Part shown: piece after piece, positions 1 to 64,000 of the stretch
How positions within the stretch are numbered: position 1 is the first letter of the stretch
How the letters are laid out: every line of letters starts with the position of its first letter
Origin: Amoebophrya sp. A120
Taxonomy: Eukaryota > Protista > Dinoflagellata
NCBI GenBank assembly: GCA_905178155.1
Contig: CAJINV010000001.1
Location: forward strand, 481,643-545,642
Direction: 5' to 3'
Length of the DNA stretch: 64,000 bases
Notes under the pieces: generated by a model
What the model was told of the DNA's origin: nothing
The model's database searches: none
What the model saw: only the letters and a program-made list of their open reading frames with translations
Program-made: the position numbers and the translations under genes

Positions 1-157
1 ATGCTCAGCTGCGAGCCGGATGCATAGTACCCAAATGGGCTTAGAATATGCCGACAAGCACAAGCTCTTCCTGCAATACAAAGTTCATGTGTGTACACAA
101 ATCCAGCAACACAAATTGTCTTTTGAGTATGGGATGGGGGCTTTTTTCACTTTGATA
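1..157. mobile_element. Introner family D, truncated by the window edge
   Basis: Right TIR TATGGGATGGGGGCTTTTTTCACTTTGATA resembles family D ends. Confidence 0.75.
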
Positions 158-3100
158 TTCCGCCGGGCGTCGTAGGCCCGCACCATCTCCTGCCGCTCCT
201 CCGCCTCGCGCTCCTTCCGTTTCTCCCGCTTCTTGGCCCGTTTCGCGGCACGCTTACTGACCGGCTTGTCGCCCTCCTTCACCTCGTCGTCGGAGTTGAT
301 ATCACTGTCCTCGTCGTCGTCCTTCTTCCGCTCGTCGGTGCAATTCAGCGTCTCGATGTCCCACAGCGCGTTCAACTCCGTGGCCTGGTTGAAGATCGGC
401 CCTTTACTGTTCGAGCCGAAGGCGGAGAACAACCCGCCCGGCCCGGCGAACGCCGACCGGTCGCCGAAACACAGAATTTTGCCGCCCTTGCTGTTCTTCA
501 TGGCCTGGCCCCAGGAGGCCGCCCAGGGCATATCCAGACACCCGCGGTCGTGCCGCGCAAACCCGTGTTTCCCCCCGGTGGAAGTTGTTGTATTATTTGT
601 AAAAACGTCCCCACCCCAGAGTCAAGATGGGGATTTTGCAACACAAACCTGAAAGTTTTCGTTTTGGGAGCCACGCATGACAAGTTGCACGCTGTAGTGT
701 AATGCCGTTTCGCAAGGGAAGCCGCATAACAAATCCATCTCCTTATCCTGTTGACAGCATTACAACTTCCAAAACACGATGGGACATGCCTCTCATGGGG
801 ATGCGCATTACAAATGCTCTTGTGCTTGCAGAACTGCATGACAACTCTGGGGTGGGGATGTTTTTGCACAGGATATGTTGCGCCCGCATCCTCGTAAAAC
901 GTCTGCGGCGCGTCGCCCTCCTCATTCACCGTCGGGAGCTCGGAAGAAGTACTTGCGCCCGTAGTACCTACCGCTGCAGCAGATGAAGCGCCACTGCTCA
1001 AACCGGCACCTGCACGCGGATTACTATTTTCAACACCTCCGCCAACTACACGAGCCGCAGCTGCAGCCGCGCCATCGTGGCCGAACTGATGTTGTTGTGC
1101 ACCAAAACCTCCGCCTGAATCGTTGTTCAGTCGATCTACTAAGGAATGTTGCTGATGACCCGCAGGAGCTGTGGATGAGTTAGTGGTCATCGTTCCACCA
1201 CACATCAGGAGTTGGTTGTTTTTCCCCGCGGGGGCTGCATCCGGACCACCACCAGCAAGGTACGAACTAGCGGTGGAACCCCCTGCTCCCGGAAGATGTT
1301 GAAGGTGCTGACCGTACTGGCTGGACGCTCCTGGAATAGCACCTCCACCCCCACCGAAACCTCCTTTCGACCCGTTGCTGGCGTACTCAGGCACGTCCGG
1401 GAGGTGAAACCGATTGGCGCTGGGTGTCCCGTTTTTGTTCTTGTCGCCCCCGCGCGGGGTGCAATAGAACATGGAAAAGTAACTGCTCGTGGCGTCACTG
1501 TTGTAGCAGTTGGACAAACCGTGGCCAGTATAAACTGCAAGAAATATGTCTGGGTCTAGAAGATTCTGAGACCTGTCATGCACGTTTTGCCGCGTAAGCC
1601 ATGACGTCAGTGATGCATGCGCTAGCATCACAGATTTTTTGAGGGCTTCTTAATGCCTATTCTGCATGACAAATGCCCTCCCCACGCAGCAAAAATTGGA
1701 ATTGCACTCCCTTGCTTCTCGTGCACTACAGATTTTCTTGGAATCCAAATGCAGCATCACAAGTTACATCCTTCCATACCCAGACATTTTTACACTTGAT
1801 AGCCAGTGGATCCATTTTCGTTCGCACCGGGGAAGTGCGGGGCGAAGGGGTCCATGCTGGCGTGGGTGTGCGCGAAGGGGAAGTTGTTGCGCTGCAACCA
1901 CACGGGCTCGTGCGAGTTTGGGTTGGTCCCCCCGTTTATCAAATGCAAAAATGTCTGGGTCTGGAAGAATGCGCGACTTGTCATGCAGCTTTTCCATGAC
2001 CCGTGAGGTCTGGAATGCAGGACCTAGCATGACAGATTCTGCGCGATCTCTCTCATGCCTGTCCGGCATGAGAAACTCCCTCCCGACTTGGTCAAAACTG
2101 AACGACTTTTGGTAGTCATGCAACGCAGATTTTTGCATGCTTCAGATTTAGCATGACAAGTTGCATTCTTCCACCAGACCCACACATTTTTACATTTCAT
2201 ACCGTTCTCGTACACCATGCCGTTGAGCACCGCCGGACTGTAGTCCAGATAGGTTAAGTCGCTGTAATCGTACTCGCTCTGGTCCTTCCAACTCCGGGCG
2301 GTGGTCGCCGGCGCGCGGGTGGTTTCGGAAAATAGGTGCTCGGAATGCTGGTCCTGGTTGTAATTATGTCCAAAGCTGCCGTGATGAGGGTGCAAGATCT
2401 CGCCGTTTTTCCCGAGTAGATGCCGGGGAAAGGCTGGTTTCCGTGTCGACGTGTTGTTGGTCGACCGCGAGCGGGTGCTCTTGCTCCCGTTATGATTTGC
2501 AAATATGGGTTGGTTTGGAAGATTGCGAGATTTGTCATGCTAGTGTAGCATGACTCTGCACTCGGTATTGCGAGGCCACGAAGGCGAGGTCCTCTTGTCT
2601 GTCTTGCAAATTAAACGCAGTTCCTCATGCGCAATACACAACACAGAGCCACGAAAAAACTTGTCATGCTTGGCGTTGCAGCATTACAGCTTGGTTACTT
2701 TTATTCGCTCACATGCATCGCAACTTTCCAGACCCACACAGGAGCATATTTGCATTTGATAACCGTTGTTGGTAGACGTTTGGTCTTCCGGAAGGCCGTT
2801 GTAATTATTCCCGCCGTGCGCGGGGGTTGTGTTCTGATGCAGTAGTTGTCCTCCTCCTCCTCCTCCCCAGCCGTTCGTATTATTTCCACCAGACGCTGGG
2901 TCTGCGGTAACACTGGTACTGTTTCCGTTGCTGCTGCTGGTACTGCTCACGCGACCGGCGGCTCCGTGTTTGTTCGTGCTGGACTTGGTATGGTGCTGCT
3001 TGTTACTTCCGCTTGCAACTCGGGAGGATGTCGTCGGGATTCTTTCCGAGTTATGGGATTTATTTCGGTGGTTGTAATTCGACGAGAAGTTGTGATGAAA

Positions 3101-6100
3101 CCCTGTTGACGCCCCCCCGGAGGACTTTTGCTGCATAATTTCGTGGTCCTTGCTTCGCGCAACCCGCAACGCCTTCTCACGATCCGTGGTCCCGGGAACC
3201 ATGTCCTGCAGCGTGGTCGTCGGAACGTCACGAAGGTGCACGACCGGCGTGGGGGTTGTGTTGTTCGACTGGTGTGCTGGGTGATGAACCTGCGCAAAGT
3301 TTTCCGCACAGTCGTGGAACTTCATCTCGGGGACATTGTGTAGTTCTGCGCCATGAATCGTCGCGTTGGCAGTGGTCACACTTCCTCCAACAACGTGTTG
3401 TTCACTATGTTTTCCATACTGGCCGGCATTTTTACTCCGGTTTCGGTTGCACTGGCTGCGGTTCGTGGGCGAGAGGGTTTCCGTTATCCAGGGTGAGAAA
3501 AAAGCCAACCGCAACCACCCAAGCTTTGCGTCACCGCTGTGGAGTAGTAGAACAAACATAATTATTCTTGTCTGATGCCGCTAAAATCTTTTACGTTCTA
3601 TGGCAAACTTACATAATAAAACAAAATGAAAATGCACATCTCCCACGCAGCATATCAAGAAACCCAAGACACAGACATGCAAAGCGTTGCTACAGTGGAC
3701 TTCGACTTTTTTCGCTATCGGTTCTCCCTCCCATACGCGTGATCTGTGTCCCTATCCACTTTAATCCGGACCAGAGTCGGCCGCGAGAGTTAGCATCACC
3801 AGCCTCGTTCCCTTTGCACGCGGTCGGTGTCCGCTGTAGCGCCGTGCCTTCGGTCGCGGAGCTCAACCCCGAGCCACAGGCACTAGTGTCTTCCTCATCG
3901 ATGTCGGAGGGGATCGGTATTTTCGCTGCGTTTAGGAGATCACGATCCGGACCGGTTGGTCTTATGGATTGCAAAAATGTCTGGGTCTGGAAGGTTGGAA
4001 CTTGTGATGCTGCATTTGGATTCCAAAAAAGCTTGTATTGCATGAGCAGCAAAGAGAATGCAATTTTTGCTACGCAGAGAGGACATTTGTCATGCGGACT
4101 AGGCAATAGATACCCTCAAAAAATCTGTGACGCTAGGGCATGCATCACAGACATCATGGGTCATGGAAAACCTGCAAGACAAGTCTCAGAATCTTCCAGA
4201 CCCAGACATACTTGCAATTCATAGGTCTACTAGAAGTACCATGCTGTTCCTCAGCAACAATCGTGTCTGACGTGCCGGAAACCAGCACTTCTGTGCTCGA
4301 GGAGCTCGAGTTAAAAATATTTCCTCCTTTCATCTGCGCACCATCGCAGACCACTCCCTCCAGCCCCGGCGGAAGCCGCTTCACTACTGCACTGCCGGAA
4401 GTGGTGGATATCTGCTTGTTTGTTCCGGCGTTTGCCACCTGGCAGGCCTGTTCGAGCTTTTCTACCAGCAATTTTTCTTCCGCCGTCAGCTCGTTCGCCG
4501 GTCCTGAGCCGTTGAGCACCCGTCCAGAGGAGGAGCTGCTGCTGCTGCTGTTCATGCGGTCCAGCGATTTATTCATGTTTTTCGTGCTATTCTTGTTCCC
4601 CTTATTTATTGCAGTGGATGGTGCCACTGCCGGTGCGTTCGCGTTCGCATTCGCATTTGCATTCGCCCGCCACCACAAATCGCTAGACGGCCCAGCACCG
4701 GGAGTTGTCGTGCCAGTAGTCGGGTCTTTATTTGTTGTTGTACAAGCTGCCTTTCTTGCGGAGGAGCTGCTGGTGGCCGAATGGGACCTAGTACTCGTCG
4801 AGCCGCCACCTCCTAGGCCGCTCGCAGTCCGGTTAATAGCCCCGCGGTGCTGGTCCCGCTTGATGTTGTGCTGGTTCACGATAGTGGTACCTTGCTGCGC
4901 CTGGTCATGTAATGTTGCACCGTGGCTAAGGCTATCACCGCGAGGTTTGTTGCAGTTGGCTGGGGGTTGTCCTCCCTTGGGAAGGGCGTTAGGGTGAACA
5001 AATGCGGAAGATTTATTATTGTTCACGTGCGAGATCAAAGGTTGTTCTGTGGCCGTGTTATTAAATCTACTGTAGTTCACACAGCCCTCGGCCGTGGTGG
5101 GTTCCACGCTAAAGCTACTGTAGTTAGTACGACTCTTGTTTCTTCCCTCGATCGACATCTTCCCTTGGCCTCGCTCAGTAGTAGAGGTGGTAGTTATTTT
5201 TTCCCCCTCTTGTTGCTGTTGTTGAGAAACTTCTTTACTATACTTTCTCGGGTCCATTTTGCCGCCGTCCAGCGTGCGCTCCATCCCGAGATCGTACTGC
5301 TCAGTCGGCGTCGGCTGCTTCCCGAGGTTGGACGTCGTCGTACCGATGGCGTTCTGGTTCATCGGATGCGACGCTGGCGGTGCGGGGAGCTGTGGCGGCC
5401 CACCCTGTATCCTGCGCAAAAGTATCGTGCTCGTACTAATTGCGTTTATGCATGACAAATCTCTTTGTCAAGGTGATTCAGCATTACACATTGAATTTGT
5501 AATGCTGGGGTAATTTGTAATGCAATTATATACTAGTACGATGCTTTTGCAATTCATACCCTGCTGCTGGGTACTAACCGCCGCTCCCGCATTGGTCGTG
5601 CCTCCCGGCGTGTGCGCGGCCGCGGCGTTGTTGTGCGGGAGGTGCTGGGACGCGTTCCCCAAGCCGCCTCCATTCGCGCCGTCCAATTGAGAAGGGGTTG
5701 CACCTGGAAGTTATTTGGAAATCATAATGAAAATACCACGTAAAAAATAAAGCGGGGCAAAGACCATGAGACAAAACTATTGTAAAATTCTCCCCAGCGC
5801 CAGGCTTGATAGTACTATCAAGCAGTGGCAGCCAAACAAGAACTTTTCATGACTCACCTCCGGCTGGAGTGACTTGGTTCCTATGAAAGTTGTATCAACT
5901 GTAAAAATGTCTGGGTCTGGAAGATTCTGACACTTGTCATGCACGTTTTGCATGAGCCCTGATGTCTGTGATGCTTGCCCTGGCATCACAGATTTTTTGA
6001 GAGCTTCTTGCTGCCTCTTCCGCATGACAAATGCCCTCTCCGCGTAGCAAAAATTGCATTCCTTTTGGTTTTGGCACTCATGCAATACAGATTTTTCTGG

Positions 6101-7724
6101 AATCCAAATGCAGCATCACAAGTTGCATTCTTCCAGACCCAGACACTTTTACATTTGATAAGTTGTTGGTCCCGCTGTACACATCGCTGATAGCACCGCG
6201 CATGCGCGCCGCACCGTAACCGGACGGATAGCCACGCGTCGTGTTGTGTCGGGGTTGGTAGCCACCTGATGTCGTGTTTTAGTTCTTTGTAGAAGCTTGT
6301 TTTCTGCCGCAATCTTTAGAACGGGAAGAGAAGACTGCATATGAAAATGTAAATGATAGTATACATAGGACTCCACTGTCGCCATCGGCGGTTAAACTGA
6401 TAAGTATTCGAAGATATCAGATGAGACTTGCAAAAAATGCCCGGTGAAGAAATTATAAATCGACATACCAGTATGGTCCTCCACAGTCTGCAATCCCGGT
6501 GGCGGAGGAGGTGGTTGCTTTCCCGCTATTGGAGGGGGCGGCGGCCCAGGCATTCCGTTCATATCGAGTCCATGCGGAGCGTAGTCCTGTATTTAGTGTC
6601 GATTTCATGCCACACGATGCGCGACGGCAGCAGCACCACAGAGAAGAAAGACATAAAACCATGCGATGCAACTGGTACGAGTCACATCGAGGATCTAGAC
6701 ACGAAAAAAAAAATCTTTTAGACTACCCTCAAGACTTGCGGAGGCGGCGGTTGTTCCACTCCCAATTTGTGTGCTGTGGCATGTGTGCTGTACTGCGAGC
6801 TGAAAGTATTCCCCCCGGGACGGCTGTACTGCGGACCGCGGGTTGGTGGCGGCGGCGGCGGTGGAAGGACCGGCTCCATGTGATGCTGGTCGTAGCGCGA
6901 CGGGTAAATCGGATACCCCTCTGCTTCCTGTTGCATTTTCAAATTTAGTTTTTAATGTGCTTGCATATGCAAACAGCATGTTTGCATCAGTTGCACTTAC
7001 AACAAGCGGTGCGCGCGCACCGTGCGCCCCCATTCGAAACTTTCTTTCGGCTGTAGCTGTTGATGCATCATGACAAAAAGATGGATACCATGCTGGTAGC
7101 CCCCGTACTAGCTGCGGCGCTCATTGCCACATCTTGGTACATCGGTGCGGCACCCACCTGCTGGCGGTTTTCAAGCCAGTAGGATTCTGCAGAAAGGGAA
7201 GATGTTGTTCCCACTTGGCCGTGTGCAGTTGGCGGCTGTTGGGACAACCCTCCATAAGACACCGCGTGGTGCTGTTGTTGGCCTACTTGTGCGGCGGTCG
7301 GCTGCTCACCCGGATAGACGAGCGCAGTTTGGTAGTAACTGGCACTGCTGTGCGCCTGGGAGGCTGCTCCTGCCATGGCTCCTGCTGGCCCTCCCGTAGT
7401 ACCCGTGCTGGGGTTGTGTGCACCGTAGTGCTGCTGCGCTACAGCTGAGAAAAGCTGCTGCTGCTGCTGACCGGCAGTTGTTGTGCTATTCGTTGTGGTG
7501 GTACGGTACAACCCGTTTGCGGCGGAGCCGGTTCCGTTCGCGGCCGGAGTCGTGCTCGCGGTCGCTGGTGTGGCCAGAAGCTGCACCGGAGTGGTTGTTG
7601 TACTACTGTGGTGGTCCAGCTGCATGCTCTGCTGCTGGTTCAGGTTCTGCTGCTGCTGTTCCAGGTACTGTTTGCGGAACTCAGTTTCCATGTATTTCCT
7701 GTACCCCATTTTTTCCACGTCCAT
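1..7724 (-). CDS. Large low-complexity (Q/G/S/T/P-rich) protein of unknown function, multi-exon; 3' end runs off the window start and 5' end is uncertain
   Basis: Exon frames link across canonical introns (e.g. GTGAGT..CAG at 5704-5857 gives NFHRNQVTPAGGATPSQLDG) and 8 introners. The exon at 158-590 (PWAASWGQAMKNSKGGKILCFG..) looks globular but is unrecognised. Confidence 0.55.
591..875. mobile_element. Introner family C
   Basis: TIR TAT..TGTAAAAACGTCCCCACCCCAGAGT / ACTCTGGGGTGGGGATGTTTTTGCACAGGATA; DR TGTTG; interior resembles 26338-26616 inverted. Confidence 0.9.
1529..1801. mobile_element. Introner family A
   Basis: TIR consensus TATCAA.TGCAAA.ATGTCTGGGTCTGGAAG; DR GCCAG. Confidence 0.92.
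1937..2201. mobile_element. Introner family A
   Basis: Family A TIRs; DR CCGTT. Confidence 0.92.
2491..2761. mobile_element. Introner family A (diverged)
   Basis: Degenerate family A TIRs; DR CCCGT/ACCGT. Confidence 0.85.
3963..4223. mobile_element. Introner family A (inverted relative to 5893-6160)
   Basis: Family A TIRs; DR GGTCT. Confidence 0.92.
5408..5558. mobile_element. Introner family B (151 bp)
   Basis: TIR TATCCTGCGCAAAAGTATCGTGCTCGTA / TACTAGTACGATGCTTTTGCAATTCATA; DR CCCTG. Confidence 0.92.
5893..6160. mobile_element. Introner family A
   Basis: Family A TIRs; DR AGTTG. Confidence 0.93.
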
Positions 7725-10700
7725 GCTAGTGGCGTTCGCACAAGCCTCCGAACCCGGGACAATGTAGCACTTTTCCTGATCAGAAATAATTATATTTGTT
7801 GTCCTCGTCCATATGATCAATAAATGGAATTAGAGTCAGAATTTTATTATCCCATTCACTTCTTCCCATTCACTTGTCACACATCAACCACATGATGGTA
7901 ATTTGATTTTCAGCAGCAGTTGTCAAGCGATGAACGACAACGAATCCATCATAAACCAAAGCCTTTATCTATACCGCCGGGGCGTCCTGGAGCATGGAGG
8001 CGTCGTCTGCACCCATTGTGAAGTAACTGATGTTTTCCTTTATGCTCCGAAACTTCGGTGAAACTCTTTTCCAAAAACACAGAAAACGATCCTCTGCAAA
8101 GGAAAGAAAATTCTCGCGAAGTCCTCGGGGAGCAACAAAACAGGATCGCTTTTTTTTCCGGTCGGGTGCTGGTACTAGCCTCGCTGACACTACGACTTTG
8201 TTGCTCCAGCCTTTCGACGTCCTCTACTACAGGTACAGATACAGCCTAAACTACCAATAATATTAATATTACCCACAACTCCTATAATTAGTGCCTATTT
8301 GTTGAAAATATCATCAATGGTGCTATGTGAAGCGGTATCGGTGGTGTCCAAAATTCGCAAACAGCTGATGATCTATCTTCTATCTCTGTTAAGTTCATCA
8401 GTTCATCAGTACACCTGCAGCAAGTACAGCCACTCACGACGTTCTGGTGAAGATGAAAACCTGCTCCTCTATCTTACAAATCTAATATTTCTTTGTTTCT
8501 GGTGTTACTTGCTCTGTGCAAGTCGCGCGGCTTGTTGTTCTCACCGCTCCTTGTTTCGTCCTGTATGTCTTATAGTTTGACTCGACCTGGTCGCGCTGTC
8601 TTCTCGAGAAGGACGGTCCTAGTGCTAAAGATTATCTGAAATTCTCAGTAGGTGCAAGTACGTACCACCTGTAGCGCTGTTGAAAGTTATTTACTGCTGC
8701 TTCGCCTCCGCAACTGGTTTTTGCAGTCGTCGAAAAAGAATCGTATAAAAAATTGTAGTATTGCCAGAATCATGCACCGGCAACGCAGCGGGTATTCTGT
8801 CAAAGGACACGATTCCGTATACTCGGCCTGTTCTATCCGTAAAAACTTTCGCTTCCAGGTTGTACTTACTACACAACTACGCCAATTCCAGATATGAATA
8901 TGATAATGATTATGATGGCTTTGCTCCTTACAAACAATTACTAGCACGGCTGATCGCTGTTCTGTCGATATGATGGCGAAAGTACTACTAGTAAGTATAT
9001 TTATAGTGGATGTGGGACTGAACTTGCGCCAGCGTTCTTCTCTAGTGCGGCTCAGCCAGCACACTCCGGCCACGCGCGCTGGTCTGCAGCTATTTGTGAG
9101 AAAATAGTTAACAGACAAGTACGCTTGCGGCAGAGTGAGTATTTTCCCGCGGTTCGCAGTTTCGGTCGGGGATCGACTATTTGTATTTTTCGTCCATAGG
9201 GGGATGCTACTAATGGGTGCGTCCAAGTTAGTACTAGGCACGAGGTTGTATTGTTCCTATTGCTGTCTTGCTCGATGGGAGTGGGCACGACGGACTTGGT
9301 TTCCTAACTTTGATTCTTCTGCTACCACCTCTGCTCAAGAATCCCAGACAAATGGGCTCAGGTTCTCAGAAAAAATTATAAAGTGAGGACACGAGTGATT
9401 GATATCAAATGCGTCGTCGTTGTTCTTATGTCTTTTTGTTGTATTGGCTTCATGTATTTGAATTTCGCAACGTATCTTACTTTTTATTCACATGAATAGC
9501 GCTTTTTATGCGGTAACAAAACAAAGGCATTGAGGTTCAAAATTATCTGAGGAGATTCCTCTATGAAAAGTAATCCGCTTAAAAACGGTGGTGGCAGTGG
9601 AGCTCCAGAAAAAAAAGAACGTCCCAAGTACTACCTAAAATGGGATAAAAAATATTCGGCAGCTGAAAGGCTACTGGCACGCGGCGGGCAACAGAAAAAA
9701 GTGTGGTCGTCAAAAACCCTATCAGCCAAATTTGTCGGCGACAGGGAGTTTCCAGAACGCTCAAAACAAGCGGGAAACAATGTTGCTCCACGAAGCGATG
9801 CACGGAACAGCCTAGGAAAAAAAAGCGTTGAACCTCGTCCGCTCCTTACTTTTACAGCATGAAAAAGGATGAGAAAACAAATGGTAGAAAAAAAAATTCT
9901 GCAAACCGGAATAAATCAGCTTTATTATCCTAACAATCGCGCTCAGCTGATAGCAGATCAAGCTGTATTAACCACTGCGGCCTTGAACAGCTGCTATAGT
10001 AAAGTTAATACGCTTGTAGTTACGCATGCGCTCGTGCTCCACTCTAGTCCTCGCGCAAATTCGTACTACACGTATATCAGCTTGAAAAATGTCTAGGGCA
10101 GCTTTTTTACACGATAAACTTAGAGGACATGCGCATCGAGCTGGGCGAAATATATTCATAGGATATTAATCATAGCAGTTTTATCAAGTTTGAGTCTTCG
10201 TTTTGTTTCCTGTAGTTTGTTGTGCCATCGAAAATAAAGATTTTTTGGGAAGAGGCTTTGTCAAGTGAAAACGGACGCAGGCCTTGTTATGTGGATGAAA
10301 GGTCAAGTGCTAGTAGCTGTCTAAAGTTTTTAATACGTGAATCCAAAGTCCGCCAGGAGGTGGAACGTGTGTATGTATGTGAAATGAAACTAATGGTAAC
10401 GATTGATGCGGTGGTGATTAGAAATAAACAGGGTAGTTTGGGAGGTTAATAATCCAAGTCCGGGTGTTACCAACAATAGAATTTTTTCGTCGAAGTGGCT
10501 GTGAAATTTCATATCACTGAATATCAACAAAGGTGGCTTCAGAGTCAATAACTATGTTCGGAAACAAGTGGGCTAAGACGCACGCATTTGTTCGGAAGAA
10601 ATTACACCCGCCCCTACTGCTCTTTACTTCCGCACGTGAAAAATTCTTTATTATGCGTTGCAACACCAAGAATTATACTTAACCTATAGCTCTTGTAGTC

Positions 10701-11668
10701 TCGTTCTCAAAAGCAGACACAAATACCAACTTTCGAGATAGACTCGTCCTGGAAAAATTATTACACAATGTACAATTGGTGGTTCTTGCAGAAGAAATTT
10801 ACGCGCAGATTGCTGCTGAAAGTGTCAGTTTCTAGGAGTACGCTGCAGCACAAATAGGTGAAGACCTTCGCTCCTGGTAGAGGTACTAGACTAGGGAAAG
10901 AGATCTACTTGGGTGGACATGCGAATCGATTGTAATGGGCGGAGGCTGCACTAGATGTACTTAGATCTTTGTCCGCGCTTGGGCGTTGGTTAGGAGGACT
11001 ACGGGCGTCGGAATAAAAATCTCGAACATCGTCGGTCTTGCTCGTGATGTAAACACTACTACTCACACGTCGTCGCGGCAGTTGTACTTCTGAAATAGAT
11101 CCTTTGCCAAGTCTTACGGTAGGAATACTTATCGTGATGTTGCGTGGTTCTTGCTTTGCGAAACAGAAACAAAGTCATCGTCCGTCCCAGGTACTCGCAC
11201 TGCCAACGTTGTGAGATCTTTCTCAAAATACACTGGGTCTGATAGTACGCAGCTCCTATCTGTTATTTTTACGTGATCATCCTCGTCCTGATTCAGGGCC
11301 AGAAATTATGCACGTCTACGGACATCGAAATCTTCGCTGGCTGCTCAAAGGTAGAGGTGGTACTTCTGGTACCTACTCCATCTCCGAAAGTGATCCTCAT
11401 ACTGCAGGGCACCTGAAGGACCTTCTTTCCTTCATCTTGGCTGTCTACTTTCTCAGGTGACGACAAGTCTCCAAAATGTAGTAAGTATATAAGTACTTAA
11501 CCATCTTCTTCGCGACCGTACTGTATTCCTGAAAGAACGAAACCGGAGGCACGATGCGAAACAAAATTATTCGAATCAAAACCGTATAAAGAATTTTTAT
11601 CTTCAGCTCCAACTGCGGTTAGTATGCAACATCTATACTGCAAATAAAGCCTACCATTTGTTTCATCT

Positions 11669-13223
11669 TCAAACCCCAGGCGAGACCAGGGGCGAGCGAC
11701 TTACCACTTCCGAAGTCGGCGTTCCCAGGGCGATCTGTTGTTTCAAAGCTTCTGTTTGCTTCTCCAGCTGCTGCTCGAGTTCTACAAGTTCTTGCGCGAG
11801 CTTTTCCTTCCGCCGCTGCTTTATCCGGGCGAAAATATTGCCCCCGCTGGTCTTCGGGGACGGCAGGCTGCTCAACTTATTCGCCAGGGCGCGGGGAGAA
11901 ATCGGCATCTTGCTCCAGAGCGACTGCGCAAACCGGACCGACGGCGACCGGTCCTGTGGCTGCACAGGAGCGGGGAACTGCGGCCGTTCGGTCACCGACG
12001 CCACGCCGTGCTGCAGCGAACCCATCTGCTCCAGCGCTTTGCGGCTCGCGGGGTCCTGGAGTAGCACCTGAAGTTCGAGCGGGGTGCCCACGACCTGTTG
12101 CGCCTTCATGCGGCGCACGAGTCGCTCTAGACGGGCTTTACGCCGAAGCTTCCGCTTACGGTATTCGCGGAGAACGTTGATCAGTCGATCGCCCATAAAC
12201 CTTTAACATACATTTTTTTATAATCAAAATCATTTCAAGGCCTACAACCATAGTACGACGCAGCAGGAGTCATGCTCGCTATGATTTTTCCACCGCACGT
12301 TGTCGAGTGTCTGCCAGCAGCAACAAATTACCAAAAAGAACCTATACACGACAACTACGATTTAAGGTAACTATCGGACTTACTTACCTTAGACTTACTT
12401 ACCATATGATTGCTAACAAAAAGCACGCGGCCGCGAGCCCGCTTCCGACCACCAGATGCCCCCGGATTCGGATCGGCACGGTCTCCTGCGACGCGAGGAT
12501 CATCCCTAGATAGCCGGCGAACACGAAGACTTCCAGGATCAAAACGATGAGCGGGACGGTGACCAAAATGATGTTTCCCTTCACCTCGTCGAGGAACGGT
12601 TGAATCTCCAACGTTTCCAGCCGCTGCGTTGCCCGCTCCAAGCGCCGCGCGGCCTCCCGGACGAACTCGGACTATGACAATGCACAACTCCCCCTTCCCC
12701 TCATACATTTGTCATGCAAAATACCAAGTCCACCCTTCTCTCTTTGGCACATCTTGCATGACAGATTTCGGAAGCCGAAACAGCACTAGATTCGGTCGCG
12801 AGTCTGTCATGCAAAAGCTGCACTTATGCCAGCACTTGTGTTGCTGTTTATGCCATTCAAATGGAGGGGAGGGGGAGTTGTGCTCTCTCATACGGACAGC
12901 TGTCCGATCACTTGGGCGGACTGCGCATCCACGATGGCGTTCAACTTCAGCAACCCGGCCAGGAAGAAACTGGTCTTGTCCTCTAAACCGCTGGCAGTAG
13001 CCGTGGCGCTCCGCGCATAGCTCTGGATATAGGTGGCGTGGATGTGAATATTCCGGATGGCCTCCGATGCCTCGTTGATGGTGCCAACCACAGCCTCCAG
13101 CTGTTCGCGGTCCATGGTGTGCCGAAAGGCGGGCTCGCCCGCCCCCACGCCGGGGGTCGTGGGTCCCATCGCCTCGGCGCTGGACGGCCGGGGGGGAGTT
13201 TGCGGAGGTGGACCACCCGCCAT
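11669..13223 (-). CDS. Membrane protein with two predicted TM helices and coiled-coil segments, about 375 aa, unknown function
   Basis: Removing introner 12673-12892 plus one DR and the GT-AG intron 12201-12402 leaves 1128 nt (376 codons). Hydrophobic stretches IILVTVPLIVLILEVFVFAGYLGMILA and LVVGSGLAAACFLLAIIWF. Confidence 0.75.
12673..12892. mobile_element. Introner family E
   Basis: TIR TATGA...GCACAACTCCCCCTTCCCCTC / GAGGGGAGGGGGAGTTGTGC...TCATA; DR CGGAC. Confidence 0.9.
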
Positions 13224-14151
13224 GTTCAAAAGAGACCAAGACGATCACTTACTCTAATATCTGACTCCACGTGCTGAGATCTTAATTCTGTAAAGAAAAA
13301 GCACTCCGCTCTCACGCTCACTTTGAGCGGTATTGTAGTTCACTCGTCTAGTAGCTCAGCGATACCAGGAAAAACAAGGCTGTGTTCAAGTGTAACGAGA
13401 ACAGTCAGCACCATCTGCGCGGCAGACACCCACACTGATCTTCATTTTTGGCGTCCCTTCCGGTTCTGTGACTGTATCTGCATGAGCAGCCTTGCCTTTT
13501 CCTTGCTCCTCTGAGAGCTACAATGTACAAATCTTCCGCCTTGTGACGTTTCTACGAATTTCGGTTTCAGTTGCAAAAATTCTGCGTCCGTGCAGCTGAT
13601 GGCTGGTCACACACGATAACAAAAGAATCTTTGGTACATTGAGAAAGGACAAGAACATTAATTTTGGAAAGCATACATCAAAAGCTAAAGCGGTGATAGT
13701 AGCTAGCTAAATCTAAGATTCATTTACATTAGTGAAGAAGAAGATAACTACAGCTGTTCTATTTTTGCATCAACTGTGGTACTGTCAAAAGCTTCAGATA
13801 TTTCATTTTTCAAGAATCGATTGTACAAACCCTGGCTCTGTCTCCAGGAAATTCAATGCAGGTCCAATGTGACACTCGACGACAAATTGATTCAAATTGT
13901 TTAATTTCCGTATTGTACATGGAGATAACGTTTTTTTTTCTGACCTTCCTCCATTCCCCCGAATAACGAAAGCAAATCACATGATGTGCAACGCCTCGAA
14001 GGCCTGTAGAGTGAGAGTTTGAATGTCAAAGTCGAAAATTTCTTGGATGCGTTGACACAACATCATGCCTGAATCATTCGTTGTTCTATTCTTGACATTG
14101 CATGCTCAAAAAACCTGAGGGTCATGATCAGATGAAGACAAAAGTATTCAT

Positions 14152-16206
14152 CATACCGTGTGTGCCGTGTTTTCTTGTTCGGAGGTGTGGTGCGTGTCGG
14201 CTTTCGGCTCAGCTGGCGACAAGAACAGGTGTTGCACGAACTGCAGAAAGGTCGCCGGCGCCGATGCGAAACCGCTCGGCTCCTGCTATCAAAAGGAAAA
14301 ATCCCCCCTCCCCATATCAAAATGAAATTTCTGATGCTGGATTTCCGTACACAAATCAGAGCTGTCTTGCAGTACAGGACTGCAGGCATATGCCGTGCCT
14401 GAGTACAGGGCTTCTGACGTGGACGCTTAGCGTCGCAAATGGTTATGCTGTAGCCCGAGCAGCATCACAAACCGCCCGCATAATGCTGCGGAGACTGTAG
14501 AGTTGCCTTCTTGCAAGACAAAAAGATTTGTGGTCACACATCAGCATTACAAATTTTTTGAGAAATACCTTTTTGATATGGGGAGGGGGGATTTTGCCTT
14601 ACGATACCTGCTCCAGCGGCGCATGATGGTCTTCCGTCCTCCCGTGCGCAGTCTCGATGGTGGTGTCTGTGTCACCCGCGATTTTCACATTTCGTTTTCC
14701 TCCACCTGCCGCTGCTTTCTCCGTGGTCCCCAGCTCGACAAACGACGTGGTGGAGAGGGACGCCTTGTCTGGTGACGGCGGTGTCGCGGTCGTGGTGACG
14801 GACGCCGCCTCCCCGTCGTTTCCGCTTCCACCGCAGCAACCCGCGAGGGAGCCGGGCTCGGGCGTGGTCTCGGGCGGCGCGAGCGTGCTGCCCATCGCGC
14901 GGTCCTCGGGCATCAGCGTGGAATACTCCGGGTTGGGTCCTGCGGGTCTGGGCGTGGTGGGGAGCGGCTCCGGCCGGGCATCTTGGGGGTCCTCCATCCT
15001 CCTCCCTTGCTGCAGAAAACTGGTGCTCTTCGGAGCCGGGGTGGAAGATACACTGGCATTTTCATTTTCGCTCGACGACGTCGGCGCTGCGGTCGTAGCC
15101 GCGCTTTCCGAGGAAGTCGCCTCCGCTCCTTCTCCACCGCCGCCCAGCAGTCCGTCGCAGGCGCCGCCGCACGAGTCTGCGCTCGCCGTTTGTTCCGCCG
15201 ACGAGGCCGGAGCGGTCGTCGTAGCTTCGCCATCTGCATCTGCCTTTGCCTTCTGCACGAAAGAGGAACTGTCCGGCTTGGGGCTGGTGGTTGCCGTGTC
15301 CGTCGGGGGAGTCGTAACCGCCGGCTGGTCGTCCCCACCGCAGCAGGCAGCGAGCGGATCCGCGTCAGCCGGCGGTGGTGGTTCGGTGGCCGAGGGCGCG
15401 GGAGTGGAGTCTCCCTCATCCCTGTTCTCGCCACCCTCTTTTTTCTCATCACCATCCGTTTTGTCTTTTTTGTCACCTGCCTTGCCTTTGTCACCACCTT
15501 CATCCTTGTCTTTGTGGTCCCCATCACGCTTCTTGTCGCCATCTGCTTTCACCTGCGTCGTAGCCGTCGAGGTCGAAGACGCTTCCTTCTTCGCCTGCTC
15601 CGCTGTGCTTTTCTTACTCTCCACGGTCGATGATGTCGAGGTGCTCATGGAAAGAAAACTTGAGGCATGGCCTGATGACGCCGCTGACGCCAAATTAGTC
15701 TTGACGTTGAGGTCCTCCGTTTGATGCACAGGTGTATCTGAAACGAATTGATGATTTTATCAACTTCATACATAAATCATGTTTTATGAACGACAACGAC
15801 TAGATGAAAAGGAAAACACAGCCAGAGGAAAGAATCAGAATGGGTACTTAGAAGAAACAACGGCACAAAAACATTCTCAATTCGAAACCCAAACCAACAT
15901 ACCCGTTGACAAAGTGGGTGACGCAGCAGCTGACGCCGCGCCTGCAGCAGCCAATCCCGTTCCCCGCAAATTTCCCCTCTTCACCACTGAAGTTTTTGCC
16001 GATGACGAAGCCCCTGGTGCACTGCCACCTTCATCGCTCTTCGCCCCCGCAACGGTTTGCCCGCCGAGGAACTGCCCGGTGCGCTGCGTTAGCTCCTCCA
16101 GCGAGGATGGAATCAGCCTGGCTCCAGATGCAGTAGTAGTAGTTGAACCGAGGTACACAACCGCCGTCGACAATTGGACGACCGTGCGATTCTTGTTGAC
16201 AACCAT
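14152..16206 (-). CDS. S/T/A/P-rich mucin-like protein with CCGG repeats; 3' end uncertain
   Basis: ORFs 15877-16206 and 14599-15729 join via a GT-AG intron at 15738-15902; the frame continues after introner 14287-14606. Confidence 0.55.
14287..14606. mobile_element. Introner family D
   Basis: TIR TATCAAAAGGAAAAATCCCCCCTCCCCATATCAAAA; DR CCTGC. Confidence 0.93.
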
Positions 16207-16957
16207 TTTTACTCTTTTCTCTTTTCTTGAACAAGTAATTTCAATTTTTCTCGAACAACACCGTACTCAAATTCAAATCGCATAGGTGCGAAAATAACTC
16301 CAGGAGGTGGGAGTAGGAGATCCTTCACAACTGCAGACGCAGACCGTGCTATCGGTGATTTTCAACTACATGCAGTGACCCAGGTAAACGATAGTCAAAT
16401 CAATCAGACGAGGAGTTCAAAGAAGGAGTTCTAATCGACTTCGACGAGGACTCTCACTCTCTGGCCGGTGTGTTCTCATCTGGTCGAAAAACAATACTTA
16501 CTCAGCATTTCATCTACTCGTCACGACGTCGATACGCAAGGATGGCAAAATTTTTGCAGACGATATTGATTGAACAAACTCGCGAAACAACCGCTACCAG
16601 CAGTTAGTTCACTTATAACTTTTTACTTCGTCGTCTTCTTACCGTCACGACCGGATGAATAGCACATAACTAGTACGAGACTTTTCGACAATAGTAGTTT
16701 CGCATTTACAACCCTTCTTGGAACATACAGCGAACTCTTGTTTTTTACGATTCAAGTACGTACAGAAACTCAGAACGATCACATCAATCCAGGACACGCC
16801 AGTCGCGGCTGAGTAAAGTTGGTGTCTTTGCACCCCTAGAAGTGGTGGCCCTTCCTTCTACCTAGCAATGTCGCGTGCAGCAAAATGGTATTGTTTCAAA
16901 TTTATCTGAAAGAACCCCGGACGACTGGCCGTTACGACGTCAGGCTTGTTCTACAGA

Positions 16958-19900
16958 TTATTGATGCTTCCAGCGGTTCCAATCCCCAATCGCGGCGTTA
17001 AACCAGCCGTCCCAGCGGGTGCGCAGTGCCAAGTTGAAAGCGAAGCCGACCCGCGTGACCGTGCTGTTTTCGTGCGGAGGCACCTGGTGGATGAGCCAAC
17101 TCGGAAAGCACAGCACGTCGCCCTTCTCGGGGAAGATGTAGTAGGGCTGATGGAAGGGCGCGTTTCCCTGCCACCCGTAGGCGTTCACCGCGTTCCCGTA
17201 CCGCTCGTAGTCATGCATCACGTTCCGCTATCAACTGCAAATATGTCTGGGTCTGGAAGGATTGCAGCATTGTCATGCAGGTTTTCGATGACCCACGAGG
17301 TCTGGAATGCAGTACCTAGCATGACATCGGTGGTCTACGGGCAGGCTGTCCCGGTGGCGCTTTGGCCAATCGTACAGAGAAAAAACAAAAAATACAAGTT
17401 AGGTAGGAATACAATTGAAGGTTATGAATGAAGTCAAAAGTCGTAGAGACAGTATTAAAGTAGTTCCTACGGGCATGGTCACGATTGGGCAACAGAGGGT
17501 AGAGTCACGATTGGGCAACAGAGGGTAGAGCAACGAATTGTTACGCATCTATCCGCTGGTCAAGTACGAGGAAAACGAGAGCAGCATCGAAGAAGGGAAA
17601 GGCGCGCAAGCAAGGCAGCCCAGCAGCAGCAAAAATATCAAGACAAGAAGCAGACTACCGCCACCCGGGGTCCTACCCGACCGAGAACTGTACTGGTATG
17701 GGCCAACATACCATAAAAGGTACAGAAGAAGGGTAGGTGCTCGCGTAAAGAGAAAGATGACCAAACCTACAGCGCCCGAGGGTGCATGCTCACCACTGTA
17801 GGATAATCTCTTTACCGTCTGCCAGCGGACAAGCCACTGAAAAACAAGGCAGTGCAAAGTAAACAACCAGGTTGGAGCCAGCAGGCCAACCGCAACAAGA
17901 CCGCGAAGATGACAAATTCTGTGAGATGATCTCTATCATGCCTATTCCCTCTCAACTTGGTAAAAAATGTTGGCAATCATGCAACACAGACTCTTTGCGT
18001 GATTCAGATTTAGCATGACAAGTTGCAACCTTCCAGACATCCAGGGATTTTTGCAGGCCATATCCGCCCCCGCGGGTCCATCAGAGCGATGGGCGTCTTG
18101 TATCCTGTGTAAAATATACGTCCTCCCGCCCCAGCACACTTGTCGTGCATCAAATTCAAAGCGGCAGGCCTAAATAAATGTTTCGCATGCGCAGGGGCCG
18201 CCCCATGAGAGCCATTTTCTGATGTTATCTGGAAAGTTGTGATGAAGCTGGAATCAAGATAAGGTAGACGATTTGTGATATCACGTCTGCACAACTATCT
18301 ACCTCAAACAGCACTATATTACGAGTTCAAAAAAACTTGTCATGCGCGACAGCAAAAACTTGTGCCAATTTGCGTAGCCAAATCCGCATCTTGTATCTTG
18401 ACTATTGGGTCGTCGCGGGGACGTTCAATAGTTTACTCAGGATATCTTGGTCGGGTCCGTCACGGCGTACAGGACGCAGCTGACGATGCTGTCCTGGTGC
18501 GCGTGCGGGTTGTGCCGCCCGCCCTGCTTCGGGTACACCTGCACCCAGGCAAAGGGGTCGTACGGCTGCACCTTCTTCGCGTCGGCGAGCGTGTTTTTTT
18601 GCTCCTGAAAACTCCTCATCAGTTGCTTCTCCCGGTACAGCTTCACCGCCTTCGGGCTTCTCGGCACCTTAGTTTCGTCGGAATCCGACTCGGAGTCGGT
18701 CTTTTTGCTCTTCGCTGGTACTCCCGCCGTCCTGTTTGTTCCACCGAGCGAACCGCCAGTTGTAGTAGTATCACGGTCCTCTTTCGGTTGAAACATCGCC
18801 GCCTTTTTGTTCAGCACCTGCTCGATGTCGACGCCCAATCCGGTCCGCGCAAACTCGATGGCCACGCGCTCGATCGCGGCTACCATTTTGGTCAGAGCCT
18901 TGCCACGCTTCCCCCGGTACATCTCTTTCCACACCTTGGCCTTGCGGTACAGGTCCGGGTCTTTGACCTGCAGGCCGAAAAAGTAGTCGTTCAGCTCCGC
19001 CAAGTTTTTCGCACCACCGCTGTCGTCGGCCGCCGAGGAGGACGAGGAACTGCTGCCCTCGTTGCCCTCAAACTTCTTCCGCTCGTCCTGTTCGTATTTC
19101 TGGTACTTTTGCCGCAGCTCCCGCCGACTCAACTTGGAACTCCCGGTTTTGTTGCTCACGATCTCCTATGCGTTGCAAATATATTTTCTGGGTCGTCTGG
19201 AAAGTTCTGATGCAAGTCTGCGACTGCTGGACTCACTTGAATGTACAGCCACGCATCAAAAAATTTTGAGCTGCTATGGTTCTCGCGTAATCCCTATGGC
19301 AAGCTAGGTTTTTGCATGACAGGCAAGAGGTGCTCGTTTTCGTGCACATGCAGTTGTACAGACCTCACGGTCATCATGCCAGACAAGCATGACAGATCCG
19401 GCATTTCCGTTTGTCGTCCAGAGCCAGACATTATATTTGCAGTTCATATCTCCTCCAGGTTGTGGTCGTCGGCAATCTCCTCGTATTTCGCGATCGCTTC
19501 CCGGGCCAGGTCGTCGATCACCTCCTCGGAATATCCTGTGCAAAAGTATCGTACTCGTACAACTACAAATGCGAGTCTTATTCTTAAGGTAAATCTGCAT
19601 TACAAGTTTTATCGCTCATACTGAGGGAATTTCTAATGCATTTATACGAGTACGATACTTTTGCAATGCATACGGAAATGTCCTCGTCGATGATGTTTTC
19701 AATCCCAATGTTGGTCGGGAAAATCTGCGCCACCTGCATTTGGTTACTGAGAGAAGTAGTCACACCGCTTGTAGTTCTCGTGTCCGGTTCTTGATCTTGA
19801 TCTTCACTCCCTGCTGTCAACATCTTCTTGCCGCTGCTAGTGCTAGAGGACTTCTGCTGTTCGATGTCATTTCCTGCAGTTGCTCCTGCTGCGCCGGATG

Positions 19901-22900
19901 TAGCAGTCGCACTCTCCTCCTCCGAGGAGGACGCAGATGCCGTGGCTTTCTTTTTCTTTTTGCTCTTCTTGTCTTTCTTCCCCTTCTTCGATTTTTTTTC
20001 CGTCTTCTCCTCAATTTGGTCCTGCGATGCAGCCGGGAGCAGGGAAAGCTGCAGCAGATTTTTGTTCGCGGTTGTGATGAAGGAGCGCTCGGCCATGTGG
20101 TCCGCCACGAAAAAATCTGCTAAAGTCCACCGTTGACTCGCTTTGTTGATTTTTGGCAGCATCAACACTGAAAAGTCCGGCTTGCTCGGCCACATTTTGG
20201 TGTCGTCGTCCTTCGAATCTTTTACTACTTTCGACGCCAGGGAGTTCATCATCTTCTCCCCGCATGAAGATTCTTCATCCGGGTCGTCGTCGTCTGCGCT
20301 GCATTTATTGTTCGGGGCGATTTCATCGCTGCCACGACCTGTTTTTGAGGACAGCACTTTCGTACAGGACAAAACCTGCGACTGTGCCCCGCCCTTCTCG
20401 ATGCGTTTTTTCACCACCTTCATGGCCCCGCGGAGCCACCGGATCCCCCGAACCGGTCCGAAACCCTGGTTGAACAGCCGCGCGTACAAATACAAGTTGC
20501 ACTCGACCCGGTTCGCCCGAGACTGCAGGATGTGCCAGGCGAGTTTGTGGGGGTTCCCAACGGCCTTTTTGCCCATCTCGTCTCGCTATGAAATGCAAAT
20601 ATGTCTGGGTCTGGAAGATTCTAAACTTGTGATGCTGTGTCTGGATTCTAAAAAAATTTGTATTGCATGATCTTATTTACCCCTCAACCACTATACCCCC
20701 TTTACGACCACTACCTCAGGGCAGGATCTCGGGGGGATGGGGTCAAGCTCTAACGGGGGTCGGACCCGAGTGAAACCGTTAGAGTGGCTGCATGTCCTGG
20801 TCGAATCCGGAAATTCCATGAGCAAGGTATCGTTTCCAATGGTAAACCAGGCAAACACGACGAACAGACAAAGACGAGGGACATGGGCAGAGCAAAGGGA
20901 TAGCTCGCTGGGGTCTCCTGCAGCTGAAAAATAACGTCGCGATGCGACTGGACTGGGGTCTCCAGCAGTCCACCAAAAAGCCCTATTGCAATGGCCGGGA
21001 TAGGGACCCCACCTAGGACTACGCACGACAGGCCACGAAGAGACGATGCCGAGGAGACACAGCGACGCTCCGCTCCGCTCGACGCGACAAAGCAGCAACC
21101 GCACCGCTCGTCGAGGATCGCTCCACCCCCGCGCCAAACCCCCACGAACGACGCCAGGACGACAGAAAGACGACCGCGAGCCATAAACAACTCCCCTACG
21201 AGTAAACACCCCTCACTCGTCTATCCAGCTGGTAAGCACCGTTCAGTACTCTGTGAGACGCGGGGCTGGCGACCCGAACTCCCGCACCGTAATCAACCCG
21301 CCATCCATCGCCACCACCACCTCCGCGCAGCTTGGATCCGCAAAGCCCAGCCGCATCGAAAACGTCGCACCTCGCAGGAGTAACGAGCCGCACAAACGCG
21401 CTGCCAGCGCAGCTACCACGCAAAACCTGAGGTCAATCATATGGAAAGGGGTTACCATAAGGCTACGTAAGGGTCAGAGGACAATCCGCTGCCACAACAC
21501 AGACCAAAGGATTAGGAGGGGCGACAACCACAAACGAAGAAAAAAAAGGAAATATGGGTCTGGTACTATGATCTTATCATAAGTATTCATGTGAGTGGGT
21601 GAGAGTGTGAGACAAACGAAAAACAATAAATAAAAAGTCCCTGAATTTGTATTGCATGACCAGCAATAGGACTCCAGTTTGTGCTACTCGGAGAAGACAT
21701 TTCTCATGCGGTGGAGGCATCACAAAGCCAGCGAAAAATCTGTGATGCTAGAGCATGCATCACAGACATCATGGGCCATTCAAAATATGCATGACAACAA
21801 TGGCAATCTTGCAGACCCAGACATTTTTGCAGTTGATACTCGCGCTTTTGCCACCACGAACTCCGGGTCCGCGAACAGCCCCACTTGCTTCGACACCACC
21901 GCTATCAACTGCAAAAGTGTCTGGGTCTGGACCTTTGCGCGACTTGTCATGCCGGTTTTCCATGACCCATATGATCTGTAATGGAGGACCTAGCATAACA
22001 GATTCCGTGAGATCACTATCATGCCTATCCTGCATGAGAAACTGCCTCCCAACTTCAACAAAAGTGGACAGCATTTGGTAATCATGCAACACAGATTTTT
22101 GCGTGATTCAGATTTAGCATGACAAGTTCCAACGTTCGAGACCCAGACATATTTGATTTGATAACCTCCGCCGCACTGTCCCGCTTCTTTCGGTTGTCGC
22201 CAACTAAAGAACCGGGCTTCAGCTTCCGCTCCGCAGCCGCGTCCTTGGCGGGGTCCTGTTTCGTCCGGGCCCAGGTGCTGAACACCCGGTGCGTGTGTTC
22301 TTGCGCGTAGGGCTCCAAACAGTGCTCCGGCTGCTTCCGCATTTCGCGGCCCGCGTCCGGGCCGATGTCTTTCCCGTACGAGTCCTCGGCGTCCCCCTCC
22401 TGGATCAGGCTCAACCGCTTATCAAAAGCAAAAATCCCTCCTCCCCATATCGAAAAGGTATGTTTCCGAAAATTTGCGTTGCTGATTTGAGGTCGCAAAT
22501 CACATTTGTATTGCAAGAAGACAAGGGCAGAAGCTTCCGCCCCACTATGGGAGCGATTTGCCATGCTGTTGGCCCTAAAAGTGACCCGCTTGCCATGCTG
22601 AACAACTAGACCCATTCGCCCCTACCTAGCCTGGGGATTTGGCCGCAGTGCCTCTCTGCAATACAAACCTGATTTGATGTGTACACAAATCCAGCATCAG
22701 AAATTCCGTTTTGATATGGGGAGGGGGGATTTTTCCTTTCGATACCGCTCCTCGATCGCCTTCAGATCGCTCAAATACTTTTGCCGCTCCTGTTTCGCCG
22801 TCAATTTCACTTCGTGTTTCTCCGCGACTTCTGCTTCCTCGTGTTTGGCGTTCGTAGTTGTACTTGATGCTGGTGAAACCACCGTCGCCTGCAATAGCTT

Positions 22901-24221
22901 CTCCTCGCTGGCTTGGAGTCCGCAGGAGCTGGCGAACGCCTTCTGCACGTACAGTTCGAAGCCCTTCTGCAAAAACGCGATGCCCCCCTCGATCTGCAGA
23001 AAGGGTTTTTCGTCCGTCCACGCCGAGGTGAGCCAAAGCTCCCCCACGCGGAGCCACAGCTCCGGGTTCGTCAGGTCGAAGTCCAAGGCACCGAACATCT
23101 GGCTCCTATCAAGTGCAAAAATGTCTGGGTCTGGAAGAGTGCAAACTTGTGATGCGCATTTCAGAACACAGAAAAATCTCCCATGCATAGGCAGCAAAAG
23201 TTCCCACTTTCTGTCACCAGAGTCAGGGATTTGTCATGCGGATTCGGCATTGCGGAGGCTTCTCGAAATCTGTGATGCTAGAGCTTCCATGCCAGACCTT
23301 CTGTGTCATGCAGAAGCAGCATGACTCTTCCAGACCCAGACATCTTTACAGACATGCAAGAGTTTGTCATGCATCTCCCGGATCACGCTACTGGTCAGGT
23401 CTCCAATGCACGCAAAAGCATTACAGGTTCTGCGCAGGCCTCCTGATGTCTAAGTCTATCCCGCATGAGAAATAATTCCCTATTTGCGTAGCAAGAAATG
23501 GGAAGGTTTTGGTGCTATATGCAACACAACTTTTTGCCTGTTCCAGAAATCGCATGACAAGTTCCAGTTCTTGTTCCAGACCCAGACATATTTGCATTTG
23601 ATAGTTCCGGGCCTCAAACAGTTTGGCGAATGGGTCCTCCTGCACGACGTCGCGCCTTATCGAATGCAAAAATGTCTGGGTCGGGAAGAGTGCCGGACTT
23701 GTCATACAGGTTTTTCATGACCCATGAGGTCTGGCATGGAGGGCATAGCATGACAGATTCCGTGAGAGTTCTATCATGCCTGTCCTGCATGAGAGACTGC
23801 CTCTCGATTAGGTCAAAAGTGGACAGCTTTTGGTAATCACGCAACACAGATTTTTACATGATTCAGATGTAGCATGAGAAGTTGCTTTTTTCCAGACCCA
23901 GACATTTTTGCATTTGATACGACCCATTTTCTGCCGGTAGGAGTCGGGGAGTCGGTCCAAGGCCTTCCGCAAGTAGAAAGGCGCGATCTTCTGCGACCAC
24001 TGTTTCACCCAGGTGACGCGCTGGCTCTCCAAGGCCTCCGCCGTGGCGGGGACCTGCAGGGGGTTCGCCGAGGTGGTGTTCTGCTGCGCCGCCAGCACCG
24101 TCTCCTCCGCGTTCGGGTGGATACGCCACGTGTTGCCCAGAAGCCGCCCATCCTGCGCAAACGACACGCGGACGAAGCAACAGAAGAAAAGGGCAGATGA
24201 CATTCGGAGAAATGACCTCAT
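16958..24221 (-). CDS. Secreted multidomain protein with C-terminal TIGR02466/2OG-FeII_Oxy_5-like oxygenase, paralog 1 (about 1006 aa, 9 introners)
   Basis: Signal-like MRSFLRMSSALFFCCFVRVSFA; motifs AWVQVY..HNPHAHQDSIVSCVLY, LMDPRG, GDVLCFPSWLIHQVPPH..RVGFAFNL. Span minus (elements plus one DR each) = 3021 nt, a whole number of codons. Confidence 0.85.
17327..17908. mobile_element. Unknown nested insertion with 6-bp TSD ATGACA
   Basis: ATGACA at 17321-17326 and 17909-17914; the host sequence resumes directly after the second copy. Confidence 0.8.
17478..17529. repeat. Perfect 26-nt tandem duplication GTCACGATTGGGCAACAGAGGGTAGA
   Basis: Two adjacent identical copies. Confidence 0.95.
18101..18444. 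mobile_element. Introner, family C-like (diverged)
   Basis: TATCCTGTGTAAA..ACGTCC / GGACGT..TTTACTCAGGATA; DR TCTTG. Confidence 0.88.
19167..19448. mobile_element. Introner family A (diverged)
   Basis: Degenerate family A TIRs; DR TCTCC. Confidence 0.88.
19532..19672. mobile_element. Introner family B (141 bp)
   Basis: Family B TIRs; DR CGGAA. Confidence 0.92.
20587..21838. mobile_element. Introner family A with a nested 973-bp insertion
   Basis: DR CTCGC; the two halves are collinear with 29143-29408. Confidence 0.9.
20671..21643. mobile_element. Unknown nested insertion with 16-bp TSD (retroposon-like)
   Basis: AATTTGTATTGCATGA at 20655-20670 and 21644-21659; no TIR; A-rich right end. 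Confidence 0.88.
21903..22163. mobile_element. Introner family A
   Basis: Family A TIRs; DR ACCGC/ACCTC. Confidence 0.88.
22420..22744. mobile_element. Introner family D
   Basis: Family D TIRs; DR CCGCT. Confidence 0.93.
23107..23603. mobile_element. Composite double-length family A introner (497 bp)
   Basis: DR GCTCC/GTTCC; internal TIR remnant CTTCCAGACCCAGACATCTTTACA at about 23327-23350. Confidence 0.85.
23658..23919. mobile_element. Introner family A
   Basis: Family A TIRs; DR degenerate (CGCCT/CGACC); removal restores the frame. Confidence 0.86.
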
Positions 24222-24858
24222 GGACGATGAGATATAAACGTGCTTATGCGACGACGAGGAAGAGGAAACCATTTTCATAATACAGTAGCAATTTTTTTTT
24301 CGACAGGAAATACTGAGAGTTGAAAAAATCGCTGTTTGGGGTGAATCTTGAGAAAAAAAACCTGACTAATCTGTGAGTGAAAAGGCAAACAACAGCCTTA
24401 TTAAAGAACTATCGAGAAAACTCCGATCATTCCATGCTCGTCAAACAATCTTGTGCCCCGTAGGGCGGTACTACTTAAGCGCGACAACTTTTCTTTTGGC
24501 CCACGACGATATTGATCTAGTTACAACACAGCTGCATCTTCTGAAGGAATTTTCCCAATTATCCCACTTCGGACGAAAGAAGGACGTTGGCACAAGCGCT
24601 TCCACCTTCGAGACGATCTGCTATAATTTCATCTCTGTTTAAACGCAAACGTTGAGTAGTAAACTGTTCTTTCTTGGAATTAAATCATAGTGGTCCCTGT
24701 AAACGTCGCAGAAATTATCCTGAGCTACTTTGGATCCACAGACTTTTGCTGTGCCCCGACGAGTCGATGGGAGAGCAGTTCTTCTGTGACGTATTATACC
24801 TAGCAGCAAAAATGTAGTTCGTTCTACTGATTGACACGAAAATTTTCTGTACTTCGCC

Positions 24859-27800
24859 TCAGATTTTCGCTGGGCTGGTGCCCATGGCATTGTAGAACCA
24901 GTTGTCGAGGCGGGAGGTCATGGTGAGCAGAAACGCGATGCCCACCCGCTCCACGTCGCTCTCCTCGTGCGGCGGCACCATGTGCACGAGCCAGCTGGGA
25001 AAGCAGACCACGTCGCCCTTCTTCGGGAAGTAGAAGTAGGGCTGGTGAAAGGGTGCGCTCGGCTGCCATCCGTGGATAAAGGGCTTCGCCGGCTGGTCCC
25101 CCATAGCATCGTACTGGGCCCACACCGATTTGCCCCGCGGGTCCAGAATCGACAGCGGCGTACGCGTATCAACTGCAAAAGTGTCTGGGTCTAGAAAATT
25201 GGATTTGGAACTTGTAATGCTAGCTTTACATTCCTGGGAAACGTGTATTGCATAACCGACAAAAGCCGCAGCCCTTTTTGTCATTTCATTTCATTTCATT
25301 GAGTCTCTCATGCGGACTGCCTATGAGAAAGCGCTCCGGAAAGTTGTCATACTGGGCTGCATTTGGAAGCCTTTCCATCATGCACATTTTAGCATCACAA
25401 GTTTCCAGACCCAGCCATTTTTGCAATGCATAACGCGCCGGGTCGGTCGTCAGGTAAAACACGCAGCTGACGATGCTGTCCGTGTGGGTGTGCGCCTCGT
25501 GGTGCCCCCCGGCTTTGCTGTAGACCTGCAGCAACGCGTACGGGATGTAGGCCTGCCGCCTCTCCTGGTCGAACCGGCTTTCCGACTGGTACTGCAGAAA
25601 GGCCTGACCCGGGTTGGCGAATTTCCTTTTCTTCTTCAGCGCGACGGAGGAGGAACTCGTTTTCCTCTTCGCATCCACTTTCTTGGAGTTCAAAGTACTA
25701 CCCCCTCCGTTCGCGGCTTGCCACTCGTCGTCGTGCGCATCCCGATCTATCACAGGAAAAAAGTGTTATAGTTACACACTCGTTGGAGTTTCTGCATCAC
25801 AAAGTTGCTCGACATGGCTAAGAAAACCTGTGATGCAAAGACTGTAAGGGAAAACAGGAATGAAATGAGGCTGGCAAGCATAATCTGCATGACAGATGTT
25901 GTCTGTCCTGCTTGTCTCCCATCTTCAGAGTGTGTAACTGTAACACTTTTTTCTCACGATACGATCTTCATCGTTCTCACTATCGCCGTCCCCCGTTGCG
26001 CCCCGGTCTTCGAAGGCGAGCGGCATCAGAGGCTCGTCGTCCTATCAAATGCAAATATGTCTGGGTCTGGAAGAATGCAGGAGTATGTCATGCAGATTTT
26101 GCATGACCCATGAGGTCTGTGATGCATGCCCTACCATCAGAGATGCTGTGAGGGCTTTCTAATGCTCATACCGCCTGAGAAATGCCCTCTCCGTGTAGCA
26201 CAAATTGCACCTCTTTTTCTGTTCATGCAATACAGATTTCATGTAGAGTCCAAAGGTAGCATCGCAAGTTGCATCCTTCCCGACCCAGACATATTTGCAA
26301 CGCATACGTCCTCGTCGTCTTCAATTTCAATCTGTTCTATCCTGAGTAAAAACGTACCCACACCAGAGTTGTAATGCAGATTTGCAAAGACAGGAAGACT
26401 TGTAATGCGCATCCCCATGAGAGCCATGCCCAGTCGTGTTTTGGAATGTGTGATGCTGTGAACAGGATGAGCAGATGAATCTGTGACGCGGCTGCACTTG
26501 CTAACCTGCACTACCCTGCAGAGCGCAACTTGTCATGCGTGACTCACAAAACTCCTAGGTTTGTGTTGCAAAATCCCCATCCTAACTCTGGTGTGGGTAC
26601 GTTTTTACTCAGGATATGTTCGACGTCCTCCTCCTCGCCGTCTGCAGCAGCTTCCCCCGTTTTGTTTCCGAAAAATTCGTTCCGGAAAGAATCCCCGAAA
26701 CTAGCGTCGTCGCTATGCATTGCAAATATGTCTGGGTCTCCTGGAAACTTGTGATGCAAGTCCGTGAACAATAAGTGCTCTGTAATGCGCCGCCAAGCAT
26801 GACAAGTTTTTTGTTTTTCGTGATTCTGTGATGCGCCTTTCGCATGAGCAACTGCGCTTTTGCATGACAGGCAAGAGGACCTCTTGGTGGCCACGCGGCA
26901 ATACAGAGTGCACAGACCACGTGCCAGACTGGCATGACAAATCTCGCAATCTTCCAGACCCAGACATATTTGCACTTGATAGTCGCCGCCGCGAAACAAG
27001 GAGGACTGTTTGTTGAAATACCGCTCCAGGTCGATGCCCAGAACGTTGCCCGCAAACCCCAGCGCCACCGACTCAAGGGCGGCGACCACGCTGGTCATTT
27101 CGCGCGCACGGTCGCCGCGGTAGAGCGAAATCCACTTTTTGTTGGTCGCGTACTGCCGCGGGTGCGTGCTCTGAACCGAGTAGAACCGCCCCTTCACGTG
27201 GTCGTCCATGTCTGCGGCCGTGATTTTTTGCTTGGTTTTGGTCTTCTCTTTGATCAGCTTCTTTTCCTTCTTCGCTACCTTGCGGTACTTGGTCACCGCT
27301 AGGTCCCGCAAATTATCGATGACTTCTTCCGATACCTTGGTCCCCATAATGTTCTGTACCGCGACGTTTGTCGCAAAAATTTGCATGATCTGCATCTTCT
27401 TCTTCTTGGAAGTTCTTGCACTACTTGTTTGCGCTTTCTCTAGTACAACTTCGCTGCTCGTTGCAGTGCTGCTGGTGGCCTTTACTTCCTTTATTTTTGC
27501 AGTCGTTGTAGTTTTAGGTGCTTGTTCTACTTTCCCTGATTTCTTTTTTGCATTTTTCTTACTGCTTGCTGCTGTTTTTGTACCAGTAGCAGTCTTCTCG
27601 TCATCAACTGCCTCCCCTGCCTCCTTCCCCGCGACTGTCGACGTCCCTCGCCTCGCTAGTTCGCGGTCGACTAAGGTACGTCCTGAAAACTTTTCCAAGA
27701 TTCCCGTCGTGACAAAGTCGGAGTTGTGGAAGGCCAGGTGGTCGGGGGGCGAGAGCCGCACCAGTCCGAGCGCCGCCTTCTGTACGCAATAGAAAAACTT

Positions 27801-30504
27801 CGCAAGTGTAACAAGTCTGTAAAAATGCAAAGCATGCCATTTGCCAGTCGTGCTGGCCAGCCATGAGGTCATCTTTCAACATATGTCGTGCTTTCACATA
27901 CTAATTAGCTGTGCATGACAGGCTTTCTCTGTCATGCAGGGCAAATACTTCGCCCTGCTGTCACTCCACGACGCTACACGAACAGAGTTTTCATCTCCTT
28001 CGATATTTTGCAGTTGGAAGGAGGCACAGGAAAACGCCGGCTTGTCCAGCACGGCTATCAAATGCAAATATGTCTGGGTCTGGAGGGATGCAACTTGTCA
28101 TGCTACCTCTGCATCTTGCAAAAATCTGCGTTGCATGAGATGCACCAAAAGTTGTCCAGCATTTTTGACCAAGGCCAGAGGCAGTTTCTCATGTAGGAGA
28201 GGCATGCTAGAGATCTCACAGAATCTGTCATGCTAGGACCTACATTCGAGACCACATCCATGCGCCATGGAAAACCTGCATGACAAAATTCGCAATCTCC
28301 CAGACCCAGACATTTTTGAAATGCATAACGGCTACCGCGTCGCCGTGCTGCTTCCGCCCCATCTCGATCCGGTCCTTGACCTGTTTGGCCACAAATTTCA
28401 CCCACCAGACCCCGCGGGACAGGCCGACGCCGGTGAGAAACGATTTTCCGTACAGCAGCAAGTTGCACTCCACGCGCCGCGCGTTTTGCTCCAGCAGATA
28501 CACGGCGAGCTCCCGCTTCGTCACGTTCGCGCCCAGCTCCTCGCGCATCTCGTCGAACACCCGCTGCGCGTCCGAGTAGTACCGCATCTGCTGTGCCAAG
28601 GCGGCCGTCACGTCCTTCAAATTGCTAGCAGCGTACCAGCTGATGTGCTTCCCATTCGGAGGCAGGTTGTAAATCGCCCCGGGCTATCAAATGTAAAAGT
28701 GTCTGGGTCTGGAAACTTTTGATGCTGGGTGGCGTCTCATGATGAGGCCACAAATGCTGGCTCAGCATGACAAGTTTCTGAGCTTCTAGGTGTTGCCTAT
28801 TCTGCATGACAAACTGCGTTTTTGCATCACAGAAAAATGGAGCTCTTGGGTAACGTGCATGACAAATTCTCGAGTCATGGCAGACAAGCATGACAAGCCT
28901 GGCACTCTTCCAGACCCAGACATTTTTGCAGTTGATACGGGCTTCTGGCTACTTTCCTGCACACTGGGGTGGATGTTTGCCGTCTTCACCCAGGCCGACT
29001 GCGCTAAGTGCTCCGTGTCCCAGGGCCGGTCGGCACAGTAGTCCGGCACGAATTCCACCTCTAAGCCCCCTTTATTCTTGATGTCGTCCTCCTCCGCCTG
29101 CGCGTTCCCATACATGTCCTCAGCCATGTCCAGCAGGTGGCGTATCAAATGTAAAAGTGTCTGGGTCTGGAACATTCTAAACATGTGATGCTGTCTCTGG
29201 ATTCTGAGAAAACTTGTATTGCATGACCAGCAAGAGGACTCCAGTTTGTGCTACGCGGAGAGGGTATTTCTCATGCTGTAGAGGTATCACAAAGCGCTCT
29301 AAAAATCTGTGATGCTACGGCATGCATCACAGACATCATGAATCATGGGAAATATTATGCATGACAAATCCAGAAATCTCCCAGACCCAGACATTTTTGC
29401 ATTCCATATGGTGGTCCAAACCCCCAAACTGCATGGAGAACAGCATCTCCTCCTCGGCCGAGCCCACCTGGGGGGCAAACGCGTGGTTCGACACGGTGGT
29501 GCCGTCCTTCGTCTTTTCGTTGCAGTTTTGGATAAACTCGCTGCTGAGCCCCTCCTCGAACACCTTCTCGGTGTACAGCTCGAACCCCCGACTCAGCATG
29601 GACAGGCCCGCTTCCACGCGCATCACCGGCTGCTCCTGCACTACGTCGGCCGTGAGCAGCATGAGTTCCCCGGCGCGGAGCCACATCTCCGGACTGTGAA
29701 CGTCCAGGTCGAGCGCGGCCAATACCTGCGACTCCTATTGTAAGGAAAAATCTCCCCTCCCTATATCGAACAGGAGATCATTTGTGATGCTGGATTTGCG
29801 TAAGTACACAAATCTCCTTGCATTGCTAGAAGGCCGAGAGACGCAGAGGCGGCCTCGGTCGCAGGCAATTTGTCATGCTGTTTCCCGTTTCCTGTTGCTA
29901 TCTGTCATGCTGAAGACGCAAGGCTTACCCACGCCAGCCAGCACTAGAGTCTGCATCTCGATCTCTTCCGTTGTAGCATGACAGTGGGATTTGTGATCAC
30001 AAACCATGCTACACAAATCTCCATTTGAGCATGGGGAGGGGAGATTTTTCATTGTAATAACTCCGCTTGGAGAATCATGATCCCCGGGTCCCGCTTGTCC
30101 TCGTTTTGCCGCGCCTTTTCCTCGTCGCCCATCTGGTCACTGTATTTGCCCTGCGGGCCCCAGTAGTGGAACACCTCCGCGAGTAAGTCCAGCGCCCGCC
30201 GTAAATACCCCGGGGCGTTCTTCGCGGCCCACTCTTGGATCCAATCGGTTCGCCCCGCGAACGTTTGCAGCTCCGAGGGGCTCATGCGGCCCAACTCCTC
30301 TTCGGACATACTGCGCAAGTTCTTCCTCGCGCCGCCCACTTCGCTGTCGTGGATCTGCCACGTGTTGCCGAGCATGCGGGAGGGCGAGAAAGGGTTTATT
30401 GCACCAACTGGGGGTACTTCTTCTGCATGTTGTTCAAGACCTTTCGCCGCCACCAGAAGGTCCCAGAGAAGGAAGAACGCGAAATAAACACACGGACTCA
30501 ACAT
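24859..30504 (-). CDS. Secreted TIGR02466-like 2OG-Fe(II) oxygenase protein, paralog 2 (about 988 aa, 10 introners)
   Basis: Signal-like MLSPCVYFAFFLLWDLLVAAKG; motifs HEAHTHTDSIVSCVFY, ILDPRG, GDVVCFPSWLVHMVPPH..RVGIAF; spliced length 2967 nt, a whole number of codons. Confidence 0.85.
25167..25432. mobile_element. Introner family A
   Basis: DR ACGCG; interior resembles the reverse complement of 32132-32385. Confidence 0.9.
25748..25961. mobile_element. Introner family F
   Basis: TIR TATC...GAAAAAAGTGTTATAGTTACACACTC / GAGTGTGTAACTGTAACACTTTTTTC...GATA; DR CGATC. Confidence 0.9.
26043..26306. mobile_element. Introner family A
   Basis: Family A TIRs; DR CGTCC. Confidence 0.92.
26338..26616. 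mobile_element. Introner family C
   Basis: Perfect long TIR TATCCTGAGTAAAAACGTACCCACACCAGAGTT; DR TGTTC. Confidence 0.94.
26714..26981. mobile_element. Introner family A
   Basis: Family A TIRs; DR GTCGC. Confidence 0.92.
27783..28005. mobile_element. Degenerate introner (family G)
   Basis: TACG..GAAAAACT / AGTTTTCA..CGATA; DR TTCTG/TTTTG; removal gives FQLQKAALG. Confidence 0.7.
28056..28327. mobile_element. Introner family A (inverted relative to 1937-2201)
   Basis: Family A TIRs; DR ACGGC. Confidence 0.92.
28685..28937. mobile_element. Introner family A
   Basis: Family A TIRs; DR CGGGC. Confidence 0.92.
29143..29408. mobile_element. Introner family A
   Basis: Family A TIRs; DR TGGCG/TGGTG. 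Confidence 0.9.
29736..30059. mobile_element. Introner family D
   Basis: TATT..GAAAAATCTCCCCTCCC / GGGGAGGGGAGATTTTTC..AATA; DR ACTCC. Confidence 0.9.
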
Positions 30505-31037
30505 CTTTTTCCGAGTCACTATATTGATACAGATACTGTTACCGAGACACGACTTTTTCTTCAAATACAAAACTTAGTTTTACTAATCCATCTTTCCGGC
30601 CCAGCTGTTGTACGTGGAAGGATCTGTCACATTGCACCTGGACCTGTATTCTCCTTCTGTGTTTACTTCTGTTCGAGAAATCAGCCACCTACCAAACGCT
30701 ATTTAGGCAGAAACCGATCTTCCCGGCTGCAACGATGAGCGCAACAAGATTTTTGGCAACTGTATGAAAAACGAACATACGTACATATTTATAATTCCTA
30801 ACATGTATTTCTGTTTTGCTGTTCCTTCACTTTTTTCGAGGGACGAGATGCAAAGGCCAACAGATGTAAGTAGCAATAAACACGATCAAGGCACAATCTT
30901 ATCTCTTCACATGTTTTTCGTATCCACAACCACAGCTCGTTTTTTTTGCAAAAAATGATGACACAACGCAAAAAATCTTTCAGTTTCAACACATACTCTT
31001 TCAACAGAACTTAAACTGATTCTTAATGATACTCCCC

Positions 31038-34000
31038 TCATGCCACGGCCGCCGCACCGTGAAACCAGTGGTCAATGCGATTGGGCGCCATCAGCAGAAA
31101 AGCGATTCCCACCCGGTAGCCCGTTTCCTTCCCGTGTGGCGGCACCTGGTGCACGAGCCACGAGGGAAAGCAGACCACGTCCCCCCTCTTATGGAACTGT
31201 CAGGATCGAAATCGACAAAGTTGAAATGATTTGCCATGCATAAAATGGATGCCATTTGTAACCCAGTTTCCAAGTGGCGCATGACAAAATTGGGTTGTAG
31301 AGCCGAAATCCAGTTTGTCATGCTGGTTGGGAAGGTAGGACAACTTTTGTCATGCTACTTTAGCAGCTCCACTTCCACCCCTCAACAGGCTTACAATCTG
31401 TCTCAATTGCCTACTCTGCAACACAGGCACTTTGTCGGTTGCATTTTATGCATGAAAAATCATTTCGACTCTGTCGATTTCGATCCTGACACTCCCATAC
31501 TTCTTCGGAAAAACGTAATACGGCTGGTGGAACGGCGCGTTCGGCTGCCAGCCCGCGTTGAATGGCACTGCCGGAGATTTCTTGTTGTTCTCCTTGTAAT
31601 CGAAGAAAACGCCAGGCTGTCCTGTGGCAAAAAGCTATAGCAACTGCACATCCAAGGACTAGGACGATGAAGTACCGCATGTTTCAATCACAACAACTTG
31701 TAGTAGTTGTACCATCCGCGTGCTTGTGAGTGCTTACTGTGTCTATGGATACAACTGCGCCTATGGATACAACTGCGCCTATGGATACAACTGCGCTCTT
31801 TCTGTGTTAATGTGCATCTACTTCAACTATCGCATTTATACGCAGACTTTGTATACTTACGTACAAGAACCGTGCTCTGCTAAGCTATTTCCCCGCTGAT
31901 ATCTTTCCGCGCGGGTCCAGAAAAATCAACGGCGTCTCCATTCCGTCGCTTCTCAAGTAAACCGCACAGCTGACAATGCCGGAATGGTGCGTGTGCACCG
32001 GGTGCTGCCCATCTTTATCCGCGACCAGGGTCCAGTGAAAAGAAATGTAGGGCTGCCGCCGTCTCGGGTCGAAAAGCGTCCGTTCTTGGAACTCCATAAA
32101 CTCCTGGACTAAATCGGACCTGCCGCGTACTTATCAACTGCAAATATGTCTGGGTCTGGAAATTCGTGATGCTGAAATGTGCATTAGTGAAATACTTCCC
32201 AATGAAGCCAAGCATGACAAGTTTTCCGGACACTTTCTCATGCGCAGTCCGCATGAGAATAAACTGCCCTTTTGTATAACAAAGGAGGTGTCGTTTTGTT
32301 AGTCATGCAATACAGATTTTACAGCAACGTAGGACTAGCATCACAAGTTCAATGTTTCCAGACCCAGACATTTTTGCAATCCATAGTGCTTCATTTTCTG
32401 TTCTTTCGGGTTGAAACAGAGACAACTGGTTCAAAGACGTCACGGTGGACCGGCTGCGGTTTGTATTCTATCTTGTGCAAAAGTATCGTACTCGTACTAA
32501 TTGCTTTTATGCATTACAAATCTTTTTCCTAAGGCAGAACCGCATTACAAACTTAATTTGTAATGTTAAGGAAATTTGTAATGCAATTTTTTTTTTTCCT
32601 AGGCTCCTAGCGTGTCGGTTTTGCGCTGTTCTTGCTTTTCTTTCTTTTGATTTTCTTTTCATTTTTTTTTGATTTTTTGATTTATTTTGTCATCTTGTGC
32701 TGATTATTTTCTTGTCCTGTGTTGTTCTTTTTCTCTTTATCATTTTCTTTTCATTTTTTTTTAATTTCTTTTGCGCTTTGTTTGATTTTTCTTTTTCTTT
32801 CTTTTGTTATCGACACGCTGAGAGCGGGGGGCGTTTCACGAAGAAGAGCGCGGGTATACTCGGCGTTCCCGTGGCCATTGGCCCTACCTTTTTGATATTC
32901 TCCGCGGCGAATCCTCGCGGGGTGGCACCGTCGCGTCCTTGGCAATCGATCTCTGTGCAAGCCCCTTCTGCTTCCCTCCTCCAGGCTTAGGCCTCCCCTG
33001 AGCAGTAACAGAACCTCTTTCTCCTCCAGACGTAGACGCGGCAATGTACACCATGACCATACGAAGCAGGCCTCGTAGAGGCAACGCGCAACATGACATC
33101 ACGAGCTGAACAATCCTCATTTTCATTTTTTGTTTCTATAATTCCTAACGCAGCTATGACGGTGTGCTTCTTAGTAAGGCAAGCACATATCAATCTAAAA
33201 GCCGAGGCAATGCATTTGTGAAATAGCGCCTAAAGCTTACACTTACTACACTTCCTACACACGCACACACATACGCTTTTATCTTCTTCGCTTACTCTGT
33301 TACTTTTATCATGCTCTACTCCATGTCAATATCTGATAAATTAATTACTCTACTTTTCTGCTCTCCGCACCTGAAGCGGGCGGTCCCTGTTTTTCCTGTT
33401 GCTTTTTGTGTTGAGACGCTCACCAAGTGGTCTACGAACATTTCCAATACTACATCTGACGACTGCGGTCATCGTTTCACCCGCTACGACTTCAAACGAC
33501 TTCCTTTCATTCCGACGAGCAACGAGGCTGAAGCGAGAACGATAGACGAAAAAATTTGAAGTACCAGGTCCCTGTCTTACTTTACTTCAACTTTCTTTCT
33601 TCTTCCAGGGGACTAGGCGACAAAGCCACGCACTATGTACAAGGTTATTCTAGGGCGCTGTTTGGTACAAGTATAGATTCTAATTTTTCAGCAGCGAGCG
33701 GCAAAGTCACCAAGATCTGGCAGTGGGGTTCCCTCTTTGAAGTCATCGCGGGATGCGCGGCAGGGACCTGTTTGATTAATTTTTTGTGATTATGAATATA
33801 CTTTTTGCTTCATCTTCATGTTATGAATAACTGCCTTGCTACTTCATAAATAAGTGTAAGTCGACATATTTTTAGAAAAAGTGACAAATCAGCATTACAA
33901 ATTGATGATAAGTATAAAAACGAGATCAACTCTCGCGCGTGACCTTCTTCATAGGGCGCGCTCTTTCGACCTGCCCTGTGCACTGTGTTGCCCGAATACA

Positions 34001-37000
34001 AGGGCTCGCCGGAACAGTAAGACAGAAAATAGCCTCAGGGCTAAACTCGTGCCTCCGCCCCAGCCCGGCGGCTAAGTAAAGAAAGAGACAGGGATCTACT
34101 TAGAGGGACAGCTCTTCTCCCGGCTCCAGCAGTCCGTGAGCTGCGCTGTAGCTAATATCTAATGCCTCGTGGCGCTCAGGCTCACAGAAGCCGACAGTGC
34201 ACAATAAAAACAAAAAGCAGGCCTGTAGTACTCGCTACAATAATACCATCCTACCCTCAGCCCGATGCTGTGGTGAAGAGAGGCCGGAGGCGACTCCTAC
34301 TAAGCCCGACCAGTATGGCATCCCGCGCAGCGATGCCAGACCATGCCCAGTCGACGAGTAAGAGGGCGCAGTCAGTATGGCGCCAGAGGACGAAGCAAAA
34401 CAGCGAAGACCAACAGGACGCAACCCTCTCAACACCTAGGCCTGCTCCCCCGGCCGAGGTATCACGATCTCGCAGTACATTCTTTTAGGCAGAAATCCTC
34501 TACCCGCAGCGCCAACAACTACGCTCTTTACTGCTACCCCCGCATTACAGTCTTTAAGAATTCCGCTGCAATATGTCTACACAAACACATCCAAACTTGA
34601 GACATTCTCCTATGTTGAGCCGCAAAATTACTATACCTGGTATCTTCATTCATCTTGACCTATTCCGTCTTCGTTCTCAGCCCCACTCGTGGTTGTTGAT
34701 TTCGTTTTTCTTTTTGTTGCAAGCATTTCTCGAGTTGTTTGTTTTTTCACTTGTGATGAATGCGCTCCTGTAGTTTAGATTTTTTGAAGTTTTTCATTTT
34801 TTTCAATTCATACTATCTGCCACTGCTTATCATCTTCTCCTGGTGAGATATTTCGCTGGAATCTTATCTGTAAAAACAAAACTGCCTGCCATTGCATCCA
34901 TTTTCTCATATGAGTTTGGTAGTTTCTCATGTTGCTTTGCTGCCTTTTCAATTGTAGATCCTATTTTTTCAATGCAGTTCCCCACCCTTTCTCGAAAGAA
35001 GTCATGGGTTAGCTTTGCTTCTTCATCTACGACAAACCCCAACACCCTCCTCGGGTTTCTCAAAAGCTCCCGGCCTATAGTAGGCGGGCAGCTCTCAAAA
35101 CCAAAGTGGCGCACGCGCGGCTTTTTTACCTCCGGACACTCAAAGAGAATATGATCAACACCACACTGGTGGGCCTTCAGGCATTTGCTGCGTTTTTGTT
35201 GCATTTTTCCATCGACAAAAAGAATCTCGCCACAGCCAAGATGAGGCTGAGGCGCGATCCCCAACCAAATCCAAAAGTAGAGCAGTTCCGACCCCCGGTT
35301 GGGAAAGACCCCTACGGGCGGTCTGAACCCCCCCAGAGACTTCGCGCGCTCGCGCAAGTACTCCGAGGCAGAGGAGCTCTTTTCGAGATTTTCAGCCAAT
35401 ATTCTTTTCAAAAGTAGGCGCCGCAGAATAGGCGCCGTAATCATCTTTTTATAGATCGGCCGCTCTGCTTCATCGCTGTAGTCCTGCACCCCATCACCCC
35501 ACATCTCCTTGTAGATGTTCGTGAGGTGATCCGCGCAGTCGTTGGCTATTTGGCCGCAGTGCCCCGGTGTCCACCTGAAGTGAAACCATACCTCTTCCTC
35601 TTCGTTCGGTTTCTCCCCTATGCAGGCGGCTTGTATTTGCTCCATGTGCTTCATTATGCAGTGGATCATCTCGTTGCTGCTATCGTTAAAGCACTCCAGT
35701 GCCTGCACTATGCTGTTGCTGTCCAGGAAAAAGTAAAAACGCCGAAGCATGTGCTTGATGTGTGGGCTAGTCCTAATCTTCTGCTCTATTTCTTTTAGTT
35801 GCTGTATCAGACCAATGCACTCCGCATCAAAGGAATCTGTTTGCACATCTTCTAATGGTGCGCAGATATATGCCCCAGATATCCAAACTGGGTCCGGAAA
35901 GCTGCCTTCTCCTGGCTGCTTCCGTTTGTAGTTCACCCGTGCCTCCGTCCCCAACGGGCTCCCACCACCAACTCGCCCCCGCCCCCACGCCCAGATTGCG
36001 ATCCTTATCCACTAGTCCATCCGTAGCTGATACCAGATTCCCCTGCGACTTCCTTAGAAGCCCCCGCACCAGTGCATTATGTGCTTTCGCGACTACTCTT
36101 CTCGCTTTCCCTAACTCCTCGCCCTTCAGCCCGGAAAGTTGTCCCAAGCCCATGTCCTCCCCTATCCTGTCCATCGGCCTGGCATCTAGGTTCACCCCCC
36201 TCCAGAAGATCTTTCCTATGTAGAGCCGGTTTGTGCTAAAATGACTATGAACATCTGCAAAATTCTTCTTCGACATATGCCTAGTCGTATCTGTCCACGC
36301 GACATGCTTCCCATCCATGCCTAGCAAGAACTTTACTGGGTCGCTGTCATCTTCTTTTTCAAAAACTTTCTTTACATCCTCGCAGGGCGCTTTTTCTAGT
36401 GGCCAGAGATCCAGCTGCGCACCTTTGTAGTAGAGCATCAAGTTCTCTACTACAAAGAGCGAGTGGATATCTGGTATGCCTGCACAATGATGCAAAATCG
36501 TACTTGGTGTCTGCTTCGGCAGCATTGCATGGCCCTTCAAATATTTCGAGGTGTCTTTTTTTCGTTGCAACTTGTTCTGCTTCTTGAAATACTGAAAAAA
36601 AGGCACGCTGTTCGACAATATCGCGCTATATATTAGTGAGACATAGACATCTATTCGCGCTGTCAGGCGTAAGTTTTTGAGGCGGGCTACGCTTGAGTTT
36701 TCTTGTGTCATCTTTTTCCTCATTATTTCATAGTGCGAGGAAAAGTGCCAAGTCCCATCATAGAAAAAGCCAAGGGATCTGCTTGCGTCATTGACTTCTA
36801 CCTTTTTGTCCACCCCTACATCATAAAAAACCGCTTCGGACTTAGTTTCCTCGAAAAAGATAAGTTTCTCCCTCCCCGTACGCACCAGGTCCTTTTTTAG
36901 CTTTGTCACTTCTTCCATGTCCCCTATCCCACACTGGCTATTATCATCGGAGTACTGTGCTTGACTTCCGTCTTCATTTAGCACTGCCGTCTTCTTTACC

Positions 37001-40000
37001 AGCGGGGTATTGTGGATATTGAAGCAGCCCCCCGAGAAGGGGCTGCCTTGTGGCATACCCGGGGACAGATGCCAGTATCTGTCCCCGGTCTTGATTCTGA
37101 CGGTTCTAAAACTAAGCCACTGCACAGTGGCAGCAGCTAGATCTTCCGGGACCCCTAACTCATGCATAGTCTCCAGCAGTTTTTGATGTGAGACAACATC
37201 AAAACCTGCCTCATTGTCGTTCAAAAGTAAGAACTTCCTCATGCCTTTTGTATTCATTCCTTCCGGTGAAAATAAATACTCAAGTATCGAAATTGCGCCA
37301 AATTCTTTGCAGAAGTTCTTTCTGTATGCAAGCGAGAAGAGGGGTAGTTGTGGTTTTGCATTTTCAATCCGTTTAGCCCCATTCCACTGATATCCCTCCA
37401 GCCAAAGGCAGAGCCTTCGGTCCTGTATCACCTCCCACACCTTCGCATAAACTGATAACAGGGAAACTGGCCGGAACAGGCTCTCCGTGTAGGGTTGCCC
37501 TTCGGTTTTCCCGACCGGGGCAAGGATAATCTCCCTCCCTATTTTAGGGAATTCGTTGTATTTGATTAAAACATAATAACACCTGTAGAGACACTCCCAC
37601 CCTGTTCCCGTCAATGCTTTCACCAACTCGTGCGTGACCCCGTCCCTCCCTGGGCTCTTGTTGCATTCCAGTTTTCGTATAGCCGCCGCAAACTCCGTTC
37701 GCGTCAGCTCCCAAAAGTCGCCCGCCTCTGCTTTAGCGTGCGAGCGGTCCCTAGCGTCCTTGCAGGCCTTTTCCTTCCACTCGCTTTCGTCCGGTACAAG
37801 AAAACCATTCTTCGTGTACACCTGGTCCGGTCTACCCTTGTACTGGGCCGCGAAGTAGTTTACTACATCTCCATGCGTAGCTGTAGCTTCCCCGGGTATC
37901 GGCTCGGCCGTGAGCTTCTTCTTTTTGATTGCCTTCAGCGCTGCTTCATTCTTACGCTTTTCAATCACTTCTACTGTGAGCGGCGGGCACAACTTGCAAT
38001 TTATACTAGTACGATGCTTTTGCAATGCATATATTCGACGTGTCGGCCATGATGTTCGTCGTCCCGCTACTGCTCGACTCCGCCTCGGGAACCAGCCCAA
38101 ATTTTTCCGCCCGAAACAGGCTTGCCTTTTTGTTCAGCACCGTTTCGTATCAACTGCAAATATGTCTGGGTCTGGAAGAATGCTAGTTCGTCATGCTTGT
38201 CTGGCATGACTTGAGAATCTGTGTTGCATAGGCACGAAAAGTCCCCCTTACCTGATATACAAAAACGCAGCTTGCCATGCGGAATACGTAACATTCGGCA
38301 GCCAAAAAATTTGTCTTGCATAGCTGCGTTTTGCAGTGCGTCTATCATTCGCTTTTAGCACTACAAGTTTCCAGACCCAGACATATTTGCAATTCATATT
38401 TCGACGTCCATGCCCAAGACCTGGTCCGCAACCTGAATCGCGACGGCCTCGACGTAGGCTATGGAAGCGTCAGGTTTGAAATCGACAAAGTTGAAATGAT
38501 TTGTAATGCACAAAATGCGACACAGAGACTGACTCTATTGCAGAGGACGCAAGGGAGGCTGATTCTAGTACTGGTAAGGGTGAGGAATTGGGTTGCTGAC
38601 TAGCATGACAGGGAGGAGCCATCTTGCTCTAAACAGCATGACAGACTTCCTTCAGAGGCCAGGAAAATTTGTCATGCGCCGATTGGAAACTGTGCTGGGT
38701 CCAACTGGTATAGATTTTACGCATTGCAAACTATTTCAACTTTGACGATTTCAAACCTGACACATCCATATAGGCGAGCAGCTGGGTAAAGACGCGGCTG
38801 CGGGGGCCCTGGTACATGGACTTCCACTTCTTTCCCTCCGCCTTGCCGGAAAAAAACCGCGGATTGTTTTGCTGCGCCTGCCAGAACTTCTGTGTCACCA
38901 AAAGTGTCGACGGGGCTGCAGCGGGTGGAGTAGATTTGATATCTTGTTCAACATCACTGTCTTTATTTGTCTTCTTCTTCTTTTTGGAGGAATCACCTTT
39001 CGCAGCTTTAGCGTCCTCTTTCGCCTGTTGCTTCTTCTGGACCTGCTTTCTCGCTTTCTTGTACTTCGCTACAGCAGTGTCCGCGAGGTCATCAATCGTT
39101 TCTTCCGAGAAAAAACCCTGGGCGAGCAAATTTTGCACCGCTATTTTCGTCGGAAACACCTGCGAAATCCGAAGCTTTTTCTTCTGGTGCACCGGTTTTT
39201 TGCTACTTGCCTTGTCAGCGGAAGATGGGAGTGGAGCTGTTGAAGATGGGCTATGAACCGCTGCATGAGGACCTGCGCTGGCGGCAATGTCGCCATTTTC
39301 TTCTTTTTTCAGGACCTTCGCATTTATTTTCGCTTCAGAAGAGGAAGACTCCTTTACCTCCTGCTCGTTGATCATGTTCTTGGAACTTTTAGGTTTCACA
39401 TTTTCATCCTTCTTTTCGTCGTTCATCACATGCGCTTTTTCATCACTTCTTGCAGCGTTATCGGACAGGAAGAGAAAATCCGACAGCTCGACATCTACGT
39501 TCTTATTCTTCGCTTTTCGGAGTCGCGGCAGCGCAAGCAAATCCCGCTGCCGCGTCAATTCTTCACATTTTAATATTTTCATGTTGCTACGAACTCCATC
39601 GTTAGCTGGTCTTTCAGCAACTGAGGGTTCCTTCTTCTCCTTCGTTTTCTCTTCCTCAAACCGTTTCGCCACCTGCGTGAATGCCCACTTGAGCCACCAC
39701 ACCGCGCGGCCGGGTCCGAGTGCGGTCATGAACGAGTGCGCCAGCACGTGCAGATTGCACTCCACGCGGGCCACGTTCTGCGTCAGCACGTGCATCGCGA
39801 TTTCTTGGTTTGTCGCGTTGGCCTCCAGATTTTGGTCGTCGTTCCGCGCGTTCGCGAGCACCTTTTCCATGGAGGAGTAAAACCGGCCCTGCTGGGACAG
39901 GGGCCAGGTCAGGCTCTGCAGACTGTTGATGCCGTACCACTTTTTCAGCGGGTGCTTGTAGATCTCGCCCGGCCTCAAGTCCGCCAGTCTCCCCTGGAAG

Positions 40001-41690
40001 ATCACCCCCTGCCGTCGCGGCTGCTCCGTCCACGCGCTCTTGTCGGGGGCCTCCGTCTCGAAGGCCGGCAGGCTCTGGCAGTAGGGCGGCTGCTTGCCCA
40101 CAACGATGTCCGGGTAGCTTTTCTGCAGGTGCGGTCCGTACACGTCGACGGGCAGGTCGAAAGCCATGTTATCAAATGTAAAAGTGTCTGGGTCTGGAAG
40201 ATTGGCATTTGTGATGCTAACTTTGGACTCTAGAAAAATCTGTATTGCATGACCAGCAAGAGGAGTCTAGTTTGTGCTACGCGGGGAGGGCGTTTGTCAT
40301 GCGGAGTAGGCATCAGGAAGCCCGCTCAAAATCTGTGATGCGCGGTCGTGCATTACAGACATCCTGGATCATGCAAAACATGCATGACAAATCTCAGAAT
40401 CTTCCAGACCCAGACATTTTTACAATTCATACATGTCGTGCAAGGCGTAAATCTTCTCCTCGTCCTCCGTGCCGTACAGAGCGACGGAAGGGTTTTTTCT
40501 GGTGGATTGTGACATCAAAACAGCCAGAGAAGCTTCGGTGTTGTTGTTCACAGCGTCTTCCTGTTGCGTCGGATGCGACAAAGAAGAGGATGAAATTCCG
40601 CTTTTCCCGACGTGCATCTCCCGGTCGCAGTTCTTCAGAAAATCTTCATCTACTTCCGCGTCGAAGCTACCAGTTTTGATATTTTCGGTCGAATATTACA
40701 ATGAAAAATGCCCCCACCCCCGAACTTGGGAGCGTTTGCATTGCAAACCTTTCCAAGTGAAACACTCGCCCTCTTGCATCTATCAGCGTCACAGGTTTCC
40801 AATCGTGAATAGCAGAAATTTGTACTGCAAAAGACCCCAGCGATGGCGGCGCTTGTCATGCAAGCCATGCGATACACGCCTAGACTCTGCATCAGAAAGA
40901 TGCATACTCCTTTCATGCATGACAAAAAGTTTGCATTTGGATTAGGAAACTTCGCATCACAAATTTTTGCAACTTTGGGCGTGGGGGGCACTTTTCACTG
41001 TAATATCGAAAGTAGAATCCTTTCCGTGTACAGCTCGAAGCCTTTCCGCAGCATCGCAATGCCCAGTTCGACGCGGATCAGGGGGTCGTAGTACACGATC
41101 TCAGCCGACGTCAAAAACAGCTCCCCCACGCGGAACCACACTTCGGCACTGTTCACGTCCAGATCTAACGCGGCCAAGGCCTGGTTTTGCCACTCCATCA
41201 GCAGCGCGGGCGGGTCGTGCTTCTCCACCTCCTTGTTCACGCGCCGGACCCCCTTCTCCTTGATACCCAGCTCCGTGCCCTGGGGGCCCCACAGCACCAG
41301 CGCTTCCGCCAGCTGGTCCAGCGCGCGCCGCAGGTAGCCCGGGGCGGTCTTCGTGCTCCATTGCCGGATCCACTCTAGCCGGAGTTGCAGCAGCTCTTGT
41401 TCTGCGGATAGCGGGTGGGAATCCCTGCTTTCGTCTGGCTCTGGCTTTTTCAAAGTGGTCCCACTGATGCTGGTATCGTCTTCTTTGGCGAGATCATAAT
41501 TCTCGAGAAGCTTGTTTCGGGTAAGTTGTAGTTCTTGCTCTTCTTGATCCGTGTTGTCGTGGACCTGCCACGTACTTCCCAGCATGCGGAACGGCTGCAC
41601 CGGGGGAGCGGCAAGAACGCCGGCCTGCACATTGACGAGAGGCAGGACATTGACGAGTGGAGCTACGAAAAAAAACGAAGGGCATCTCAT
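31038..41690 (-). CDS. Secreted TIGR02466-like 2OG-Fe(II) oxygenase protein, paralog 3 (about 1021 aa, 8 introners, one holding a LINE)
   Basis: N-terminus MRCPSFFFVAPLVNVLPLVNVQAG; motifs HPVHTHHSGIVSCAVY, IFLDPRG, GDVVCFPSWLVHQVPPH..RVGIAF; spliced length 3066 nt, a whole number of codons. Confidence 0.82.
31190..31499. mobile_element. Introner family H
   Basis: TIR TATGG.A.TGTCAGGATCGAAATCGACA.AGT.GAAATGATTT; DR CCTCT/CTTCT. Confidence 0.9.
31618..31901. mobile_element. Highly degenerate introner with no recognisable DR
   Basis: Weak TIR TGTCCTGTGGCAAAAAGCTATAGCA vs TGCTAAGCTATTTCCCCGCTGATA; removing 31613-31901 gives DPRGKSVFFDY, matching paralog 2 DPRGKSVWAQY. Confidence 0.65.
31743..31796. 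repeat. Three perfect tandem copies of 18-nt CTATGGATACAACTGCGC
   Basis: Read directly from the sequence. Confidence 0.95.
32132..32385. mobile_element. Introner family A
   Basis: Family A TIRs; DR GTACT/GTGCT. Confidence 0.9.
32590..37994 (-). mobile_element. 5'-truncated non-LTR retrotransposon (RT, RNase H, C-terminal Cys/His motif)
   Basis: TSD TGCAATTT (32582-32589 and 37995-38002); poly(A) tail (T run to 32597); RT and RNase H motifs; no endonuclease domain retained. Confidence 0.93.
34830..37994 (-). pseudogene. LINE pol ORF (RT-RNase H), 5'-truncated, with a 1-nt frameshift near 35950
   Basis: RT motifs KSPGRDG, FRPVSLL..AKVWE, GMPQGSPFSG, YSDD. RNase H starts as ATDG in one frame and continues as AE..DS..WTPGH....ND.AD in another; C-terminal DHILFECP. 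Confidence 0.88.
38148..38398. mobile_element. Introner family A
   Basis: Family A TIRs; DR TTTCG. Confidence 0.92.
38460..38770. mobile_element. Introner family H (inverted relative to 31190-31499)
   Basis: Family H TIRs; DR TAGGC. Confidence 0.9.
40170..40431. mobile_element. Introner family A
   Basis: Family A TIRs; DR CATGT. Confidence 0.93.
40694..41005. mobile_element. Introner, family D-like
   Basis: TATTACAATGAAAAATGCCCCC / GGGGGGCACTTTTCACTGTAATA; DR TCGAA. Confidence 0.9.
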
Positions 41691-42240
41691 CCTTGGCTTT
41701 CAATCAAAACAGAGGCCGCGAAAAGAGCAATTGGAAAAGATCTGATCACTCGTGACTGGTACTAGTGCAGCACGGTGAAAAACATGTAGCTCATGTGGCC
41801 GGTAAGCAGCTTAAGCAGAACATTTTAGTTCGCGGCACAAAGGGTCGCGTATACCGCATGGTGATCTGCAGATGCGCATAGTTCATGCCCAATAAGCTTT
41901 TACTTTCTTTCGTTCGCTGCAAAAAGCGATGCAATGCTCTAGGTCTTCTTACCACGAACACACAAAGCATTCCCGAAAGAGCAAGCCGATCAGAATCCCG
42001 TCAGTGCCAACATCTTCTCTATGTTGGAAGGGATGCAAGTAAAAGGCCGCCATGATGCGCTCGGCCGAGATGCATTCGTGTGGTTGCGCTTTGGGAGTAG
42101 CTGATCCGTCGGTTGGAAAGGAAATGGAAAATAATGATGAGATGTCATACACTACTCATTCCATGACATGATAGAAATGGCATGCTCAGCAAAACCGGGC
42201 TTCCGATGATTCCACTGGTCAGACAAACAGGGTTCTTCGG

Positions 42241-45200
42241 TTATTCTTCGCGTCTCCGCAGGCGACGACTTACTTTCAACAACACTTCTTGGGGCGTCCA
42301 AGTCCATATCTTTCCATTATGTGTATCTTCCACGACCTCCCCAATGACCTCCTTGAATGCCTTTTTCATTTTATCGCTGACACTGTCCAACTGCTCTTCC
42401 TCTTTCTTCGGCTCCTTTGACGTACCAGCGTCAACTGCTTCGCCGCCAGATGGTGGGGTAGTAGCTTTCTCACACGCACTTTCTGCAGTCACAACCGCTT
42501 CTTGTTGCAACAACGCAACGAGGCTGTCAGCAAACAGGAACCCTGCGGCAGGACTACCCAGCATCCCCCACAGCGGCCCAGTGCTTTCCAGAATGTCCCG
42601 CAAGCTGTTCCACACGATGTCGAGCTGTGGAGTGCGTAACTGAAGCCAGCCAACATCGAAGTCCGGCTGGCGGAAGACGTCGGAGATGAACAGCTCGGCT
42701 GTAGAAGGAGGCAAATCCGTGACATAAGTGTCCTCGCCGCTGTAGCCCTTTGCGCCGAACGAACCCCACAAAAAGCCCTGCAACAGCGGCTGCCTCCAAA
42801 GATCCATGAAAAGCGGAAAGAACGCGAAAGCAAAAGCGATGTACTTTTGGCAGCGCAACTTTTCTGGCTTCGACCCGTCACCGTTGATGCGCCAGGGTGT
42901 TTTCTCGTGGTCCTTGAAAGTCTCGAGGAAGGTGGTTGCAACATCGCGATCGCTAGGAAAGAGCATCTTTTTCCTTGTATCCCACCGGTCGAAAGCCCTG
43001 GGTGGTCCGACCTCGTCACGAAGAAAAAGGTACGACTCAATGGCGCCCTGAATGGCCGCCCTCATGAGGCCCCCAAGCGGGGCGAATCTGCCCTTTATCA
43101 GAGGCAGCGGCATGCCCAGAACGCCGTTGACCAATATGGGGATGCGCTCGCCACCCGCCAGAAACAGTGACGATGCTCCCGCCGCCTTCGTTACAAGGTC
43201 AGTAGATGTCCCCGGCGAGCCTGTGAAAGTGGTCACCGCCTTGTTCGCAAAATCGTGCTCGAACTTATACCCTGCGGCGTCGCAGAAGTTGCCGCCTAAT
43301 AAAGGGTGCAAGAGTGTGGTGATTCGAACCAAATTCCCAAATATTTCGTCGTGGCAGCAGCTCAGTAGGCACTCGTCGAACGAAAGTTGTGGAAATGTTG
43401 AACCTGCTTCTTCTACGTCAGCTGGGGGTTGGAGCCGCTTGATACATGCGAAGTCACACGTGTGCAACGACCACCCACAAGCGTCATAAGGTGTCAACGC
43501 GGCTACTTCCCAATTTGGGACTTTTAAAGCAATTGTACTCACTAACCCGAATGCAGCTTCGAAGGCCACTAGCACGCTGAAGGGATGTTCTGCTGGTAGT
43601 TGTGGACAGTCGTCTTTCTTCTCCGACAGCAGTTCTGCTTTTGCGTAAGAAATACCCACCTGCTGCGCAAAGCCACCGAATTTCTCGGTAGACGGGAGAC
43701 CTAGCCTGTACATGCAGTCCGTGCCCTCCTGTGAAATCTTGTCCAGCAACAAAACTCCGGCCTGCATCCAGCCTCGTCGGAATTTGAATTGCGGACCCGG
43801 GTGCCACTCCGTAGGAATTAAGCTGGCTTCACCATCCTTCTTGGCCCTAGCGCAAGGGCCAAGCAAGTCATCAATGAGATTAGAAATGCTGGTAGTAATG
43901 GTTGCGGTTGAGCCCTCCATCGGGTCGTTTTTGGGGAAGCGCACACAAACGCGGACTGGCTGCGCCACAGAGGGATGAAGTCGGCACATGTTGCGTATTT
44001 GCACAAATTCCCGCGCCTCCTCGGAACCTGTCGGGTCGCAAGTAGATGTCGCGGCCGTGGCATCCGGCTCCTTCAACAAGCATTTCATCATGTTGCGCGA
44101 CTCAATGAACTCGCAGTTCTCCAATTCGCAGAGCCGTCGAGCGCCACCTTCGTTGCTTGGCGTGGCTATCAAGTTGCCCTTCTGCACCGCATTCCAACTC
44201 CGGGGATCTCCCGCGATCCACAGTGGCCCGCCATCGATTAACGACCACGTGCTCTCCGAAAGCCATCGTCCGATCAAGTCCCTCGAATACCGCACGAAAA
44301 GGTTCGCGTTGCTGCGAAGATGTGACGCAGAAGCAAGAATGGTGCTCTTACTGTTCGGATTCTGGCTCGAGGAAGCGGAACTTGCTGGCTCAGACCACAA
44401 AAAATTGAAGTGCGTAATTAAATCCCCAAGACGTTCTGAAACTGTGCTTTTGTCGCCGCTTCCACGACCAGTACCAGCAGCTATACCGCGGATGAAAAGA
44501 TTTATCACGCTCCGCTGCGCCGTCAAAATTTCGTCCAATACGCCAGCGTCTGCCTGAACTTGGCCCCGAACTTTTGCCTGTGCGTTTTCATCGGCTTCGC
44601 CTTTCTTTTCCTCCAGCAATGCTTGCAGGAACGGGAACAAGTAGGTCACGCCGCGAAGTGGGCTCTTCCTCTGCGCCTCGTTCTCCGGTCGAATGGGCTG
44701 GAAATCATAGTACAGCTTTGGAACGTTGAGCGGGTTTCGAAAAGTGCGCGTCCCAACGAAGTTCAAGCCCATTTGCCACTGCCACTGCAAATCCAAATCA
44801 GGTACGCTACTAGAACCCAGAATCGTTCCCGGCGGGGGCGACTCCATCCGCAAAACGCCAAGTGCTCCATTGTTGAGAAAATTGATGCCCGCATCACGAT
44901 TTCCCGAGGCCATCACGATACAAGACGCGAGACGCCGCACGCCGTCGTTCTTCCAAATCCGCTCTTTCAGCTTCTCCTCCTCCCTCGGTTTGCCCGTCGC
45001 TGCCATCAATTCCCTAGACTTGCGCAAGACACTCTTCTCGAGACACATGGAGAAAATCGCGTCGTCTGTAAACCCAGGAGTGGACGAGTCCGATCCAGCC
45101 ACCACACCTGGCCCCATCGCTCTCAGGTCCTTGAGTAGACCCTGGGGGTCTTCCTGGAGATTCGCCCAAGGACACACAGCAGGACCCCCCGAACCCGAAG

Positions 45201-48190
45201 ACAAAGCTGTAAATTTTTTCCACTGACCCAACTTTTCCTCGAGCCATTGCGGGCAGAACAATGCGTCGTAGAGTTCCGGTGTGCATTTGATGCATTTGCT
45301 GTCCACTGCCCGGGTGTCAGCGACAAGAATTGCTGAAAGTCGGTAGGTTTTCTGCTCCTTGTAATCAGCTGGCGCAAATGACCACTCCACGCATTTGTTC
45401 TTGTCTTGGTCATGGAAGCACCGGCACACGTCGGAGAATTTAAATGAGGACGGCAGCGTCGGTGATTGTACCTGGCTGGTGCCCGTCGCCGTCGGGGTCG
45501 TCTTCGTCACCCCTGAAGCATCATCTTCGGACGCCTGTTGTTCCGAAAATTCGAAATCGATGCTCATGCCCGGTTTGATGTGGTATGCTTGAAGTTGGGG
45601 TAGTTCGGAGGACTCTGGATCAACTGGAGTATTGCTGATCCTCAACAACAGTAGTTTCAGATCGACGATATGGTTATCGGTAAGCGTTATAGCGGTCTGG
45701 CGTTCTTTCTCATTTGGCGGGCATGCGAGTTTTGCAGCATTATGATCTTGCTTTTGTTCAGGAAAAAGCTGGCGAAGGACAATCTGAGCTGCTGCAATCT
45801 GTGGATATTCACCACCCGCCTCACCGGATTTCAGATCTGCGTCTACGAGAGGAAGATACATGTTCTTTGGCGCTATCAAAGCTTTGTTCCATGGTGCAAT
45901 CCACTTTCTCATTGCTCGCTTGTTATTATTTATGAATCCTTCAACGTTGCGCTCGTTCATCAGCTCCTCGAGTTCCAGCGGATAGACAATTACGGGTCCA
46001 GGAGTTTTATCGTCTTTGCAAACAGACTCGCTGCCTGCAGCGACGCAAAAATCCAGCGTTTTCGTGGTGAAGTCAATTTTCTCCGAGCGAAGATCTAGCG
46101 AGAACCCGCTGAAAAACGATTCTGACGGAGAACTCGCTCCCGCGAACCAGCTGCGCACGGGAGCAATTGCCGCAGCCAACGACAAAGCGCCGGACCCGCT
46201 CTGTGCTTGCGTCTGCTCCAGTTGCCGCTGCCTTTCGCGTGCAGCTTTCACTTGCTCGACGAATGCAGCAGACAACTTTTCGGACCAACTTGTTCCACTC
46301 CTAACCCCAGCTTCTAGTAACGTCGAACCTCGCGGCGGTACATCCCCGGAGAGGTGCACTTCCTCCGTCTCGGTCGCATCGACGGATTGCGCTGTTTGTG
46401 CAGGGTTAAGGGGAGCCATGGAGGAGAGTTCCTTGCTTGCAGTTTTCCCAGAACCAGTGGTCCTGCTTCCAGTGATGGTGTACAACGGCACTTCCAAGAT
46501 GTACGCCCCCAAGTCAACAAAACTACTGTAGAGGCAGCCTATTCCTCTTGTAAACGCAGACGAAATGGCCCGCCCTGCTCCCACGACGAAGTCGATCGGG
46601 CCCCATTCGTGTGGAAAGGTTGATGCGGAGGCAGGATGTGATTTCGGCGTGTGTTCAGAATTACCCGCCGGAGAAATGTTTTTTGCTCCGGCTGTGGTCG
46701 ACGACGAATGCTGGCTGTAAGTCGGCTCAACTCCTGTGCGCGACTTTTCGGTTGTTGACAGCGCTGCTGTTGGTGAGGACTTCTCCGGATCCTTGTACTC
46801 TGCAGGAGCTCTGAGATCCTCATGGCTCCTGCCTGCCTGCCTGCCTGCCTGTACCCTTTACTACTGCGCTTTCGACGTGGCCCGCTCGTTCTGGCGGCGC
46901 AGCATCGTCCCGGACCGAAACTGCCGGCTCCGACTTTTTCCCCGCGTATGTCATGCGTGCCCCGGTGGCGCCGTTGTCGGTCGCGGCGTTTTTGTCCAAC
47001 GAATCCTCTTCCATCGCGTCGCTCGTCTCAATCGTTACAACGACCGTCGGCTTCCTGTTGGCATTGCCGCCGGAAGTCGAGCCCAGCACGTTGAAGCCCG
47101 CGCGACCGCCGCCAGAAGTCAAGGATCTTCGCGTTTTGGTAGATGCAGAAGTACTTCTTTTCACTGGAGAGGAGGAAGACAATGCAGCGCTGGAATCTTC
47201 GAGGTTGTTTTCTCTTCCATCATCCCCACTGAAACTCGCAGCTCCTGTGTACTCGTCCACCTTCCTTTTGTGCTTGATCATATCCTCCACCGAAAGGTAG
47301 TTCGCGTGGTCGAGGCCCTTCTCGTCAAGCTGCCCGGCCGCAACACCTAGCGTCCCATCTGGTAAAAATGAAAAATCGACTCTGGCAGTCGTTGGTTGGT
47401 CCAGGTCCGTGAAGTGCCCCTGTTGCACGCCACCTGATTCTTGCCCAGCACCAAAGGAGCCGCCTGCGGCCGGGTCGCCATGGTCAAAAGACACTCGTTG
47501 GCCTTTTCCGTTGAAATACGCCGTGAAAGAAGGCGGGACATCTTCAGGAAGAGCGGGTCTTCCAGTTGATTTTGCATCTTGTTGAACGGCACCCTTCTTC
47601 ACCTGAACATCAGTGGAAGAAGTGGTGGATGGAGCTCCGGCACTGTGTACTGGAGACGGCGGCGCAGCACCAGCTGGATCGGAAGATTTTTCGTTCTTCA
47701 CCGCTGCGGTCGTACTGGACGCGGCCGCGATCGACGTGTCGTGGCTACTCTGGTCGTCCACCTTTCGTACGACTGGAGCAGCGACGTGTGCCTTTGAATC
47801 CTCGCGCGGAACTCCGTGACCGGGGTGCAGCTTCTCGCCTTCCAAATTCTTATTAGCATGGCTCTCGTCAGAACTCGAGGCAGTGACGACGTGCGGTCGA
47901 GCGTCGACTTGAAAATCCAAAGTCGAAGATGGCGCAGTTGCTGAACCAGATGATGGAGTGGTTGTAACGGCAGCAAGCCTTTTCCCTTGTTTATCAGGCG
48001 CCGAGGAGGTGTCACTACTGGTAGAAGTCTCTCCTGAGGCCGCTGCGAAGTTGTGGTCCCATGTAGAAGTTGTGGTCCCGCCACTTAATGTTTTCGAGGA
48101 ACCTGCGGCGTCGAAATCTCCATGTCGTGGCGGATCTAGTGCGAGTCCGCCGATTGTAAGGACGAAAAACAAAATCAGCAACACCCGCAT
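42241..48190 (-). CDS. Probable single ~1980-aa secreted protein (S/T-rich N-terminus, Cys-containing C-terminal region), frameshifted at 46828-46851; unknown function
   Basis: Signal-like MRVLLILFFVLTIGGLA. The frame of ORF 42241-46584 stays open up to the (CCTG)6 tract, where ORF 46820-48319 ends. Confidence 0.65.
46828..46851. repeat. (CCTG)6 microsatellite in coding sequence
   Basis: Six perfect units. Confidence 0.95.
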
Positions 48191-48943
48191 CGGTGAAAAG
48201 AGCCGTGTGCTGCGCAAGCAATGCTTGTTCCCGAGCGATTTCATCTCGCAACTCGTAGTTTTGCTCGTCCTTCTGCTCACTTGCCTGCGCAGAAAGAACG
48301 AAGGAGACGGAAAGAGCAAGAGGAAAAAGGTTACAACTTCTAAGCAAAAGCGACTAAAAATTTTATCAGGGCGGGCAACCTCGGTGAATTGCCATTAACA
48401 TATACGAGCATCCATTGGGTGTACAGGTAGAAGAAGTGTCATCTCGATCAATACTTTTCGTCTTGTTTTATGTCGATATTAACAAACAAGTCGTCAATAC
48501 CTAGCTACTTAGCCGGTGAGTAAGAGTCATGTTTAAGCCAAAAAGAAACAGCTGAAACCGTAAACGTAACCGCGCAACGTTGCAAAAAATAAAAAACAAT
48601 AATCTCGATCTTCTTGCGAACATGCAATGCCCGCGAACAGCAGGTTCCGACTACTTAAGATCCCTTGAGCGCCCTCGGTCTGGCAAACAAACAAGTGAAA
48701 TTTCGCGAGCCCGGCGGCATGCGCTTTCAGAAAAACAGTGCTATGGTGCGGTCCACAAAAGTGCATTGACAAGAGTCGTGGCCCCATCGAGGTTGTACAG
48801 ATGTACAAGAGTTGGATCTCCACACCACTGAAAAGAAAATGATGCATTTTTTGCGTCGTGCTTTCAATCTTCATTCCATGAACTGACAAAAATGGCATGC
48901 TCAGCCAAAGCGGGCTTCTGATCATTTTTCGCCCGCACCTTGC

Positions 48944-50977
48944 TCACACTAACCGGACTTTCCGATTTGCAACATTTGGTGGATTCCGCGGCATCCACCG
49001 AGGCGGCTGCGTGGCCCAGCGGTTCCCGCCCACGCTCGGCCGGCGGTACACCCAGGTCTTCGCCCGTTTCGGGTGCGACGGCTGGTTCTTCCGCGCGTCG
49101 CGCACGCCCACCTTCGTCAGGAGCTGTTCCGTGATCGGGTCCACCTTCGTGCGCGGTCGATCGTACAAAGCCATCCGCGATCGCTCCTGGAAGTCGTAGG
49201 GCAGGCGCCGCCCAAACTGCTGGCGGATTTGGAACCACCGGCGGTCGCCGCGGAGCTCGTTGTGCTGATCGAGGATCAAATTTACGTCGTGGGCCTTGCA
49301 GCCCGCCTTCTCCGCCAGCAGTCGTTTCGCCTCGGCGCAAAACACCAAGCGGCAGTTGGACTGCAGCTCGCGCGGCGTCATAGCCCGGAGGACCCGAATG
49401 ACCATGTCGCACTGGCGAAGGTCCATCAAAATGAAAAATCCCCCCTCGTCCCCATATGAAAATGGAAACTTCTGCTGCTGATTTGCGTACACAAATCCGA
49501 CTTGTCTTGCACTAAGGCGCTGCGGCTAGATCCGCAGCCTAGGTGGGAGCGCGCAGGCCTAGCTGTTCAGCATTGCAAACGGCTACCCTCTAGGACCAAC
49601 AGCATGCTAAATCGCTTCCACAATTGGGCGGATGCCTCTGCACTTGTCCTCTTGCAAGACAAACCTGATCTGTGGTCACAAATCAGCAACACAAATTTTC
49701 GGAAACATACCTTTTCAATATGGGGAGGGGGGATTTTTCCTCTCAGTAAGCTCCATCATCTGTTCCCGGGGCGGCAGCTCGCCGAAAAACCCCTCCTGCT
49801 TCTTCCGCTCCATATCAAATGCAAAAGTATCTGGGTCTGGAATGCTGCCGGGTTTGTCATGCATATTTTGCATAATCCGCGATGTCTGTAATGCATGGCC
49901 TAGCATCGCAGATTTTTAGTGGGCTTCCTGATGCCTATTCCGCATGACAAATGCCCTCCCCGCGTAGAACAAACTAGACTCCTCTTGCTGGTCATGCAAT
50001 ACAGATTTTTTTAGAGTCCAAAGTTAGCATCACAAGCTCCAACCTTCCAGACCCAGACATTTTTGCATTTGATACTCGAGAAACGTTTGCAACTTCGGTA
50101 ACAGTTCGCGCATCTTGAGTTGGTATTCCAAGAACCGCGCGAACGTCCAAACCTCGCCCTCCATCAACACGGCGGTGAGTTTGGAAAAAAACTCCCGCTC
50201 GTTCAGCACTGGCCCGGTCGGGTTCACCTTGTCCCACGCCTCGCTTGCTTTCTCCGAGATCTGCTCCACGAGAAGGCTCTGCTGGTTCAGCGCGGTTTTC
50301 GTGGCCGCGGACACGCGGGCGAGGAGACCGGGAGTGGTAGTGGGACTGCTGGTGCTCGTGGTTCTCGATTCTGGGTCCACTTCGCCTAGCGATGAGCTTT
50401 CTTTCAAGCGTGATAAATTTTCCGCGCTTGTCTCCCTGGTTTTGTTCGCAGTTGTTGTACCGAAATCGAAAACACTTTCGTCTTCGAAAATGCTTCGCTG
50501 CGACTGCCCCGCCGAGCCAGCTTGTTCACTTCTTTCTGCAATCGCGCCCATTGATGATATATTCGAGTGAGTAGTAGCGCATTGGCGAGTGTATTCTGCC
50601 CTCTCTGCTGCGGACGGGATGTTCCTGAGCTCCGTGGGATCCGGAACGAATGGTGGGAAAATGCGGTCAGAAGACACCTTCGGATAGGAGAGCGACTGCC
50701 TTGTTTCACGCTGGTTTAAGGAACTATGTTCGGTCGAGGCAGCTGGGAAACCATGGATGTGCGCGCGCGGGTCGGTGCAAGCCATCACGTTCACGCCAAG
50801 CGACACACCAACGGCGCGGGGCCGGTTCGCCGCGGACAGGATGCTGCTCCGCTGTCTCGGGCGCGGGATATTGCAAATGCCGCGATGGACGGTGCGTGAG
50901 CTGGAACTAGAGCAATGAACGCAAGAAGTGGCCTTAGTGACCGCTGGCGCTTTTATGGCCATCATGTTTCGCTGCAT
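48944..50977 (-). CDS. Protein with an SRP54/Ffh M (signal-peptide-binding)-like domain but no NG GTPase, about 478 aa; MAP67-like candidate
   Basis: GEVWTFARFLEYQLKM and VIRVLRAMTPRELQS..AEAKRLLAEKAGCKAHDVNLILDQHNEL resemble the M domain; spliced length 1437 nt after removing two introners; R/S-rich N-terminus. Confidence 0.65.
49424..49748. mobile_element. Introner family D with mutated termini
   Basis: Ends CATC... and ...AGTA; DR AGGTC/AGCTC; removal gives EQMMELRQCDMV. Confidence 0.85.
49813..50074. mobile_element. Introner family A
   Basis: Family A TIRs; DR CTCCA/CTCGA. Confidence 0.9.
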
Positions 50978-53607
50978 CAGCGCTTTATTTAGCTGGAAAA
51001 GAAGTTGACAGCGATAAAATTGAGTGCGTCTACCCGACCAACGAACTGAAGTCAGCCGGCCCCAAATGGACAAACAGACGACCAGGGTCGCGGGGGCTAC
51101 TTCTTCTGGTCCCACGGTCCCTCAATTCGAACACCAAATCCAACCGCCCAAGAAAAGTATGCGAACAGGTGTGGTCGCGCGAAGTCATGCTTCCACAGTT
51201 TCTTCTTTCTACCCCTTGTTCTAGCCTGGAAATATTATGGCGGCGGCAACATAACACAACACGCAAAGCGCAGTGCCGCGCCTCAGTCTGTGAGCGGCTT
51301 CGGCGCTGCCCCTGTGGGTGCTGATGATGGTGCGTAGCTTTCCCGTGATCGCGCAGACCCTGCGGGGGGCCGTAGCTGGCGCCCCTTCTTCGGTCCGCCC
51401 ATTATTCTGCGACCGGCAGCCCGCCAAGCATCCGCGGGGCCTTGTACTTGGGGCGCCCCCATTGCGGGCTGGGGCCTCCTTTCCCGGGGCCGAGCTGCGC
51501 CCGCTCGCCCCCCCCCCCGAAAGGCTGGCACGCAGCAATGCGGGCGCGCGGCCGGCATCTACACACAAGCGAGCGCGGCGAATGCGCGGGGATCGCCAGC
51601 CGGCGGGGCGGAGCCCGGGGGCGCACCGCGGCAGGCAAGCGCGGCAGAAATAACGCACCACGATGGCCCCAGTCTCGTCTGCGTCAGGCGGCCAGGCCAA
51701 GCACGTCGCTGCCGGCATTCCTTTTGGGGTGGTGGAGCGGCAGCACGCTCATGCGCGCCACCAACTGACCGGCGCAAATTCCAAGTTTCCGTGGCGGCAA
51801 TTTGACTCCCGCAAGCGTCGACGGTAGGCTGGGTCTGCACGGTGGCGGTGGGCTGGGTCTGCGCAGTGCTTGGCAGCCAGCAAAGAAACTGCCGGCGCGG
51901 CGCTTCCCGCTGCTTGCCAGTCTGTCTCTGGCCGGGCCGCCGACTTGCTTAACTTCCCCAGCCGTTCTACTAAGGCCCGCCGGCGATGAAGCTTTGGAAG
52001 CACTCAACAGCACGCCCGTGCGCTCCAGGGCGCAGCAGTATAGACGCCGCCCCCCCCCCGCCCAATGGGCGGAACAGCGAAGCGGCGGCCGACTGCTCCT
52101 CCCCGCCCTACCCACCCAAGGCACGCGTAGGGGGGCGGCGCTAGCGATGGCCACACTTCGGCGCGCCCACAATCCGGCCGGGTTGCAGGCTTCCAACGCC
52201 ATCCAAGACCCAGCGCCCGGCGGCGGTGGGAGAACGGACAGCCGTCCGCCCCCCCCCGCCCCCGGCAGCGTAAAGCGAGAAGGGCCCCAGAAAAGCAGGC
52301 GCCGGCCATTCGTATTTGGGTGGCTGGCGGATCCCTTTGGGCCTTTACTTTGGGGGGCGCGCCCAAGTCATTAGCGTCGGCGGTATCTCACGCGACGCCC
52401 TACCCCCATTCGGTAGTGCATGGCTGGCCGCCTTCTGTCGGGGCCGGGGGCCGCACGCCTGCGTCGGCCATGAGACAGCGAACCGATCGGCGGGCGCCCC
52501 TAAAACACTGGCCGCCCTGGGCGGTTTTCAGTTGCGGCCGGTGCCGCTCTGCACTTCACCACACTAGGCGGGCCGCCGATCCACGCCCCGGGCCCACCGC
52601 AAGAGGGCTGCCGCGGGTGCTGGCGGCAGGCGCCAAAGCTGGAAGGCAACCCCGCGCGGGCTTTCCCGCCTTGTGCTGCCGGGCCAGGAAGAACGTCGCG
52701 GCCATTGCTGCTCGCACGCGGCCGCGTCGCGCGTGGGCCTTTCGAAGATTTCGGCCATCACGGGGAAGGGCATGACGCTGCACAGCTCGGGCGCCTCATG
52801 CGCTAGCTGGTGACTGCACAGCAGCGCGCGCAGTTGTTCACCCTCCCAGCAGTTCCGTTCGGGCGGACACGTAGCGCCAATCGCTTGCAACTAGTGCGGG
52901 CCAAGCTCGTCGCAGGAAGGCAGCAGAGACAGCGCGCGACGCTCGACCGCGTCGCCTATGGGGAGCGATTCCCCCCCTCACTCTCCCTACTTCTTTCCGC
53001 CCCAGCTTCTCGATGTCTGGCGCCTGCTGGATAGGCAAAGGGGCGCCGCCGCATTTTTTAAGCGCGCGGCCGCTCCCGGCGGCTGGCGCGCCCCCCCCCC
53101 GGGGGGGCATTGCTGGGGCATTTCGCACCCTGGCGAAGCCATGCGCCCCCGTCGGCAAGGGCCTGCCTCGGCGCCACTGTCGGCCACGCCGCTACACACT
53201 GAAAAAGAACAAGACGGCGAAAATTTGAGGGCCGCGAGCTGCGACTTCTATCAACGTCACCCGTTGATGAACACCTGATCCAGAAAAAGCTCCCGGCAAA
53301 GTTGAACAGAAAGCATAAGGCAAAATCTTATCTACAGACCGCCGCTGTTTCAGATCTCGGCAATTTTCTCCGTGCCTGCTGTTTCCATTTGTTTTTTGCT
53401 TGAAGCAATCCATCCTTCTTAGTGGACAGCTTTCTGCGTTGTGATTAGAACGTCGATATTAGATGCAGTGTTGTAATATTCGGCCAAGAATGTTGAGCCT
53501 CTTTGTGATTGTAGTATTTGTGTGCGTATCCCCAGTACAAGATTCTAAGTACATTCAAAAAAACCCTTCCCACCAGGACAATTTCCTCCCATCAAATTGA
53601 AATCTCA

Positions 53608-56600
53608 TTATTTCCCTGGATCGTTGGCGTTCTGCGCCGCGATCTTGTTTTGCAACAGTGTGCACACCGCCTTGCTGAGCTTCGAGTTGTTGCTCCGGCA
53701 CGCAACCCGGGCCTTTCCCCGGAACGCCCCAGACCCGATTTCCACGCGGCAAACCAGGAGATTGAGCACGGTATCGCTGGAAAACTTCGCCGCCAACACC
53801 AGATTGTCAGGGTTTGAATCCACGCCGGGGAGTAGCTTTAGCACGTCGCCCAAGCAAACCGCCTTAGCCAACGGGGCCAGCGAGGAGCTTTCTTGGAACC
53901 TGACATAATTATTGCAGAGATCTTCAATAAAAGTGATGCATCTCTTAATCTGCGTAAGTACGACTGGTGTTCAAGAGCAAAAAAAACAACCCGTTCTGTA
54001 AAAACGAGCTAAAACAGCTATACTTTGCAGCTATATCCACAACTGCACACTCCTCATTCACCGTGTAGTCGTGATCGCGCCAAACCCCGAAGAAATCCAT
54101 TGCGCTCAACTCCAGCGGATCAAGGAACTTGTCGATGCTGAGGGGCAGGCGGACTTGTATTCTCCGTGGCGAATTATCAGAAAGCAGAAAGGATAATCGC
54201 AGTATCGGCGCTTCCAAATACGGTCCGACGCACGTTGCCGTCACGCGCTGCGAATGCTGCGTGCCCGCTTCTATCTGTCCAGGTGGGAGGTATTTCTATT
54301 TTTAGAAACCGGACACATTTGTCGCCGTCGCTTCATGTAAAAAATGTAAATCTCGACCTCAAGCAAAACGCTTTGATAAACTCTTTGCCCGTGGCCTTAT
54401 GTAACAATATCAACACTTGAGAAAAAGCACTGAAATCTTCTTTACCATGGCCGGCGCGGTTGTCATGGAAAGCCGTAGCAGTGTGTCCTCCTTTATCGCA
54501 TACTCCGTCTGAAAATTGTGAAAACTTATCTTCGCACTCTTGTTTCCGAAGAACAGCGCCAACTCGCCGTCGAGATCACGGTAACGGCTCTTGATACCTT
54601 GTCACATTACCATTGACATACCCATTTTGTTGCTGACGCAAGACAAACGTAGTACATACCACGTATTTTTAACAAGGACGAAGTTCGACATCGCCTCCAT
54701 CCACGCTGCTACATGAGAATGCACTTCAAACGTCTCCCGGATAATCATAAGGCAGAAACGCGATACCAATCTGCATCAGATCGTCCTCGTAGAGCACCGC
54801 GTCGTCAAACATTGTCCTGCCCAAGCTTCCAACGGACGTGTCCAAGGCTAGGCGAGCTCTGCAAAGTGTTTTGGTTCTTTGCATAATTATAAGGTAATAA
54901 CAATATTTTATCAATTTCAATCTATCGCGGAAAAATATCGGATAATTACGCAACGACTCCATTTCCAAACACACCAAATAAATCATTCGTACGATGGCGA
55001 CGCCACGAGATTGGGGTTTCTTGACGGTGACGCGGGGAGCCACCCCTTCAACTGCTGACTAGCGGGAACCGAACCAGCCCCGATGCTGCGCGCGTAACCA
55101 CCGGGTGAAGAGGACCCTCCGGGTGCCCCGGCGCCCCCGCCGCCGAACTCCGAGCCGCGCGAGTTATTATTTCCGAAGATGTGTTTCAGCTGTCGGAGCT
55201 CCTGACTCGCCTCGTTGTACATAATGGACAGTTGCGACAGATTTTTCTCCAGCTCGTTTATCTTCTTTTCCGCGCGCTCGAGGCTCTCCCCGAGCTTCGC
55301 CGCCCGGCTGCTCTCCGCGAGCCACATTTCTTTCGCGTGGGTGCTGATGTTCTCCCGCTCCCGGAGCAGCATCTCCAAACGCTGAATCTGGTATTAAATT
55401 TGAATGAGGAATGGCTTATATTGGATTTCTTTTTTTCAATCAACAACCACATGGCGCAGCATGATAGAGAAGATAAAATTGAAAAACATAAACTAACAGG
55501 TAACGATGAAATGAAATAAAATCAAAAAAATACATTAAAATTATATCTAACAAGTAACTCTTGCCTGTGCTTCTCCTGCAGTTCGAGTTCGTCGGGGGGG
55601 GGGGACCCCGGGGTCCNNNNNNNNNNNNNNNNNNNNNNNNNNNNNNNNNNNNNNNNNNNNNNNNNNNNNNNNNNNNNNNNNNNNNNNNNNNNNNNNNNNN
55701 NNNNNCCTCAATGTTTCTGCTTCCGCTTTTCTCTCTACCTCCCTGCCCTGGCATGCCCGTCTTTTTTCGCATTTCCCCCCGTTTCCCCCCTGCTGCTCAC
55801 CCCTCTTTAAAGCGTTTTCCCCTGTTTCCACCTCTTTGCCCCTCTTCTCCCTTTCCTTTTCGCCCTTTGCTGCTGTCTCTCCTTCGCTTTGGCACCGCCT
55901 TCCCGGCTCCCCCCCTCCTTCGACCTTGCTGCCCTTCCCCCCCCCTCTTTCCGGCTCCCACCCTCTTTTCTGCGTCCCCCCTCCCCCGCTCGCTCCCTTC
56001 CCCTTTCCCTCCTTTCCCACTCCCCTCCTTCCCCTGCTCTAGAGTCTGTGGCCCTTGCTACAGCAAGCGGCACGGCTGCGATCGTGTACAAATACTGCGG
56101 TCACACGGATAACAGCTAGTGCTTTATATATATTGGATTTTTTTTCCTGCAATTACCACAGGGCGCAGCATGATAGTGTGAGAGATAAAGTTCAACATGG
56201 CGCAAGCTTCTTCGGTACAACTGTAAGAGCTACCAAGGTGAGCCAGGAACTGCTCTCGAAATGAAATAAAATCAAAAAAAAAGTCTTATCAAAATTATAC
56301 CTATTGTCTGTGCTTCTCCTGCAGTTCGAGGAGCCACTTCAGCAACCTTCGCACCTCTTTCGTCCTATATTTCTGCATGATAAATTTCCAGATTTGAAAA
56401 CTTGTCATGCAGAAATGATTTCCAAATTTGGAAACTTGCCAAGCAGAAATGAAGGGCACAGGAGGCCAAAGCTGTTGAGTTGGCCACTTCGACTTTTCCC
56501 CCATCGGAGTTAGGAAAGTTGAGTTGGCCGCTTCATCGTCAACAGTTTGCCGCTCATTTCTGCGTTGCAAATTGCCAACCATGGTGGCAATTTTTGCACG

Positions 56601-59600
56601 CAGAAACGAAGGACAAAGGTTTTTCCTTCGTTTCTGCATTTGTAACGCAGGAATGCAGGAGGAGGAAACATAACAGGGGCCACGTCAACTTTCTTTAGAT
56701 GAGAGACAGTTGAAATGGCCACTGCAACGGCTTCCTTCGTGCTTCTTTTGTCCCTCATTTCTGCACCACAAGTTTCCAACTTTGGAAAATTGTAACGCAG
56801 AAGTGAAGGACAAGGACCACTAGGACAACAGAGAGTCAAAGTAGTTGAAGTGGCGGCCGTCTCAACGTTCCTCCGATGGAGGAAAGTTGAAAGAGCCACG
56901 TCAACAGTTTGTCCTTCGTTGGTTTCTGCATTGGCATTACACATTGCCAATCATGGCTGCCCCCCGGCCACATGACCGCAGGCCTGCGCTCGCTGGCGGG
57001 CGGGCCCGCGGCCGCGCGTGGTCGCGGAGGCGATCGGCGATTGATGGAGGGACGCGGAGACGGGGTGGCGGATCGGCGACCGGTGATGGAGGAGAGCGAC
57101 GGCGATAGGACGGCTCGGCGCAAGTTGTTGCCGGTTTGAGTAATGCCCAAAAAGCATGGATGCATCCCCCCCCTCCCCCCCATTACCTGAGTAATGCTCC
57201 GACTTTTGTTGGACAAGATCCAAAAAAAAGACACCCAAATTATACCTAACAAGTACCTCTTGCCTGTGCTTCTCCTGCAGTTCGAGGATTTCCTCGACCA
57301 GAGGGCAGAGCATGATAGAAAGATCGAGATAAAAACAAGTGACGACGAAACGAATAAAATGAATGACGTGTGCGCTTCTCAAGGTGAGCGGTAAAAGCCT
57401 CCCACATACTGGAATGTAAGTCCAGAAGGTAAATGTTTCTGCAGTAGTGGAAAAACCACTCCTACACCCCCAGTGACGTTTCACCGCCCGCTTTAGCAGT
57501 GCCCGGCCACCAGGGGGGAGTTTGCCGTTGGCGTCGCCTCTTGCCGCTGGCATTCAAGGACAAGCGCCACTACCTCCTCATCCATGGCACTAGTCCTAAC
57601 CCCCGACCCAACCACCCAGCAGCCCCTTCGCCTCCGGTGGCTACCAGGTGTCGAACTGGATTACAAAACAACTGGCCGAAGCCTGACCACAAAGCGCAAG
57701 CGCTTTGTGGTCAGGACGCCGCAACCGAAGCCTGACCACAAAGCGCAAAGCGCAAGCGCTTTGTGGATTACAAAACGAATAAAATCAAAATAAGAACCCT
57801 AAACTAAACCCTTTTAAACCCTGGAACCCTCTGCGGCGGCTGGGTCGACGGAGGGAAGCAGTCACGACGGCATGCTGGTGGAGAATCCGGGTGCGCGTAA
57901 CATGTGATGGTCCTAAATTGGGGTGGTTTACCACCTGCCTAATTCTAAACCAAAAACCCGATCCCCGAAAGAAAAAACTGCTTGGTGCCAGTAGGGCCCG
58001 AGGAAAAAGGAAGGCGCAACAGAGAAAGCGAACTATGAAGCCGTTTGTAAAAAAGCGCTATCAAAAAGCCATTGCTCTGATCCTTCAGGGCGTGCACTCC
58101 CGTCTGGTTCTAAAGCTTCAGCAGTGCTGAGAGTACTCCGACCCTAAACCTCAAGACTGAAGTCAAGAGATCTACGTACGTATGCGCACGAGCAAGGCAG
58201 GAATAGCGTCTGATGTGGACGCATTCCTAACAAAACGAATAAAATGAAATTAGAAATAAAAATCAAAATTATACCTAACAAGTACCTCTTGCCTGTGCTT
58301 CTCCTGCAGTTCGAGGATTTCCTCTCTCCGTTTCCCGAAGAGGTGCGAGAAGTGAAAACTAACCGACCTCTCACTCTCTCCCTCGAAGGAAGCTGCATGC
58401 TTGGGAAACGGAGTGAAAAGTCATGGCGCTGTCATTCCGTTTCTCGAAGCGCTTCGAGACATGGAGGGAAAACTCAGCGGGTTTTCTTTCACCCCTTTTT
58501 CCGAAAAATCGCGAGAATAACATGGAAGCTCGCTGACTTTTCACTTCGGGCCAAAACTCCGCGAGCCTTCCCTCCGTTTCTCGAAGAGCTTCAAGCTCCC
58601 GAAGACCTTCGAAGGCCTGAAGTGCAAGTCAACGACTTTCCGCCTTCCCAAAGATATGACAGCCGGTGACCAGATCCTGCGGCTCTTCAAGCCCTTCGGG
58701 CTCCCACACACCTTTCCCAAGCACCTTCTTCGGGAGCCCAAACGGTCGGCGGGGCTTTTCACTTTTCCCGAAGGAGTGCGGAACGTCGCTAACTTTCCAC
58801 TTTGCCTGCTACCTTAAGGCGGGCACGTATTGACCCGCGCGCCCCCCCACCACTGCTTGCGGGCGAGTTCATTCTCGCGCCCCATCCCTCGAAAGCCTTC
58901 GGAAAAGAATTTCGGCTATCAAGTCTATCAGGGGGCCGCGGCACTGTTGCGACGCGCGGCGCAAGAGAACTGCAGCGGCATTTTGGACGGGGCGAAGGCT
59001 GTGAGCTCTGAAGCTGAAAAGCCGCAACTTTCGTACCCCTAGTAGAGAGAATGAGAAAGGAGAAAAAGAAAAGAAACCAAACAACCTAAGTAAGTTATTT
59101 CCTTGTATAGATATAAACAAAAGAGATAGGACGAATACAAGACGAAACCACAAACGAGAACGAAAGCGGACCCGAACCGCGGCGGTCTGGCGCTTTCATG
59201 TGTTAAAACGAGCCGGACGAGTCTGAAAAAAAACCGAGTCCAAAAAAAAAGTCTTATCAAAATTATACCTAACAAGTACCTCTTGCCTGTGCTTCTCCTG
59301 CAGTTCGAGGATTTCCTTTGCGGGTACATCGCTCTGGGGCAACGCGGGCTTTGGTGCGGCAATCGGGATTTTTGAGGGTTGGGATAATTCCTGCGCCGCA
59401 TCTTCGGAGTAAAGCACGGCCTGCGTGCAGTACTGCCCAAATTCGCTGCGGCGGAGGGTTGAGACTGTGTTTATGGAGTGAAATTTTCATTGATTCAAGA
59501 CGGAAAGACCCAGCACTCGTCCCGTCGTTGCTACTGTTCTTTTCAAACACGCTGACTACAGGTTCTTGTTGCACCATGATCATGAAAAAGGGTCCATCGT

Positions 59601-60063
59601 ATCAAGATCGATGATATACAAGGGTCCGCTAACTGCTGCTGCAAAGTCGCGAAGACCTCCTGCGGTGTTCGGCCGTCGCCGGGCTCGATGTTGAATTCAA
59701 TCTCCACCGCCTATCAAGAGGAAAAGTCCCCCCTCCCCATATCGAAAAGGAAATCTGTGATGCTGGATTTGCGTATACAAATCAGATTTGTGTTGCAATA
59801 GAGGACTACAAGCAGATCGCCAGCCTAGATAGGCGCCTTTTGGTGTAGGCGCCTAGTATGGTAGACGGCTGCCCTGTAGTCCTTACAGCATTACAAATCG
59901 CCTGCGTAGTGTGGCAGAGAGCCTGGATTTGCCTTCTCGCAAGACAGACAGGATTTGGGGTCACAAATCTGCATCACAAATTTTCAGAAGATACATTTCC
60001 AATATGGGGAGGGGGGATTTTTCCTTGCAATACCGCCTCCTCCCCACCCAGCACAGCGGCCAT
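53608..60063 (-). CDS. Coiled-coil plus alpha-adaptin appendage (ear) domain protein, KAE/KIC4-like candidate, multi-exon
   Basis: Ear motifs AVLYEDDLMQIG, RLPLSIDKFLDPLELSAMDFFGVW, LLPGVDSNPDNLVLAA. N-terminal exons MAAVLGGEEAVEIEF..QLADP and ..KHRQE|IQRLEMLLRER; no adaptin trunk. Confidence 0.7.
55537..59317. repeat. Five dispersed copies of a ~40-60-bp exon-end/donor segment
   Basis: AAATTATACCTAACAAGTACCTCTTGCCTGTGCTTCTCCTGCAGTTCGAG at about 55537, 56291 (internally deleted), 57237, 58265 and 59259. Confidence 0.92.
55617..55705. other. Assembly gap (run of N)
   Basis: Run of n characters. Confidence 1.
59712..60032. mobile_element. Introner family D
   Basis: Family D TIRs; DR CCGCC; removal gives GGEEAVEIEFNIEP. 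Confidence 0.92.
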
Positions 60064-62672
60064 TTTCGCTGGCGGTGCGTCGCGTCACCTACTTTTACGA
60101 AGCCGCGAACTCATCTTTTCTGGTTCCTTTCGGCAGACGTTGGCGCGAACGATCTGCCGTGTCTATGCTTTTTCGAAAGATCCACAGAGTGTGATTTTTA
60201 CATAGATATTTGCTTGGCAGCAGCAAGGATACTTTATCCAGATCTCTATTGGTGACGATGACCGATTTTTTTCATGCTTCTACCGTGGCGAAGAACACAG
60301 CGGGTCATAGATGGCGACGATTTTCGCAAACGTGTCGCGGTCAAGGGGTTCTGCAGATAATAGCAGTTCCGATCGTTATTTCATCTTGCGTAGTTTCGCG
60401 AAACTATAGTTTGTTTGTTCAGCATTTTCATGGAAAAGGGAAACGGTATCTCTAAGCTTTTGACATTTTTGATTTCAACAGAATCGTAGTCTTTCATTCG
60501 TTTCTTTCAGAACGCATTTAGTATCCCCTTTCTTCTTCACCAAAGCCGCGGGATCTACTCCCTTACAACATACTAGCAGCACCAGCAATTCTTTTCCGTT
60601 TTCTTTTTCTTCCCTAAAATTGCGTCGCGCGTGTGTATTCCTGCGCTGCCGGCATGATGCATCGCGTTTGAGTAGTCACCCGTTCCGACCGAGTAGTTTG
60701 CGAAGGCGTGGTGTGGGGGCGCAGGAGGGGCGTAGCCGTACGCTGCAGGTACTCCTACTCCTACTCCTACTCCCCCCGCCGCAAAAGCGGAGGCGTCGGT
60801 GCTGTAGGGATTGAAAGAAGGGTAGTAGGGCGCCGCGGGGGGTACTGGAATACCGGAGCTGGCGGAAGCTGATTTGAATCAATGGTGCAACTTTCATGTT
60901 TGAATACCATCACCGTGCTATGGAATTTCATCCAAATTTCCCCCCTGCAATCAACAAGAAAAGCGTACTAATTATTTATGTCTCGTCGCTGAGACTATTA
61001 ACATCGCGCACCAATCTTTTGTATACTACCTTTTTGTGGCCCATCTCCCGATGGCGTGAAAGTGAATCCTCCTGGAAACCCTATCGTGAACGTGGCCGGT
61101 TGCTCCGCCGGTTCCAAGTTCGCGACGCTGAAACCCTTCAGAACGTCAGCACCAATATCCAAGAAAAAAACATTGTTAGTGTAAATTAGCGATGCGCAAC
61201 ATACAAGATGATTGCGTCTCTCATGCTTGGCATGCATTGTAGGGCGCATTAAAGGGCGTTTTCACATACTATCTGCGCATGACAGGTTTTTGCTGTCCTG
61301 CCAGACAGATTTGCAATGCTCCAAAAAAGTTACACCTACAACGTAGTTTTCTTGGATAACCAACGGCCTTGGGCGATAAACCAGAGCCCTTTGACGACTG
61401 AGCAGTGAGAGTTTTTGTCATTTTGAGGTCTTACTTTTGGGAAAAGCAGGAAGAACTACTTAACGCGTGAAATTGAAGTCTGATTTACCGCGATGAACCT
61501 CAATAAACTCTTAAAACACAAACTCTACCTGGTCGCGCAATATTAAAGGCGAGGTCGTTAATACACTTCATTCTTTCTAGGAGAGTTGGCTCTGATCGAG
61601 ATGGGTAGAACAAGCGAAAGCAGCTTTGGAAATAGATGCTGAGGTCCTCTGTCTGTGCGCTTATTTTGCTCTCGATTTCCTACGGCGTTCGCTCAAGTCA
61701 ATCCGTCAATACCATCTGACTTCATCTCTCTACTGCTTGATGCCTCTCATGCAGCTAGCGGCGCGAAAAAATGCGCAGTCTGCACGCTTATCTGCGAGAC
61801 AAGAAAAACGCGAACAAGGTGCCTTCGCAGTAAACTAATAAATAGCTGCTTGTGCAACCCTTTGCGGGTGCCACATTTTTTTGCTTTTCCAGTGCATTTT
61901 CCCACACGAGGTAGCACTACATGAAAGAACGTTGTGCGTAATGAGCAAACACTTTAGTTCACGGCGTGAAAACGCTTCACGGAGCCTAAGCTCTTAATGG
62001 TAAATTTGTCTAAGGAAAACTGATCTCGTCTGATACTGCGTAGTACTGTCGACTGATTTATACAAATTTGAAGATTCACGCTGTACTATACCACAAAACA
62101 TTTGGATCTATTTCATCTTCTGCTAACCGTAACAATACTCACATAAAAAGCTGCTTGAGAATGGTCCATCTAGGACCGTTTCCCACATCTTCCCGTTCTG
62201 TTGTCGTCACTGCCAGGAAAAGTAGCATTGTAGTTGTCCACCTAAACGGGAAGAAGTCTTCTAGAATCCGCCATCCTTCTGCGCAAACCGATGCGCAGCT
62301 GCTTCTTCTGCTTTTTTATTTTAGTTCACGAAAAACTCTGCTATACTCCAGGTACTACCAAAGTTGTGTCTGATTCTAATCAAGTCTGATAAGCTTTAAA
62401 ACTGATCGTCTGATAATTTCTCATGCTAAAATAGGGAACAATCTGTGAAGTATGTGAAAATTAGAAATTCGGTGTCTGCTATAGCTGCAATTCGACTGCA
62501 CTACACACGTTTCGTATCGTGTGCCGCAAGTTCTGATTTCTGCTTCCTTGTCGTATGAGAAGCGGTTGAACTATCTCATACTTTGAATTTGTCTGAAGAT
62601 TCTGCTATTATAACAAAAGGGTTCTGCTTTTTTCGCACATTTTCCAGGCATTATCGTGATGTCCCGGACTTT

Positions 62673-64000
62673 TTACATCGACGGATCGACGACGACGTTC
62701 CTGTTGTTATTTCGGGGGTTCGATATTTTGATTTTCTCCATTTGCATAGGGACTTGGGAATGACAAATCAAAACACTTTCATCGCTTCCTGCATGACAAA
62801 TAACCAAAAAAGCAAAGTACTCTTTCTTGATTCTCTCGATGTCCTTCTCGAGCTGGGTAAGCATTTTTTCTTGCTGCTCCTTCCGTCGCATCTTACCCAC
62901 GGTGTCGAGTTTGGTCAAGTGCGCGCCAAGCTGGTATTCACTGTTCACTTCCTCCCACTTGGCCTGTGTTTTTTTGTTTCGTTTCGTTTGTCACGCATTT
63001 CAAATCGGTCATGGTATCGTCATGCTCATGCCTCTATTAGTTTTAGTTGTCAGTCTCAGTACTCAAAAATATAAGAAAAAATCATGTCCTCACCTTCAGC
63101 GCCTGAATCAGCGCCTCCTTTTCCACTGGGTCAAGCGGTCGCTTCTGGACCATCTTTTCCCGTTCCTCGTTCTGGAGGTCTCTTATGTATTGGTACTCAG
63201 CCTCGATATCCTTCTTGATCTGCCCGATGTAAGCCGGGACCTGGTTGTCGTGTTTTCGAGTGCGATGTTGATGAACAATGCGCATCCATTTTCACTGTGG
63301 TTGGGCATGAAAGAGGAAAAGCGAATGAATAACATGCAACAGTGAGTGAAGAGCCTGGTAAAAGCATAAGCAATTTTCAGCAACAGTAGAAATCCGAAAA
63401 AAAATCTCCGGTACCTTGCCGTAGTCGTCCTTGTTCAAAAAGTCTTCCTCGCTGTTTTTTTCCTTCTTCGGTGCCATCAGGATGTTCTCCACTGCATTTG
63501 CGACGATGAAATTCTTGCTTGTTACCTGATTTTTGTTATTGGAACCAAGGAATAAGTAAAACCAGATCATCTTCTACTTCACGCTGTCATGCTAGCAGTT
63601 CATACGCACGAACAGATGAGCAACTGAAGTCACATATCACAATGTCACGCATGCGAATGAGTAAAAATCACTCTGAAAAAATTGAGTATACCAGGTTCAT
63701 AATTGGCTTCTCCTCCTTCCCTGGAAGTGCTGGCTTCATCTTCTCCTTCAGTGTCGTTGGCTTCAACTTCTCTGGGTGCTCCTTCTTTATCGTGCCTGAT
63801 AAGATATTCAAATTCATTTTTCTTTTTCACGATCATGATCTTCCATACAAGAACGCCTTGACAGCGACTACAGGTTTGAGATTGAAAGTGGTCAACACTC
63901 GCTCCTGCATCTAAAACCAACCAAGGCAGCACAACAAGAAGATGAAAATCAGAAACAATCAGTTTCAAGTACGCAAAGTGGCGACCGGCTTGGCATACTG
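62673..64000 (-). CDS. ENKUR: Enkurin-domain flagellar protein; 5' end lies beyond the window
   Basis: Motifs KNFIVANAVENIL, DYGK|VPAYIGQIKKDI, LK|AKWEEVNSEYQ, RRKEQQEKMLTQLEKDIERI; GT-AG introns 63241-63414, 62964-63093 and 62701-62820. Confidence 0.85.

Follow-up and report, generated by a model that had tools for sequence, protein, structure and literature searches.

Near-coincident introner positions in three diverged tandem paralogs of Amoebophrya sp. A120

We studied a window of 64,000 nucleotides from the marine parasite Amoebophrya sp. A120. It contains three tandem paralogs with a 2OG-Fe(II) oxygenase domain, here called P1, P2 and P3, whose pairwise identity is 28-31%:

16958 to 24278, minus strand: P1, annotated as protein P0003 (1025 aa), with a putative 2OG-Fe(II) oxygenase domain (PF13759) at the C-terminus; 9 introners
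24859 to 30504, minus strand: P2, P0001 (988 aa), PF13759; 10 introners
31038 to 41690, minus strand: P3, P0002 (1021 aa), PF13759; 8 introners

All 27 introns of these genes are introners with TAT...ATA inverted repeats and 5-nt direct repeats. The first-pass annotation had placed 27 elements here (9 + 10 + 8), and both the open frames and the annotated proteins agree with it: taking out every element plus 5 nt leaves frames of 1006 aa in P1, 988 aa in P2 and 1021 aa in P3. These are 100% identical to P0003, show no differences to P0001, and differ from P0002 at one residue of 1021, located at the 31618 junction. A120 has a fourth paralog as well (P0005), and there is a homolog in Durusdinium (P0037).

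The terminal inverted repeat (TAT, seven variable nt, A run) is present in the introners but degenerate in 27783 and 31618. The direct repeats are perfect in 19 of the 27, have one or two mismatches in 5 nt in seven, and are gone from one (31618). In total the window holds 39 introner elements, belonging to families A, C and D and some smaller ones; 31618-31901 has no relative among them. No second introner-bearing paralog set was found within the window, Rfam gave no match, and nothing with the family-A end pattern was found in viral or prokaryote contigs.

Introner elements and non-canonical introns of A120 have been described by Farhat et al. 2021 (PMC7789003), with an inverted repeat of TAT, about seven variable bases and an A run, border direct repeats of 3-5 nt, a length of about 250 nt and many families. 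The introners of the window correspond to these published elements in organism, TAT inverted repeats, 5-nt repeats, multitude of families and length of about 250 nt. The position comparison reported there is between A25 and A120 orthologs, while ours is between paralogs. Eight of the 27 introners are discussed as pairs below; the others are:

P1: 19167-19448, 19532-19672, 20587-21838, 21903-22163, 22420-22744, 23658-23919
P2: 25748-25961, 26043-26306, 26338-26616, 26714-26981, 27783-28005, 28056-28327, 28685-28937
P3: 31190-31499, 32132-32385, 32469-38031 (which contains a retroelement-like insert), 38148-38398, 38460-38770, 40694-41005

Transcript-like contigs and annotated proteins confirm that each introner is spliced out together with one copy of its repeat. 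All 13 joints listed in the X3 and X4 contigs, which are presumed to be RNA and come from one sample, skip the element plus 5 nt; they comprise all 10 of P2 and three of the eight of P3. For P1 splicing is read from the annotated protein P0003 and from the exon spacing in one X4 contig. X1 contigs, on the other hand, run uninterrupted across the elements. The raw RNA run X9 had only 59 aligned reads, 57 of them partially aligned, and was uninformative.

The 31618 intron (31614-31902) reads AT..CT and its joint, 31613-31903, is free of ambiguity, while the 31190 intron can read GT..AG. Together, five informative junctions suggest a cut on the sense strand 1 nt ahead of the first TAT and 4 nt past the last ATA. 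A TAG acceptor, formed from ATA and the G of the repeat, was rejected as it is contradicted by the junctions. The account of splicing in Farhat et al. does not settle where the splice falls with respect to the hairpin (PMC7789003), whereas the five junctions here agree on one register. With the cut register fixed relative to TAT and ATA, the element would supply its own splice position, and junction offsets would therefore equal element offsets. A single register of 1 nt and 4 nt would also make a genome-wide test of paralog offsets unambiguous.

Eight of the 27 elements had been proposed to form four pairs at homologous sites, 0-2 nt apart, with different families and distinct direct repeats within each pair:

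Pair 1, P1, 17229 to 18062: family A, interrupted by ~550 nt of foreign DNA; perfect direct repeat of 5 nt
Pair 1, P3, 31618 to 31901: old degenerate element; inverted repeat weak, direct repeat lost (0/5 match)
Pair 2, P1, 18101 to 18444: C-like introner; perfect direct repeat
Pair 2, P2, 25167 to 25432: family A; perfect direct repeat of another sequence than that of 18101; offset 1
Pair 3, P1, 23107 to 23603: two fused family-A elements; one shared direct-repeat pair, 4/5 match
Pair 3, P2, 29736 to 30059: family D; perfect direct repeat; offset 2
Pair 4, P2, 29143 to 29408: family A; direct repeat 4/5; register to P3 uncertain
Pair 4, P3, 40170 to 40431: family A; offset 1 in only one of the plausible registers

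We aligned the spliced paralogs with four modes of MAFFT, and in all of them the offsets of pairs 1 to 4 are 0, 1, 2 and 1. Pairs 1-3 sit in the best-conserved blocks and keep their sites with a register posterior of 1.0. For pair 4, however, the posterior is 0.30-0.44: it adjoins a gap, and a rival register that aligns L-D-M-A in both genes puts the two sites about 13 nt apart. The number of firmly paired elements is thus six of 27, not eight. A further element, 22420-22744 in P1, is a possible third one at site 4. In pair 1 the junction of 17229-18062, placed by the inferred cut rule, is in phase 0 following DPRGR, and that of 31618-31901 in phase 0 following DPRGK, at offset 0. Only pair 1 has offset 0, so the two junctions in each of pairs 2-4 are not one intron position.

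The partners in pairs 1-3 are unrelated, with similarity scores of 24, 31 and 51 and ranks of 6-37 of 38; for 31618 against 17229 the score of 24 compares with a shuffle mean of 23. In contrast, the elements of pair 4 belong to one subfamily, have the same orientation and are identical at 218 of 260 positions; of 38 elements, 40170 is the one that matches 29143 best. The proposed difference in family therefore holds for pairs 1-3 but not for pair 4. The direct repeats are gene-specific, except that 31618-31901 has none to compare.

How surprising is this coincidence? The random expectation, roughly put at 0.4 pairs beforehand, is 0.35-0.52 when computed and reaches 0.57 at most. The nulls were uniform, GC-weighted, alignable-only, target-motif, phase and local jitter. 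Four pairs have a p-value of 0.0005-0.004 and three pairs of 0.006-0.02; across five placement nulls p ranges over 0.0005-0.0024, and across the jitter nulls over 0.0005-0.003. The alignment-weighted pair count is 3.7-4.0 against 0.35 expected (p ~0.0002, or 0.00025 after correction for threshold choice, the limit of 4,000 draws), a count that includes a weight of 0.31-0.50 for the possible third element at site 4. The offsets are sharp, with four pairs at 0-2 nt and zero at 3-8 nt, and at 15 or 30 nt no excess is left. Exact coincidence is seen in a single pair, and offset 0 by itself gives p 0.07-0.10. The roughly tenfold excess is thus real and locally significant, and it survives every null tried.

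It should be kept in mind that the locus was chosen post hoc, and that its genome has some 2,000 gene families, with 7,428 genes grouped into families that average 3.6 members. If 20-200 comparable families are assumed, the chance that one family is as extreme lies between 0.02 and 0.98 depending on p. One gene trio cannot separate a lucky draw from real site reuse. Introners number in the tens of thousands in A120 and their insertions are datable by direct repeats, so the paralog families of this genome allow coincidences at 0-2 nt to be counted. If the excess holds genome-wide, parallel gain would be quantified and site reuse by a transposase indicated; otherwise the trio is a useful null.

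Shared or nearly shared intron positions are usually taken as inheritance or sliding. In our case this would mean single insertions before the duplications that have diverged beyond recognition and slid 1-2 nt. 31618-31901 is old enough for repeat loss, and the repeat copies within its intron agree with the P1 repeat at 3/5 but with its own exon at 0/5, which by our estimate has a chance of ~0.12. The shared subfamily of pair 4 also fits. However, its 84% identity is too high given the saturation of silent sites between P2 and P3, five of the eight paired elements carry perfect gene-specific repeats, and pair members clearly belong to separate families, which are active at other places in the window too. 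Four-fold sites between the paralogs are near saturation (0.41-0.49 identical, 0.37-0.38 expected); since the repeats are mostly intact and gene-specific while silent sites are nearly saturated, they post-date the duplications. Further, the tree is (P1,(P2,P3)), with supports of 96/95 and 100/96, and pairs 1-3 each link P1 with just one of the sisters. Common descent of the paired introns is disfavoured, and we consider it hardly credible.

The earlier inference was that introners replace older introns or introners at the old site or next to it, or are guided to hot spots. The local excess over random on which it built stands, but neither mechanism is shown. If introners had taken over ancestral canonical GT-AG positions, an exact phase-0 pair such as pair 1 would fit, as would the fact that all 27 introns are introners and P1, P2 and P3 retain no old intron of canonical type. 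Fungal introner-like elements (ILEs) also adjoin positions that hold regular introns in other species (PMC4457414). In A25 and A120 orthologs, however, canonical introns make up 98.6% of the shared positions (PMC7789003). Non-canonical introns at positions shared with A25 come to ~0.46% of the A120-specific non-canonical introns, against ~0.15% by chance (our own arithmetic on the published percentages), and GC/GA-AG introns, 2.95% in A120, could explain that ~0.46%. The published test, as described, demands exact position and phase, so shifted cases at repeat-blurred junctions could escape it. The published ortholog figures leave little room for routine replacement of canonical introns, which makes it a very improbable source of the pairs. 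Two metagenome scans for the intron positions of relatives gave, in the first, none confirmed of 107 candidates and, in the second, 70 loci, seven close and unbroken on transcript-like contigs of 1.2-1.8 kb and 63 distant, none of them informative on introns. No A25 ortholog was among the 20 named of the 150 matches listed, which does not imply absence.

A related possibility is that a position was seeded once and that new introners would then insert preferentially at the resident's repeat or end or within 1-2 nt of it, the resident later being lost. Such turnover accounts for offsets of 0-2 nt alongside fresh perfect repeats and switched families. Targeting of the ends of resident elements is known for P elements and IS30. 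Pair 1 joins an old element without repeat and a young one at an identical junction. Further, 23107-23603 consists of two family-A elements, 23107-23350 and 23351-23603, of different subfamilies and opposite orientation within one repeat pair, which fits re-insertion at the same site (n=1). Its halves are closer to other subfamilies (scores 199 and 165) than to each other (129). The first lacks ~6 terminal nt and the second ~29, losses of the kind that a collapsing central palindrome would leave. Under this reading, the fused double element hints at an intermediate caught during turnover in place. However, the same chimera results from gap repair with two templates, or from slippage after an insertion into the inverted repeat. 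The remaining three nested insertions (17229, 20587 and 32469) are internal, none at element ends; no other elements among the 39 abut, the shortest exon being 26 nt. Turnover also requires an intron in the common ancestor of the three genes plus three precise losses. We consider it doubtful. If true, it would explain in concrete terms how introns seem to slide and how positions come to be shared without ancestral sequence: a position would persist across 30%-identical paralogs while sequence, family and target duplication are renewed. In Micromonas nested or merged introner elements, comparable to 23107-23603, have been found by Verhelst et al. 2013, in whose description they are not tied to position reuse across paralogs (PMC3879977).

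Alternatively, some feature of sequence or chromatin, preserved through conservation of the protein, may draw a shared transposase to the same few bases. The TAT...ATA ends and 5-nt repeats are common to all families, and the three firm pairs are located in the best-conserved blocks. Introners of many species show a GC bias and a predicted linker bias. In Daphnia pulex, 43 of 90 gains were parallel, with unrelated new introns sharing a site or lying no more than 10 bases apart (PMC4202315), and among parallel gains of fungal ILEs three lie within 15 bp (PMC4457414). However, the paralogs are merely 28-31% identical, a base-specific motif would predict offset 0 rather than 1-2, and the expectation climbs no higher than 0.39-0.40 with a weight matrix trained on the very 27 insertion sites. 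We also found no target motif. A motif near pairs 1 and 2 that resembles the family-A end was tried as a target and failed: it occurs at five of the 27 sites against a background of 12%, and at none of 12 other, held-out sites. Hot spots of this kind are therefore unlikely.

Parallel gain with nearly random placement is the explanation we prefer, at about even chances overall: the paired introns are likely independent insertions into diverged paralogs, whose close spacing of 0-2 nt is probably a tail event. Inverted-repeat introners of A120 would have inserted separately for each pair member, mobilised by a transposase-type mechanism with a 5-nt staggered cut. As the element would bring its splice position with it, insertion may be tolerated at nearly any coding site. 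Mild biases, namely alignable blocks, G at repeat position 1 and phase 0, would lift the expectation only from 0.35 to 0.57.

There is a resemblance to fungal ILEs, which also lie near the positions of other introns in homologous genes and were read by Collemare et al. 2015 as parallel gain, not sliding (PMC4457414). These have canonical ends, and were compared across species in a 15 bp window, against 0-2 nt among paralogs here (PMC4457414). Fungal ILEs are without target duplications and inverted repeats, while A120 introners have both. In Daphnia pulex, as here, unrelated new introns are found at or near an identical site; there the comparison is between alleles of one gene in populations and the introns are not of repeat families, here it is between 30%-identical paralogs with inverted-repeat elements (PMC4202315). 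By the measures applied to parallel gain in Daphnia, the sites of all four pairs are identical or at most 10 bases apart (pair 4 at its posterior of 0.30-0.44), and either the inserts are unrelated or the sites non-identical, the elements of pair 4 being related but offset by at least 1.

Three tandem minus-strand genes in this region are broken up by 27 elements. When each element is taken out together with one copy of its flanking repeat, open frames of 1006, 988 and 1021 aa are obtained for P1, P2 and P3, respectively:

16958..24278, minus strand: P1, 9 elements; frame matches annotated protein P0003 (also named Amoebophrya sp. A120 by its source), whose start extends 19 aa further
24859..30504, minus strand: P2, 10 elements; frame matches annotated protein P0001 (source name Amoebophrya sp. 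A120)
31038..41690, minus strand: P3, 8 elements; frame matches annotated protein P0002 (same source name)

A putative 2OG-Fe(II) oxygenase domain (PF13759) lies at the C-terminus of all three proteins. Their pairwise identity is 28-31%, and a 28-sequence tree of the domain groups them as a clade, (P1,(P2,P3)). A fourth A120 family member, P0005 (721 aa), is encoded beyond the window.

Every element starts with TAT, ends with ATA, has inverted ends of ~30 nt and is flanked by 5-nt direct repeats. In the available text of Farhat et al. 2021 (PMC7789003), A120 introners have 3-5-nt direct repeats as well as inverted repeats that begin with TAT; the 27 elements are these introners and already known as such.

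At all 13 joints listed (10 in P2, 3 in P3), contigs of the sequencing-run sets X3 and X4, which come from one sample and are presumed to be RNA, omit the element plus 5 nt. A P1 contig has the predicted long-exon spacing (716, 79 and 33 nt), and contigs of a further run, X1, retain the elements and are continuous through them. A junction is informative where the two repeat copies differ, as in five cases within 27778-32390.

Permitted cut positions within the repeat at the five informative junctions (elements named by start coordinate)
31618: position 4 only
31190: positions 4-5
27783: positions 3-5
32132: positions 3-5
29143: positions 2-5

A single register is compatible with all five cases: the intron would run from 1 nt before TAT to 4 nt after ATA. 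The annotated N within 'FEARNQ' of P1 is consistent with this, as are the commonest A120 intron ends in the available text of PMC7789003 (GT, CT, AT and TT, with T second in all). In this register element offsets equal junction offsets. A repeat of the form NNAGG would then yield a canonical GT-AG intron, as at 31190-31499.

The first-pass annotation had proposed that elements of different families sit at matched sites in four pairs:

17229-18062 (P1) and 31618-31901 (P3), minus-strand genes: pair 1, offset 0
18101-18444 (P1) and 25167-25432 (P2), minus-strand genes: pair 2, offset 1
23107-23603 (P1) and 29736-30059 (P2), minus-strand genes: pair 3, offset 2
29143-29408 (P2) and 40170-40431 (P3), minus-strand genes: pair 4, offset 1

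These offsets hold in four MAFFT modes, with an uncertain register for pair 4. Pairs 1-3 have a pair-HMM posterior of 1.0 under three parameter sets and join unrelated elements, so here both parts of the proposal stand. Pair 4 is weaker on both: its posterior is 0.30-0.44, and its members share both subfamily and orientation (218/260 identical). Its sites read LDHHLLDMAEDMYG in P2 and LHDMAFDLPVDVYG in P3, and a rival alignment on the common D-M-A places them ~13 nt apart. A family-D element of P1 (22420-22744) falls at the P2 site with a posterior of 0.31-0.50; site 4 could therefore be a triple. A fifth pair, from one MAFFT mode only, lay in an unalignable stretch and was discarded.

Among 242 cross-paralog element pairs, with coincidence defined as within 2 nt, five placement nulls give 0.35-0.52 expected pairs, in line with the earlier estimate of about 0.4, and p-values of 0.0005-0.0024 for four. 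Jitter nulls that preserve regional clustering give p 0.0005-0.003. When phase bias and a site-trained weight matrix are included the expectation is at most 0.57; four pairs then have p 0.0007-0.004 and three have p 0.006-0.02. Weighting by the alignment gives a count of 3.7-4.0, with 0.35 expected (p ~0.0002; 0.00025, the limit of 4,000 draws, once threshold choice is corrected). Exact coincidence occurs in one pair only (p 0.07-0.10), no pair has an offset of 3-8 nt, and there is no excess when pairs are counted at 15 or 30 nt. The local excess at 0-2 nt is real and sharp.

It should be noted that the locus was selected for its striking look. In A120, 7,428 genes belong to families, of mean size 3.6. 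With a guessed 20-200 equally intron-rich families, the chance that one of them is so extreme lies between 0.02 (20 families at p 0.001) and 0.98 (200 families at p 0.02). We regard it as an even call whether a chance tail with mild bias explains the coincidence.

Insertion hot spots are an improbable explanation. G is found at repeat position 1 in 15/27 trio sites and 3/12 other window sites, and phase 0 in 13/27 trio sites, but these biases shift the expectation little. Pairs 1 and 2 share a short upstream motif; it stems from conserved Asp-Pro codons and occurs at none of the 12 other window introner sites. GC bias and predicted linker bias of introners are described in the available literature.

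Direct repeats are perfect in 19/27 elements, each copying the present sequence of its own gene; among the eight paired elements five are perfect and two have one mismatch. Since four-fold sites between the paralogs are near saturation, the paired elements with such intact repeats are younger than the divergence of the paralogs. Only 31618-31901 departs from this; its direct repeat is gone, and it may be old. Further, each of pairs 1-3 joins P1 to either P2 or P3 and never to both sisters, so that any ancestral-intron model requires three precise losses on (P1,(P2,P3)). We regard inheritance with sliding as the least credible account. The most plausible reading of the pairs is that known introners were gained independently, in parallel. 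The available texts establish such parallel gains at or close to one site for fungal ILEs and for Daphnia, where they make up 43/90 gains. Positional recurrence among Amoebophrya paralogs is not reported in the literature searched, most subscription papers being outside its coverage; the available text of Gozashti et al. 2025 (PMC12130899) uses neither 'parallel' nor 'same position' in discussing A120 families. PMC13326754 and PMC3935182 offer nothing decisive in their available text.

The first-pass annotation favored replacement at old sites or hot spots over random insertion. A local excess is indeed present, but routine replacement of canonical introns is not borne out, and we consider it highly improbable here. 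In the available text of PMC7789003, positions shared with the relative A25 make up 19.4% of A120 introns, 98.6% of ortholog-shared positions are canonical, and the canonical share of A120-specific introns is 24.8%. From these percentages, ~0.46% of A120-specific non-canonical introns lie at an A25-shared position against ~0.15% by chance, an at most ~threefold enrichment, which may include GC/GA-AG introns and which speaks against such replacement. Since A25 has other introner families and exact position and phase were demanded, the figures say nothing about turnover or hot spots within A120.

Turnover at resident elements is also unlikely, if less so than hot spots. The P1 member of pair 3, 23107-23603, is two elements, not one. 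Its first part, 244 nt long, is a nearly complete family-A element (40170/5893 subfamily), and the remainder is a reversed family-A element of the 1937/28056 subfamily, each half being nearer its own subfamily than the other half. Both lie inside one repeat pair, and at the joint the first element is short of ~6 nt and the second of ~29 nt. This would follow in one step if another element had inserted at the same target and the central palindrome had then collapsed, but repair of a gap from two templates would account for it as well, and the remaining three nested insertions are internal. This single case is a hint of turnover. Merged introners are reported for Micromonas in the available text.

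Twelve further introners of the same families lie in unrelated genes (591-6160, 12673-14606 and 49813-61358), while a frame at 42244-46857 (1538 aa) has no introner and no Pfam match. At 55510-59309, adjoining an 89-N gap, a 78-nt motif recurs five times at ~1 kb spacing; it contains a branch-point-like word, a pyrimidine tract and CAG, and Rfam gave no match. A family-D-like element at ~49425-49750, 60 nt from a family-A element, lacks the usual TAT/ATA ends. Family-A introners hold foreign DNA at about 17330-17910 and at 20670-21644, the latter a repeat present elsewhere in the genome, since contigs differing by 3-4% match there. The introner at 32469-38031 is a short element holding a 5.4-kb insert, with a frame that resembles reverse transcriptase (35830-38133, minus strand; RVT_1 E 1e-6, just below the Pfam cut-off); in the annotated protein the whole is nevertheless spliced out.

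Follow-up and report, generated by a model that had tools for sequence, protein, structure and literature searches.

Three inserts nested in introners

We analyzed a 64-kb stretch of the genome of Amoebophrya sp. A120 (the window), in which three inserts lie within three different introners. The first of these introners interrupts a minus-strand gene with a C-terminal 2OG-Fe(II) oxygenase domain. The features, in window coordinates, are as follows.

17229-18062, unstranded: host introner 1, family A, TAT...ATA ends, 5-bp repeat TCCGC; contains insert 1
17321-17326, plus strand: left target-site duplication (TSD) of insert 1, ATGACA; right copy at 17909-17914; junction directly after GCATGACA
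17327-17908, minus strand (inferred): insert 1, 582 bp; no protein match, no terminal inverted repeat (TIR), no poly(A)
20587-21838, unstranded: host introner 2, family A, 5-bp repeat CTCGC; contains insert 2
20655-20672, plus strand: left TSD of insert 2, 18 bp, C>T at 20671; right copy at 21644-21661; junction directly after GCATGAC(C)
20673-21643, minus strand: insert 2, 971 bp, with a truncated 5' end on the right; belongs to a small family with well-supported site specificity
32469-38031, unstranded: host introner 3, short family, 5-bp repeat TATTC; contains the LINE; 150 bp when empty
32582-32597, plus strand: left TSD of the LINE, TGCAATTT (32582-32589, right copy at 37995-38002), running into the poly(A) tail (11 T at 32587-32597)
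32598-34829, minus strand: 3' untranslated region of the LINE, 2.2 kb
33768-34636, minus strand: GT-AG intron of 869 nt in the LINE 3' region; present in DNA, skipped in RNA-like contigs
34830-37994, minus strand: LINE ORF2, 5'-truncated; reverse transcriptase (RT) with QYSDD at 36957, C-terminal Cys/His motif; endonuclease part missing

The nesting of all three inserts in introners, as given in the original prediction, was borne out. The hosts have TAT...ATA ends and exact 5-bp flanking repeats, the latter present in 27 of the 39 candidate introners in a survey of the window, and removal of each insert with one copy of its duplication leaves an introner that aligns over its full length with its siblings. 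Their TIRs, starting with TAT and containing an A run, and their direct repeats of 3-5 nt agree with A120 introners as defined in the consulted part of PMC7789003, where the inverted repeat consists of TAT, about 7 nt and an A run beside short direct repeats. The introner end had no match in viral contigs and none in genome contigs. The predicted duplications of insert 1 and the LINE were exact, and that of insert 2, given as 16 bp around a 973-bp insert, proved to be 18 bp with one mismatch around 971 bp.

Introners account for 18% of all DNA in the window and for 30-44% of the non-coding part, so that the location of three of three inserts in introners has p = 0.006 against the window and 0.03-0.09 against non-coding DNA, before ascertainment bias; taken alone, it is weak evidence of targeting. 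The motif at which the insertions had been placed is dense in introners, as had been cautioned (65 copies in 10.3 kb versus 7 in the rest of the window, about 40-fold), and 14%, 30% and 17% of random introner windows of 6, 16 and 8 bp overlap it loosely. The further claim that all bounded insertions fall in introners holds for these three inserts and is not secure for the window, given candidate non-introner inserts at 55.5-59.3 kb. The latter are unrelated spacers of ~0.7-0.9 kb between direct repeats, which copy an exon/GT-intron boundary with exact matches up to 59-62 bp and have no surrounding introner.

Copies and junctions of inserts 2 and 1

A metagenome scan for insert 2 only, using a 21-mer wholly inside the element and thus blind to its flanks, gave one match, the locus L001. 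This is an independent, shorter copy in another gene and another introner copy, which shares its insertion base and 18-bp duplication with the window copy; the chance of landing at the homologous base is ~2e-4 when the whole window is considered and ~1e-3 when only introners are. The host arms of the two loci are 80-81% identical and the elements 94% (Fisher p = 5e-7), and each duplication shows the variant of its own host, AATT in the window and AATC in L001. The mismatched position 20671 is C in sibling introners, in L001 and in 439 of 527 units of DNA-contig depth in sample X1, where, among the contigs listed, three with C have a summed depth of 439 versus ~44 for single-copy DNA. Another contig (X3 record 11; 37 differences, 16 gaps) aligns over the introner arm and the element and has 272 nt beyond 21644, at which the alignments of X1 record 5 and X5 record 15 likewise break. 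Among the matches listed, X1 depth, a rough measure of copy number, goes from ~500 at 20676-20698 to ~160 at 21094-21598, and the family is estimated at roughly 10 copies. Its 3' end is fixed and its 5' ends are variable (313 bp, 971 bp and at least 1.24 kb). Independent copies that occupy a single base, with an invariant TSD and 5' ends of differing length, characterize a target-specific non-LTR element; site-specific insertion of this family is well supported, and its fixed 3' and variable 5' ends support target-primed insertion.

The junction of insert 1 lies in the same register, directly after GCATGAC(A/C), a position that accounts for 0.32% of introner junctions, so that insert 1 likely uses the same motif register as insert 2. 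A further copy (X3 record 10, 2 differences) aligns with 17319-17644, followed by 70 nt of unlike sequence, and has eight flank bases in common with the window copy; this single contig, from which the polarity of insert 1 is also taken, suggests site-specific insertion. Insert 1 had no match in genome contigs. Its duplication is 6 bp long versus 18 bp in insert 2, a difference that weighs against the explanation favored below. Inserts 1 and 2 coincide with the shared motif at the exact base, whereas the LINE junction, at a T-tract, falls in a different register, and there the motif lies on the opposite strand.

Neither insert matched any of 152 fetched proteins at E 0.01 or Pfam in five frames, their longest open frames did not exceed those of shuffled sequences (23% and 10%), and they resemble neither each other nor the LINE (best E 0.49). 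Both are A-poor and tail-less, in contrast to the A-rich sense strand of the LINE. An Rfam search of 17200-38100 gave no match and thus no tRNA-, 5S- or snRNA-type head, although such a head may have been lost from insert 2 with its truncated 5' part. Identity of the two inserts as LTRs (TG...CA) or TIR elements was rejected by eye. The lack of an enzyme match and of poly(A) in inserts 1 and 2 counts against the explanation favored below.

The LINE

The 5.4-kb insert has a LINE-type RT, a poly(A) 3' end, a TSD, a truncated 5' end and no terminal repeats, as expected for a non-LTR retrotransposon. The RT matched PF00078 at E 1e-6 (29.1 bits versus a cut-off of 29.6), and the profile matched human L1 ORF2p at E 1e-12. 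The RNase H-like domain, which a frameshift near 35.9 kb interrupts, has catalytic-type motifs, and its best sequence and fold matches are nearly all RNase H, none at E 0.001. The original prediction looked to a full-length LINE for the endonuclease. The window copy lacks that part, but a full-length relative, P0006 (32% identical), has a candidate N-terminal APE domain (PF14529 at E 2.5e-4, below the curated cut-off; no significant PDB match for P0006), which also occurs in the relative P0014. The I group of APE-RT-RNase H non-LTR retrotransposons includes I, Tad1, Ingi and R1. Like these, the LINE and its relatives together probably have the order APE, RT, RNase H and Cys/His, and the window copy has a poly(A) tail, 5' truncation and a short TSD; unlike them, it contains, within the 3' region, a GT-AG intron that can be spliced, and it is only ~25% identical to relatives outside Amoebophrya. 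Its closest relatives include named A120 proteins, others occur in Amoebophrya AT5.2, in which introns are reportedly almost all canonical, and none was found in viral contigs.

Both LINE junctions are spanned by DNA contigs with zero differences (X1 records 7 and 8), and among the contigs listed the element is single-copy at 88% identity or more. Since it is single-copy and T-tract-primed in another register, targeting is unsupported for the LINE. Its poly(A) tail, 5' truncation and RT support target-primed insertion, which had been proposed for all three inserts and is supported here and for insert 2. The LINE likely represents a lineage of its own, primed at a T-tract, that reached an introner without precise targeting.

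Apparent removal of the nests from host transcripts

The introners with inserts 1 and 2 are absent from spliced contigs (X3 record 9 and X5 record 12), which match the spliced exon chain, record 9 with lengths within 1 nt at every joint. X3 and X5 represent one sample, the RNA status of the contigs is predicted, and no matching sequencing run among those listed is recorded as RNA. None of the X3 and X5 pieces listed carries the own-locus junction of insert 1 or 2, and a polymorphic empty allele in that culture, instead of splicing of the nests, may account for the pattern. Raw reads of run X8 yielded just 56 partial matches of 90-95% identity, none of them outside introner parts. In RNA-like contigs the introner bearing the LINE appears leaky, and its removal is likely incomplete. 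The proposal that introners are spliced-out safe havens is supported for the two small nests. In a predicted fold, made without a shuffle control, both ends of the introner 2 RNA pair with each other. An interior five-fold longer that is still excised argues for recognition by the introner ends, and likely by their pairing.

Discussion

The reading that we consider probable is that the insert-2 family hits one exact base by target-primed reverse transcription with the sequence-specific endonuclease of a partner element, that insert 1 uses the same register, and that the LINE is separate and unaimed. For insert 2, the first nick would fall just 3' of GCATGAC(C), and the element would be copied from its 3' end at this nick; synthesis would stop at variable points (313 bp, 971 bp or at least 1.24 kb), and a second-strand cut 18 bp away would give the fixed duplication. 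The putative cuts are placed after GCATGACC and, on the other strand, 18 bp upstream, and the endonuclease would come from a putative partner. Recognition of the introner likely depends on the pairing of its ends, so that a nest of ~1 kb would still leave the host mRNA; the 5.4-kb nest would likely do so less completely.

The original prediction raised the possibility of a motif-specific endonuclease; in its strong form, one such enzyme made all three insertions. A site-specific enzyme remains likely for the insert-2 family. All three duplications overlap the motif (joint chance ~0.7% given introner location, computed post hoc) and all inserts are apparently co-oriented with their host genes, but the LINE differs in register, strand, T-tract/poly(A) junction and A-rich sense strand from the A-poor, tail-less inserts 1 and 2, no 3' sequence is common to the three, duplication lengths are 6, 18 and 8, and the LINE has relatives in AT5.2 with its reportedly canonical introns; we regard a single enzyme as improbable. 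Recruitment of several unrelated elements with low-specificity nucleases by a motif-bound protein would draw on the ~40-fold motif density, on the contact of three unrelated inserts with the motif and on first junctions that all lie 5-6 nt after a central GC (a post hoc observation). This is unlikely too: the two ends of the insert-2 duplication keep their exact positions in both hosts, as described for the sequence-specific Tx1L and R1Bm in the source sections consulted, and no motif-bound protein was identified.

Random insertion, with exonic copies purged and nested ones easier to see, would suit both the modest p of 0.03-0.09 against non-coding DNA and the candidate inserts at 55.5-59.3 kb, and for the LINE alone its chances are about even. 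As an account of the whole it is very improbable, for it cannot explain why independent copies share one insertion base and one 18-bp duplication, and L001 refutes it for insert 2 unless L001 is not independent. Least probable of all, an ancestral introner-plus-insert composite may have been copied as a unit and lost internal sequence later. Introners are mobile, a composite would keep one junction everywhere, and there are 3 nt of microhomology at the L001 truncation point; yet the hosts are far more diverged than the elements (80% vs 94%), each duplication matches its own host, and both truncations end exactly where the right duplication begins.

Retroelements aimed at other transposons are already known; here the target is one that leaves active genes by splicing. 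According to the available text of PMC6719617, PMC1950540 and PMC1919474, the piggyBac element Tx1D of Xenopus laevis, itself non-autonomous, carries Tx1L, a LINE of the Tx1 clade, and that of PMC4494074 places crocodilian Tx1-Mar and SINEU-3 in Mariner-N4. As far as these texts go, the present case is alike in that a non-LTR element, or a non-autonomous passenger of one, occupies a defined site in a non-autonomous DNA transposon present in many copies, so that the host is harmed less. It differs from Tx1L/Tx1D in that the target acts as an intron in expressed exons, so that the nest leaves the mRNA; the window LINE has an RNase H-like domain and no sign of site specificity, and the site-specific insert-2 family is known here without an assigned endonuclease. 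A120 introners are described as non-canonical introns in dense arrays in the portions consulted of Farhat et al. 2021 (PMC7789003) and Gozashti et al. 2025 (PMC12130899); those portions describe no retroelements nested at a fixed introner site and have no match to "nested". Retroelements aimed at introners are the subject of none of the papers listed by our literature search, whose scope did not extend to the supplements of Farhat et al. or to Roy et al. 2023 (Curr Biol), which may bear on the point. In the part seen of the PMC12130899 supplement, the best peptide matches of A120 fam16, fam6 and fam2 are LINE/I-Jockey, RTE-BovB and Tad1, with coordinate values of 7-8 kb; these families, and some A120 "non-LTR introner" calls, may be LINEs nested in TIR introners.

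All four inserts including L001 are in sense orientation relative to the host gene, that of insert 1 being inferred. Introners could conceivably be a niche for a guild of hyper-parasitic retroelements, with cutting at the motif, sense insertion, transcription from host promoters and excised introner RNA as template; we give this a low probability. If true, broken motif copies would curb the spread of introners. The nests also provide a test of how non-GT-AG introns are recognised, as an introner made five-fold longer is removed and one made 37-fold longer is apparently leaky. Discovery of the partner endonuclease of insert 2 would add a new sequence-specific enzyme, and a spliced-out target gives a parasite of a parasite a low-cost place inside exons.

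Nested insertions in the introners of the window

The window is gene-dense, and its genes lie on the minus strand and are interrupted by repeats of approximately 140-340 bp with TAT...ATA ends, which agree with the ends of A120 introners (small transposon-made introns) described in the available part of PMC7789003. An exact 5-bp flanking repeat was present in 27 of 39 curated introner candidates; counts were based on 38 introners (the 39 minus that at 56349), which, emptied of inserts, total 10,282 bp (18.1% of the window). One compound introner (23107-23603, 497 bp) consists of two family-A units fused in opposite orientation with their inner ends lost; it has a single near-perfect 5-bp repeat and is removed as one intron. 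The stretch 56346-56940 is element-like, with internal inverted and tandem repeats and the internal introner motif, and lacks TAT...ATA ends. When each of three inserts and one copy of its target-site duplication (TSD) were removed, elements of 246, 263, and 150 bp remained. Because these align over their full length with sibling introners, all three are true nested insertions, as originally predicted.

Nested inserts
17327-17908, insert 1, TSD ATGACA
20673-21643, insert 2, TSD of 18 bp with one C>T change
32590-37994, insert 3 (a LINE), TSD TGCAATTT, with an 11-T run at 32587-97

The TSDs predicted for insert 1 and the LINE held, while the 16-bp TSD predicted for insert 2 is better read as 18 bp because siblings carry GCATGACC and the base at 20671 is C in other copies. 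Both LINE junctions and the LINE frameshift were spanned by DNA contigs with 0 differences.

The proposed enrichment in introners, checked within the window only, was weak: three of three inserts give p = 0.006 relative to all DNA and p = 0.03-0.09 relative to the non-coding part (three ORF cut-offs). Loose overlap with the motif is expected in 14-30% of random placements. At 55417-59317, adjoining an assembly gap, a 60-80-bp stretch made up of an exon end and a GT donor occurs five times, spaced by mostly unrelated 0.7-0.9-kb stretches with A-rich ends; this array could have arisen by tandem duplication or by insertions that made long duplications outside introners.

Insert 2 is a site-specific family

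A metagenome scan with one query, a 21-mer wholly within insert 2, gave a single match, L001, in which a 313-bp copy lies within a family-A introner of a different gene, an AAA ATPase as judged by its Walker A motif and presumably Cdc48. The site and the 18-bp duplication are fixed, both boundaries being equal in L001 and the window, and each duplication has the variant of its own host introner. Identity between the two loci was 55/68 and 141/177 in the host arms and 299/318 in the element (p = 5e-7); that introner and insert were copied as a composite unit is highly improbable. The homologous base represents about 2e-4 of the junctions in the window and 1e-3 of introner junctions. Insert 2 is site-specific. 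L001 (1-2005) has at least three introner families in common with the window, up to 92% identical, and therefore a close wild relative has both the introners and the nested element.

Depth in the DNA run X1 fell from ~500 near the left end of insert 2 to ~160 near the right end, and the junction common to three contigs among the matches listed had a summed depth of 439, versus ~44 for single-copy DNA. These values suggest that there are about ten copies, the left (3') end being fixed and the 5' end varying among them, an estimate resting on contig depth, which is not a copy number. Record 11 of run X3 covers the introner arm and insert 2 with 37 differences and extends 272 nt beyond 21644, where two further contig records break.

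Insert 1 ends directly after GCATGACA, in the same register as insert 2, which represents 0.32% of introner junctions. Another copy (X3 record 10, 2 differences) has the same 8 flank bases and then diverges. Insert 1 has a duplication of just 6 bp and no sequence relation to insert 2; it is therefore read as a second family, for which these data are suggestive. Inserts 1 and 2 gave no protein or Rfam match and have no poly(A) tail.

Removal from transcripts

Inserts 1 and 2 lie in a gene whose C-terminal domain is a 2OG-Fe(II) oxygenase (PF13759). Tandem paralogous genes with this C-terminal domain (two by Pfam) occupy 16961-41699 (-), and introner positions differ per gene. A 1538-codon open frame without an introner, unusual for the window, lies at 42241-46857 (-), and a GC-rich block (65-70%) differing from its surroundings lies at approximately 51200-53200.

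Runs X3 and X5 are one sample whose RNA status is an inferred label; the introns are present in the DNA run. X3 record 9 and X5 record 12 trace the exon chain 16800-24373 with 0 differences, and because the gaps in the former equal small exons (49, 59, 78-79, and 33 nt), 17224-18062 and 20582-21838 are absent from it. Depth was 6.4 and 2.3 within insert 1, 4.1 and 3.0 in an ordinary introner, and 40 and 29 in exons. At the LINE introner, two contigs enter the stretch at 38032: X6 record 30 (depth 21), with 879 nt ahead of that point, and X4 record 22 (depth 12), with 25 nt; in the part displayed, both fit a spliced form. Removal is nevertheless likely incomplete, because two X4 contigs, record 17 (depth 25) and record 18 (depth 17), lead out of the exon into the introner and across the LINE 3' junction, and another X3 record, also numbered 9 (depth 13), matches the 3' region of the LINE. 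None of the RNA-like pieces listed proves that these loci hold inserts 1 and 2 in this culture, although the culture does have the LINE junction. The predicted safe haven is thus supported for the small nests, which are absent from spliced contigs, and probably holds only in part for the LINE.

Insert 3 is a dead LINE

Insert 3 encodes a reverse transcriptase (RT) followed by an RNase H-like domain (motifs seen; profile and fold matches weak but consistent), which is split by a frameshift relative to the 65%-identical protein P0003, and like insert 2 it is truncated 5', here upstream of the RT. Of eight relatives looked up, two are A120 proteins by name, and an APE domain lies at the N terminus of a full-length relative from Amoebophrya AT5.2. 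Since AT5.2 introns are 99.98% canonical according to the available part of PMC7789003, the LINE lineage can likely do without introners. The LINE is single-copy at ≥88% identity (depth ~42-50 in most bins), and a DNA contig with roughly twice the depth, matching 32852-32891, 33631-33670, and 35305-35345 in that order, hints at a diverged relative elsewhere in the genome. The LINE 3' region contains an 869-nt intron with canonical GT-AG ends (33768-34636, -), in the sense of the element, present in the genomic copy and skipped in two RNA-like contigs; this is unexpected in a retrotransposed copy, and a 4-bp end repeat permits later insertion or cryptic splicing.

The LINE junction reads TGCAATTT|A, its tail lying at the T run and the motif on the opposite strand, and resembles the L1 target preference TTTT/AA as given in the accessible literature. 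Targeting of the LINE to the introner motif is neither shown nor excluded, and passive accumulation is plausible for this insert only.

Proposed mechanism and comparison with known systems

A single motif-specific mechanism had been suggested as possible for all three inserts. That one enzyme made them all is not supported; what stands is the site-specific family of insert 2. We propose that a sequence-specific endonuclease supplied in trans would cut the target, that target-primed reverse transcription would insert the elements, and that the introner is likely recognised by its ends. Tethering, in which a motif-binding protein recruits the elements, is an unlikely alternative to such cutting. 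Insert 2 in its introner works like Tx1L in Tx1D, and like Tx1-Mar or SINEU-3 in Mariner-N4, a likeness of working and not of Tx1 membership (available parts of PMC6719617, PMC1950540, PMC1919474, and PMC4494074). Retroelement targeting of introners is not described in the accessible portions of PMC7789003, PMC12130899, and PMC9860276, nor did our literature search find any; the introner pipeline of PMC9860276, as far as its accessible portion describes it, filters out secondary insertions. A site-specific retroelement family that uses self-removing introns as landing sites is real and partly new.
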